Source: Okamejei kenojei (Eukaryota). From it: a stretch of 64,000 nt of DNA. The DNA is taken from positions 86,924,001-86,988,000 of the forward strand of contig CM069134.1 of NCBI GenBank assembly GCA_035221665.1, written 5' to 3'. This document shows, piece by piece, positions 1 to 64,000 of the stretch. Numbering within the stretch: position 1 is the first letter of the stretch; each line of letters opens with the position of its first letter. The translations under genes and the position numbers were made by a program. Under the pieces are notes generated by a model. That model was not told where the DNA came from and made no database searches. It saw only the letters and a program-made list of their open reading frames with translations.

Positions 1-378
1 ATAGATAAGTGACGGTCGGGTCAGGACCCTTCTTCAGACTGATTGCAGGGGTGGGGCGGGAACGAAAGCGGGAAAAGAGGAGAGGCATGAGATAGCATGG
101 CTGGTAATAGGTGAACACAGGCAAGGGGTTTTTTTAGATAAGCAGATTATTGGACAAAGTTTCACTTATTACCTATTAAATAATAATAGTAAATATTAAA
201 TGTTAACCTATTACTGGCTGTACAGCTTTTTTCCCACCCCCCTGCAATAAGTCTGAAGAAGGATCCTGACTGGAAACATCACCTATCCATGTTCTCCAGA
301 GATGCTGTCCAACATACTGAGTTACTCCTGCAATTTGTTTCTTTCTTTGGTATAAACCAACATCTGCCGTTCCTTGTT
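1..378. mobile_element. Penelope-derived terminal-repeat fold-back element, left arm cut by window edge
   Basis: Minus-strand arm GTGACGGTCGGGTCAGGACCCTTCTTCAGACT (9-40) and plus-strand arm GTCTGAAGAAGGATCCTGACTGGAAACATCACC...CATCTGCCGTTCCTTG (250-376). Same repeat as the 3' end of the GIY-YIG Penelope fragment at 34419-34547. Confidence 0.7.
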
Positions 379-384
379 ATTGCA

Positions 385-620
385 TTTGACTGTTAAAATT
401 CCTTGGTGTTTTCACTCCTCCTGCCCGTTCAAACTTGCTACAAACCCTCCAGTGATCCCAGTGCTCAGCTTTCTGGCTGATGATACTCACCTACCTTCCA
501 TCAGGTCATTAGTGGCGACTGTGACCTCAGCTGCCTGAGCACTGATTTCCTGTATCTCCTCCCCAACTCTGTGTGTCTCCCTCTCCCTGTGCTCCTGTAA
601 GTCACGCCATCAAATAAAAA
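385..620 (+). mobile_element. Old L2-like LINE 3' remnant
   Basis: Degenerate similarity to the chondrichthyan L2 3' region (TTAAAATTC...GTGGCGACTGTGACCTCAGCTGCCTGAGC...CTCCTCCCC). Related to 15480-15740 and to minus-strand copies at 3420-3725, 12590-13110 and 24830-25180. Confidence 0.4.
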
Positions 621-1064
621 CTTTAAAGAACATCATATGACTCTGGACCACAGGAGATCAAGCTTTAACCAAGCTAGTGGCAAAATCTCGTTAAGTAGTT
701 AGGTGTTAATATTTGTTAACGAGGAACTTTGGGGCCTATTACTGCAATGTACAGTAAGTTGTTGTTCATATGACATACAATGACAGCACACTCCATACAG
801 GCAAACAACACGTTGTATGTTCTTACCTTGAAATTCACCGCAAGTTTTGAATTTGCAATGGACTTTCAGACAGAAATAACGAACATGTAGACATACAGGC
901 CTAGAAATTGTGTTCTACAAGGCGAGACCTATTAAACAGGCAGTAGACAGCAGGCCAGAATACTTTTGTGCACAACCCCGAGAACATGTCCACCATGTGG
1001 AGTGTTTTCAGGCCTTTAGGTTTGCCTGGATTCAGCAAGATTCAAACTTGTCTGTGGAAAACAA

Positions 1065-1745
1065 TTGAGATGAGTATTGTGTGCATTTCTGGTTGCCTCG
1101 TTATAGGAAGGATATGGTTGAGATGGTGGGAATGCAGAGGAGATTCACCAGGATGTTACTTGGATTGGAGGACTTTGGTTGTGGAGATAGTTTGGATCGG
1201 AGGGGCTTGTTTTCCCTGGAGCACAGGAGTCTGAGGTGCGTAAGATAGAAGTGCATAAAGAGTCGATAGATAGGGTAGGGAGTCAAAATAATTTCCCCAC
1301 GATAGGAGAATCAAAATCAAGCGTAGCTTTGAGGTGATAGAAAGTAGTGCTAAAGGGGATCTGAAGGGAAAGCATTTTACACAGAGTAGTTGATATCTGG
1401 AACTCGGTAGAGGAGATGATGGAATCAGTTACAATCACTATGTTGACGTGACATTTAAACAGACAATTGAATGCGCACGGTACAGTAGGATATGGAGGCA
1501 CAGGAGACTGCAGATGCTGGAATCTTGAGCAAAAGACAAAGTGCTGGAGGAACTCAATAGGTTGGGCAGCATCTGGGGAGGGACTGGCAAGGTGGTGTTT
1601 TGGGTCGGGACCTTTTTTCAAACTGGAAAGATTTGGACCTAATGCGGGCAAATAGGATTAGTGTAAATGGGCACAAAGGTTCGATATGGATGTGGTGAAT
1701 TGAAGGGGCCGTTGCTGTGATGTGCAATCCGTGACTTTATGAGTA
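1065..1745 (+). mobile_element. Old CR1 LINE 3' fragment interrupted by a Penelope-derived repeat (about 1496-1628)
   Basis: Degenerate CR1 RT C-terminus (GCAGAGGAGATTCACCAGGATGTTAC = QRRFTRML; TTTTACACAGAGTAGTTGATATCTGGAACTC = FTQRVV.IWNS) followed by the CR1 3' UTR. Confidence 0.75.
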
Positions 1746-1761
1746 AGGGTGCAGAATTCAT

Positions 1762-1945
1762 GCTGACAATTCAGTGCAGAACAAAAGGAGTGCTGCACCA
1801 TCAGAGGTAGCTTCCATTGCATGTGATATCAAACCAGACCATCATCTGCTGTCTCAAGCAGCTAAAATAAGGTGCCACAACAAGGTTTTGCCTATTTCTA
1901 CCCAGTTTACTGGACAATATTTATTTCCCCCTCCCCAGCAGACAA
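1762..1945 (+). mobile_element. Deu-domain SINE (SacSINE1/AmnSINE1-like) relic
   Basis: GCTGACAATTCAGTGCAGAACAAAAGGAGTGCTGCACCATCAGAGG...GGACAATATTTAT matches the Deu core, which is also seen at 9570-9880. Confidence 0.55.
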
Positions 1946-2371
1946 ATTGCCTTGTCTGGTCATGTTTTCATTAGTGTTCATATGTGCAGGGTTAAGTCAT
2001 TAGACTTACCTCCTTTGATGGGACAGTCATGGTTTTCTCATAGAATCATAGTTGTCAAGCACAGAAACAGGCCCTTCAGCCCACTGTGTCCATGTATGTT
2101 TTACTTATCCACACTATTGCCATTTACCCTCATTAGAACCACAGCGTACTATGCCTTGGAATTTTGGATTGGCATCAGGTGGAAAGTGCACACATCAAAG
2201 TTAATTTCTCCTCATTTCCAGTTAATGTGGAACTGGAGCTCCGGCCAGTTGCTCATTAAAACACAATGAGGTTTGAGTGAAAGCAAAGGAAGTGTTCCCT
2301 TGCTTGGTACAGTTCCCCTTGTCATGTGAGGCCAATAAAATAATTTTGACGGAACAATAGGTCCTAATTCA

Positions 2372-2778
2372 GTATGTGTGGGAAGCACTGCAGCTGTTGG
2401 TTTACACCGAAGATAGACACAAAATGCTGGAGAAACTCAGTGGATCAGGTAGCATCACTTGAAAAAGGAATATGTGATGTTTTGGGTCGAGACAGGTCTG
2501 ATGAAGGGTCTTGACCCAAAACATCACCAATTCCTTTTCTGCAGAGATGCTGCCTGACCCCCTGAGTTACTCCAGCATTTTGTGTTCCAACCTAGGTCCT
2601 AAATCATCTGTGGAGGGAAATGGACAGATGTTGCTTCGGGTCGGGACCCTTATTCAGACTGGCCTGAAACGTCACCTGCCCAATTCCCGCTGCACAGATG
2701 CTGTGTGAACTGTTGTGTTCCTGCAGCAGTTTGTATTTCGTGCTCAAGACTCCAGCATCTGCAATCCTCGTATTCCCC
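2372..2778. mobile_element. Two adjacent Penelope-derived fold-back elements
   Basis: Each element is an imperfect palindrome of the ...GATGCTGCCTGACC...CTCCAGCA... repeat. The target motif (T)AGGTCCTAnnTCA recurs at 2358-2371, 2593-2606 and 2779-2791. Confidence 0.75.
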
Positions 2779-2852
2779 AGGTCCTACTTCATCTTTTACA
2801 TCATCTCCCTTCCTTTGTATGGAGGTCTAGTAGGTGAAGGAGTTACATGATC

Positions 2853-2854
<2 letters not shown>

Positions 2855-2894
<40 letters not shown>
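2855..2894. repeat. (GA)20 microsatellite
   Basis: Directly visible perfect GA tract. Confidence 0.95.
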
Positions 2895-2897
<3 letters not shown>

Positions 2898-4796
2898 GGC
2901 GAGGATGGAGATCAGGCGTGACTTTCATTTTGGAAGTGATACCCCCACTGTGCTGACCTCGCTCCTTGTGCTATGATTGGTTCAGTGTTAAAGTTGATTT
3001 GCTGCCAATCATGTGTGAGACACATTCTGCCCTTGAATTTTTGCCCGGCTGCTTAGGGAAAGAGAACAGATGGAAATTGATTATTTTATTCTTTCTTTTG
3101 GACATGCAACATTATATAAAAATATTAGTGGAATAAAATGGTGGTTGTTGGTCCTTGAAAAGGTTGTGGCTACACGTTCCTTCAGTCTAAGTGTTCTATT
3201 AATCCAGTTTAACCTCAATGTGGGATGTTTCATTTTAAACTGAGCCAGCGCATAATGCTGCTTATTTGTACAGCAGCTATACTCTACTAAAATGCACTGC
3301 TTCTCAGATTCACCATCAGTCAGAATTTGCTTCCGAGTCACGTATTAGGACAGACAACCAAACATTAGGGCAAATGGGCAGCTTTCAATGAGTGGAAGCA
3401 GAAATAAGGAAGCAGATTGGTTTTAGGAGGGAAATCTTGGTGCTGAAGCCACTGTCACCAGTGGTGGAATAATTAAGGTGAGGGGTGATCAAGATGCCAG
3501 AATTGAGAGGAGTACAGAGATCGCAGAGGTCCGTGGAGTTTAAGGAGATTATTGAGGTAGAAGGGATCAGGACCACCGACCAAATTGTAAATAAGGCTAA
3601 AAATTATGATCTTGTTTAACAGAGAGCCAAGTAGGCAAGCAAGCACAGGGGTGATGGATGAGAGACATGCAGTGCTAATTGAGTTTACAAGTTTGCAGAG
3701 AGTAGAATGAGGAAAGGCATTGTAGAGCCCGTATTCCCCCTGGCCTACCTATGTTTACAATAGGTCGGTAATTGAATTACTGCTGGTACTACTGAATTCC
3801 TGAGAAAGGATTTCTGATATAAAAAAAGAACAGTATTCCTAATTCTGTGACAAAATACCTTTACTTGAGGTTGAGAGATTACTGTAATCTTAATGTAACT
3901 GCTGACACTGGGGTACCCTTCGCTCTCCCTCTCTACCCTTCCATTATAACTTATGATTGTCTCAGAGAGTTCAATCCACTGACAGTCCACTGAGGCGTGA
4001 CGTATGGTGACTGACTAGGTCACCTCTCCCTGACTACGGGAGCACTGGCAGCAAGAAGATCTTACCTTCAAGGTAAAAGCTCACTGCCATAAACAATTGC
4101 TCGTTTTCCCTTTGATCTAAGACTAGGTTTCACATTCTCTCCACACACCCAAACCCCGACCCCAACCTTGCCTGAGCGAGCAGACTGCACCTCCTTTTCC
4201 CACTCGTGACTGTGTCTATTTCATATTTCTGGAAGGCACTTGAATTGTTAGTGCATAGTCATCCGTTTATTAATAATGATTAATTCAGAAGAATCCAATG
4301 CATGAATGGCCTTGCTTTCTTGGGAACTCTCTGGGAATTTCAGCCCATTCTGGATGGTGAGATCTGCAGTCGTCACTAAAACCCCTTTGCCTCACTCAGA
4401 GCCTCTTGTGCATACGTGACTACGTGATGTTATGGCCACATATGTTCCTCCTTGTAGCTTGAGGCTGGAAAGATCTCTCCATGCAAGAGATGGTGGGACT
4501 GATTCTCCCAGAGAAGGAGCCTGCAACGCGTGCGATATGAGTTTGTAGCTTAACCCCCTTTTCGTGTAAACCTTGCTAAAGGAGTTGAATGCAGCACTGG
4601 GAAGTTGCTTGCAATTGCTCAGTCATTACCAAGGCAATTTAACCTAATGTTCTCTTCCAACAGTGACCAGCTGGTTGAGAGCAAACCGGTTTTGCAGAGG
4701 ATTTTGACTGCTATTTGAAAGAATATCACTTTTTAACCTGCTTAAAGCAGTTGGATATTTAAAGAGGGCAGTTGAAACAATTAGATAGGCCTTCTG

Positions 4797-4990
4797 GTGT
4801 AGGAGGAATTGCAGATGCTGGTTTAAACCGAAGATAGACACAGAGATGTAACTCAGCGGGTCAGGCCGCATCTCTGGAGAAAAGGAATAGGTGATGTTTC
4901 AGGTCTGAAGAAGGGTCTCAGCCCGAAACATCACTTATTCCTTTTCTCCAGAGATGCTGCCCGACCTGCTGAGTAACTCCTTTATCTTTG
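4797..4990. mobile_element. Penelope-derived fold-back element with hammerhead-like core
   Basis: Inverted arms flank GGT-CTGAAGA-AGGGTCTCAGCCC-GAAA-CATC-ACT (4902-4935). Confidence 0.75.
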
Positions 4991-5230
4991 AGATGGACTT
5001 GCTGGGACAGTCTATCAAGCCATGACCCACACTTGATTAACACTTGTTAAAGAGCCCCCAGCTTCATCTCATAAGAGGGTGAGCTATATTACTCTTTCTT
5101 ATTGGGGCCCTGGTGGGGCAGCCTGAAGAAATGGAACATAAGAAAAGAGGTGTAGGACTAGCCTATCCATCCCCTCAAGCTTGCCCCCTCAATTCAATAT
5201 TTCCATGCCTGATCTGCCTCAGATCTGATG

Positions 5231-5415
5231 GAAACGGAAACGGAAACATAGACAATAGGTGCAAGAGTAGGCCATTCGGCCCATCATGCCAGCACCGCCA
5301 TTCAATATGATCATGGCTGATTATCCAAAATCAGTACCCCGTTCCTGCTTTCTCCCCATATCCCTTGATTCCGTTAGCCCTAAGAGCTATATCTAACTCT
5401 CTCTTGAATACATCT
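5231..5415 (-). mobile_element. CR1 3' tail (short, 5'-truncated)
   Basis: ATAGACAATAGGTGCAAGAGTAGGCCATTCGGCCC...TCAGTACCCCGTTCCTGC is the reverse complement of the CR1 stop codon and 3' UTR. Confidence 0.85.
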
Positions 5416-5507
5416 CTAGAATTATCTCCTCTTCTGTGCCAGTCCTCCAAATCCTTGCCCTTACAATGGACAGGGATGCCTTACTGTACGTCCCCCTGAG
5501 CCTGGAA

Positions 5508-5958
5508 CAATAGGCAATAGACAATATATGCAGGAGTAGGCCATTCGGCCATTCGAGCCAGCACCGCCATTCAACATGATCATGGCTGATCATCCCCAAT
5601 CAGTACCCCGTTCCTGCCTTCTCCCCATATCCCCCGACTCCGCTATCTTTAAGAGCCCTATCTAGCTCTCTCTTGAAAGTATCCAGAGAACCAGCCTCCA
5701 CCGCCATCTGAGGCTGAGAATTCCACAGACTCACAACTCTCTGTGAGAAAAAGTGTTTCCTCATTTCCGTTCTAAATGGCTTACCTCTTATTCTTAAACT
5801 GTGGCCCCTGCTTCTGGTCTCCCCCAACATCAGGAACATGTTTCCTGCCTCTTTCGTGTCCAAACCCTTAATAATCTTATATGTTTCAATAAGTTCCGCT
5901 CTCATCCTTCTAAACTCCAGAGTATACATGCCCAGCCGCTCCATTCTCTCAGCATATG
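5508..5958 (-). mobile_element. CR1 3' fragment (RT C-terminus and 3' UTR)
   Basis: ORF 5600-5977 reads YAERMERLGMYTLEFRRMR...FFSQRVVSLWNS...GYGEKAGTGY. Confidence 0.9.
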
Positions 5959-6059
5959 GAAGAGATGTCCTTGCCAAGATTCCTTCTGCAGTGGTATTAA
6001 CAGCCCATGTTTCTCTTCACGATTGCCCTGGCTAATATTTACTCTTCAGGTAACACATA

Positions 6060-6230
6060 ACACCTCTCGTTATCCAGTTATTTTCTCAGTGCTGTGTGTG
6101 GAATCTTGCTGTGTGCAAATTGGCTGCTGTATTTCCTATATTATGAAACAGATCAGACCTCAACATGTCCTTCAATTACTGTAAAATGCATTGGGACTTA
6201 CAGAAAATCTTCAAGAATGCAGTGCTTAAT
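6060..6230 (+). mobile_element. Deu-domain SINE 3' part relic
   Basis: TGCTGTGTGTGGAATCTTGCTGTGTGCAAATTGGCTGCTGTATTTCCTA is characteristic of the SacSINE1/AmnSINE1 body and tail. Confidence 0.6.
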
Positions 6231-6239
6231 CTCTTAAAC

Positions 6240-6663
6240 ATTTATTTGTTCATGGACGTTGATGACACACTGTCTGTATTTTATTGGCCATCCTTAATTC
6301 CCCTGAAATGAGCGGGCAGTGATGAGTCAACCATATTATAGGGCTGAGAGGCACATATAGTCAAGTCAAGAGTGTTTCATGGTCACATGTCCCGAAATGG
6401 AACAATGAGATTCTTACTGGAATTCCTAAAAGACCTTGCTTTCCTAGGAATGGTTTCCTAGGAAACTATTGCTTTCTTTAAGACAAGTCGGTGGTTTTAT
6501 TGTTGCCGTTACTGAGATCGGTTTAATTTACTTTTGCATTTAACTTTCAGATTTATTTAATTATCGGTAGTTTGATTTAAATCCCCAACTGCAGTGGTAG
6601 GATTTAAACTCTTGTCTCTGGATCATTGGTCTAGAACTCTCTGGCTGCTACTCCAGTAATCAC
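6240..6663 (-). mobile_element. Ancient SINE-like dispersed repeat (unnamed), with a short internal insertion of a GTCAAG/TGTCACATG tail
   Basis: Related degenerate copies lie at about 52060-52290 (+) and 57640-57890 (-). The family was not identified. Confidence 0.4.
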
Positions 6664-6767
6664 GAAAGGAAAACAATTGCAGATACTGGGGAGTTGAAAC
6701 AAAACCAGCACATTTATAAAAATCCTGATCTGTCTCAGACCTCATCTCCTCTTCTCTGCCAGTTCCC

Positions 6768-7838
6768 AAGAGTAGGAGTAAACGGGTCCTTTTCACAATG
6801 GCAGGCAGTAACTAGTGGGGTACCGCAGGGCTCAGTGCTGGGACCCCAGCTATTTACAATATATATTAATGATCTGGATGAGGGAATTGAAGGCAATATC
6901 TCCAAGTTTGCGGATGACACTAAGCTGGGGGGCAGTGTTCGCTGTGAGGAGGATGCTAGGAGACTGCAAGGTGACTTGGATAGGCTGGGTGAGTGGGCAA
7001 ATGTTTGGCAGATGCAGTATAATGTGGATAAATGTGAGGTTATCCACTTTGGTGGCAAAAACAGGAAAGCAGACTATTATTTAAATGGTGGCCGATTAGG
7101 AAAAGGGGAGATGCAGCGAGACCTGGGTGTCATGGTACCCCAGTCATTGAAAGTAGGCATGCAGGTGCAGCAGGCAGTGAAAAAAGCAAATGGTATGTTA
7201 GCTTTCATAGCAAAAGGATTTGAGTACAGGAGCAGGGAGGTTCTACTTCAGTTGTACAGGGTCTTGGTGAGACCACACCTGGAGTATTGCGTACAGTTTT
7301 GGTCTCCAAATCTGAGGAAGGACATTATTGCCATAGAGGGAGTGCAGAGAAGGTTCACCAGACTGATTCCTGGGATGTCAGGACTGTCTTATGAAGAAAG
7401 ACTGGATAGACTCGGTTTATACTCTCTGGAATTTAGGAGATTGAGAGGGGATCTTATAGAAACTTACAAAATTCTTAAGGGGTTGGACAGGCTAGATGCA
7501 GGAAGATTGTTCCCGATGTTGGGGAAGTCCAGGACAAGGGGTCACAGCTTAAGGATAAGGGGGAAATCCTTTAAGACCGAGATGAGAAAGACTTTTTTCA
7601 CACAGAGAGTGGTGAGTCTCTGGAACTCTCTGCCACAGAGGGTAGTTGAGGCCAGTTCATTGGCTATATTTAAGAGTGAGTTGGATGTGGCCCTTGTGGC
7701 TAAGGGGATCAGAGGGTATGGAGAGAAGGCAGGTACGGGATACTGAGTTGGATGATCAGCCATGATCATATTGAATGGCGGTGCAGGCTCGAAGGGCTGA
7801 ATGGCCTACTCCTGCACCTAATTTCTATGTTTCTATGT
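6768..7838 (+). mobile_element. Young 5'-truncated CR1 LINE with an intact RT C-terminal reading frame
   Basis: Open frame to the stop at 7746: SGVPQGSVLGP, ISKFADD, YCVQFWSP, QRRFTRLIPG, FFTQRVVSLWNSLP. It has a (TTTCTATG)n tail and a possible TTCCC duplication at the ends. The first 25 or so codons of the listed ORF are flanking DNA. Confidence 0.95.
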
Positions 7839-7989
7839 TTCCCCTTAGCCTTCAAATCCTTAATTTTCCAAGGCCAAGGGATATCTTACTGCTATCCCAC
7901 TGATCCTCGAATAGGAATAAAAGGGGATTCCTTGCCAAGATTCCTTCTCCTATACCTCAAAATGCTTGACCTTCGTTCTGTACAAGGGT

Positions 7990-8400
7990 CAATGGTTCAA
8001 TGGTTTCTTTATTGTCACATGTACCAGGTACAGTGAAATACATCTCAGCAGGACTATCCCCGTGCAAAAGCACAATCGCCCCAGCCAGAACAGCCCACTG
8101 AGTCCATATGCAAGAGGGGCCATTTTGGCACCATATTACAGTCCCATCTGCAGCTGGCTACAAAGCCCATTGCAGCCGTCACCTCCATTTCAGTTATGCC
8201 GTTTTTCAGTTATGGAGTAATTCTCCACGCCTGGCCCTCCTCAGCCCTTGTTCCCGGGAGGGCGTGGACGGTAAGACTCCCCGGTTCTTCTTACTGGACC
8301 CCTTGTCCCATGTCCACTGCCATCGTTGTTGCTGTCGCTGTCTTCGTCTTCCTCCCACCTCCTCTCCCATCCTCGATGGGCACCATGCTTGGCCAAGGGA
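7990..8400 (-). mobile_element. SINE-like element with a TTTCACTGTACC-TGGTACATGTGACAATAAA tail
   Basis: The tail (TCAATGGT)2TTCTTTATTGTCACATGTACCAGGTACAGTGAAA is shared with about 46395-46455, 50690-50770, 52450-52550, 54620-54720, 60348-60890 and 61630-61800. Confidence 0.5.
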
Positions 8401-9569
8401 AGTTGACAGAATTCACATAACCAGAGACCATCCTGACCTTACTTATGAAAGTCCCTTGAATGTCCCCCAAAACAAAAACCTAATGGGAGTTTCAGCAATG
8501 ATTAATATCAGAGGCCATGGTTTTCCCTCACCATGCAACACCATAGTTGTGCCAATATAATGCAACTTCCTATGAAGCCTATGATTTTGCCTGATTAACT
8601 GTGGCTCCAAGGGTAGTGGTAGTGTTTCCCCTTGTGTCAAAGGATTAGTTTCACCTCCCATGCCTGGTACACATCTGGATGGAGGGAGTGTTGCAGTGGA
8701 GGAGTTGCTCTCATTCCAATGAGTCCTTTGCTGTCTCAAGTGGGTGTACAGGATGACAACAGCATTGACGATGAACATGAGAGTTCTCACTGGTGTCCCG
8801 CCAACATTTACTTCTCAACCAGCGAGGACGGAACACGGATTGTGTGGCCACCTTGTTACATTGCTGTCGGAGGAAGCTTATTGTAAGCAGCACTTTCCTG
8901 CTTTACCACAGGGCAAACTTCATTGGCTGCAAGCAGATTAGGCCTTGTGGCTGGAACATAAATTTATTTTATGAATCTCTCAATAACGGAGGCATTTCTT
9001 CACCCCACGAGGGAAAACAGTAGACATTCTACAGCTGGGTTTAAAATATAGTGGTAGCTTTCCCATGACATTTTAGTCTGCAGTATTTGAATGCTTGGGT
9101 GTATCACAGCAAAGGATTAACATCTGTGTTTAATTTGCCGATAGTGCAATGCCTTACCAATGTGACAAAGCCACTCGGACATGTAACAGCACCAGAGACT
9201 TTTTTTAATCTTAGTTACACGAATGCTGTCTGATACTTTCAGGGCATCTGATGGCTTGTGACAGAGTCTTCTGCAGTGGATGGGGTGAACAACATGAATG
9301 GGCAAAGTAAAAGATGTATCTTTTGTCACTGTGACTGAATAGCTTAACGTGTGATCACTCAATGTGTCACTGACTGCTGGATGGATCTCTTCCTATACCA
9401 GGTCAACTTAATCAGCACATGAGTCCTTCATCCTGCTACAGCGAGAGCCAGTCTGTTGCAATATCTTTATCATTAACCCTTTCCTTCTTGTGATTTTATT
9501 ATTTTGTCCTCTTTGCTATTAATTCAGGAGTTGCCTCTGAGGCAGCCGGCTAATGATTAAATGTTTGTG

Positions 9570-9880
9570 CACAACCACAAGGCTGCCATTCCCAGTGCAA
9601 CACTGAGGGAGTGCTGCACTCTCCGAGGTACGCCTGTCAGTGAAGATACTAATCTGTGGCCTGATCTCATAAACTATATCATGGAACAAGTTCAAAGAAG
9701 AGCAGGAGATTTCTCCACCCAGATCTTCGCCAATATTTATCTCGCAACCAAAATCTAAGAACACATATTTTGGTTGTTGCAATCATCTTCGTTATGGGAC
9801 CTTGCTCTGCATACATTTTTTTTGTACATTTCCTCAATGACTTAACTTCAAAATTATTCCTATGGCTGTGAAGCCTCAGG
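9570..9880 (+). mobile_element. Deu-domain SINE relic, most complete copy
   Basis: AGGCTGCCATTCCCAGTGCAACACTGAGGGAGTGCTGCACTCTCCGAGGT...AAGAAGAGCAGGAGATTTCTCC...GCCAATATTTATCTCGCAACCAA...CTTCAAAA...GGCTGTGAAGC. Confidence 0.65.
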
Positions 9881-9949
9881 TTTGTTTCCCATTCCTCACC
9901 CCCCCCCCCCCATTCTCCCCCATTTCCACTTTCCCCCATATTGTTGTGT

Positions 9950-10496
9950 AACCATATAACCATATAACCATATAACAATTACAGCACGGAAACAGGCCCT
10001 CTCGGCCCTTCCAGTCCGTGCCGACCATTTGTTTTCCCCTAGTCCCATCTACCTGCACTCAGACCATACCCCTCCATTCCCTTCACGTCCATATACCTAT
10101 CCACTTTACTTTTAAATGTTAAAATCGATCCTGCCTCCACCACTTCTGCTGGAAGCTCATTCCACACAGCCACCACCCTCTGAGTAAAGAAGTTCCCCCT
10201 CACGTTACCCCTAAACTTCTGTCCCTTAATTCTCTTGTTATGCCCTCTTGTTTGAATCTTCCCTACCCTCAATGGGAAAAGCTTATCCACGTCAACTCTG
10301 TCTATCCCTTTCATCATTTTAAAGACCTCAATCAAGTCCCCCCTTAACCTTCTGCGCTCCAAAAAATAAAGTCCTAACTTGTTCAACCTTTCTCTGTAAC
10401 ATAGTTGCTGGAACCCTGGCAACATTCTAGTAAATCTCCTCTGTACTCTCTCTATTTTGTTGACATTCCTCTGTACTCTCTCTATTTTGTTGACAT
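9950..10496 (-). mobile_element. CR1 3' fragment
   Basis: ORF 10039-10425 (RERLNKLGLYFLERRRLRGDLIEVFK...FFTQRVVAVWNELP), an (AACCATAT)n tail, and a 30-bp tandem duplication at the truncated 5' end (10437-10496). Confidence 0.92.
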
Positions 10497-10682
10497 ATTA
10501 TTTTATCACAAAATGACTCATATTGTAGCTTTAATTAGCATCAGAACGCCAAGCCCCACATGATCAGCACTTTTTTTATTTGGACTCTGTACAGATTAAC
10601 AACTACACTAAGTTTTCATTATCTGGTGGCTGATTATCCACAATGTGTGCTTTTACAAAGTTGGTTGTGGGCAGCCAGAGAC

Positions 10683-11000
10683 CAGAGTGTGAGTCAGTGT
10701 GATCGGAGCAGGGATCCAGAGTGTGGACTTGCTTTGCCAGAAGCAGATGTGGATTGGGTGTAGTCTGAGCCGGAGTCCGGAGTGTGGATTGTGGGTGATC
10801 AGTCAGGGTCCAGGGTACGGAGCAGGCATGATTGGAACCGGAGTGTGGACTGGTGCGGTTGGAGCAGGGTCCGGAATGTGGACCAGTATGGTTGGATCTG
10901 TGGGCCGGAGTGTGGAACAGGTGTGGATGGAGCTGAGATCCTGAGTGCGACCAGTGGGGGCTGGAGTCAGGATCTAGAGAGTGGACTGAATGTGGATTGG
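10683..11000. repeat. Degenerate minisatellite, about 33-35 bp unit, about 9 copies
   Basis: Recurrent C(A/G)GAGTGTGGA...TGGAGC(A/T)GGGTC units. Confidence 0.7.
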
Positions 11001-11123
11001 GTCTATGCCCCTTGTGATTTCATATACCTTTGCAAGGTCATCTTTTCAGCAATGAATCAGCTGCTGTTCAAGCTGTTTTATTTTTGTTACATTTTCTGTT
11101 ATCACTTTAGATGTACAGCTTTA

Positions 11124-11711
11124 AGGGCCTGTCCCACTTAGGTGATTTTTTAGGCGACTGCCGGCGTAGTCGTTGCAGGTGGCTGAAAAACCGGCGACTG
11201 GACCCCCATCTATGACAATGTCTACGACAAGCTACAACAACCTACCACCTAGTGAACGTCAAGTTATTGCTAACAAACGACAACTGGCGACCCATTAGCA
11301 GGTCCACCGGCGACAATCAACATCCACCTGCGACAAGCTAGGACCCTGTCGGCAACAACTGAAGACAATTCAGTTGCCGGTACCTGTCACCCGCTGACGT
11401 AGGTTGACGTAAGTAGTCGCCAATGGAATTCACAGGAGTCAGCACCGGCGAAAACCTACGTCACCTGGCGACAACCTACGACAGCACCCACGTCAGGAGA
11501 AGTCAAGCTACGCTCATTGGCATCAACCCACTGTTGGCGAGAATTTTGGAACATGTTGAAAATCCAGCGGCGACCAGAAAGATGCTGCGACTCTTGGGGC
11601 GACTGAGGAGACTACTCATGACCATACAGGCGACAGACACCCCAGCGACTATGTGGTGACAGCCTAGTCGCCTGTAGTCGCCTAAAAAAACACCTACGTG
11701 GGACAGGCCCT
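11124..11711. mobile_element. PIF/Harbinger-like non-autonomous DNA transposon (MITE)
   Basis: TIRs AGGGCCTGTCCCACTTAGGTGATTTTTTAGGCGACT and AGTCGCCTAAAAAAACACCTACGTGGGACAGGCCCT. Flanks are TTA and TTT (3-bp TWA-type TSD with one mismatch). No transposase. Confidence 0.8.
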
Positions 11712-11805
11712 TTTCTGTCTTTTTCCTCATAGAGGCTCTTTTCACATTGCAATGTGCAAGGACTCTATTTGATCTTCTGACTTCATGCCTGATGGCCAAG
11801 ATCAT

Positions 11806-12118
11806 TAGTTTTGTTTAGTTTAGAAGTACAGCGTGGAAACAGACCTTTCGGCTCACCGAGTCCGTGCCAACCAGCGATCGCCGTACCCGAGCATTATCTC
11901 ATTCACTAGAGACAATTTACGATCTGTAACTAATCCATTTAACCTACAAACCTGTACGCCATTAGAGTGTGGGAGTAAACCGGAGCAGCTGGGAAAAACC
12001 CATGTGGTCACGGGAAGGAACCCCAAACTCCATACAGACAGCACCCGCAGTCAGGATCAAACCCAGGTCTCTGGCGCTGTAAGGCAGCCACTCTACCACT
12101 GCACCACTGAGCCACCCC
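11806..12118 (-). mobile_element. HE1-type V-SINE, full length
   Basis: tRNA-like head, V-domain (TCCGGTTTACTCCCACACTC) and CR1-like tail with (TAAAC)n. Confidence 0.85.
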
Positions 12119-13244
12119 TGTGCCATTTTACAATCAGCAGAAAAATCATAATTCTTATCATGGGAATAAAGTCTGCTGAAGGATCTGTTGCCCGAGGAAG
12201 GGCCTTGACCCTCTTTGTGATAAACCTACAAATTTAAATCTATCCCCTCTCACCTTTAACCTGTCCAGTTTTAAACTGCCCTACTCTGGAAAGTGGATTC
12301 TGGAATCTGAAGAATGGTCCCAATCTGAAATGTCGTTGGCCCATTCCCTCCACAGATGCCATCTGACCCATTTAGTTCCTTCAGCACTTTGTGTTTTGCT
12401 CAGGTTTCCAGCATCTGCAGTTTATTGTGTCTCTGTCATCATTCACATCATTCTCATTACTCAGAAAAAACTGCCAAATATCTATTTTAAAAGCCCTTTT
12501 TTAATTTTACAATTCACTGGGCAACAATAATGTATTATGTGACACATAAAACAGTAATACAAAGACAAGATATTAACATGATGAAATTCCTGAAGTGTTT
12601 CCCAAGAAGACTGTCACATAAACTGTTGTTAGCATCAAGAAACTAAAAGGAAACAATAGGTTAGATAACCAAAATGTGAATATAGCATTAGGTTTTAAAG
12701 GGTATTTTAAAAGAGAAGACACTGGTAGAAAGGTTTTGAGAGGGAGCTGGGTGTCCAGGCATTTGAAGGCACATCTAGTGGTGATCCAGTGAAAGTCAAT
12801 GTTTCTCAAACAAGCCTAGCATTGGAAGAATGCAGAGATGGGGAAGGGTTGTCGAGCATTATTAGAGGAAAGGAATAGGGCATGAAGAGATTTAAACACG
12901 AAATGTCAACATCAAAGAATTGCTGGGTTGGAAGTCACTGAATGTCACCTTCACCTGGGATGAATGATCACAACTTTGTTGGAGTGAGAATACAGGGAGC
13001 TCAAGGCAGATTTTTTAAAGATGCGAATTTACCAGGAGGGTATTGAAATAGTTAAGTGTAGAAGTAACAAAGACATGGAAGGCAAATTTACAGTTGTGAT
13101 GTAAAATGTTCTCCTTATATCAAGAGAGAGAGTGACGCCAGTTATCGGAGCAACTGCCTCGGTCCCTATCATCTACTTTGTTTTCCTGTTATCTGTTCTC
13201 TCTCAATTCCATCAGTCCCCTTGATTCTTCTTCGACCCATTTAC

Positions 13245-13520
13245 ACCAGGGGTAGTTTACAGTGGCCAATGAGCCTACATGGCTAGAAAAGGTTTGGAGG
13301 GATATGCGCAAGGTGCAGGCAAGTGGGACCAGCTCAGCGAGGCAACTTGGTTGGGATGAATGAGTTTGGCAGAAAGACCTATATCTGTGCTCTATAGCTC
13401 TAAAACACTACCAACCAGTATATTTCTGGGATGTGGGAGGAAACAGGAGCACCCGGAGGAAACCAACATTATCACGGAATGCGTGTAGACTCCACACAGA
13501 CAACACCCAAGATTAGGAGT
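13245..13520 (-). mobile_element. Degenerate V-SINE with a nested CR1 tail (about 13280-13405, + strand)
   Basis: GGATGTGGGAGGAAACAGGAGCACCCGGAGGAAACC is the V-domain reverse complement. The internal AAAGGTTTGGAGGGATATG...CTGTGCTCTATA is a CR1 3' UTR. Confidence 0.6.
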
Positions 13521-14123
13521 GATGGGAACCTGAGTACATCATGTTGATGTCACAATTCGGAATGGATTTGTGAGGGAGCTGGATATCCAGGCATTTGAAG
13601 GCACATCTACCAGTGGTGAAAGTCAATGATTCTCAAACAAGCAAGATATCACACACTGAAATACCATAGTCATCGTCTTAGAGTCATAGTCATACAGCAC
13701 AAGAACAGGCCCTTTGGCCCAGCTTGCTTATAGTGACCTTGGTGCCCCATCTATACTAGTCCCTTCTTCCCACGTTGGGTCCATATCCCGCGTTTGGCCC
13801 ATATCCCTCTAAACCTTTCTTGTTGTGCTTTGACATAGCTCCTGTTTTCCTAACATGTGATTAATGGCTGATTAAAAAGTCATTAAAGAAACAAATTTTG
13901 TCAGCCAGGAGAGAGTTAATTGAAAGATGACAGTACTTCAAGTATTAATTGCCCAAACCAAATCCAGTTGAAAAGAAATTAGTTAACGCATTACAGTAAA
14001 AGAAAATAAAAATCATTCTTGATTTTATAATACTTTTTTGGGTAATTAATGGCATCTCCTTCTTTTAACCATGTATTTTGGTTAGACAAATATGTCTGAA
14101 TCAAAGAATCAAAGTCAATTCAA

Positions 14124-14643
14124 TACGGCCATCGTAGAGTCTGTCCTCACCTTCTCCATCATGGTCTGTTTGACTCAGCCACCAAGCACGACATCCGGAG
14201 GCTGCAGCGAATCGTCCGATCAGCTAAGATAGTTATTGGCTGCAACCTTCCCTCCATTGGTGAACTGTACACGGCAAGGGCCAGGAAGTGAGTGGGTAAG
14301 ATCATCTCTGACCCCCATCCCTGGCCACAAACTCTTTAAATCACTTCCCTCTGGAAGGCGACTCCAGACTGTCAAAGCTGCCACAGCCAGACTTAACAAC
14401 AGCTTTTTTCCACGAGCAGTAGCTCTACTCAATAACCAAAAATCTGTAGCCTCTTTTTGCTCTGGTATTTTATTTAATTCACATGTTTAATTAATAATGG
14501 TTTATTATTAATATTTAATGTTTTATGTGTCATTCCTACCTGTCACTGTATGTCATGTTATCACTTGTGGGCGGAGCACCAAGGCAAATTCCTTGTATGT
14601 GAATACTTAGCCAATAAACATATTCATTCATTCATTCATTCAT
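14124..14643 (+). mobile_element. Rex1/Babar-clade LINE 3' fragment
   Basis: Translates as AIVESVLTFSIMV...RRLQRIVRSA...HPGHKLFKSLPSGRRL...NSFFPRAVALLN, then a 3' UTR, AATAAA and an (ATTC)n tail. Confidence 0.85.
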
Positions 14644-15747
14644 GGTACCAGCAGTTACTTTACTGAAAATTTAGACAATTAATTGTATTTAAGATAATTT
14701 AATACATTTTACAGCACATTTCCAGTTTCCAAAGTGTGTTTTGCATGTACTTTGCAGGCAGTCTTTTCTGGCAGAGTTGTAAGTGATGGCAATGTAGCAA
14801 ATAGATTTGTAAAATATGTAACATAACTTTTCATGGTCTAATGCAAGCATTAGAACCATGTTATCCCATTATCATGGAGTTCTACCATGTTAAATCTGGT
14901 GTTTCTTTGCGAGACAATCATTTTACAACATCCCTGGTGTTAGGATAGGTATCTGTGTTGTGATTGCTAAATATGCTGCAGCCTACCTCTTAAACATTGT
15001 TTTGTTTTATCAGAGATGCAAAGAGATAGTGCATTCTTTTTTTTGATATCAGTTAAAAGGTTCTTCAATGCTTTTTGTAAATAAATTTGCATCAAATCCA
15101 CTTCCTGCTGTGATATTTCTGCATTTCCTTCTACATTCTGTTTAAAACATTGCAATTTATTTGTGCCGCCTGTGCAAAGATAGTGGGCATTTCCCCCAGC
15201 AGGCACTGTTAAAGCCATTGACTCTATTTTCATCCTCTGTGACATGGGTGGAATTAGCAATACTAAATGTGAAGCACTGTTGTAGCCTGTAATTGAGATG
15301 ATACAGGTTTTTAATTCATCCTCTCTGCAAATGCAAGCTGTTGGACCACTACTATCTGTTGCTTAATTTTTATTTTCTAATCTGTTTGAAGTACTTCTGG
15401 TGGCAATGTAGGAAATCGAGTGGCATTGTGTATGTTTCCACTGATGGGGTGGATGTAGGAGGTAATATCCCTATTCTTAAGGTTACACTTTATTAACCTG
15501 TTCAATAATAGAATCTTCATTAGCCCTACAATCATCGTAAATCTCTGAACTGCCAAGCCTCGCACCTTGCATGTTGCAAATTTTAATCGTTCCACTGTGT
15601 TGGTCGTACCTTCAGCAGCTTGGGCTGTAGGATCTGAAAACACATTCTCGAACATCTCTGCTTCTCTACCTCTCTTTTGTCCATGCACAAAGCTCCTTCA
15701 AACATTCCTTAATACTCAGCTTTTGATCACCAGCCCAATATTTCCTT

Positions 15748-15948
15748 GTGCAGGAAGAAACTGCAGATGCTGGTTTACACGGAAGATAGACACAAAATGC
15801 TGGAGTAATTCAGCAGGTCAGGCAACATCTCTGGAGAAAATGAATAGGTGATGTTTCAGGTCAGGTCTGATGAAGGGTCTCCACTCGAAACATCACCTAT
15901 TCCTTTTTGCCTGACCTGTTGAGGTAATCCAGCATTTTGTGCCTATCT
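15748..15948. mobile_element. Penelope-derived fold-back element with 13-bp TSD
   Basis: TSD CCAATATTTCCTT at 15735-15747 and 15949-15961. Core GGT-CTGATGA-AGGGTCTCCACTC-GAAA-CATC-ACC. Confidence 0.8.
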
Positions 15949-16039
15949 CCAATATTTCCTTATATGGCTTTGTGCTAAATGTTGGTTGGTAATTACTGGT
16001 GAATACTTTGGTGATGGCATTGGATGGGAGAAAATGGTT

Positions 16040-16340
16040 TGTCACAGTCTAAGGATAAGGAGGAATTCCTTTAGGACCGAGATGAGGAAAACATTCTTTA
16101 CACAGAGAGTGGTGAGTCTCTGGAATTCTCTGCCACAGAAGGTCGTTGTGGCCAGTTCATTGGCTATATTCAAGAGGGAGTTGGATGTGGCTCTTGTGGC
16201 TAAAGGGATCAGAGGGTATGGAGAGAAGGCAGGTACGGGATACTGAGTTGGATGATCAGCCATGGTCATATTGAATGGCGGTGCAGACTTGAAGGGCCGA
16301 ATGGCCTACTCCTGCACCTATTTTTCTATATTTCTATGTT
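16040..16340 (+). mobile_element. CR1 3' fragment
   Basis: HSLRIRRNSFRTEMRKTFFTQRVVSLWNSLP...GTGY* followed by the 3' UTR. Confidence 0.9.
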
Positions 16341-18084
16341 CTTTTTCTAATTTTAAATAAGTATAAATATGTATAATTATCTAAATAAGTATGAATATGG
16401 CATGTGTAGTCAGGGATAAAAGTAATAAATTCCTTCTGATTCAATTTCAACACATTTATAACCCTGGCTTCCTTTCAAATATTGGTGTAGTCAATATTTA
16501 CTTCGACTTCCAATCTTTGCTCTGACATAGTTATCCTTCTCATTGATATCTTGCATTCATCAAGAGAAGATAAAGAGAGAAGCAAAAACAACTGAATCCT
16601 GATAGATATTTGCTGGCACCCATGTGTAGGTTAGGAAGTATATCTGCAGAGGATTGAACATTGATAGTCTTGGGATAGTTGGTGTTGTTTATGTTGTGCA
16701 TTTCAGCATTTTACTTCGGAGTCACGTGAGTGACTATGTGAAGAAGCCCCGGCAGGCGCATGCGCGTCATTACGTCGACGCATGTCGCACCGACAGGCTG
16801 GAGAGCACTGCTCCACCAGCAGGTAAGTAGTAACTTGCAGGTAAGTCAATATTAAGCCCTTCCTGCGAGTGTTTTTTAAAGTCTGTAAGTCTGGCTCGCA
16901 GAGCCAGCTAGAGTTGCTAATATATATTGTTAAACTGCGGTAATGGAGTGGAACACGCGAGGACCGCGGTTACCGCTTATAGATCGGGTCGAGAGATAAC
17001 GGCTGCTCTAAAGCCGGCTCCCGCGATTTACCCTATTTAGATCGGGTTTGGAGATAACGGCTGAGCTAATGCCGGCTCCAATACCCGCTACTGTTTTATT
17101 GGCAGCTGAAATGAAATGAAATAGAATAAAAATGAAATGAAATAAAATGAAATGCTAACTTTATTTCTCAACTGCCTCCATCAATTTCCAGTGCCTCAAG
17201 GCACTCAGAAATACCAAACTAAAGTACTTTCAGGCTCATTTGTCTCATGAGTCTGATGATATGGCAGACGCCTTCCTTTTAATTTAAAGCTATGGGGATG
17301 GCACAACCAAATGGGGAAAATGCTCCAAATTTAAAGAGCCATGGAAAATTTAAATTGGGGTCGAATGCCCTAGGATTCCCACACAGCCTCTCACTGCTTA
17401 TGTGCACACACCAGCGCACATGAGCCATGCTCCAGGTGTCCCGGACGTAGCGTTAAACTTCGCTAAACCCGGAAGGGACTGGTGAGGCTATCGAGAAAAC
17501 TCTAGCCGCTAATGTAAATTACATGGGTTCTCACCAGATCCAGAATACGTTCATGGAAGACTGCCACACATTATAAAACACCTGTAAAGTGTGCTTCACT
17601 CAAAATGCCCACCGTGAACTCGGAAAGGGCACAAATGAGTGCAACGATGCGGGGACAAGAAGTGAAATTTCAACGCATCCTCAAGTTGTTGGCAGCAGGC
17701 ATTCGGAGAAGGTCCAGGGGCACCGATGTCTGGTACTCAACAAGATATGCTGGCCCTGTTCTGCAACGCCTACGTTGAACCCGAAGTTTGCAGCTCTATG
17801 TAGGTCCACCAATATCCAAGCCCAGATTATTTATTTGGGGTTGACCTCCTCAAACAAGCCAAGGATCTGGAGGAACATGTCAAAACAATCCGTCTCATGA
17901 AGACACACGTCCCTTCTGCCAGGATGCCACCTCGCAGGTCGTTTTCAGCGCAAAAGGTGACGGATCCAGGGGCTGGGCCAAGCAGAGTGGGGCCACATGG
18001 TATTACTCACCTGTGTATCCCAGCTACAACCCCAATATGGGAAGGAGTAGGCAAGGCCGACTGTAGAGGTACAGGTGATTTCTG

Positions 18085-19060
18085 ATGAATGGTGCTGTAT
18101 AACATCTCATCGGTTTATACTACACGCTGTCTCAAGCTCGAATACAGTTTATGTCAGGAATTGATTTGCCTGTACAGAATATGCCTAATAGAGTATTGGG
18201 ATTTCTGCACAAACTCAGCAGGTAAAAGAAGAAATTACGGGTTTGTCCCAAAAAAGGGGTAATTGAGAGGACGATAAACCATCCTCAACAATTTGTGTCC
18301 AATATATTCCCCAGACAGAGAAAAGATGGGGGATGTAGAGGCATTCTGGACCTAAACTAGTTAAATTCCTATGTTCACTATAGGCATTTTTAAAATGGAC
18401 ACCTTCAATACTGCGAAACGGCTGTTATCACAAGGCTGTTATATGGCAACTATAGGCCTCAAAGATGCATATTATTCAGTACCAATTCATCATCAGTATC
18501 GGAGATACTTGAAATTTAGTTGGATGGGACAGCTGTGGCAATTTAAAGCATTACCCAATGAGTTAACCTCAGTTCTTAGGCTATTCAAAAAATTGTGGAA
18601 ACCAGTGCTGGCACTACTTTGGGCCCAGAATCACATGGTAATGGCTTATCTAGATGATATTTTAATCATAAGCAACACTCGGCAGACAGCTGAGGAATCG
18701 GTTTCAGCAACCAAATACCTGTTTGAAATGTCAGGGTTCCTGGTCCATCCAGCCAAATCCAAGTTAGAGCCATCCTAAAAAAATGTTCATTTGGGATTGG
18801 TCATTGATTCAGTTGATATGTCAGTGACTTTGCCTACAGACAAGGCTGTGGAGATCAGAGAGCTCTGTATCTGTCTCGCTGAAAAACAATATCCCTCCAT
18901 CCGGGAAGTAGCTACTGTTATTGGTAAATTGGTGGCAGCTTTCCCTGCAGTGCAGTTTGTACCACTGCACTATCGAAGTCTGCAACGAAGTAGAGAACTA
19001 GCACTTAAAGAACATGCAGGTAATTTTGATAGACCTATGCAGTTACCAACCAGAGCCAAA
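18085..19060 (+). pseudogene. DIRS reverse transcriptase domain (frameshifts and stops)
   Basis: FKMDT...ATIGLKDAYYSVPI...WQFKALPNEL...AYLDDILII...KSKLEP; LG.VIDSV.MSVTLP.DK. Confidence 0.9.
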
Positions 19061-19099
19061 GCTCAATTACAAACTACCAAAAACATTTTGGTTCAGCAA

Positions 19100-19480
19100 C
19101 CTTCAGTGCTTTTACATACATATGTGAGTGCTGCCGGATGGGGAGCTACGGACAGCGAGTCTAGCTGTGGTGATAGTGGATTTAATCCTGGACAGGCATG
19201 GTATAAATTACTTAGAATTGCTGGGTGCATTCTATGGATTAAAAGTTTATTGTTTAGCAATGAATAATTTACATGTTCAACTCCAGATTGATAATACCAC
19301 GGCTGTGCTATATATCAATCCCATGGCAGTAATAAGGTCAGTATCATGTGATAATCTGGCTAACCTCATGTGGCACTGGTGTATTTCCAGAAACATCTGG
19401 GTCTCAGCTATCTACCTACCAGGTAGAGACAATGTGGTGGCAGACAACAGACGCGGAAGTTCAATGACAACATGGAATGG
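19100..19480 (+). pseudogene. DIRS RNase H domain (decayed)
   Basis: HTYVSAAGWGA (TDAS..GWGA), GINYLELLGA, QIDNTTAV, YLPGRDNVVAD. Confidence 0.85.
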
Positions 19481-19519
19481 ATGATTAAATCCTGAAGTTT
19501 TAAAATGATTGTCAGCCAC

Positions 19520-19890
19520 TATGGGCTGCCAGATATTGATCTGTTCGCATCCAGACTAAATGACCAGTTGCCTAAATATGTTTCATGGGAACCGGGTCCA
19601 GGAGCAGTAGCGGTGGATGCATTCTCACTACATTGGGGACGTACTTTCTTTTATGCTTTCCCCATTCTGCCTGATTAGGCAGTGCCTCACCAAAATAGGG
19701 CAGGACTCCGCCTCAGGCATTTTGGTGGTTCCGGACTGGACTACACAGCCATGGTTCCCATTGGTGCTCAGAATGATGACTCAGCCATTCATGACTGTCC
19801 CCAACTGCAGTAATTTGTTGGTGCATCCAGTAACAGAATAAAGACATCCGTTACATGATTGTGTTAATTTGTTGATCTGCAGGTTCTGAC
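19520..19890 (+). pseudogene. DIRS N6-adenine methyltransferase-like (MT) domain (decayed)
   Basis: DIDLFASRLNDQLPKYVSWEPGPGAVAVDAFSLHWG..FYAFP(P)F...KIGQDSASGILVVPDWTTQPWFP, with a frameshift in the FPPF motif. Confidence 0.8.
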
Positions 19891-20772
19891 CAGACCATTC
19901 CAAGGCTTTGGACTGTCGAATAGGACCATGAATGTCAGAACTGCAGCTTGGAGAGATAGCACTAAGAAACTATATGTGTCTCATATTAAGAAATAGGAGA
20001 TGTTTTGTTTACAGTCAGATATATTTTATCATACTGCAAGCATACCGGATGTATTGGAGTTCCTTGCCATGTTGCATTTTTGATGAACACTTAAGTTATA
20101 GTGCCATTAATAGTGCTCAGAGTGTTTTGTCGTCCTATTTAGGGCAGTTTCAGAACAACAACCTATCGGGTCTCATCCATTAGTGTCCCGATTCATGAGA
20201 GGAATTTTGTAACAAAAATCCTCCTAAGCCTAGATATACAGAAATCTGGGATGTCAGTATAGTTCTCACACTGCTTCGGCAATGGCCTCCAATTATGTCA
20301 TTGTCTTTTCAGAAGTTAACACTTAAAGTCGTTAAGCTCATGGCGTTAGTATCAGCGCAAAGAGTGCAAACATTGCAAAGTTACGACTAGATAGCATGTA
20401 TTCTTCTGCAGATAAAATTACGTTATATGTGTATAATTTAATCTAACAAAGCAGGCCAGGAATGGCCGGAACCAAAGTAAGTTTAAAGCATACCCTGTTG
20501 ACCAAAGGTTATGTGTAGTTAAGCACCTGAGTCAATATATCGAGGTAACTTAGAGTCTTAGAGGCTCTGAGACAGCAATGCTCATCAGTCACAAAAAACC
20601 TCATAAGAGGTGTCAGTATAAACTATTTCTAGATGGTGAAACAGGTTTTGGATTCCGCTGGAGTAGACACTCGTGTGTTTAAATCTCACTCCACCAGGGC
20701 GACATAAACATCCGCATCAAGGCCGCAGGATGGTCTAAGGAATCAACTTTTCTAAAATTATGATAAACCTGA
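19890..20772 (+). pseudogene. DIRS tyrosine recombinase (decayed)
   Basis: SYSAINSAQS, PKPRYTEIWDVSIVL, LMALVSAQRVQTL (catalytic R), LCVVKHL, FKSHSTRA (HxxR), AAGWSKESTF.K.YDKP. Confidence 0.85.
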
Positions 20773-21399
20773 CCTGACAGTGCCAGGGTGCCAGGGTTTG
20801 GGCATGCTGTTTTGGGTTCCGGTTGATTTGATTTGCTTTGAAATTTATAATTTCATTTGTAATTTCCCCTGGGATAGAGGGGTTATTACTGTATTGTTAT
20901 TTAAAAAATGATTATTGGATAATTCGAAGCAATGTTCAATATATTATTTATTCACTACTGTGTCAACTGAAGCAGTGTGTCGTATGGAGTGCATCTATGG
21001 AATGAAATCACAGAGTTTTGAAATCTTCACGTAGTCACTCACGTGACTCCGAAGTAAAATAGTAAGATTAAACGAGAACATACCAGTTCGAAGTTTGATC
21101 CTTATTTTATGAGGAGTTACGATGAGGGATTACGTACCCTCTGCTCCCAGCCCTCATCGAAAGGATCATCTGGTAGTTCGAGTCTTCAACAGCCTTACTA
21201 TGTTACTTCGGCTATCGGTTTCTGTGTTTTCACGCCACTGCTTTGAAGTATGACGCGCATGCGCCTGGCGAGGCTTCTTCACGTAATTCCTCATCGTAAC
21301 TCCTCATAAAATAAGGTTCAAACTTCGAACTGGTAAGTTCTCATTTAATCTTACTATTTTATTTTACATCTGACTCAGGCTTTGTGATCCACCATATTG

Positions 21400-21750
21400 A
21401 AGCATAGATAGGGTAAACAGAAGCTTTTTCCCCAGATGGAACAATCAAATAGATACTCGATACTAAATGCTAGAGGGCAAAACGATAAGGTGGGAAGAGC
21501 AAAGTTTAAAGGAGACATGTGGGGCTAGTGTTTTTACACAGAGGATGGTGAGTGCCTGGAACATGCTGCCGGGAGTGGTGGTTGAGACAGATATGATAGT
21601 GCATTTAAGAAACTTTTAGATAGGCATATGGAATGTAGGTTATGGATTATGTTCAGGTAGACAAGAGTTGGTCTTGCATCATGTTCGGCACAGACATTGC
21701 TTGAGAAGGGCTAGTTCTTATGCTATACTGTTCTATGTTCTATGTTCTAT
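21400..21750 (+). mobile_element. CR1 3' fragment
   Basis: GCATAGATAGGGTA...TTTTTACACAGAGGATGGTGAGTGCCTGGAAC... with a (TTCTATG)n tail. Confidence 0.8.
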
Positions 21751-22829
21751 ATTTAAACTATTGCTACCCAATCTACAAACAGGGAAAGATTAGTGAAGGA
21801 CAGAACAAACATACCTTGGCTTGAGTCTCAATTTGCTTGGTGCCAATTAATTGCAGACAGACACTGTAGGTTGATGGGCAAATATGTCAGATAAAGAACA
21901 TAGAAAGTTATAGCAAAGAAAAGGCCAATCAGACCAGTAGTCTATGCTCATAAAGAACTAATTAGCTTAGTCCTACCTACCATGGCCTTGTGGGTTATGA
22001 AACACATAGAGATCATCTGGAAAATGTTATACGTGGCAAAGGTTTTGAAGTCCATCATTCTTTCAGGCATTGAGTTCCACTCCCCATCACCATGTGGGTG
22101 AAGAAAATCTCTCAGGCCCCCTCCAAAATCTCTATCAATCACTTTGTTTTACCTCTCTGCAGGGGAAATGGGCCCTTTATATGATTATTTGTGCGAAAAA
22201 AGAAATAAATGGTCAGAACTTGGCAGAAAGAGAAATATCAGCTGGTCGGATGAAATCCCTTCCCCTTGCTCATTGGTTAGATGTTTTGAGTCAACTTGTT
22301 GTTATGGCATTGCATAGATAGGAATGTTTTCTATCTAATTTAGGGAACTTTTCATTGGCATTCCATTAATCAATATACATTGATTTGTGTACCTCAATTT
22401 GCATTTATATGGACCTTTATTACAATTAATCATCCTCACAAATTATGTGAAATCAAGATTCAACCTTGGGTAGGGGGATTTTAGGCAGAAGACCAAAATG
22501 TAGTTGGTTTTATCAGAGCCTTTTCATTGGATAAGTTCAAGCATACAATGTCAATTCTAAACATTTCAAGTTTAAGAAGAAGAGAGCTAAAGTCCTAAGT
22601 CAGTAGGGAGATGGAGATATCTGGTATCCAGGTAAAACAACGATCCAGGAAGAGGTGGTCCAATTAAAAGTGCTGGTGGAAGCGAAACAGGGAGGATGAG
22701 AAGCATGGGGGATGGATGACATATATCGAGGAAACTGTGTGAAAAATATTATCAAAGAGTTTATCAAGGACTGTGTCATACGAATTTTCCAAAGAAACTA
22801 CTGGATTAGATTCACAAGGGTGTGTAGAG

Positions 22830-23290
22830 GTTTATGGGGATGTTGCCAGGAATTAAGGGGCTGAGCTATAGGGAGAGGTTGGGCAGGTTAGGACTATATT
22901 TCTTGGCTTGTAGGGGATGAAAGGTGATCATATAGAGGTGCATAAAATCATGAGGGGAATAGATAATGTGAATGCACATACACAGAGAAGAGACATCGAG
23001 AATCAGAGGGCATAGGTTTAAGGGGAAAGAATTAATAGAAACCTGAGGGGCAACTTTTTCATGCAGAGGGTAGTGGTATATGGAACAAGCTGCCAAAGGA
23101 GGCAGTTGAGGCAGGAACTATAACAACATTTAAAATACATTTGGAAAGGTATATTGGATAGGAAAGGTTTAGATGGATATGGGCCAAATGTAGGTAGGTG
23201 AGAATAATTTAGATGAGACATCTTGGTCAGCATGGGCATGTGGGGCTTAAGGGTCTTTTTCCATTCTGTATTGATTCTGTGATTCTATGA
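22830..23290 (+). mobile_element. CR1 3' fragment
   Basis: GGATGTTGCCAGGA...TATAGGGAGAGGTTGGGCAGGTTAGGACT...AAAGGTTTAGATGGATATGGGCCAAATG and a (GATTCTAT)n tail. Confidence 0.8.
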
Positions 23291-23719
23291 TTAACTGACC
23301 TTGACCTGAGCATAGTTGTGTCACCAAAGTGACCGTATCAAAATGAGAAACTGTGCAACAGAGATAAGAATGGTGGGAGTCATGGAATGCGAGGAAATGC
23401 TAATGAATTCCTTCAGGGAGGTTCCCACAACACACATAACTGTACTGAAAGTCTACAGAGTCTGATCAGTCACCAATCAAATTGAGAGAGCAATTGAAAA
23501 TAAATAACCAGTTGAGGTGTCGCTTCGCAATGAAGAAGATAGCCAGAGATGAGAAGATCATAGGAAATAAAGTCAGTAATTTGAGTGGAGTGCTTGAAAA
23601 CATCAAGGTCATGGAAGGAAATTACATCATACAGGGAGAAAGTCAACATTTCTAGATAATTGTAACTGTAAGTAATTGCAGTTGTAAACGACAGGTCCAC
23701 ATTTATATAGATATATAGA

Positions 23720-24810
23720 TGCATAGGCAATAGGTGCAGGAGTAGGCCATTCAGCCCTATGAGCCAGCACCGCCATTCAATGTAAACATGGCTGATCATC
23801 CACAATCAGAACCCCATTCTTGCTTTCGCCCCATATCCCTCGATTCCGCTAGCCCTAAGAGCTCTATCTAACTCACTTTTGAATGCATCCAGTGAATTGA
23901 CTTCCACTGCATTCTGAGGCAGAGAATTCCACAAATTCACACCTCTCTGTGTGAAAATGTTTTTCCTCATTTCATTTCTAAATGGCCTACCCCTTATTCT
24001 TAAACTGTGGCTCCTGTTCTGGACTCCCTCAACATCGGGAATGTTTCCTGCATCCAGCATGTCCAATCCCTTAATAATTTTGTAATGACAGATTTTAATA
24101 TTGTTTCAAGGATTCTTTCCTTTAGTCCCTATGATTGAAGACAGGGGATCAGAAGATAACCGATACGCACTCACAAGCGCTCCATGAGACATTCAATGCC
24201 AGGTCTTCTTCCTAAAATATTAATGCTGTTTCTATCTCCACAGATGCTGCCTGACCTGTTGAGCTTTTCCAACACATTCTGTTTTTATTCAAGATTTATT
24301 AGTGTGTTAGATTCTGCTCCAATTTAAGCCCCATAATGCATCCAGTCTGTTGATTAGTAGTTTCTTTACTGTAGTAGTAAAAACAGTAAGATATTCATCC
24401 AAACTTCTTCTTGTATAAGTACATTTTAATCTTACTCGTGATCATACTCATGCATGGATGAAAGCTGTGACCTCTCCCCCATGCTTCTTCAAACTAAACT
24501 GACAACCAGGGAATCTGTGTGAGAATCCCAGCCGCAAACACGCCTCAGACTACGTATAAATCCCACCCACATAATTACAGGCATATAAAATTTAAAGGTA
24601 ACTGGTTATAGTTAGAACATACTGAGTTAAGCTAAATGGCTACTACAAATTTTATATGTTGTTATAAGTTTCCCTCTCATCCTTCTAAATTCCAGTGAAT
24701 ACAAGCCCAGTCGCTTCATTCTCTCAGCATATGACAGTCCCGCCATCCCTGGAATTAACCTTGTGAACCTACGCTGCACTCCCTCAATAGCAAGAATGTC
24801 CTTCCTCAAA
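23720..24810 (-). mobile_element. CR1 3' fragment split by a solo LTR
   Basis: ORFs 23806-24066 and 24627-24809 are collinear parts of the CR1 RT C-terminus. They rejoin as ...ATAATTT|TATATG... when 24081-24652 is removed. Confidence 0.9.
24081..24647. mobile_element. Solo LTR (TG...CA, 5-bp TSD), superfamily undetermined
   Basis: Starts TGTAAT and ends ACTACA. TSD AATTT at 24076-24080 and 24648-24652. It precisely interrupts a CR1. Confidence 0.8.
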
Positions 24811-25492
24811 ATATTTAATGAATATCTTAATAGTTTGGAGGGGGAAGTGGGGATCCAGAGAGGCTCAGGAATTCCAGAGTGTCAGACTCTGGACGTTGAT
24901 GGCATGGCTGCCAATGGTGGAGTGATTTAAATTGGGGATCTACAGTAGAATAGAAATCACAGAGGCAGGAAGGAGTTACAGAACAAGAGGAGGTATATTT
25001 GGATGTAGTTTCGAAACAGTTCATGAAATGTAAAATGGAATTGTTGTTAATCAGGAATCAATGTGGTTTAGGGAGTCCAGGGGCGATGGACAAAGCAAAT
25101 TTTAGACAAGCTCTGTTCATGGATGGAGGAAGGTGGGTGATCAGCTGGGAATGCTTGAATGAAAATGAAATAAATTACTGAAATTTTACGCAACGTAATC
25201 CTTTCTCTAAATTGGGCTTTAGTCATCTTTTCTATTTGTGAGCTCCTTACCTATTCATTCACACAGCTTGCAAATGTTTTGTCCAGTGATATCACAATTA
25301 CTTGGGAAATTCAAGTGACTTGGTAGTTTACCAGGAAACTTAGCATGATCGTTGGATGCATTATGGGGCTTAAATTGGAGCAGAATCTAACACACTAATA
25401 AATCTTGAATAAAAACAGAATGTGTTGGAAAAAGTCAACAGGTCAGGCAGCATCTGTGGAGATAGAAACAGCATTAATATTTTAGGAAGAAG
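24205..25492. repeat. 140-bp inverted repeat pair (24205-24344 and 25353-25492)
   Basis: The arms are reverse complements with only 2 differences seen by eye. The spacer is about 1 kb. Confidence 0.95.
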
Positions 25493-26469
25493 TATTAAAT
25501 GTCAGGATGAATAATGAATACCTGATTCCAAACTGGAAAAGCCAAGATTTTTAAAGAGAAGTCCTCAAGTTGCAGAAATGTGAGAAGGGGCAGAAAGGGG
25601 GGGGGGGGGGGGGTGTATAACAACAAGGAGGGCAGAGGTAGGGAGAGGTGCAGTGAGAACAATGTAAGTAACTAGACCTCATTAAGATCTTTAATGTTTT
25701 GTCTTCTCCATCCTTATCTCATAAATATGTGAGCTTATCCAAAATTCTGCTGCCCAGATCCTAAACTGCTCCTGCCACATCTACAATCAATCACATTTTC
25801 ACTTATAAATAAAAAACTAAAATGCTGGTAACACTCAGCAGGTCAGCTGTGGAAAGAGAAACAGAGTTAACATTTCAGGTCAAATCCCCTGAGTTGGGAA
25901 GAAACCAAGTTAATTTTAAATTGCAAAGCGGATGAGGGTGTGTGGATGGTTAGGACAAAGGGAATATTACTGACAGATTGAGGCAAGGGTTGTGTCGGTG
26001 ATTCCAGTGTTTACAGAGCCACCTGGTTAAATATTTAATAAGAGCAGTTAGAGGGAAAGAGGGCAAACAAGAGGACATATCAGAACTCATGTCAGAACTG
26101 TGAAATGCTGTTCAGAACTGTTGTAGAACCTGAAACCAGCTGGAGAATGCTGACAATTCCCAATTCCTTGGACAGTGCCTGTGGAGAGAGTAAATCTGAA
26201 TTAAAGATGCAGGGTCTTAACCTTGATGCATTAACTCTGTTTCTCTCTCCATATATGCTACCTGACCCACTGAGTGCTCCCAGTGTTTTCAGCTTTTATA
26301 ATATTCTCAGTCACCTGACATACAGAAAGATGCTATTTAATTCATTTAGTGCTGTTAGTATTTGTGGTTTCTCCATCTCTATCTAACATGTGGGTACATC
26401 TGTCCACCCCCTCAAGAGTCAGGATAGTCTAGTCCAGAGTGCCTAATTGAAGATAGTACCCGCAATGGA

Positions 26470-27330
26470 ACAATTAAATTCTTACCCTTGCTGCAGTTTA
26501 GTAGGCCAGCAAATGCAAAAACACACAGATAAATATATAATAAATAATAATACATTAAATTAATAACGACAATACTAGGAAACTATAACAGTGCACACCA
26601 AAATCCATAGAGCAAACAAAGCCACAGTCAATAGTAGATCATAGTTGCTAAGGTTTGTGTTGTGTAGTTTTCAAGAGCCTGATGGTTGCTGTGAAGATGC
26701 TTTTCTTGAACCTGGTGGTCATGGTTTACCTGATGCTTCTTCCTGATGGTAGTAACAAAATCAGAGTGCAGCCATGGTTGTGTGATGAAATTGGGTGTCC
26801 TTTTGAGGCAGTACTCAATGATGGGTAGGTCAATGCCTGTGTTGATGGTTATCGAGGAAGAAGTGCTGTTACCAATTCCTACTGATTGGTGTCTTCCAAT
26901 GAGCAACTTAAGAATCCAATTATATAGGAAAGATCAAAGACCTAGTTCTCTTGAGTGATAACGTTTGGAGGGAATGATGGTAGTCAATGAACAACACACT
27001 GACAACCGTGTTTTTTTGTCCAGGTGGTCCAGTGCAGAGTACAGATCCAGCAAGATCATATCCTCCGTTGATCTATTGTAGTGGTACTTGAACTATAGGT
27101 CCTTACTGAGGCAGGAGTTGAAATGCATCATGACCGACCTTTCAAGGCACTTCCTCACCACTGATGTTAGTGCCACCAGTCGGCAGATATTGAGGCATGT
27201 CACCTTACTCTTCTTGAGCTTCTTGTTTCCTTTTAGAGCAGGTAGGAACCTCAGACCTCAGTAATGGGAGGTTAAAGATATCTTCAAAAACACCAGCCAG
27301 TTGGTCTGTGCAGTTTTAAGAATGCGATCT
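26470..27330 (-). mobile_element. Rex1/Babar-clade LINE relic (RT fragment and 3' end)
   Basis: Minus-strand NRSTED.I...SALDHLDKK...LFID...IIP...NWILKLLIGRHQSVGIGNSTSSSITINTG, and TTRFKKS.F-like near 26700. Confidence 0.75.
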
Positions 27331-30039
27331 CTCCCTCATTTATGTCCAGCATGCTGTGCTCTCTGGATTGTTAACCTTAACCTCAAAATATTATAATAAA
27401 CTTTGGGCTGCAAAAAATATAGTCAGCTACTTGGAACAACTGAAAAACATGCTCATTTAAAAATGGTACTCTGACACATAATTATTTTGTACTTGCAGCT
27501 CGTAAATAAATAGGACTGTTTCAATTTATAATAACATTTGGATGGTTGCATTTACTTTTGTCCTCATGATTGGCTTAGAGCGATGCCACATTTTTTCTTT
27601 GATAGCAGTTTCATTGCTGGGGGTGGAGTCACGGAAGGGAAAATGTGGGGTCCTGCGAAAGAGAGATAAAATACCCTATTGTGGACAACAATCGTAGTTG
27701 GGCAGATCTCAAAATTAAGCCTTAACTGCAACAAATCTAAACCAGCTTTCCATTAAATATAGGCATTGAGTATTATTGGCCAAGCTGTGGACAGTTGTTT
27801 AATGGAAGTTTATTAGGTGTTAGGTATTAGCTCTGGAACCAACAAAAAGACTGGAAGACAAGTAATGACTTATAACAAGATATTTGGTAGGTGAACCCTG
27901 GCCTGGTTCGATTAAAATGAGCCTTGTACTCCAGTGAAATCTATAGGTTACACACTTGAATTTCGGTAGTTCTGGTCTTGCAAACTTAAATCTGTCAACA
28001 CTCCCTTATATCCCCATAGTCAGCCTGTTAACATCTGCTGTTGGCACAAAGCACCAGGGATTCTTTGCTCTTGTGTGTTCCAGTTTTTTTCACAGCTCTA
28101 CATACTTCTTAATTAATAGCAAAGTTAAGATGTATTTCAAAGTGTCAGGGGAGCAAAATCTGTAAATTGGAAGAAATGGTTTACATACTTTCATATGTTG
28201 CGGTGAAGGAGTGGTTCTAAAAGTGTAAGGCCAATGTGAATCATTGGGTCGCTTCAATATTATATGTAATTCTAATTGAAATGTTTGTTAATCCACACTA
28301 ACTGTGTTCAAGCTGTGCTAATAATTATACACAGCAGCATGGGGCATGGAAGTCACAGAAAGTTTTTCAACCAGTGATGCATTACGCATTGCTCTTGTAC
28401 TGCCCTGTAACCTATTACAATAACATTATTGTCTGTCTGACTTTGATTGCCACTGTGTTAAGTGGGGAATGTAGCTGAATTCATGGCTAAATGCTGGCAC
28501 TTTGAATCAATGGTATTTCCAGTTTATCAAATGGAAAACAAATGCCTCTCCTTCTCCCAATCAGAAATCACAACATTAGCTGTATGTCATTGGATCCAAG
28601 CATAGGAAGATTCATAGTTAGTCTTGATAAAGAAATGACTGATCCTCTGTATTATATATCACCAGGTCCTCAAGGATTCAAGATATGTATAATACATAGC
28701 CCATGTAATTTATTTATAAAGACAAAATGTGAATTTCCTGTATTGGGGGGTTTCAAGTACAATTTGTCACACAGTTAAATGATGTATTCTTATTAGTCTC
28801 ACTCAATTACAAAGTCATTGCTCTGTGTTCTGAATGTTTGTTAATGAACAGAACATTGTCTGTTAGTGTAATAATACTGCTGTTGCCAATGATGGTAACA
28901 GTAATGACTTCTTCAGATTGCACCGAGTTTTTTTTTAGCCACCTGCCAAAATGTGAAAATTATAAATTAACACATTGTTGTTTAATGTACAATTTCACAT
29001 AATGCTGGTGGATGGATAGAGAGAGTATGATTGTATGGGAGGAGGAGGGCTGTTCACATCTCTAATCCAGGCCTTGTACTGTAGATAAAGCTTACTTTCC
29101 TCAGTATAAGACCATATAAATGTAGGCAAATGTATTAATAAAAATAACCATGCATTCAAATTATGATTGCTTCTTATTGAAGTAATATTTAAGATAGACT
29201 TACACCATTCTTCTTTTGAGAGGTCTGCATGTAAATCCTAATGCATAGGGTGTGAAATCTTTTTTGGGATGTAATAGTGAACATCTCATCTTGTCGCATA
29301 ATATTTTTTGTGCAGTTGTCACTTTTCTCGTGTCATTTCAATACATATTGCCAGTAAAGTGCTAAACACTCTTTGTGGCATTCCAACAGGATTAAGTTCT
29401 AAAAGTCAAGAGTATAAACTTTTGATTTTTTAACTTCACTTTGAAATCAGGAGCACACTTCGCAGTAAGTCATCAAGCAGGCACGAATCAAAGTGATTGG
29501 GACATCAGTGTTTTGGTCCCTGCAGAGTTTTTACTGCTCTGTATGTTGCAATCATCATTGAGGTGTCTCACAGTGCCTAATGAATATAATCACAGCATAC
29601 CGATCAGCTGTAATCCCTCAGCCTGTATTTCGCAATGACTTGGGACCATTTGCAGCAGAGGACTTGATTGGTGCCAGCGATTGCTAGTGCATTGTGACCA
29701 CAGTTCTCACGACACCTATTCCCTAAGCACCACACCCCTGTTTTCTTTCATCTCCCTGGCAGCCTGTGTAGTTGCTTCTAACTTGAAAAGAGCATGTACG
29801 CGGGACTAACACTGCAGTTGCACGCTCAGCTGCTGCGGGGAAAAGGGCAGTCAGCATTCTAAACATCTGGCATATTTTATAAAAGGTACATTTTACCAAG
29901 GCTGAGATTGAGATATCTTTGAACACCAAACAGACCCAGTGAGCAGAGCACAAAGAGATGAGGCACACGATCAACTGTGGTCTTATTCAATGACGGAGCA
30001 AGTTTGAGGCACACATGACTGATTCACCATCTATGTCTA

Positions 30040-30400
30040 CATAGAACACAGAAGCGTACAGCACAAGTACAGGTCTTCTGGTCCACAATATCTGTGCCGA
30101 ACATGATGGCAAGATCATCTCTTATCCACCTCCACATAATCCATATCTTTCATTCCCTGCATATCCATACGCCAATCCAAAAATCTCTTAAAATCCACTA
30201 TTGTATCTGCCTCAACCATCAACCTTGGCAACACGTTCCAGGCACTTACCACCCTCTGCTTAAAAAAGTTGCCCTGCGTACCAACTTTAAACTTTGCCCC
30301 TCTCACCTTTAAACTACGCCCCAATATTTGTTTTTTTCCATCCAGAGAAATAGGTTATGACTGTCTACCCTATCTATGCCTCTTATCATTTTATATACAA
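30040..30400 (-). mobile_element. CR1 3' fragment
   Basis: ORF 30115-30324 reads SLKVRGAKFK...FFKQRVVSAWNVLP. Confidence 0.85.
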
Positions 30401-30842
30401 ATGTCAGAGTTTAGAAGCAAAAGTCATGATCTCAGGAGTGGGATTAGTCTTTTAACGTTGAGATGAAGAATTTATTTTCTCTGAGGATTCTCTGCATCAG
30501 AGGTCTGTAGACATTGAGTCATTAAACATATTTGTCTTGAATTTTTGTACAATGAGGGAATTGAGATTTATGCAATTCTTACAGAAGTAGAACTGCATTT
30601 AATGATCAACCAGGAACTTGTGGCTCTATTCCAATATCTTAGTGTCGAACGGCAAAAAGTTTGTCATGGCCATGGTGGGCCAAAGGGTCTATTTCTGTGC
30701 TTTACAACTCTATCACTCTAAACTCTATGATCTTATAGATTAATGAACGGGCTGGTGCGGCTGTGTGAGCTCTTGCTCTTATTTCTTATCTTCTTATAAG
30801 TTCACATGAAGAGGATGGTCAATGCACTAATAGAGGTTATGG

Positions 30843-32414
30843 TAATGTTTATTTGGGACAGAGACCCATAATTTATTTATTTGTCTCTGTACTCTACAAT
30901 TTGAGATTTGTAATAGAAAAAGTCACACGTGGTTAAAGTGCACATTGTCAGATTTTATTAAAGGCCATTTTTGTGCATTTTGGTTTCACCATGTAGAAAT
31001 TACAGCTGTGTTTACACATGGTCCCCCCATTTCATGGCACCATAATGTTTGGGACACATGTCTTCACAGGTGTTTTTAATTGCTCAGGTGTGTTTAATTG
31101 CTTCCTTAATGTAGGTATAAGAGAACTCCCAGCATCTAGTCTTTCCATCAACTTTGGAAACTTTTATTGCTGTTTATTAGATGCAGACACAGGAATAAAA
31201 CTGTTAGAGACATCAACCAAACATTAGGCTTACCAAAATCAACTGTTTGGAACTAATTAAGAAGAAAGACAGCACTGGTGAGCTTACTAGTCACAAAGGG
31301 ACTGGCAAGCCAAGGAAGACCACCACAGCTGATGACAGAAGAATTCCCTCTATAATAAAGAAAAATCCCCAAACACCTGTCCTATAGATCAAAATACTCT
31401 TCAGGAGTCGGGTGTGGATTTGTCAATGACTACTGTTCGCAGAAAACTTCATGAACAGAAATACAGAGGCTACACTGCAAAATGCGACCCACTGGTTAGC
31501 TGCAAAAATAGGATGGCCAGGTTACAGTTTGCCAAGAAACTGTAAAAGAGCAACCACAGTTATGGAAAAAGGCTTTGTGGACAGATGAGAGAAAGGTTAA
31601 CTTGTATGAGAGTGATGGCAAGAGCAAAGTATGGAGGAGAGAAGGAACTGCCCAAGATCCAAAGCATACCACCTCATCTGTGAAACACGGTGGTGGGGAT
31701 GTTATGGCCTGGGCATGTACGGCTGCTGAAGGTACTGGCTCACTTATCTTCATTGATGATACAACTGCTGATGGCAGTAGCATTTAATTAATTCTGAAGT
31801 GAACAGACACATCCTAACTGCTCAAGTTCAACCAGCAAAACTCAGTGGCCGGCAGTACATTCCACAGCAAGACAATGATCCCAAACATACTGCTGAAGTT
31901 GCAAAGTTTTTCAAAGCTAAAAAGTGGTCAATTCTTGAGTGGCCAAATCAATCACCCGATCTGAACCCAATTGAGCGTGCCTTTTATATGCTGAAGAGAA
32001 AATTGAAGGGGACTAGCCTCCAAAACAAGCATAAACTAAAGATCGTTGCAATACAGGACCGGCAGAGCATCACCAGTGAAGGCATCCAGCAACTGGTGTT
32101 GTCCATGAATCGCAAACTTCAGGCAGTCATTGCATGCAAATAATATGCAACAAAATACTAAACATGACTACTTTCATTTACATGACATTGCTGTGTCCCA
32201 AACATTATGGTACCCTGAAATGGGGGGACTATGTATAAACACTTGTAATTTCTACATGGTGAAACCGAAATGTATAAAAATGGCCTTTATTAAAATCTGA
32301 CAATGTGCACTTTAATCATATGTAATTTTTGTCTATTACAAATCTCAACTTGTGGAGTACAGAAGCAAATAAATAAATTATGGGTCTTTGTCCCAAACAT
32401 TATGGAGGGCACTG
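30843..32414 (+). mobile_element. Tc1 (IR/DR, DD34E) DNA transposon, decayed, with eroded left tip
   Basis: About 210-bp TIRs (30852-31058 and about 32190-32414) with the internal direct repeat CATAATGTTTGGGACA. The right end is ...GGGCACTG|TA. Confidence 0.92.
31175..32143 (+). pseudogene. Tc1 transposase (frameshifted)
   Basis: [46 protein letters not shown]. Confidence 0.9.
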
Positions 32415-32919
32415 TATATTCTCTGTACAGAGTGATCTGCAAATGGCTTTTTATTGATGATTACTCCATATTCTCAGTCTCACAACTCATTGGCAATCAA
32501 ACTACGCTAAACTGGTCTCTTAATAAATGATTAGAATTAATGTAATCTTTACTGTCCTCTACTCTGTTACTAAAACATGGTGTGGTATATTAACGATAGG
32601 GCCATAACTTGTTTATGACTTATTAATGGTTATTAACCTTCAATGAACTTTAATATTTTGTGATGTTAAAATTAAAGTGAAGTGAGAGAGTTGTTTGCTT
32701 TAAAGCCATTATTATTCAGAACAAATGGGCATTCCCACAACTCAGCATGTTAAGTGCTAAGACAAACAGTTTAATGGTTAATATATATCTCAGGCACTTT
32801 TTACGCTTTATGCAATCTTGACTACATAAGTGCCAACTTATGTAGGACTTCGAAGCTAATGGAGTGAAATTAATATTCTACTATTATTCACTATATACAC
32901 TTCATGTTTTTGCAGATAT

Positions 32920-33046
32920 TTGTTTCAGTTTAGTTTAGCTTAGAGATACTGCGCGGAAACAGACCCTTCGGCCCACCGAGTCCGCACCGACCAGCGATCC
33001 CCAGCGATATCCGCATATTAACACTATCCTACACTAGGGGCAATTT
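32920..33046 (-). mobile_element. HE1-type SINE 3' part, followed by a Penelope-derived arm (33047-33170)
   Basis: (GTTTA)n-GAGATACTGCGCGGAAACAGACCCTTCGGCCCACCGAGTCCG. Confidence 0.8.
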
Positions 33047-33474
33047 TGTGTGGGAAGGAACAGCAGATTCTGGTTTAAACTAAAGATAGATATAAAATGC
33101 TGGAGTAACTCAACAGGACAGGCAGCATCTCTGGAGAGAAGGAATTTTGGGCTCAGACCCTTCTGCTGACTCAACAAGATGTTGTCCGGAATATAGAATA
33201 TAAGTGAATATTAGCAGGTCCCAAGCTCATGGATGGGGCAGAATTTGTTTACTGGATTTAGGAGTTTACTTGAAACAATGTGTAGGTAGTCCAACTAGGA
33301 ATGGGACCATACTAGATCCTGCATTGGGGAAGGAACCTAGCCGGGTGATCAACGTTTCAGTTGAGTAACACTTCAGGGGCAATGAGGGTTTTCAGATTGA
33401 TATGGATAAGGATAATGTTGTCCTTGCATGAAATTAGGGGAAGGCTAATTATAACAATATTAGGTAAGAAATAG

Positions 33475-33793
33475 GGTCAGCAAAGTGGTGCAGTGGTAGA
33501 GCTACTGCCTTAGTGCGCCAGACACCTGGGTTTGATCCTGACTGCGGGTGCTGTCTGTATGGAGTTTGTATATTTTCCGTATGACCGTGTAGGTTTTCTC
33601 CAGGTGCTCCTGTTTCCTCCCACACTCCAAAGACATACAGGTTTTTAGGTTAATTGGCTTTGATAAAAATTGTAAATTATCCCTAGTGTGTAGTGCTAGT
33701 GCTAGTGTACGTGGTGATTGCTGGTCAACATGGACTCAGTGGGCTGAAGGGCCTGTTTATGTGCTGTAGCTCTAAAGTCCAAAGTCTTAAAGT
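33475..33793 (+). mobile_element. HE1-type V-SINE, full length
   Basis: tRNA-like head GTGGTGCAGTGGTAGAGCTACTGCC...GGGTTTGATCC, V-domain TTTCCTCCCACACTCCAAAGAC, and a CR1-like tail. Confidence 0.88.
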
Positions 33794-34043
33794 GTAGAGA
33801 AAATAGAGTGAGGGCAATTGTTTGAGAGTAAGTCCACATCTGATAAAGTGGAAATCTTTCAAATACCAGCATGTTCCTGAGAATGAAAGATAAGAATAGC
33901 AAGCTTCAGAAGCCTTTTGGAACATTTCAGGTAACCACAACCGCTGTGCTTCTCCCCCCCCCCACCATCCACCATGTAGATCCATGTGTCCATCATCCTT
34001 CCCTTATCTGCTTGCTCCTATCACCTATGAGCCTCTATTTCTA

Positions 34044-34755
34044 AAGATAGACACAAAACCTCTACATCGGTGAGACCAAGCACAGGCTTGCCGATCGCTT
34101 CGCCCAACACCTCTGCTCAGTTCACAATAACCAACCTGATCTCCCGGTGGCTCAGCACTTCAACTTCCCCTCCCATTCCGAATCTGACCTTTCTGTCCTG
34201 GGTCCCCTCCATTCCCAGACTGAGGCCCAGCATAAATTGGAGGAACAGCACCTCATATTTTGCTTGGGTAGTTTACACCCCAGCGGTACGAACATTGACT
34301 TCTCCAATTTCAGTTACTCCTTGCTTTCTCCCTCCATCCCCTCCCCTTCCCAGCTCTCCCACAAGCCGACTGTCTCCGCCTCTTCCTTTCTTTTTCTTGC
34401 CCTCCCCCCCCCGACATCAGTCTGAAAAGGGTCTCAACCCGAAACGTTGCCTATTCCTTCTCTCCATAGATGCTGCCTCACCCGCTGAGTTTCTCCAGCA
34501 TTTTTATCTACCTTTGTATTTTTCCAGCATCTGCAGTTCTTTCTTAAACACAAAAAGCTGGAGTAATTCAGCGGGTCAGGCAGCATCCCTTGAGAACATG
34601 GATAGGTGACATTTTGAGTCAGTACCCTTCTTCAGGCCTGACCAGAATCATCACCTATCCATGTTTTCCATGGATGTTGTCTGACCCACTGAATTGCTCC
34701 AGCATTTTGTGTCCATCTTTGGTGTAAATCAGCATCTGCAGTTCCTTGTTATTGC
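34044..34755. mobile_element. Penelope-derived fold-back element (14-bp TSD) hosting a Penelope insertion
   Basis: TSD AGCCTCTAT(T/C)TCTA at 34030-34043 and 34756-34769. Confidence 0.75.
34059..34547 (+). mobile_element. Penelope-like retroelement 3' fragment (GIY-YIG endonuclease and terminal repeat)
   Basis: LYIGETKHRLADRFAQHL...PVAQHFN...KLEEQHLIFCLGSLHPSGTNIDFSNF. Flanked by ACACAAAA at 34051-34058 and 34548-34555. Confidence 0.92.
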
Positions 34756-34839
34756 AGCCTCTATCTCTACCTGTTTCCCACACCTCCTCCATACCAGTCC
34801 CATCTGCCTAGATATGTTTTTCCTTTTCTGGTTTCACTA

Positions 34840-35627
34840 TCCTTATATAAATATATAACNNNNNNNNNNNNNNNNNNNNNNNNNNNNNNNNNNNNNNNNN
34901 NNNNNNNNNNNNNNNNNNNNNNNNNNNNNNNNNNNNNNNNNNNNNNNNNNNNNNNNNNNNNNNNNNNNNNNNNNNNNNNNNNNNNNNNNNNNNNNNNNNN
35001 NNNNNNNNNNNNNNNNNNNNNNNNNNNNNNNNNNNNNNNNNNNNNNNNNNNNNGAAACGACGCGATAACGGTAACATTTTAACATATACCGGTAGAGATT
35101 TTACCCGTGAAATCAACAATTGCCTTATCTGAAAATTTCATGCATTATTTATTGAGTTATTTATTAAAATGTTCACAAATCTCAAATAACTTAGAAAATA
35201 AACAAGATGGTCTCACTGATAGTCTCACAATGGATCTGACTGCCTGCCTCTGCTCGCGCTGTGAATGACATAACTTTTACTTCTTTAAATTTGTCACTTA
35301 GCGTTTTTAAACTGCTGCTCAGGTCATGCTGCGCGCTCCACTGGGCTCCTTGAAGTTCTAGAACATGGCGGCGGCAACTTGCGCGGGCCACGCCTGCGGG
35401 GTTATGCCTGTGAATAGGGCGGGGTATGGGGTAAAAAGAGTGAATTAATAATATTAATTTAATATCAATGGGGGTGGTTAGTGTATGTGTGTGTGTGTGT
35501 GTGTGGGGGGGGATGGTTAGTGTGTGTGTGTGAGAGGTTGGTTAGTGTATGTGTGACGCCGCAGGCCGTCCCTCCCTTTGCAACCGCCATTGAGGGGACA
35601 GGACCCAATGGGTCCCAATTGATCTAG
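34840..35627 (+). mobile_element. Non-autonomous Helitron-like element (spans the assembly gap)
   Basis: 5' end A|TC followed by a TA-rich start. 3' hairpin GGACCCA-A-TGGGTCC (35601-35615), then CTAG|T (35624-35628). No TSD. Confidence 0.7.
34860..35053. other. Assembly gap (N run)
   Basis: Run of N bases. Confidence 0.99.
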
Positions 35628-36285
35628 TCACCTATAAAACTGTCTCACCCCTCTATCGCACTTCTATACACTTTCTATCTTCCCTCTACATCATCAGTTC
35701 TGATGTAGGATCTTGATCCAAAATTCCCACCATCCCGTCGATTCCACAGATGGTGCCTGACCCACAGGGTTCTTCCAACAGAATCATTTTGGCAAGTGGT
35801 ATTGTAAGTTTTGTCAGAAGAAAGAGAATGCATATATAAGGTTTGGGAAACTGCAATCAGTTAACATTTAACATTTAATCAAGGCTCTTGAGGAATCTAA
35901 AGGAACAAGGAACAAACTTAAGCAAGAAATTAGGAAAGATAAAAGTGGGCATGAATTGTCATTGGCAGGTAGGATTAAGGAGCATTCCAAGGCATTTTAT
36001 ACATATGCTAGGAGCAAGAACGTCCACTCAAGGATAAAGGAGGGAATTTATATGAGGAGCCAGAGGAAATGGGCGAGGTTCTTATTGAGTTCATCACATT
36101 GGTATTCACCAAGGAGGAGGACATTTCACATTTAATCATTATATTCTGAAGAAGAGTCTCGACCCAAAACGTCGCCTATTTCCTTCGCATCATTGGTGCT
36201 GCCTCACCCGCTGAGTTTCTCCAGCATTTTTGTCTACCTTCGATTTTCCAGCATCTGCAGTTCCTTCTTAAACATTACATTAATC

Positions 36286-36604
36286 TTAGTTTAATTTGGG
36301 TTAGTTTAGAGATACAGTGTGGAAACAGGCCCTTCGGCCCATCGAGTCCGCACCGACCACACACGAACGCTGTCCTACACACACTAGGGACAATTCATAA
36401 TTGCATCAAGCCAATTAACCTACAAACGTGTACGTCTTTAGAGTGTGGGAGGAGTGTGGGAGGAAACCGGAGATCCTGGAGAAAACCCATGCAGGTCATG
36501 GAGTGAAAGTACGAACTCCGTTTAGACAGCACCCATAGTCAGGCTCGAACCTGGGTCTCTGGCACTGTAAGGCAGCAACTCTCCCGCTGCACTACCATGC
36601 CGCC
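36286..36604 (-). mobile_element. HE1-type V-SINE
   Basis: Full head, V-domain and tail on the minus strand. Preceded by a Penelope-derived arm at 36145-36273. Confidence 0.88.
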
Positions 36605-37896
36605 TTAGGGATGGGGGGAGGTGGAGCAGGTGGTGCTTGGGAGAAGTACACTATGCTCTAGTACAGCAAGCTGAAATTATTTCATTTTAATTCAGAGTAC
36701 TTGGTTATCAGTAGGTTATTTAGTTATCAGTAATATTGTTACTGTTAGGTGCCATCATTAATCTATTGGAATAGGTGCCATTGTTGATCAGTTGGACTTT
36801 GATGGATTATGTGATGTGGTATTAAATAAATATGACCTGAAGTTTCATTAAAATACAGAATACGAGTTTCCCATTTACGATCATAGAATAAGGGTTTCCC
36901 TTTTTGCCATTTGTCTGCAGCACATTAAGCTTAAACATCTCCTACAATACTTAGTGATCCAACTGTGTGAATAATTCTAACAAGAGCAGTCTTAAACTTT
37001 CCTGAGCATACCTCCTTCACAACATAAGGCATTGAGTTTGAGAGTTGGGACATCATGTTGCACAGATATAAAATGTTGGTTAGGCTGCAAGCATCCCTGC
37101 ATTGTGGCTGTTTTAGTTAACAGAAATTTGGCTTTAGGATTCATAAATCACTACCCAAGAATTTGAGGTACTGAATCAAATTTGCTCATGTTACAAAAAA
37201 TAATGATGCGAGGAAAGGTGCACTATAGGAAAGATGTTTTTAAGCTCAAGAAGGTGCAGAAAAAATGGACAAAAATGTTAATGGGATTCGAGGGCTTGAT
37301 TTATCAGGAGTGGTTGAATGGGCTGGGTCTAGTTTTCCCTCGGAAGTAAAGGAGACTGAGAGGTAACATGAAAGAGGTATTAACATGCTGAGTAGGAAGG
37401 AACTGTAGATGCTCGTTTAAATCGAAGTAAGACGCAAAATGCTGGAGTAACTCAGTGGGACTGGCAGCATCTCTGGAGAGAAGGAATGGGTGATGTTTCG
37501 GGTCGAGACGTTTCGGGTCCAAAGAAGGGTCTTGACCCAAAATGACACCCATTCCTTCTTGCCAGAGATGCTGCCTATTAAAATTATGAAACAGGATAGA
37601 TAGTCAGAGTCTGTTTACCATGGTGGATGGGTGCTGAAAACTCGAGTTCCGGTTGAAGGTGAGGGAAGAGGCATAATGCGGATCTGAGGGGTAAATGTTT
37701 CACACAAATTAATTGGTATCTGCAATGAACTGCCAGAGGAGGTGGTGGAGGTAGGAACAGTAAGAACATTTAGGCCCCTTGACATGTACTTGCATCAGCA
37801 GGGCACAGAGGGATATGGAATTAATACAGGTACATGGGATTAGAATAGATGGGCATGATAGTTGCCATACACACATCGGGTTGAAGGGCTCGTTTC

Positions 37897-38180
37897 CTTT
37901 AGTTTATTTTTAGTTTTATAGATACAGCACGGAAACAGGACCTTCGGCCCACCAAATCTGCCCCGGCCAGCGATCCCCGCACACTAATGCTATCCTGCAC
38001 ACACTAGGAACAATTTACAGTTACACCAATCTAATTAACCTTTGCTCTTTGGAGTGTAGGAGGAAATTGGACACAGGTCACAGGGAAAATGTACAAACTC
38101 TGTAAAGAAAACCCCCTGCAGTTAGGATCGAACTGGGTCCCTGGCACTGTAAGGCAGCAACTCTATTGCTGCACCACCGT
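37897..38180 (-). mobile_element. HE1-type V-SINE
   Basis: GATACAGCACGGAAACAGGACCTTCGGCCCACC...GCACTGTAAGGCAGCAACTCTATTGCTGCACCACCGT. Confidence 0.85.
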
Positions 38181-38214
38181 TTCGATGCTGCACGATTCGA
38201 TAATGGATCTACAG

Positions 38215-38500
38215 TACCTTCTTTTCAAATCTTCCCGCAGGCAATTAGACTGATAAACGGACTTTGCCCCCTGCCAAAGTATCGTGCACCAAACACCAAC
38301 CTGGACACACTGAAGCAGAGCCATTGTCATGCCACTGCCGATCGGAACTCGTGATATATGTACTTTTATACTTTATTTCTATTTATTTTTTACCACACAC
38401 TGAATTGAATTTACCACACACTGAACTGGTTGAGAAACGCTTTTTCGTTTTCCTCTGGGTATGTAAGTACTCAGAAAAATGATAATAAAGATATACAATA
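38215..38500 (+). mobile_element. Rex1/Babar-like LINE 3' tail
   Basis: IFPQAIRLING, then a 3' UTR and AATAAA. Confidence 0.55.
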
Positions 38501-41500
38501 CAAATTCCTTCAGTGTGGATGTTTCCAAGATCATCTGGATGAAGTGATGAATTAAGGAGAGACCTGGAATTGTATTGCATTTTTTGCAACCTCAGAGCCA
38601 GTAAAGTTGTTTGGAAGTGCAAATAAGGCAGTCAATTAGTGCACAGGAAAGCTCCTATGAACAGCATTGTGTTAATAACTAAATATTCTGCTTTTCTTAA
38701 GCGATGATGGTTGAATTTCCCTGAAACTTTCACAGCATCTAATCAGACAGCAAAGAAACAGGCCCTTCAGCCTGCTGAGTCCATGCTGGCCGCAGGCACC
38801 CATTTTCATTGATCCTACTCTAATGCCAATTTTTCCTTTCGCTGTCCCCACATTGCCATAGATTGCCATCGGATCTGCATTTTCCCATGAAATGTGGTCC
38901 ACAATTTAACATCATACCTTCAAATTCTCAATCCTGCATTGAGAATGCCAACCAAGACTTTGTGCAGGCATAGCTGATGCTTCTTACAGGGCGAGTGCAG
39001 GTGCCAAGGGGAAAAGACTGGGAACCATGCCTACTGGAAGAAGCCTTAGAATGAGCCAAATTGAGTGCCTTTCCTGCACTCACTCACCCTTGCGGAGTGA
39101 AAGAGAGGGAGAGAGTGGCCTCTAATAGGAGAGGGAAAGCTCATTGCATTGGGCCTCAGGACCCAGAGACTTGGTTTCGAGGATTGACTATTTGGGTTTG
39201 CAATGGTTTTGGAGTGAGGGTCTCCCTCCCTTGCAATTAGAGGGTGACAATTGTGCTTTGGAGATCTGGTCTGAGAGAAATCATCCAGCAGGGGTAAGTT
39301 GATGAGGACCTAACCAGAACAATCCCTTTAATTATAAAAAGGCCTGCATCACAAAATTATTCAGGTAGCATCCATGCTGAATGAAAATGATAGAAGTAGT
39401 GCCCAGCTGCACAATGGTCACCCCAACTGGGTTTCACTGGTAGGTGATGGGTCAGATATGCAGCAGAACCAGAAAGGAAACTACCGATGTTCAATCCTCT
39501 CCTTAAAAAAAAAAAAAAAAAGATTTTAGTTCCAAAATCATTTGTGCATCTCACATAAATGTTGTGCCAGATGAGAGCAACTGTGTTGAACTGGCAGATT
39601 CAAGAGTATTTTACCACCTACTCATGCACTGAGGCTCAAGCAATAGAAAGTTAATGCATAACCTTGACAACACGTCCATTGTTCCGTGTATATGTCAAGT
39701 GGTACCAAGCAGTGTTTGTCTCACCTTTCATGAAATATTTATCGACATTCGATTTGCAATTTAGCCCTGCAATGTTTCTTCAGTCATTCATTGAGATCTT
39801 TGCTAATTTATGACCTAACTCAATATACTCATTTGTCTGAAGAAGGGTCCCCATTTGAAATATCATCAGTCCATTCCCTCCACAGATGCTGTCTGACCCA
39901 CTGAGTTACTTCAGCACTGTGTTTTGCTTAAGATTCCAGCATCTGCAGTTCCTTGTGTCTCCTGCGTACCCAATTGTCTTCTAATGTTGTGGCCCATCTT
40001 CCAAACCGTTGTATTCTTGATCCCTAGCTACCCAGTGAATCAGAGTTGAAAAGACTGGAGGGGACTGCACAGGAATAAAGTATTTTTTATTTTCCTGAGT
40101 AAATGCCTGTTTTACAATTAGCAGTGCTTAATGCAATGAGAAATCACAATAAAAAGCACAAATCAGTGAGTATAACAGTTGCATCTCAAAAGTATGTGGT
40201 ATTGTTTTTTTAAACAAATAAATGAAACTCCGCAAGTTAGAGGTGAAGAACTGCTCTGATAATTATTTCTTCTGTGTGCAAGTCTTCCATTTAGCAATCT
40301 CTCATTTTTGACGTTTCTTTTCCCTCTTAGAGAGAAGACGAGGAACAAGCTTTCTTGAGATCTTGCCCACTTTGTGGCCTGTCCTCCTGATGTCCTCTGC
40401 TTGCCCCTTGGTCGTGCATCACTCTTTCTGTCACATTGAACTCCAGATGCTCCTACCCCAGAGAAATGTTCCGACTCCGGCAATTCTTCTTCATTCTCAC
40501 TAACAATTTGGTAATGAAATATTGATTTTTAGTTAGATTCATATTGATGCTATTAGGTTTGCATCGATAAATCATGTTGCCCTCCTCTGTGAGCAGATAG
40601 AGAGCACTGCACTGAACCCTGGAGATTACATTCAAGTACACTGATGTGTTAATTTGATGGATCTTTCACCATTAGAGGAGTAAGAGTGTGTGTCGGGAGA
40701 CAGGGGGTAGGAGGGGGAAAGTGATAATAAGAGAGAAAGACCTTATTTCCCCCTCCTTGTTTTGCTCCTGTTTTATTTTAACAACAAAACACCTACGCTG
40801 ACAGGTTCATTGCTGAAGAGTGATGGGAAAATGCAAATAAATTAGGAGCTGCAGTAACTGATCTGCTTGAAGTGAAGACAACGTGCTCGAGACAGCAAAG
40901 GACATGGTCCTCCTCAACCGAATGTGCTCTGGACTCCTTGCATGTGTCTGTGATCTCAGGACCTGTGTGACCTTCCCTCCACCCCCCCCCCCCCTCCCCC
41001 CCTCTGTGCACCAAGGTACACACAGGAATGCAACGTCATGTCTGCATAAACACCGCAGAAAGGTGACTAGTCTTCACTGGAAAACGACCAGCATGGATGG
41101 TAGATCATAACCCTGTACCAGTGTGCAAGGTCAAGCAACGCAGGACTGTAAGAAGTGGGATCAACGGATTTGTAAACGTCAGAAGAGGACTGATTGTGAC
41201 TCTTCTTCCTTCCCTCTCCAGTCAGTGGATCAAGGAAATTTACAAATTCATTGGGAGACTTGTTCCATTGCGTCCACGTCTACAGTCAGAAGGGACAATC
41301 GAACATATGGGAAGGGAGGAATTGCACAGACACAAAGTGAACCTTTTATCCTTGAGTGCCACCTATCTGCACAACCTTGGGCCCACCAGGAGTTGGAGGC
41401 AGCAGATGGTCGGTAGGGGCTAAGTGGCGAGTGGCGAGTGGGTGGGGTTCGGGCAAGGTTGTAATATAGCCCTCAACAGGCCCACCCTACTAAAGCTCTG

Positions 41501-42677
41501 AGATTCTGACATGAGCCTGAGCATTTATGGCTGTCGAAGCTCTAAATGAGCCGTGTTTGGTAAGAGAAGGGAATGAGTTCAACAAAATGGTGGCTGGGGA
41601 AGATGGGATCTTTGAACTGGACAAAAAAAGAACATTTTTTGCGACTGATATGACACAGTTACATTCAGACTAACTCGCAGTCTGTAGGTATAACAAAGAT
41701 AAGGTAGCTTGGACATTAAAATTAATGCCCTGTGGAACCCAATGTGCACTGAATATAAAGACTGTACCAAACTGCAACATTACAGTCCCTGTAATATATT
41801 GTGTCCCTGTCATAATGGGCCAGAACATTGGAACCCATAATTTTGGAAGATCACCAGCATTCCAGATCCTGTCGTTTCTGGTTTCTCTCATGGCTGCCAC
41901 TGCAAGCAATAGAAAATTAATAATACTTTTCCATAATTTTAGCTTTTTTCTCAGAGGCAAATGTTTTTGAATTTCATCCCTCATCTTAGAGATGGTCTTG
42001 CTGATTATTGAATGCCCAAGTGAGCATTTGAAAGTAAGTGACTTTCAATAGGCCAGGATCAGGACCTTGGGCTTTCGTGAGTGAGTGGAGGGACTGAGCG
42101 TTTAGGATGGGTTATGCACAGGCTTCAGGGGAATAGGAGTTCCCACGTCCGAGGACTGACTGCCTGCTGTCAGCAGTATCAGTAGGTGTTGCCTCATCAC
42201 CCTGGCTGACCTGCCCCCAGCTGAATTGGGACAATAATATCTATGGTTTCCCTCCAAGGCATCAATTCATCCTTTCACAGAAGGTAATAGCAGTTGGCTG
42301 ATGTTTCTCCATAACTCACTCTGGAAGGCTTCCTAACAATGTACGCAGGCTTGAAGTGAAAAGCAGAGACGGCAGAACCGTCAAACATTTCAGGCGTGCC
42401 ATTCTGGGGTAATGAAGCGTGCCAGCAAAATATACCCGTAAAAGACTTGATAAAGATGAGCTGACATACCAGTCCAAATAGGTTCTTTTGTGTGTCTGCA
42501 CACGTCTGTCCATCAAGGCTTCCATCAGGATATGCAAGTAGCAATAATAGGAGCAACTGCAGGAATGGGAAAGGATAAAGGGAAAGTAACAATTAAACTC
42601 AGTAATTCATTGAATATGAATCAAAACTGTAAGTCTGACTAGTTTATCATTTGAGTCGATTTTTTTTAACACCGTTA

Positions 42678-43062
42678 CAGTAAAACTCTGATAATCCAGC
42701 ATATGATTGTTTTAAAATACTGATGATTTGGTATTGTGCTCACTCATTAGTCCAGAATATGAGCTGTGGAGCGAGAGTATAAACAGGGCGTGGGGTTGAA
42801 GCCCAGGTTCCATATTTTTGGGTCAGGAACTGATGCTGTGGTCTGGAACATCAGGGCTCAAGACTGTGGGTGGAGCCGAGGTCCAGAGTGTTGGTATATT
42901 TCCTGCTCAGAAGGTTCATTGGAAGATTTATTGCACAACTGTGTACCGTGTTAAAAAAAAGTGTGTTGGGGTATTATTAGGAATAACGTCTAGCAGTCCA
43001 GAAAATCTGCTCGTCAGGCACCACCAAAGTCCCAAGGATGCCAGGTTATCGGAGTTTTACTG
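42678..43062. mobile_element. Tigger/pogo-like non-autonomous DNA transposon relic
   Basis: TIRs CAGTAAAACTCTGATAATCCAGCAT and ATGCCAGGTTATCGGAGTTTTACTG. Left flank TA, right flank CA. Confidence 0.7.
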
Positions 43063-45509
43063 CATAAACTTGTTTTATTACCTGTCTGTTTAACGGCATG
43101 GCTCAAAGATGGAAACAGGTTTATCTGCCCTTTGGCTCCAGCCACCAGTTTTTTCCCAGAATCATACAGGTGATAAAAACCTGGCGTTGATCAGCAAAGT
43201 GAATTCAGCCAAATGTTTCGTCCTTGATTTGATCAGCATTTCCTGGACATTTAAGCAACTTATATGGAAGAGTGTCGGAACCGAGACTGCAGGAGCTTCA
43301 GGCATTTAATAGGCTCCTCGTGGCAGAGCAGACCCTTCTGACAAATACACCACAAAAACAAAGTAATAATGTGGCTTTATTTCTCCCCCTTATGTTACAC
43401 TCTTCTGTTATATACATGATTGACAACAACATTGTCTATCTGCAATTTTGACCACATTCAAGGACTAACTCCAACACAATGAGGAGACTAATTAGCCAGT
43501 CTGTGTTTTATTTTCATCCATTTGCCTTCGGAATAAGGGAATCAGTATTTAATAGCAGTATTCAGATTCTCTCTCTTCTCCCAACTGACCTGTTTCCATT
43601 TTAAGTCTCAAGGGTAGCAGAGGGCCCCCTTCTTTTCCTCTCTCTACCAGGGCATGTTGTATATTTACATTCTGAATACCCTCAGTATCAAGATGCAATG
43701 GCATCTGCTGTATATATGTTCAGGTACAATATGTATTTCCTTACTTGATCTTTTTAGTTAAAAAAAAGTTGAGGAAATATAATGCTGCACTGCCCCTTTC
43801 TGGGAAGACCATGTACATATGTAATATATTTAAACGTGATAACTTAAAACACTGATTGTAGATTCTACTGTGGTTAAATTTTATTCTTTGCTTCCCCAAT
43901 TGTTGGTACACACATCACTCTAGCCCCTTTGCAAGTGCACAGTATCTCCTTGCTCTCTTATTGACTGCTTTGTAAATTTCCCCTGAGCTCACAACCACTT
44001 TAAATTTCCTCCACATCAGTAAGACCAACTTTTTTTTAAAAAGTAAAATCTGAGACTTTTTTTTAAAAAAGCCAGCTGGAACTCCTCTGAATGCGACGGA
44101 ATATGTAAAAGGTGGATGCGTCTTAACAACCCGTGCACTTATTTATGAAACAAAAGAAAAAAATCATTTGTATGATAAAAATATATATTTAGATTTTCCA
44201 AGCACAACTCTGAAAAAAAAGAAGAAAAAAAAACAATGTCTCTTTTTATGTTTCATAAAGATGTTACTACCATTATGGATCTTTTTTGCAATAACAGGCT
44301 TAATAAACACTGTAATGATATTTAAGTCACTGTGAATTGTTCTTTATGCCTTGAAGCAAGTGAGTGGATAAATGTCAGAATATCCCATGCAGTTTTTCAA
44401 AATGTCAAGTCCAGTTCCTAAATGGTGTGGTTGTAGGCTGTCTTCAATGCCACAAACATGCTCAAATGACTCCTGTCACTTTTATTTTTAATGATGTAAG
44501 CGGAGTTTGCACTGGTCCGTGGAATGGGTGGCAGATTCATCTCTAATACCAAATATCAGTCCGTTCACCTTCAATCTCGCTCAGTTTCATCTGAATAGAA
44601 TGAGGCAACATATTGTGTCATTTACCAATACATTTGATTTGAATGGGAACTGAGAGTCTGCAATGGTGGAGAACCAGGTGAACTTTGTGACAGAAATAAA
44701 ATGCAATTGATTGTACCATTTGCTTTGAGAAAGAGATGCAAGGCTAATTATATAATTTTTCAAAGGAATTTAGACTTCCGATTCTTATTGATAGGCTTCT
44801 TAAATAGAAGCAGCAGCCCTCTTCAATCTTGCAGCACCAAAGGAGGTCATTCAGCCTATTGAGTTTGTGCTGGCTCTTTGAAATTGTGGTGCAAGTAGAA
44901 CACACTTGTGCCCTTTGTCCACCGTTCTACAAAGTTCCCTTAAAGTATTTATACCGCTTCTGGTGAATTCAGGCAATGCATTTCAGACCACAAACTCATA
45001 TTATTACAATGTTCAATGTGATCAAAATATTGTGTGCCATCAAACAAAAGTTGATGCCAAGCCAAATGTGGCGATACAAAAATTGTAAAATGATTGCTGT
45101 CATTTCTTCACCAGCAGTCCCAACTGCACCAATGACAGCAGATGAAGTTGTGGGCAGTTCCTCAACATCTACACTGAGGAATCTACTCCAACTGGAACCA
45201 GGCATGACATCGGAACAGCTATCCCATTTATTTCAATAGAGGAGAATGTCATTGGATTAAAGCAAGTATCAGTACAGTTGGAGTTTTGCAGCTTTATTTT
45301 ACTTAGAAATACAAAACATAGGAGCTGGAGGAGGCCATTCTTCCCATCAGTTCTTGGTTCTGCTCCAACATTCCACAGCATCATGGCTGATTCTACATTT
45401 AGTCCCATTTTCACCTTCTCCCATATACCTTGATCCCTTTGATTTTAAGACATATACCTATTTCTGTCTTGAATATATTTAATCGGGAGCTTCATTGCCA
45501 TGATACACA

Positions 45510-45874
45510 ACATAGAAACATAGAAATTAGGTGCAGGAGCAGGCCATTCGGCCCTTCGAGCCTGCACCGCCATTCAATATGATCATGGCTGATCATCCAA
45601 CTCAGTATCCTGTACCTGCCTTCTCTCCATACCCCCTGATCCTTTCAGCCACAAGGGCCACATCCAACTCCCTCTTAAATATGGCCAACGAACTGGCCTC
45701 AACTACCTGCTGTGGCAGAGAATTCCACAGATTCACCACTCTCTGTGTGAAAAACGATTTTCTCATCTCGGTCCTAAAAGACCTCCTCCTTATCCTTAAA
45801 CTGTGACCCCTTGTCCTGGACTTCCCCAACATCGGGAACAATCTTCCTGCATCTAGCCTGTCCAACCCCTTAAC
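45510..45874 (-). mobile_element. Young CR1 3' fragment
   Basis: KGLDRLDAGRLFPMLGKSRTRGHSL...GTGY, very similar to the 3' end of 6768-7838. Confidence 0.92.
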
Positions 45875-45942
45875 AACACTGTGGGTGGAGATGTTTCTCC
45901 TGATTGCGGTTGCAAATGGCAAACCTTGTACCCTCAATCTGT

Positions 45943-46058
45943 GTTAACGAAGAAACTGCAGATGCAGTCTGAAGAAGGGTCTCGACCCAAAACGTCGCCT
46001 ATCTCCTTCGCTCCTTAGATGCTGCTGCACCCGCTGAGTTTCTCCAGCTTTTTGTGTA
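45943..46058. mobile_element. Short Penelope-derived fold-back element with 13-bp TSD
   Basis: TSD ACCCTCAATCTGT at 45930-45942 and 46059-46071. Core GT-CTGAAGA-AGGGTCTCGACCC-AAAA-CGTC-GCC. Confidence 0.8.
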
Positions 46059-46988
46059 ACCCTCAATCTGTTACTCCTGGGACTTCTCAACTATTAGGAA
46101 CGTTGTCCCTGTTTCTAGTCTGTCTTGTCATAGTGTGATAATCGTACAACACTAAAACACACCTTTCAGCTCACCATGTCCATGCTAACCATTCAGTACC
46201 CATTTAGACTAATTCTATTTACCAGCCAATGGTCATTGCATACTATGCCTTGACGATTCAAGTGCTTGTTCATATAATTCTTAAATGTTTTGAGAGTCTT
46301 TACCTCCACCACCTTCCCAGGAAGCGCGTTCCAGATTCCAACCAGCCTCCAGATGAAAAATATTCTACCTCAAATCCCCTCTAAAACTCTTACTGTAGCT
46401 TTTCACTGTACCTTGGTACACGTGACAACAAACTAAACTAAACTAAACTAAACTACTTCTCACCTTAAATCTCTAGTCTCAGATAGGTCTGCCATAGGAA
46501 ATCATTGCAAGCATTTGCTTTATCTATGCTTCTCATAGATTTGTATATCTCAAGCAAGTTATCCTTCTGCTCCAAGGAAAACAAACCCAACCTGACCAGT
46601 CATTCCTCATAACAGAAATATACCATCTTCTCTGCCAACACTCCAGTAAAAGCACATCATTCCCATCAGAATTGAAGGTAATACTCCAGGCAAGGATATC
46701 CAATGTTTAAACAAGTTAGAACAAGATCTCCCTGTTTTTACACAATTCATGTTAGAATTTTATAGACTTTCACAAAATTCCCTTGCAGTCCTTTATACTC
46801 CATCAATAGACAATAGGTGCAGGAGTAGGCCATTCAGCCCTTCTAGCCAGCACCGCCATTCAATGTGATCATGGCTAATCAACCACAATAAGTACCCCAT
46901 TCCTGCCTTCTCCCTATATCCCCTGGCTCCACTATCTTTATAAGGCCGAATTACAGGCTGAACCAAAGTAAGCTCTCCCCATACTTAA

Positions 46989-47195
46989 TGTGTAGGAAGA
47001 AACTGCAGATGCTGGTTTACACTGAAGATGGATATAAAATAATGGAGTAACTCAGCGGGTCAGGCAGCATCTTTGGAGAAAAGGAGTAGTTGACGGTTTG
47101 GGTCTGAAGAAAGGCTCCGACCCAAAACGTCACCTACTACTTTTCTCCGAAGATGTTGTCTCACCCGTCGAGTTACTCCAGCATTTTGTGTTTAT
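46989..47195. mobile_element. Penelope-derived fold-back element with 14-bp TSD
   Basis: TSD CTCCCCATACTTAA (46975-46988) and CTCCCTGTACTTAA (47196-47209). Confidence 0.75.
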
Positions 47196-47606
47196 CTCCC
47201 TGTACTTAAGTTTGGTCATCCCAACAATCAGTCTAATAAACATTCGATGCACTTCCACCATGGCAAGACCATCCTGTCATGGATGAGACCAAAAGTGCAG
47301 CTAAAGCTCCAGGTCGTGTCTCGCCAAGGCCTCCTACAGTTGCAGCAAGAGATTCTTGCCATTGTACTAGTGTAGCTGGGACAGACGAGTGTAGCTGGGA
47401 CATGTTGGTTGGTGTGGGCAAGTTGGGCTGTATCCACACTGTATCACTCTAATGACTCTATGACTCTACTCAAATCCTATTGTACTGAAGACCAACACAC
47501 CTTTAACCCTTCTAACTGTTTGTTCCATCTGAACTCTTGCATACAGCGGCTGCACTTTATTCTTTTATTTCAGATTCCTAGCATTTCTTACATTTTATTC
47601 ATTCAG

Positions 47607-47845
47607 ACCATAGACAATAGGTGCAGGAGTAGGCCATACGGCCCTTCGAGCCAGCACCACCATTCAATGTGATCATGTCTGATCATCCACAATCAGTACC
47701 CCATTCCTGCCTTCTCCCTATATCCCCCGAGTCCGCTATCTTTAAGAGCCCTATCTAGCTCTCTCTTGAAAGTATCCAGAGAATCGGTCTCCACCGGCCT
47801 CTGAGGTAAGAATTCCACAAACTCACAACTCTCCGTGTGAAAAAA
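47607..47845 (-). mobile_element. CR1 3' tail
   Basis: ATAGACAATAGGTGCAGGAGTAGGCC...GAATTCCACAAACTCACAACTCT. A shorter copy lies at about 46806-46940. Confidence 0.85.
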
Positions 47846-49699
47846 TTATTTGCACTCACTGTTAGCACTGCAACAGACCATGGTGGATAGACTTGATGCA
47901 GTCTGTCACTCAGTAAGTCCCTTACATCCGTTCCTTCACGTTCAGTTTCAGCACCCGAATATCAAGCAAGATTTCCCCTTTATTACATAGCATGTATGGA
48001 GCAGAAATTAGTTAACTGTAACTCTCCTGCCTCATGCCGATCAATGGAAGGTACCTACTCCAAAAACAGAGTGCAGGGAATTATTGTCCTTATTCTAAAA
48101 TAAGGAAATGCATAATTCTTAAGATGTAATTTTCAATGTAATAAATTACAATAAAAGCACCTCAAATGTTCTTTTCGCATAAACCACATAACTTATAATT
48201 TATGGAGCATGAACTCTAACATTAAAAATCACAGGGGCTGAGCAGCGGCCTAGTCAAGGTAAAACATGACGGGGAAATTCTGCCAAGAGTGCTGCCTTTC
48301 AGCCAACATCTTGGTGCCCGTCATCTTCAGAGTTGCCAGCACTGTGGCACATGGACAAGGGAAAATGTTCCTGGGAGCCCTCACCTTTGACTCCACCCTT
48401 TGAAGTCTCAAAATATCATGGGCAAAGTAATCATCTGCTGAACACCACCTTCCATCCTCCCTCACCTAATGGTGAAGACAATATTTAAACAGATCCTTCA
48501 TAGTTCTCAGTAATTATGCATCCTACTGAAGAATTCCACTGATTATAGATTCTACGACAGCACAGTGACACAGCTGGCAACCCACAGAATGAGGTAAGAT
48601 CCTAACTTCGGATGCTATCTGCGTGGAGTTTGCGCGTTCTCCATGTAACCACATAGGTTTCCTCCATATGCATGGCTTTCCTTCCACATCCCCAAAGACA
48701 TGTAGATGAAGAAAAAGGATGGGTGACGTTTCGGATTGGAACCCTTTTTCAGACTGAAAGTACAGGGAAGGGGGGACTGGAGGTAGGAGGCAGTGTTTAT
48801 CACATGAAATTGTTATTCCTTCTGAAATAAGGCACTGGATTTAATAGTGGGGAATAGGGAAACAGGAGAGGTAGTAAACAAAATGTTTGTGAAGTCACAA
48901 GAGACCACAGCTGCTACAATACCTTGGGCAAAAAATGAACTGCTGGAAGAACTCAATGGATTAGGCAGTATCTGTGGAGGCAGAGAGATGTTTGATATTT
49001 TGGATCAAGACCCTGCATCAGGGTAAGTGTAGAGGAACGATAGCTAGTACAAAGAGGTGAGAGGGAGGGATGAGGTGAGGACTGGTAAATGATAGGTAGG
49101 AAAGAACTGCAGATGCTGATTCAAATTGAGGGTAGACACAAATTGCTGGAGTAACTCAGCAGGACAGGGGCATCTCTGGAGAGAAGGAATGGGTAAAGTT
49201 TAGGGTCGAGAGCCTTCTTCAGACTGATGTCAGGGGGGTGGGTGGGACAGAGATAGAATTAAGCAGGAGACTGGTGAATGATAGATGTATTCAGGTAAAT
49301 CAGTGCGAATGAGCAAATGGAGTCAGGTGGTGTTGGGGGAGGGAAGAGCTTAAAGACAGAGGTCGATGAATGATAGGTGGAAACAGACAATGAAGAAGAA
49401 GCAAAAAGGACAAATGAGACTAGGTGGGAGAAGGGAATGGCAAGGTTGAATCAGAGGATGGAAGGTGATATGTGGAACCAGAAAAGGGAAAGATTGTGGG
49501 CAGGCAGAATCAGGTGGGGGCTGGCAATGGATGTGGGGAGGGGTGCTGAAGAAAACGTTGAACAGAGGGAGTGAGAAGTAAGGTCAAGCAGTAGGAGTGG
49601 GAAAGGAGCACAGGAGGTGTGGGTGATCGAAAAATTGATAATACAATGTTCATACTGCAAATGGAATATGAGGTGTTATTCTTTTAGTTTGCGTTTGGC

Positions 49700-51390
49700 C
49701 AAAAGCATATTAAAAATAATAGCCCACTAAGGGGCAAATAAGAGTGAGGAACTTGAAACAATATCACGCTAGGAAAAAGTATTAGGTAAACTAGAAAGGC
49801 CGATAAATCCTTTGGATATTATGGTCAGCAGAAAAGGTTGCAGGAATATTGGGTGCATTGCTTGTTCTCTAAATTCACAATATGTTCCCATGGATTGGAA
49901 AGTAACAATGCTATTCAAGAAAGGAGGAGAAGGGAACCTCAGGCTAGTTGGCCTAACATCAGGTTGTCAGAAAAATCATATCTATTATTAAGGAAGTAAT
50001 AGCAGAGCACTTAGCAAAACATAAATGATTATGTAGGCCTATACATTGTAGGGTGAACATGGTTTTATGAAAGAAAAATAATTTTCAACATAAAATTCTT
50101 TGGAGATGTGGATGGTGCAGTAATGCAGTTATAATAGAGCTGTTGCCTCACAACTTCAGCTATTCCAGTTTTACACTGACCACCAGTGTTGTTTGCATGT
50201 GCAGTTTGCATGTTCTCCTTGTGCATGTTTGGATTTTTCTCTCTGTGCTCCGGTTTCATGGAACATAGAACAGTATAGCACAGGAACAGTTAATTCAGCC
50301 GATAATGTCCATTCTGAACATGATGCCAAGATAAACTACTCTCCTCTGTATGATCCATGTGTCTTTCCAAAAGCCTCTTAAATATCACTATCCTCCACAA
50401 CTCCTGGAAGCAAGTTTCAGGCACTCACCACTCTCTGTGTAAAAACTTGCTCTGCACAACTTCTGAGAACTATGAAGGACGTGTTTAAATGTTGTCCATC
50501 ACCATCAGGTGAGGGAGGATGACAGGTGGAGTTCAGTAGGAGATTACTTTGTCCATGTTTCCTTCAAATCCTAACAAAATGTGTGGGCTACATTGCACAC
50601 CAGGGTGGACGTTCTCTTCAATATACGTAGGGGTAACAGGGTAACTGTTTTCCATTGTATACATAGGGGCGACTTACAGCATAATCTGTTGTGCTGCAGC
50701 AAGTAAGAATTTCATTGTTCTATCTGGGACATATGACAATAAAACACTCTTGACTTTTGACTCTTGACTCTTAGTTGGCCACTCTAAATGTTTCCTCCTG
50801 AGTTGTGAGGGGTAGAACCTGCGGGACAGTTGATGGAAATAAGGGGATCATATAATGGGTGAAAGTAGGATTGGCATAACAATTGAGACTGCTGATGCTG
50901 GAATCTTGAGTAAAACACAAAGTGCTGGAGTAATTGAATAGTTCAGGCAGCATCTGTGGAGGGAATGGATAACATAAAAATGATTGTTTAATGGTTGGTG
51001 TAGCCTAATAAATATTTGTTGAGGTGCCACATAAAAGTTTACTACATAATATAAGAATGCAGAGGACTAGGGGTGATATATTATCATGGATACATGATTG
51101 GTTAACTGAGAAAAAAAAAAGTTTCCAGCTGGGAAATTGCTAGTGGGATGCCGCAGAGATTGGTACTGGGACCACAACCATTTACAGTATAATCTATATT
51201 AGTGATTTAGGTGATGGGCCTACGTGCAATGTATTCAAGATTGACGACATTAGAAAGGCAGATGGAAGAGAGTGAGTGGACACTAAGAATCTGTAATGGT
51301 ATAGGGACAAATTGCGTGAATGGGCAAAACGATGATATCTAGGACGTAATGAGGGGAAATGAGAAGTGAAAATGTAAGGAACCTTAGGCC
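49700..51390 (+). mobile_element. Old CR1 RT region fragmented by SINE, CR1-tail and Penelope-repeat insertions
   Basis: VP.DWK...LFKKGG (49885-49930), HKSLLHNIRM.../SWIHDWL (51030-51105) and SGMPQRLVLGP.PF (51140-51185). Confidence 0.55.
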
Positions 51391-52822
51391 AATTGAACAC
51401 CTTTCTGATGACCTGAACTGTTAACTCTATGCATCTTTCCACAAATGCTACCTGACCTGCTGAGTGGTAGCAGTGTTTTCTGTTATTATTAACTTGATCC
51501 TTCATTCCAGAACACAAATTTCATGGTGCCTTCCAAAGATACCTGCTAATTTGAATCTATTTATCCATGTATGTGCCATAGATGGGCAGGTCTCAGTACT
51601 TTTGTTCCATTACAGTATTCAGACCTTTTGTTGCACGATTTTAAAGGAGTCACATTGACTGATGGTGGTGAGTGATTATTAAAAAAGGTTCTTGTTCAAA
51701 TCACTGGTGTATGTAATTTGAAGCTCTTAATCTCTATTTCTCAATCCAAATGTAATTAACTTGTGAACTCCTGGGAATGTCAAGAGCTTCCATTACATCG
51801 AGTTGAAATAGAATAGCCTCTTTGAGTCTTACTTTGCAAGAATATGTTTACAGAAACATAAGCCTTCACATGATAGAGCCACACCTTGTAGGTGAAGACA
51901 AAATTAACATTTGGTACGGTGATATTCGTTACTACACAACCAAACACATCAACAGGAAAACATCCAAATGGTGATCCTCGAGGGACAAACATAATTTTGA
52001 ATTTTCATTCAAAGGACTGTCAGCGAACTCAAGCTCGCATGAGCATGACTGCGAGGACCAGTGACCTAGAGACCTGGAGTGTGGGTCCTGAGGTGTGAAT
52101 TCAAGTCGCAGAACGGCTAGGGAATTTAAATTCAATTAAGTAAGATTGGAATGAGATAGCTAGCTCACCTACATTTAATTAAAGGTGACCACAATGCTAC
52201 TGGGTTGTCTTAGAAAACCCTCCGGTTCAGTGTAGATCTTTAGGGAAAATAATCTATCATCTCACTTCCACTCTGATCTCACTGTCTGTGGCTTCATGCA
52301 CCGTTACAACAGCTTAAGGAACAGCAGCATCTCATCCTTCTGGGCATGATGGACTACTTTGGGCTCTTTTGGTCTTGATACAGAACTTGCCAACATTATT
52401 ACAACACATCTTTTCTGTCAGTATCAGTTGGTTAGTTGGCTTAGTTGGTTCATTCTTATTATCATGTGTTCTGAGGTACAGTGAAATACTTTTTTGTTGC
52501 GTGCTTTCCAGTTAGCGAAAAGACCACACATGATTACAGTCAAGTTGTCCATAGTGTCCTGAAAAATTTAAAAGAATGGAGCAATTATAATGAACAATAG
52601 CAGATACCCTTCTAGGTCCAGCAGTCAAAGAGTCGCCATCTTGGAATGAGCTCCAAGCTTTATCGTTGGTCAAGGACATGACAAATGCCTATCCTTCAAA
52701 AACATCAACATTGCCCATTTCTGCCAGTCATCCATCTGAGATTGTAGTTCAGTTTTTCTCTCTCTCTGTGAGTATAGCCTGACCTGCTGAGGAGGCCCTG
52801 CAGCACTGACAATAGCCACATA

Positions 52823-54453
52823 CAGTGGCTTGCAAAAGTAATCATACCCCTTGAACTTTTCCACATTTTGTCAATTTACAACCACAAACGTAAATGTTTT
52901 TTATTGGGATTTTATGTGATAGACCAACACAAAGTGGTGCATAATTGTGAAGTGGAAGGAAAATGATACATGGTTTCCAAATTTTATTACAAATAAAAAA
53001 CTGAAAAGTGTGGTGTGCAAAAGTATTTAGCCCCCCTGAGTCAATACTTTGTAGAACCACCTTTCGCTGCAATTACAGCTGCATGTCTTTTGGGGTATGT
53101 CTCTACCAGCTTTGCACATCTAGAGACTGAAATTTTTACCCATTCTTCTTTTCAAAATAGCTCAAAGCTCAGTCAGATTGGATGGAGAGTGTCTGTGAAC
53201 AGCAATTTTCAAGTCTTGCCAGAGATTCTCAATTGGATTTAGGTCTGGACTTTGACTGGGCATTCTATTCTAACACATGAATATGCTTTGATCTAAACCA
53301 TTCCATTGTAGCTCTGGCTGTATGTTTAGGGTTGTTGTCCTGCTGGAAGGTGAACCTCCGCCCCAGTCTCGTCTTTTTCAGACTTTAACAGGTTTTCTTC
53401 CAAGATTGCCCTGTATGTGGCTCCATCCATCTTCCCATCAACTCTGACCAGCTTCCCTGACCCTGCTGAAGAAAAGCATCCCCACAGCATGATGCTGCCA
53501 CCTTGATGTTTCACAGTGGGTATGGTGTGTTCAGGGTGATGTGCAGTGTTAGTTTTCCACCACACATAGCGTTTTGCATTTATGCCAAAAACTTCAATTT
53601 TGGTCTCATCAGACCAGAGCACCTTCCTCCACATGTTTGCTGTGTCCCCCACATGGCTTGTGGCAAACTGCAAACGGGACTTCTTAAGGCTTTGTTTCAA
53701 CAATGGCTTTCTTCTTGCCACTCTTCCATAAAGGCCCGATTTGTGGAGTGCACGACTAATAGTTGTCCTGTGGACAGAATCTCCCACCTGAGCTGTGGAT
53801 CTCTGCAGCTCCTCCAGAGTTACCACGGGTCTCTTGGCTGCTTCTCTGATCAATGCTCTCCTTGGCCGGCCTGTCAGTTTAGATGGACGGCCATGTCTTG
53901 GTAGCTTTGCAGTTGTGCCATACTCTTTCCATTTTCGGATGATGGATTGAACAGTGCTCCGTGAGATGTTCAAGGCTTGGGATATTTTTTAATAACCTAA
54001 CCCTGCTTTAAACTTCTCCACAACATTATCCATGACCTGTCTGGTGTGTTCCTTGGGCTTCATGATGCCCAAGGAACATTGTTTGGTCACTAATGTTCTC
54101 TAACAAACCTCTGAGGCCTTCACAGAACAGCTGTATTTATACTGAGATTAGACTATACACAAGTGGACTCTATTTACTAATTAGGTGACTTCTGAAGGCA
54201 ATTGTTTGCACTGGATATTATTTAGGGGTATCAGAGTAAAGGGGGCTGAATACTTTTGCACGCCACACTTTTCAGTTTTTTATTTGTAAAAAGATTTGAA
54301 AACCATGTATCATTTTCCTCCCACTTCACAATTATGCGCCACTTTGTGTTGGTCTATCACATAAAATCCTAATAAAATACATTTACGTGTGTGGTTGTAA
54401 CGTGACAAAATGTGGAAAAGTTCAAGGGGTATGAATACTTTTGCAAGCCACTG
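52823..54453 (-). mobile_element. Tc1 (IR/DR, DD34E) DNA transposon, full length and nearly intact
   Basis: TA|CAGTGGCTTGCAAAAGTA...TACTTTTGCAAGCCACTG|TA, about 215-bp TIRs with the inner direct repeat TGCAAAAGTATT, 1631 bp in total. Confidence 0.97.
53041..54063 (-). pseudogene. Tc1 transposase of about 340 aa with an early stop and frameshifts
   Basis: MKPKEHTRQV...[17 protein letters not shown]; [10 protein letters not shown]; WSDETK; [14 protein letters not shown]; QQDNNPKH; SPDLNPIE; AVIAAKGGSTKY*. Confidence 0.95.
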
Positions 54454-54884
54454 TATACCCCAGACAAAGAAGCAGTTACCCCTTAACTGCCCTCCATTAA
54501 CGTATTTAACCTGGTGTTAGCCCTTTCACAGATGTTTCCTTTGTCACATTCGTTCTTCCCATCAACCTTTCTAAAATATAAAATTAACTATTATATTCTA
54601 CAATATGATGTTAACTTTTCAAGTTCAAGTTCGTTATATTTATTGTCACATGCTCCAATTGGTACAGTGAGATTTGAGTTACCATACAGCCATATAAATA
54701 AATAAATAAACAATACACAATAGAGATTTTTTTCTCCCTTTTCCAGTCTGTGCACAAACTTGTGCTGAAGGTTCTAGGACTTGAAAATGTAACTCTTTCC
54801 TCTTTCTACAGATGCTGCCTGAAATACTGAACATTTCCAGCCTCTTCAATTTTTATTTCAGATTTCCAGCCACTGCATTTTACA

Positions 54885-55345
54885 TCATAAGGTCATAAGT
54901 GATAGGAGTAGAATTAGGCCATTCGGCCCATCAAGTCTACGGCATTCAATCGTGGCTGATCTACCTCTCCCTCCTAACCCCATTCTCCTGCCTTCTCCCC
55001 ATAACCTCTGATATCTGTACTAATCAAAAATCTATCTATCTCTGCCATAAAAATATCCACTGACTTGGCTTCCACAGCCTTCTGTGGCAAAGAATTCCAC
55101 AGATTCACCACCCTCTGACTAAATATATTTCTCCTCATCTCCTTCCTAAAAGAATGCCCATTAATTCTGAGGCTATGACCTCTCTCCTGGACTCTCCAGC
55201 TAATGGAAACATTCTCTCCACATCCACTCTATCCAAGCCTTTCACTATTCTGTATGTTTCAATGTCTCTCCTCCTTCTTCTAAACTCCAGCGAGTACAGG
55301 CCCAGTGCCAACAAACGCTCATCATAGGTTATCCTACTCATTCCT
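54885..55345 (-). mobile_element. CR1 3' fragment
   Basis: ORF 55135-55341 reads YDERLLALGLYSLEFRR...KGLDRVDVERMFPL, followed by the 3' UTR. Confidence 0.88.
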
Positions 55346-55749
55346 GTTTATTTGACTTTCAATCTGTCTTCCTTACCCAAGTTGGACTAAATGAACCTTC
55401 ACACCAATGATATTGACCTGTATCAGCCCTATATCAGTGGCATACTAGACCATTCATCTCCAGGGAATTGGTAATAAATGCCATCCGTCAGAACCCCAGA
55501 ACCCTATAAATCAGTAAGAAAATTTCAAATTTGTTATCCTTTTACTGTCATTCATTCTTTTTATGCTAAATTCCCAACGTAACAATGGATTGAACTATGT
55601 TGTCTATCAGGTTAGTGGATCTATGAGGAATTTCTCTACCATCTGAAATTTTACTGGGGTTCCAAGGAATTGAAAATTAATCACCTTGGCACTGTTCTGA
55701 GTTAATGATAAACATAGGAAATCTCAGACCATTATAAAAAGATCTATTA

Positions 55750-56290
55750 GAACATAAAACATGGAATATAGAACATTACAACACAAGAACAGGCTCTTCG
55801 GCCCACAACGTCTGTGCCAATCATGGTCCAGACCATCTTGTCTACCTGTGCATAATCCATATCCCTCCATTCTTTGCTTATTCATATGCCTATCCAAAAG
55901 CCTCCTAAATGCCACTATCATATCTGCATCAACCACCAAATCTGGCTATGGGCTCCATGCAACCACAACCCTATGTGAAAAAGTTACCCCACATATCTCC
56001 TTTATAATTTGCCCCCTCACCTTAATTTAGTTTAGAGAGATATAGCATGGAAACATCCCTCCGTCCCATTGAGTCCACGCCAACCGTCAATCACCCGTAA
56101 ACCAGTTCCATATCAGCCCATATTCACATCCCACACATTGATCTGTGGGAGGAAATCAGAGCACCCTGAGAAAAACCACACGGTCACAGGGAGAAGGTAA
56201 AAACTTCGTACAGACAGCCATGGCCAGGATCAAACACAGGTATCTATTTCTGCAAGGCAGCAGGTCTAGTCCTGTACCACTGTGCCACCA
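55750..56290 (-). mobile_element. CR1 3' tail (55750-56020) with a HE1-type SINE (56025-56290)
   Basis: VVDADMIVAFRRLLDRHM...EGYG, then a SINE tail, V-domain and head. Confidence 0.75.
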
Positions 56291-56724
56291 TTAAAGCTGT
56301 GCCCATTATTTTCTTTGAAGATGGACAATAGATGTTAAAGTATTGCATGTAGAAAAAGTTGTTTGTCAGTCAGTAAACATCTCATCAGGTAATAAAGAAC
56401 ACCTTTACTTTCCCATTGGTTGGAATGTTGGCCCTCTGCAAGGTTAGGTTGGTGGTGTGATCAATGGCAAGAGGGTATGAGGCAGTGTAGGAGGAACCAA
56501 TAGGTCCAGACTCTTGCTGCAACCTAGTTTAACATCCAGAGCTGAAAGGCCACAGAAGAAATATCATTGCAAAGTTAGTGATGTTCATAAAGCAAACAGA
56601 ACAAAACTAATTGAACCTGCATGAGAGTCAGTAACCCAATGGACACAGATAATTGGCAATAGCAATACATGCAGCAAGTCATCAAGGTCGGGAAGAATGG
56701 TGGAAAGAGACAAGTGGATCACTT

Positions 56725-57030
56725 TCCGCCCTCTCCCTCTCTACTCTCCCCACCCCACTCTACCCCACTCCCTCTCCCTCTACCCCACTGCCCCTCTCTC
56801 TCTACCCCCTTCCCTCTCTACCCTCCTCCCTCTCCCTCGCTACTCTCCCTCCCTCTCTCTCTACCCCCCTCCCCCACCCGCTACACTCCTCTCTACTCCC
56901 CACCCTCTCCCTCTCTACCCCCTCACCTCATCCTCCAACCCCCTCCCTCTCCCTCTCTACCCCTCTCCCCTCCCTCTCTACCCCCCCCCCCCTCTACCAC
57001 CCCTGCCTCTCTACCCCCCCCCTCTCTAGG
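56725..57030. repeat. C/T-only low-complexity tract, (CTCTCTACCCC)n-like
   Basis: Near-pure polypyrimidine with recurring CTCTACCCC. Confidence 0.9.
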
Positions 57031-57235
57031 ATTGAAGAGGGAGGATGAAAAGGAGGAGGAGAATGCTGGGGGATGAGGAGAAATGAGTCGCGCTTGCGCA
57101 GTTGGGGGCTATGCATGAGTGGTGCAATATTGTGTTGGGGGAACGGGTGAGTAGTGGAATCTTGCATTGGGGGAACGGGTGAGTAGTGGAATCTTGCATT
57201 GGGGAGCAGACTCAATGGGTCTGCACTTGGTCTAG
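56725..57235 (+). mobile_element. Helitron-like element 3' portion
   Basis: Hairpin GCAGAC-TCAATGG-GTCTGC (57206-57224), then CTAG|T (57232-57236). Internal 32-bp direct repeat at about 57136-57204. The 5' end was not located. Confidence 0.65.
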
Positions 57236-57409
57236 TTTCTTTTTAATTACTTTGCAAACATTTCTAAACACGTGTTTTCGCTTCTTCATTCTGGGGTATT
57301 GTGTGCAGATTGATGATAAAAAAGTGAATTTAATCCATTTTAAATTAAGGTTGTAACGTGACAAAATGTGGAAAAAATGAAGGGGTCTGAATACTTTCTG
57401 AATGCATTG
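57236..57409. mobile_element. Isolated Tc1 TIR remnant from a third family
   Basis: ...TGTAACGTGACAAAATGTGGAAAAAATGAAGGGGTCTGAATACTTTCTGAATGCATTG resembles the right TIR of 52823-54453. Confidence 0.8.
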
Positions 57410-59069
57410 CATTTCTTTGGTTGAAAATGAAAATCCCCAATTCTCATTTCTGATGCAGTGTCGCATTTCTGAAGATTTAACTTTTTCTCTTTCCGCAGAT
57501 TCTGCTTAATCTGTTGAGTGTTTCTGGTTTTACTTCTGATATCCATATGCTTCTGTTACTCATTCACAGATTACAGCCATGCTCTCAGCACCAGGCCTTA
57601 TTGACCACCCATAAAAGCCCCTTAAACGAGGCTGATGGATCTGGAGTCATGTGCAGGCTAGACCTGGGCAGGATGGCAGATTCCCTCAAGGATATTACCG
57701 AGTGAAATGGGTCGTTTTTTTTTAAACCATTTTAATCAGTTAATTACAATTACCAAACCTTTTGTTTTACATTCACAATTTAGTCAATTTAAAATTCATC
57801 AGCTGTTGTGATGGGATAATTGAGATCACGCTTCTGGATCAGTGGTCCGGAATTCTGGCTGCTGGTCCAATAAAGTTACCACTGTACTATATCCGTGCAT
57901 GTGTGTATCATCAATCGATTTACTACTTGGGCTGACTAATGAAAACTGCTCAAAATTGACCACTTTGTGTGACTGAAATACAAAGATTTATTTTTAAGTT
58001 AGATGCAAAGTACTCTTTCACTGGTTTATTTTATGGCAAATGGAGCCACGGTTGAAATGCTCAGGCCACTCAAAATCTGCACTGAAGTTCTGATTGAGGC
58101 AATCTTTCTCTAACCAGAGGAGGCTGTTTCTCTTCATGTCCAACTGAGTAATGACTTGGCATCAAAATCTTCTGTAGCTCACTCACAGGATTTTTTTTAC
58201 TGGACTGTGACACCATTGGGTTTATTTTGATGGAAGGTAATAAAGAAAAAGCAACTACAAGCACTTTTAAAGCAGATTATTTTTTTCAAACTTAAAATGA
58301 TATTTTCCTGTATAAGGAAATCCACAAAATGTGCCCAGAAACCTTTTTGACCTGCTCCACAGCTCAAAAAATATTTTTTTCTTCCCAGCCCGTAATCTTC
58401 TCTTTATTCTGTGGCAGATATTAGTTTGGAAATTGAGAGTGACTATTTATAATTATCAGACAGGGTAGCATAATGCATTAGCATTGACTCATTGAGCATC
58501 AATTTCTGAGTTATATCTCTGCCAACCAAAATCCAACCCATAATGTGACGTTCCCATGCCAAATCTGATCTTCAACATTCAAGATAGCCATGGCAACAAA
58601 GTCAATGGGTTTGAAAGCACTCCTTGGTGTCAGAGTGAGAACAGCAGAGGATCTTCTAAGTGTGCTCTTCAGAGACTTCGGAAGCCTCTTGTTCTTAGTT
58701 GTGGAAAAAAAAGAGCTTGCATTTATAACCACAGGGCTTTATAAATCACTTTACAGCCAAACAGCATGTCCCAAAATACTTTTAATATGTACTCGCTGTT
58801 GCAAAATATAGCAGTCAGTTTATGCACAGCAAGTTTTATAAGATGCAACGTAACAATGTCCTGGACCATTATAAATCTCTTATCCAATATTGTTACAAAG
58901 CAGGTGATCTGGTGGATTTGCACGCTGTTTCAGAGTCCTTGTAGTGTGTAAATTGGTTCTTGTTTCTCCAGCTTTGTCACAATGTCTAAAATATTTAACT
59001 GGCTACAAAATGCTTTTGGACTAAATACTGTACATCCCAAACAATTTTTCTGATTTTAATCTATATTAT

Positions 59070-59200
59070 TCATGGCATCTGAGGGTCAGGATGCTGGGGC
59101 AAACTCCCGTGCTGTTCTTCAAAGGATGTCACGGGATATTTTATCTGTCAGAGAGCAGGAGGGCCCTTATTTAATGCCTCCTCTGAAAGAATCATCATAT
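59070..59200 (-). mobile_element. Deu-domain SINE relic
   Basis: CAGGATGCTGGGGCAAACTCCCGTGCTGTTCTTCAAAGGATGTCACGGGATATTTTA is the reverse complement of the Deu core. Another minus-strand relic lies at about 38570-38720. Confidence 0.55.
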
Positions 59201-59454
59201 CCACAGATAACGTTTTTCATGATTTATTCTTCAATGAAACGATTAATTGATTTTCTGTTACATTCTTGCACCAATGTAACATTACACCCAAGGAAAACAC
59301 TCCAATGTTTCTACCCCCCTCTCCACCCCCACCCCCCCCCCCAGATTGAGCTTGAATTCTGAGCATTTTCAGATTAGCTATCAGTTGTCCAAGAGATATA
59401 TTTTGGTATCAATTTGCCTACTGCTGTTATCTTCTCCCATTGGACCTTACACAC

Positions 59455-61405
59455 AGGACACAGAACATAGAATAGGACAGCAGAAGAACAGGCCCTTCGC
59501 ATAAGGGCTGTCCTGAACATGATGCGACATTAAACTAATCCCATCTTCCTGCAACTGATCCATATCCCTCCATGCCTTGCATGGTCACGTGCCTGTCATT
59601 TTCATTTCTTTTTCCACCAACACCCCTGGCAGCACATTCCAGGAAACTATCAAGCCTGCACATCTCCTTTAAACGTTGCCCCTCTCACTTTAAAGCTGTG
59701 ACCTCTGATATTTGACATTTCCACACTGGGAGAAAGATTCTAACTTTCTATCCTATTATGCCGCCCATAACTTTATAAACTTGTGCCAGATCTTCCCTTG
59801 GCCTCTGATGCTCCAGCGCAAATAATCCAAGTCCGTCCGTCGTCTCCGTTCACTAATATTCTCCAATCCAGACAACATCTTGTTGAGTCTGAAGAAGGGT
59901 CTCAACTCGAAACGTCACCCATTCCTTCCCTCCAGAGATGCTGCCTGTCTTGCTGAGTTACTCCAGCATTTTGTGTCTATCTTTGATGTGAACATCTTAT
60001 TGAACCTCTTTTGCCTCCAAATCTTTCATATCAAACAGTGATCAGAACTGCAAACAACACTTCAAATGTGACCTGACTAAGTTTTATAAAACTGTGACAT
60101 GTTTTCTTGGCTATTACATTCAGAGCCTCAACAGTAAAGGCAAGCATGCCATATGCCTTCTTTACCACACTGTCAATTTATGTTGCCACAAGATTATCTT
60201 TACACATCAATGTTCCAAAGGGTCCTGCCATTTACTGTAAACTTTGCCCTTGCATTTGACTTCCAAGGCACAACACCTCACACTTGTCCAGATTAAATTC
60301 CATTTGCCATTTCTCAAACTGATATATATGGTTGCAAAATATAGCAGTCAATTTGGTTCAATGGTTCTATGGTGCTTTTTATTGTCACATGTGCAAATGC
60401 ACCATGTAATTAATTTCTTACATACACCACAGTATGTTACACACATTTTCTTACAGTCCAGTAAAGTATCGCCATACCTAATCACATCCTGATTAGTAAA
60501 ATATACAGAAATAGTCGACTGAGCTTGCATGAAAGACCTGCCAAAGTTGGCGTCATTTTCCAACTCTAGTCCACGCTCTAGTTCTTATGAGGGTGCCTGA
60601 TCCAGACAAGCCCCATGTTGCTCTAGGCCTCCAGTCATCACCCGACCAGTGAACCGATGTCCTCTCCTCGCTCATCCTCTTTTGTGCCTCACAGCGCCTC
60701 CCACAGCTGACTTTGAGGGTACTGTAGGCAAGTCCCCGTTCCCTCTCCTACTTAACCCTTGCCCGTCACATCCGTCGTCATCACTGGCTCCGTCCTCCTG
60801 GTCTCTGGTCTTCAGGGGATGAGCAGGGGCCGGCTCCACGCTTCCCCCCTTCAGGGCCCTACAAGAAGGGGCCGCATCCTTTGACAGCTGTCTTCACTAA
60901 TCACAACTCCATCAACTTTTGTGTTGTCTGTAAACGTAATGATCAGCCCATTTTACATTTTTGTTCAAATTATTTACATTTATCACAAACAGCAGAGGTT
61001 CCTGCACTGATCCCATTAATCGCAAACCTCCAATTAGAAAAACACCATCCACCTCTACTCTTTGTCTTCTATAGCCAAGCCAATTCTGAATCCAATCTAC
61101 CAACTCACCATGGTTTCCATGTGTCTTAATCATTTGGATCACCCTAACAGGAGGAACCTTGTCAAATGCCTTACTAAAGTACACATAGACAACACCACTG
61201 CCCTACCCTCATCAATCATCTGCATTACCTCCTAATGATTGACTCCTCATTCAAGTCCGTAAGATATGTCCTGCCCTGCAAAAGGTCATGCTGACTATCC
61301 TTAATAAGCCCAAGCATTACCAAATACAAGTAAATCCTATCCCTATGAATCCTCACCAGTAGCTTCCATACCAGTGATGTAAAGCTCACTGATCTATAAT
61401 TTCCA
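59455..61405 (-). mobile_element. Old CR1 (RT to 3' UTR), interrupted by a Penelope arm (59887-59991) and a SINE-like insertion (about 60348-60880)
   Basis: YFSKAFDKVP...WIQNWL..RRQRV (ORF 60912-61184) and a CR1 3' UTR at 59455-59640. The Penelope arm has the TSD AACATCTT(G/A)TTGA. Confidence 0.75.
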
Positions 61406-62642
61406 AGGGCAATATATAGCGGTCAATTAACTGACCAACTCCTAAAGATTTAGGACATGCGAGGAAACTGGAGATTTTGGGGGTCATGGGAAAACGTGCA
61501 AACTCCACACACAGACAGGACTGGAGATGGAGCAAAGCCAAGGTATCTAAAATTCAAGGGCATAGTTCTAGGATAAGGAGTAAGACGTTTAGAGGGACTC
61601 TGAGGAAGACATTTTTTTCACCATCACCGTTGATTTGCTATTGTCACATGTTCTGAGATTCAATGAAAACCGTTTTGTGCACTTTCCTACCATACAGGAG
61701 CACTATCAAGCCATACGTGATTACGACAGTCAGTGCAGAAAGAGAAAGGAAAATATTGCATAGTATAGTATAATGTTAAAGCTATAGAGAAAGTGTCGAT
61801 ATTAAAAAGAAGTGCTGGGAGAACAATGGGGGTCCTCATTGGGGATACATTGATGAGAGGTCTGTTCACGAATCATTGGAATCTGACACACACTGCTTGA
61901 TGCAGACAGAGACTCGTACAGCTTTTGAGAAGTACCTAAACAATCATTTGAATTGCCAAAGCATAGAAGGCTATGGACCATGTACTGGATAAATGGTTTA
62001 ATATAGATAGGTGCTTGATTGCCAGCTAGGACTTCATTCTCAGCACGGGCCTGTTTCTGTGCTGTTTGACTCCATGAATATGTTATGTGCAATCTCCAGC
62101 TTTGACTACTCACACCAGTAAATAAAATCTCACATCTACTCTTTCAAATCCTTTTATAATTGTAACGATCCCACTGAGTCACCCCTCAGTCTATTTATTC
62201 CATGATGGAAATTTCCATACCAGCAAATTCTTTTCACACTTTTTCCAAAGCCTCTATTTCCTTCCTGTAATCTGGAGACCAGAACTGTGCAGAGGTCACT
62301 TCTTAAGGATCATAAATCTTCTATTACTATCTGTTCCTCTTGTAAATGACTTTGAAGAATTTCCTTCCTTCCAGACTGCTGGACACTGTAATTCAGAGCT
62401 TTTCAGTTCTCTTGCCATCAGATTGAAATATGCAATGGGGATTCTTAAACATGCAAGTGCAGGGTAACCAGTAATAAGTGTTCCTTCACGTTTTCAAGGA
62501 TTACATTTACTTGATTACATCCAACCTCCAGGCAGGTTTTTAAACCGAGTTCATGGAAAAAAAAAGATTTTACTTTTGCCAGTTAGTTAAGAACTCCAAT
62601 TTAATGATCAGCCATGGCACGAGAGAAAGTAGCATTTGAAAT

Positions 62643-62975
62643 AGGCTTGGATATAATGGATGTGGAGAGGATGTTTCCACTGGTGGGAGAGTCTAGGACT
62701 AGAGGTCATAGCCTCAGAATTAAAGGATGTTCCTTTAGGAAGGAGATGAAAAGGAATTTCTTTAGTCAGAGGGTGGTGAATCTGTGGAATTCTTTGCTGT
62801 GGGGGCCAAATCAATGTACATTTTTAAGGCAGAGATAGATAGATTCTTGATTAGTACGGGTGCCAGGGGTTATGTGAAGAAGGCAGGAGAATGGGGTTAG
62901 GAGTGAGAGATAGATCAGTCATGATTGAATGGCAGAGTAGACTTGATTGAATGATGGAGTAGAATTCTGCTCCTA
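62643..62975 (+). mobile_element. CR1 3' fragment
   Basis: GLDIMDVERMFPLVGESRTRGHSLRIKG...FFSQRVVNLWNSL. Confidence 0.88.
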
Positions 62976-63069
62976 TCAGACATGCTGCCTGACCCACTGA
63001 GTTACACCAGCACTTTGTGTCTTTTTTTTGTAAGCGGACATCTGCAGTCCCTTGTTTCTTCAGATAAGA

Positions 63070-63625
63070 TAGCCACTTCTCGCTCCTTGGTGCCATCATT
63101 GATATGAATGAGGGCTTCTCTCATTCAGAAAGTCCCAAACTCAGAGGAGTCTGAAAGGGCTGATTCTTCAGAATCACCATCCACAGCCAGCATGTCTGAG
63201 TATCTCTCTAAGATTGGACTGCGCTCTTGCTTCTGAGTGAGAAGTTTGTAGCTTTAAAACCAAATCCTGATAATCTTGACTGATGTTCCTAAGGCGCAGA
63301 CAGAAAGCTGCACCATCATAAGGTCAAAGGTAATACGTGCAAAATTAGGTAATTCAAGTCTACTCCGTCATTCAACCATGGCTGATCTAACTCTCCCTCC
63401 TAACCCCGTTCTCCTGCCTCTCCCCATAACTTTTGACACCCATACTAATCAATAATCTATCTAGCTCTGCTTTAAGATAGAGGTACCGACTTTCAGGTGA
63501 GACATTACACCATTGCCCTAACATGTTTGACAGATATCTTATCATTGAGTGTTTTGCAGTGCAATCAATGGATGGATTGACCAGAACATCGGCAATGTAG
63601 TTAGTTCCAACTACATACATAGCAG
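63070..63625 (-). pseudogene. Highly decayed Gypsy-like pol relic (RNase H end to integrase zinc finger), split by a CR1 tail at about 63316-63475
   Basis: Minus-strand motifs in the expected order: YVVGTNYIADVL (like YxPGxxNxxADxLS), RYSDMLAVDG/VILKNQ (like RDELxVxDGxILKG), and MREALIHINDG-HQG-.EK across frameshifts (like LxxIHxGHQGxEKC). Confidence 0.5.
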
Positions 63626-64000
63626 TTGGAACTAACCAAGTGCTATACAACAATACTATCAAACAAAGCTTGAGACTGGGTCACATGAGACGATATTAGA
63701 TAGAATTACTTAGAATCCACAGCACAAAAAAGACCCTTGCTACCCAATTAATGTTTACTAGTGTTGGCTGTGACCAGTGTTTCCCCTTGGCCAGAGAGCT
63801 TTTGTACAGAAGATGGATGGTGACGTGACTCACCTTCTTCTGCTAAAACTTCCTGGCTGGGCTCCAAGAGTCTGGCTTTCACAGATTTTCAGTGATATCG
63901 AGAGAGAAATAGTGTCATAGTTTTCAGAAGTATCACATTAAATTTTCCTTCCTGCCATCTCTTCTTGGCAGGCACCTCCCATAATATTTATAAATAAAAT

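Follow-up and report, generated by a model that had tools for sequence, protein, structure and literature searches.

Dispersed through a 64,000-nucleotide stretch of the Okamejei kenojei genome (hereafter the window) are short, often hairpin-shaped repeats that carry a hammerhead-like motif. The question they raise is whether they are non-coding, retrozyme-like units mobilised whole, as the original prediction proposed, or pieces of a protein-coding retroelement.

The hammerhead-like core

Pattern scans, BLAST and reading of the 64-kb window identified 21 copies bearing the core CTGANGA-A-GGGT-loop-ACCC-GAAA-CG-TC. A fuzzy version of this pattern matches the window 14 times, versus a mean of 0.25 in dinucleotide shuffles, and a strict version three times, versus none across 20 dinucleotide shuffles. 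The repeated core is thus genuine, and each of the other copies named in the original prediction was located. The best copy, a plus-strand solo element with the short 3' end (59887..59990), lies exactly where it had been placed, with C3 at 59889, GAAA at 59909-59912 and GTC at 59914-59916; cleavage is predicted after 59916, and a 13-bp duplication (59874/59991) flanks the element. It is the only one of the 21 in which the full core is intact, with four of four stem II pairs and a CG stem III; the majority letters across the other copies restore a complete core. The CpG decay that had been proposed is visible as a G12 to A change in 10 of 21 copies and as a stem III CG that is intact in 7 of 20. 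In an alignment of the 21 core-bearing copies and 6 core-less inverted arms, non-CpG catalytic cells are conserved in 189 of 206 cases (92%) versus 862 of 1080 flank cells (80%), a difference in the expected direction that is biased because the copies were chosen by their core.

The motif has the features of the minimal hammerheads of metazoan Penelope-like elements (PLEs; Cervera and De la Pena 2014): CUGANGA-H, a G10.1-C11.1 pair in stem II, GAAA, the palindromic 15.2-16.2 (CG) and an NUH cut site (UC/UU), the set being complete in one copy of 21. Its assignment to the type I minimal core of PLEs agrees with the consensus printed in the PMC4209133 supplement, including the CG palindrome and the extra base after A9, which is present in all 21 copies. 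It differs in its stems: stem II has 4 bp, and stem I only 2 bp (GU/AC; U-G in 4 of 20), where stem I in the published alignment mostly has 3-6 bp, although Culex and several Drosophila have 2 bp (PMC4209133). The searched part of the same supplement has no shark or ray entry.

Two checks on the ribozyme came out negative. Rfam covariance models gave 13 matches at E<=10, all hairpin-type chance matches with hammerhead families absent, and stem covariation in 20 window copies did not exceed shuffles (paired 88.3% versus 87.7%, covariation 0.259 versus 0.261) in a test that is low in power because the copies are decayed and come from few subfamilies. As a monomer, the best copy has a predicted fold that is not a hammerhead and whose stability does not exceed that of shuffles (z -0.84). 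Folding prediction gives GAAA an unpaired probability of 0-0.47 in fold-backs versus 0.74-1.0 in solo copies, and the inverted arm of fold-backs is predicted to bury the GAAA, and with it the ribozyme. The predicted probability of stem II is near zero in six of seven fold-backs and three of four solo copies and does not separate the two classes, because it is low in solo copies too.

The copies retain the 30 nt 5' of the predicted cut site, and hammerhead cleavage was therefore rejected as the source of their 5' ends. Copies that keep this sequence likely formed without need of the hammerhead, whose function is likely confined to the master RNA, acting as a dimer or with the assistance of protein; genomic copies would afterwards decay through CpG mutation. 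The 5' start lies no more than ~8 nt upstream of the core (C3) in 14 of 21 copies, and upstream pyrimidine sequence is retained in 7 of 21. So many starts at ~8 nt from the core are sharper than expected of random truncation.

Affiliation with protein-coding PLEs

One copy connects the motif to a coding sequence. At 34051..34314 (plus strand) lies a C-terminal fragment of a GIY-YIG endonuclease from a PLE, 5'-truncated at ~34058 (tblastn 34054-34311) and 74% identical to a Leucoraja erinacea protein; Pfam alone gives no match to this fragment. It is followed on the same strand by the pyrimidine-rich 3' region of the PLE, which forms the upstream part of the pseudo-LTR (34320..34418; 93% pyrimidine just 5' of the core), and by the minimal hammerhead motif with a long tail (34420..34551), in which CTGANGA has a 1-nt deletion. 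The endonuclease-bearing copy is nested in the short end of a minus-strand fold-back (34043..34755; core 34635; 14-bp duplication 34030/34756), and an 8-bp duplication, ACACAAAA, surrounds it. A longer PLE 3' piece on the minus strand (49097..49700) likewise comprises an endonuclease remnant, pyrimidine tract, core (49222) and long tail, the remnant (49699-49655) being weak alone (iE 0.041).

The closest relatives of the endonuclease fragment are elasmobranch RT-GIY-YIG proteins with a Neptune-type zinc linker, and RVT_1 and GIY-YIG are both carried by relatives P0018, P0049 and P0146. The CX2-5CXXC linker between RT and endonuclease, a mark of Neptune/Nematis (PMC8557442), is found in seven of the eight top relatives with the domain (six labelled elasmobranch, plus P0006) and in 22 of 45 wider relatives. 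One read-through PLE protein among 271, from Stegostoma, ends after the endonuclease in SLMKGLRPKR, in the same frame as the core. The link to RT runs through relatives only, because the window holds no full-length element or RT part. Partial pLTR-ORF-pLTR tandems are likewise absent from it. Since the 34420 copy stands behind an endonuclease with RT-GIY-YIG relatives, the motif is, judged from sequence, the pseudo-LTR (pLTR) of protein-coding PLEs. The Penelope derivation originally predicted is upheld. The coding PLE is likely of Neptune type, an assignment that rests on the linker of its relatives, which Nematis also has.

An ATG lies ~50 nt beyond the first base of the core. Its frame stays open across the tail in copy 36146 and in two older copies, but closes in three arms from the commonest subfamily, and it matches no N-terminus among the 271 proteins; it was therefore not accepted as a demonstrated ORF start.

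Ends, target duplications and fold-backs

Further plus-strand fold-backs lie at 2374..2586 (core 2498; long tail on the inverted arm; 14-bp duplication 2358/2593), 4796..4980 (core 4905), 15748..15948 (core 15867; 13-bp duplication 15735/15949), 37391..37577 (damaged core 37519) and 46989..47194 (core 47104; 15-bp duplication with 2 mismatches, 46974/47195). The plus-strand copy at 45943..46058 (core 45969; 13-bp duplication 45930/46059) carries a 23-nt inverted long-tail piece. A minus-strand fold-back of an older subfamily, read by eye (2607..2778; core 2657; flanks 2594/2779), is flanked by the same target sequence as the one at 2374..2586. The head-to-head pair at 1..379 consists of a minus copy cut by the window edge (core 37) and a plus copy with a long tail (core 253), both of which retain upstream pyrimidine sequence. 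Long tails are also found on two solo copies: 36144..36275 (plus), which starts at the core and is 87% identical to 34420-34551 of the same subfamily, and 33046..33170 (minus), which has a damaged core and the same 5' junction sequence as 59887. Solo copies of older subfamilies occupy 1502..1624 (minus), 12305..12426 (plus) and 39835..39960 (plus; possible 13-bp duplication with 2 mismatches). The remainder are decayed solo copies at 35695..35770 (plus) and 48900..49024 (minus; core 49021) and a short copy at 48706..48760 (minus; core 48752).

The duplications at 59874/59991, 15735/15949 and 45930/46059 are exact over 13 bp, as originally claimed, and a blind scan found 13-15 bp duplications scoring at least 9 at 6 of 19 elements versus 1 of 297 random intervals. 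Copies end at one of two 3' points ~35-45 nt apart, and in each of four runs loose read ends accumulate at 34504-34514 and at 34550; the spacing matches the known PLE tail of 30-40 bp. In all eight fold-backs the long tail, read by eye, is on the core-less inverted arm. The pyrimidine tract and CAG before the core can be read as a splice acceptor, a reading with a precedent in D. virilis; no spliced joint at this site was present among the joints listed.

The arms of fold-backs, drawn from several subfamilies, resemble their own partners most. In six of the eight, arm distance is 0.152 within a locus versus 0.215 between loci (1 of 720 permutations), and 0.139 versus 0.185 with CpG columns masked (3 of 720); the own partner is the nearest arm in four of six cases unmasked and two of six masked. 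Locus-specific variants are common to both arms, five at 34545-34755 and four at 46989-47200. Fold-backs therefore likely arise insertion by insertion and are not moved as a unit. Gene conversion between palindrome arms could likewise pair arms by locus.

Origin of the copies and its bearing on PLE insertion

The original prediction took the fold-backs for a non-autonomous palindromic ribozyme element mobilised as one unit. Six fold-backs do have nearly the same junction inside the hammerhead region, GG/TCTGA (slash at the junction), and several have clean duplications; yet the details of the junction vary from copy to copy, two distinct subfamilies both include fold-backs, and an inverted pLTR with a tail is already described as a PLE insertion structure. 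Together with the pairing of arms by locus and the predicted burial of GAAA, this makes the palindromic unit very unlikely. Non-coding units mobilised whole are also not supported, given the membership of the motif in a coding-element pLTR, the lack of tandem arrays in the window and stem covariation no better than in shuffles. Poorer still, to the point of being barely credible, is the proposal of classical non-LTR retrozymes, tandem ribozyme repeats producing circular RNA. Animal retrozymes share with the copies a type I core and long duplications (PMC7229834) as well as PLE ancestry, and bioRxiv 2026.07.22.740005 derives them from pLTRs and reports them in one chondrichthyan sampled. They are, however, tandem arrays with mostly canonical hammerheads, whereas the window copies are dispersed, single or folded back, with a minimal motif (stem I 2 bp), and they retain the sequence 5' of the cut; head-to-tail joints in contigs are isolated only.

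A dedicated non-coding RNA of ~135 nt, starting from TCAGT, could alternatively be transcribed off solo pseudo-LTRs, with the PLE protein copying it in trans to give a SINE-like non-autonomous family. The 14 starts within ~8 nt of C3 would suit it, as would the loose ends, which in all four runs have TCAGTCTGAAG in common and lose agreement upstream; Penelope has an internal initiator-type promoter (PMC2377424) and pLTRs can mobilise in trans (PMC3846280). I nevertheless consider such an RNA improbable. The 34420 copy and solo copy 36146 are 87% alike, and subfamilies are therefore common to solo and coding copies; the upstream pyrimidine sequence is kept in 7 of 21 copies; and the 1-nt deletion carried by the reference, together with a variable tract, confounds the step in depth at 34426. 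A poly(A) RNA run shows pLTR reads equal on both strands with no pile of starts or ends over the pLTR, in a library that would miss short RNA and cannot test cleavage. Against the coding-element reading, pLTR reads in that run are ~8-fold over endonuclease reads, although other subfamilies add to pLTR depth only.

The explanation I favour, with good confidence, is that the repeats are PLE 3' ends (pseudo-LTR plus optional tail), likely of Neptune type and likely inserted singly as dead-on-arrival cDNA. The copies are thus most likely ordinary, mostly decayed PLE tail ends rather than a novel class of mobile RNA. Insertions of EN+ PLEs of the Neptune clade likewise have a hammerhead-bearing pLTR behind a GIY-YIG endonuclease, are heavily truncated at the 5' end, and show a head-to-head inverted copy with a tail on one end as well as target duplications; the CX2-5CXXC linker is found in relatives of the window endonuclease. 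The copies here differ in that nearly all are shortened to 100-135 nt and begin sharply at the core, none being full-length, and in duplications of 13-15 bp versus 8-10 bp in rotifer examples (PMC3846280). PAc of Anolis carolinensis is similar in its two 3' ends bounding a tail, ~100-135 nt downstream of the hammerhead, in its AT-rich flanks and in that no RNA ends are seen at the cut site; it differs in belonging to the Poseidon clade and in having its start codon at stem II, whereas here the only ATG follows the beginning of the core by ~50 nt and its frame ends in a stop in one subfamily.

For such PLE 3' ends, insertion would rely on the reverse transcriptase and GIY-YIG endonuclease that the element itself encodes, the latter making staggered nicks in the target. 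Reverse transcription would begin inside the RNA, ~100 or ~135 nt past the point where the ribozyme begins, an internal start having been demonstrated in vitro for PAc, and would mostly stop at the core or just upstream. A fold-back may form through pairing of the GAC at the cDNA end with GTC of the complement of the stem II 3' strand, on the same cDNA or on a second one primed from the other target strand, which would give the recurrent junction GTTTCGG/GTCTGA and leave the long tail on the core-less arm. PAc transposes in vitro even with hammerhead mutants. A bolder version, which I put forward only tentatively and regard as rather doubtful, is that PLE RNA begins at the initiator-like TCAGT 3 bases before the core, so that internal priming ~100-135 nt further downstream would yield a run-off 'strong-stop' cDNA that is then inserted directly.

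Truncated, scattered hammerhead-bearing pLTRs have already been described in fish, coelacanth, frog and reptiles. The present copies add a cartilaginous-fish, likely Neptune-type case, of which literature searches and the searched part of the PMC4209133 supplement showed no printed example (a search separate from Repbase/Dfam). With thousands of short copies that share fixed ends and the recurrent junction, genomes alone would allow tests of how PLE insertion is completed, including self-priming versus twin priming and the role of the tail, as a sequel to the in vitro work on PAc. If the strong-stop reading were true, the PLE 5' end would be a mass-produced, SINE-like repeat that in elasmobranch genomes is several-fold more numerous than coding copies, while the GAC/GTC fold-back junction and the constant 5' start would be a genome-scale record of the completion of PLE insertion.

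Copies of the core and their carrier

Within the window the strict core pattern (CTGANGA-A-GGGT-loop-ACCC-GAAA-CG-TC) matched three times, against none in 20 shuffles, and a fuzzy pattern 14 times, against 0.25 in 20 shuffles. Patterns, BLAST and reading together yielded 21 core-bearing copies and six core-less arms, counts that exclude more decayed relatives near 24235, 25461, 26244, 50960, 51434, 54800 and 62977. The three target duplications originally cited are all exact, and a blind scan detected duplications of 13-15 bp at 6 of 19 elements; among 297 random intervals, 1 scored as high.

An open frame at 34051-34314 (+) covers the C-terminal portion of a GIY-YIG endonuclease, recognized by its sequence relatives; behind it come a pyrimidine tract, the motif (34420) and a tail that runs to 34551. 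The endonuclease fragment has 982 representative relatives at E<=0.001, the best 74% identical and labelled Leucoraja erinacea; the best matches of one relative are labelled sharks and rays, which makes a cartilaginous fish the likely source. RVT_1 and GIY-YIG occur together in 4 of 11 longer relatives scanned, and 7 of the 8 top relatives that hold the domain have the CX2-5CXXC linker, described as a Neptune and Nematis feature in PMC8557442. A second endonuclease remnant, a weak match, precedes copy 49222 by 430 nt, and a Stegostoma read-through protein of a Penelope-like element (PLE) terminates in translated core (one of 271 fetched proteins). Because of this upstream frame, its relatives, the second remnant and the read-through, the motif is the pseudo-LTR (pLTR) of coding PLEs. 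Copy 36146 is 87% alike to the coding copy 34420.

That coding copy sits at ACACAAAA inside a second PLE fold-back (34043-34755), within its short 3' end, which agrees with pLTR sequence being cut by PLE endonucleases. Separately, a G-protein-coupled receptor record (P0023) ends in a piece of this PLE's endonuclease (67% identity), either exonised or a mis-predicted insertion.

The surroundings are repeat-rich animal DNA (GC about 42%) with LINE reverse transcriptase (RT) fragments and Tc1 transposase pieces. Three long inverted repeats have arms 1.0-1.2 kb apart: 24205-24344 with 25353-25492 (99%; each arm carrying an old pLTR relative, no ORF >120 aa within), and 52820-53042 with 54234-54456 (93%) and 30918-31016 with 32232-32330 (87%), both flanking Tc1-type transposase pieces. 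An RT fragment (RVT_1) at 18365-19267, whose downstream frame is unlike the LINE copies, I take from resemblance to be possibly of DIRS type.

The hammerhead core

In type I hammerhead numbering the motif comprises C3-A9, a 4-bp stem II, GAAA, CG, UC and a 2-bp stem I, with an additional A after A9 in 21/21 copies. Its original recognition as a PLE minimal hammerhead fits the consensus of PMC4209133, which reports weak in vitro activity, in multimers only, and describes how truncated PLEs have scattered single motifs in fish, coelacanth and frog. Rfam hammerhead models found no match in the window. All 12 scored catalytic positions are retained in six of the 21 copies, and among these only 59889, the copy originally named as best, whose coordinates hold as written, also keeps stem II and CG; copy 39837 has TA in place of CG and three G-U pairs. 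CpG decay of GAAA, also noted originally, is borne out by G12>A in 10/21 copies. Across 20 copies neither stem pairing (88.3%) nor covariation (0.259) exceeded shuffles; where the stems vary, the changes are one-sided, for instance U-A to U-G in stem I (4/20). The useful material for cross-subfamily covariation would be pLTR relatives that are older and further diverged, with a core-like sequence that is altered (54765-54880, 26195-26300, 51400-51490). Majority letters over the damaged 34420 copy (four public runs) give an intact core, which indicates from sequence that the family's source carried an intact, putatively catalytic core.

Fold-backs and the retrozyme comparison

In PMC7229834 and bioRxiv 2026.07.22.740005, retrozymes are tandem repeats with a hammerhead per unit and a circular RNA product, whereas the 64-kb window contains no tandemly arrayed copies of the motif, which counts against the retrozyme-like reading. 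According to the bioRxiv source, only one terminal repeat is retained in most PLE insertions. Reads from poly(A) RNA cover both pLTR strands about equally, some 8-fold deeper than the endonuclease, consistent with passive transcription; their ends do not pile up over the pLTR, and such reads are no test of cleavage.

In eight copies an inverted arm stands head to head with the core-bearing one, and in 8/8 the long tail lies on the core-less arm. The original prediction had such elements mobilised as units. Against this, among six fold-backs arm distance is 0.152 within and 0.215 across loci (1/720 permutations; 3/720 with CpG columns masked), and there is no clustering of left arms (0.20); these patterns favour formation at each insertion. 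Gene conversion between arms is a possible source of the within-locus likeness, and an arm's nearest relative is its own partner in only 4/6 cases (2/6 with CpG masked). A cDNA end GAC pairing with GTC would produce the recurrent junction GTTTCGG|GTCTGA. PLE insertions described in PMC3846280 resemble these fold-backs, with inverted pLTRs, tail, duplications and self-priming. Since the inverted arm buries GAAA in the predicted fold, a fold-back should be a poor ribozyme carrier. Two neighbouring fold-backs of different subfamilies are flanked by three occurrences of one target sequence of 14-16 bp (2358, 2593, 2779), as if one site had been struck twice.

Ends of the copies

Copies have one of two 3' stops, near TTTTGTGTCT or some 35-45 nt past it. 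Loose read ends pile at 34504-34514 and 34550 in 4/4 runs, with AT-rich sequence past them; the stretch between the two stops is the PLE tail. The Anolis element PAc is alike, its tail sitting between two internal RT start sites; in PMC11167929 its hammerhead mutants insert nonetheless and RNA-seq ends at the cut site were not found.

By eye, 14/21 copies start no more than about 8 nt from C3, and 7/21 keep upstream pyrimidine sequence. Read data agree with a boundary at the core start, confounded by a 1-nt deletion in the reference. Hammerhead cleavage after GUC cannot yield such ends. The options are run-off at an RNA start at TCAGT, which I take to be initiator-like, arrest in front of the C-rich tract, or a splice-acceptor site; an internal initiator promoter is described for Penelope in PMC2377424. 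Two copies of one subfamily with differing 3' ends have their 5' junction in common, together with the 38 nt of LINE-like sequence ahead of it (33171-33208, minus, and 59849-59886; 87% alike); either the target is a hot spot or the flank was transduced.

The original reading of a real PLE minimal hammerhead thus holds, by consensus fit, and that of retrozyme-like units is not supported, given the missing array and locus-matched arms. The repeats are best regarded as insertions, truncated or folded back, of a likely Neptune-type PLE, and their sharp 5' start is the single point that merits genome-wide attention.
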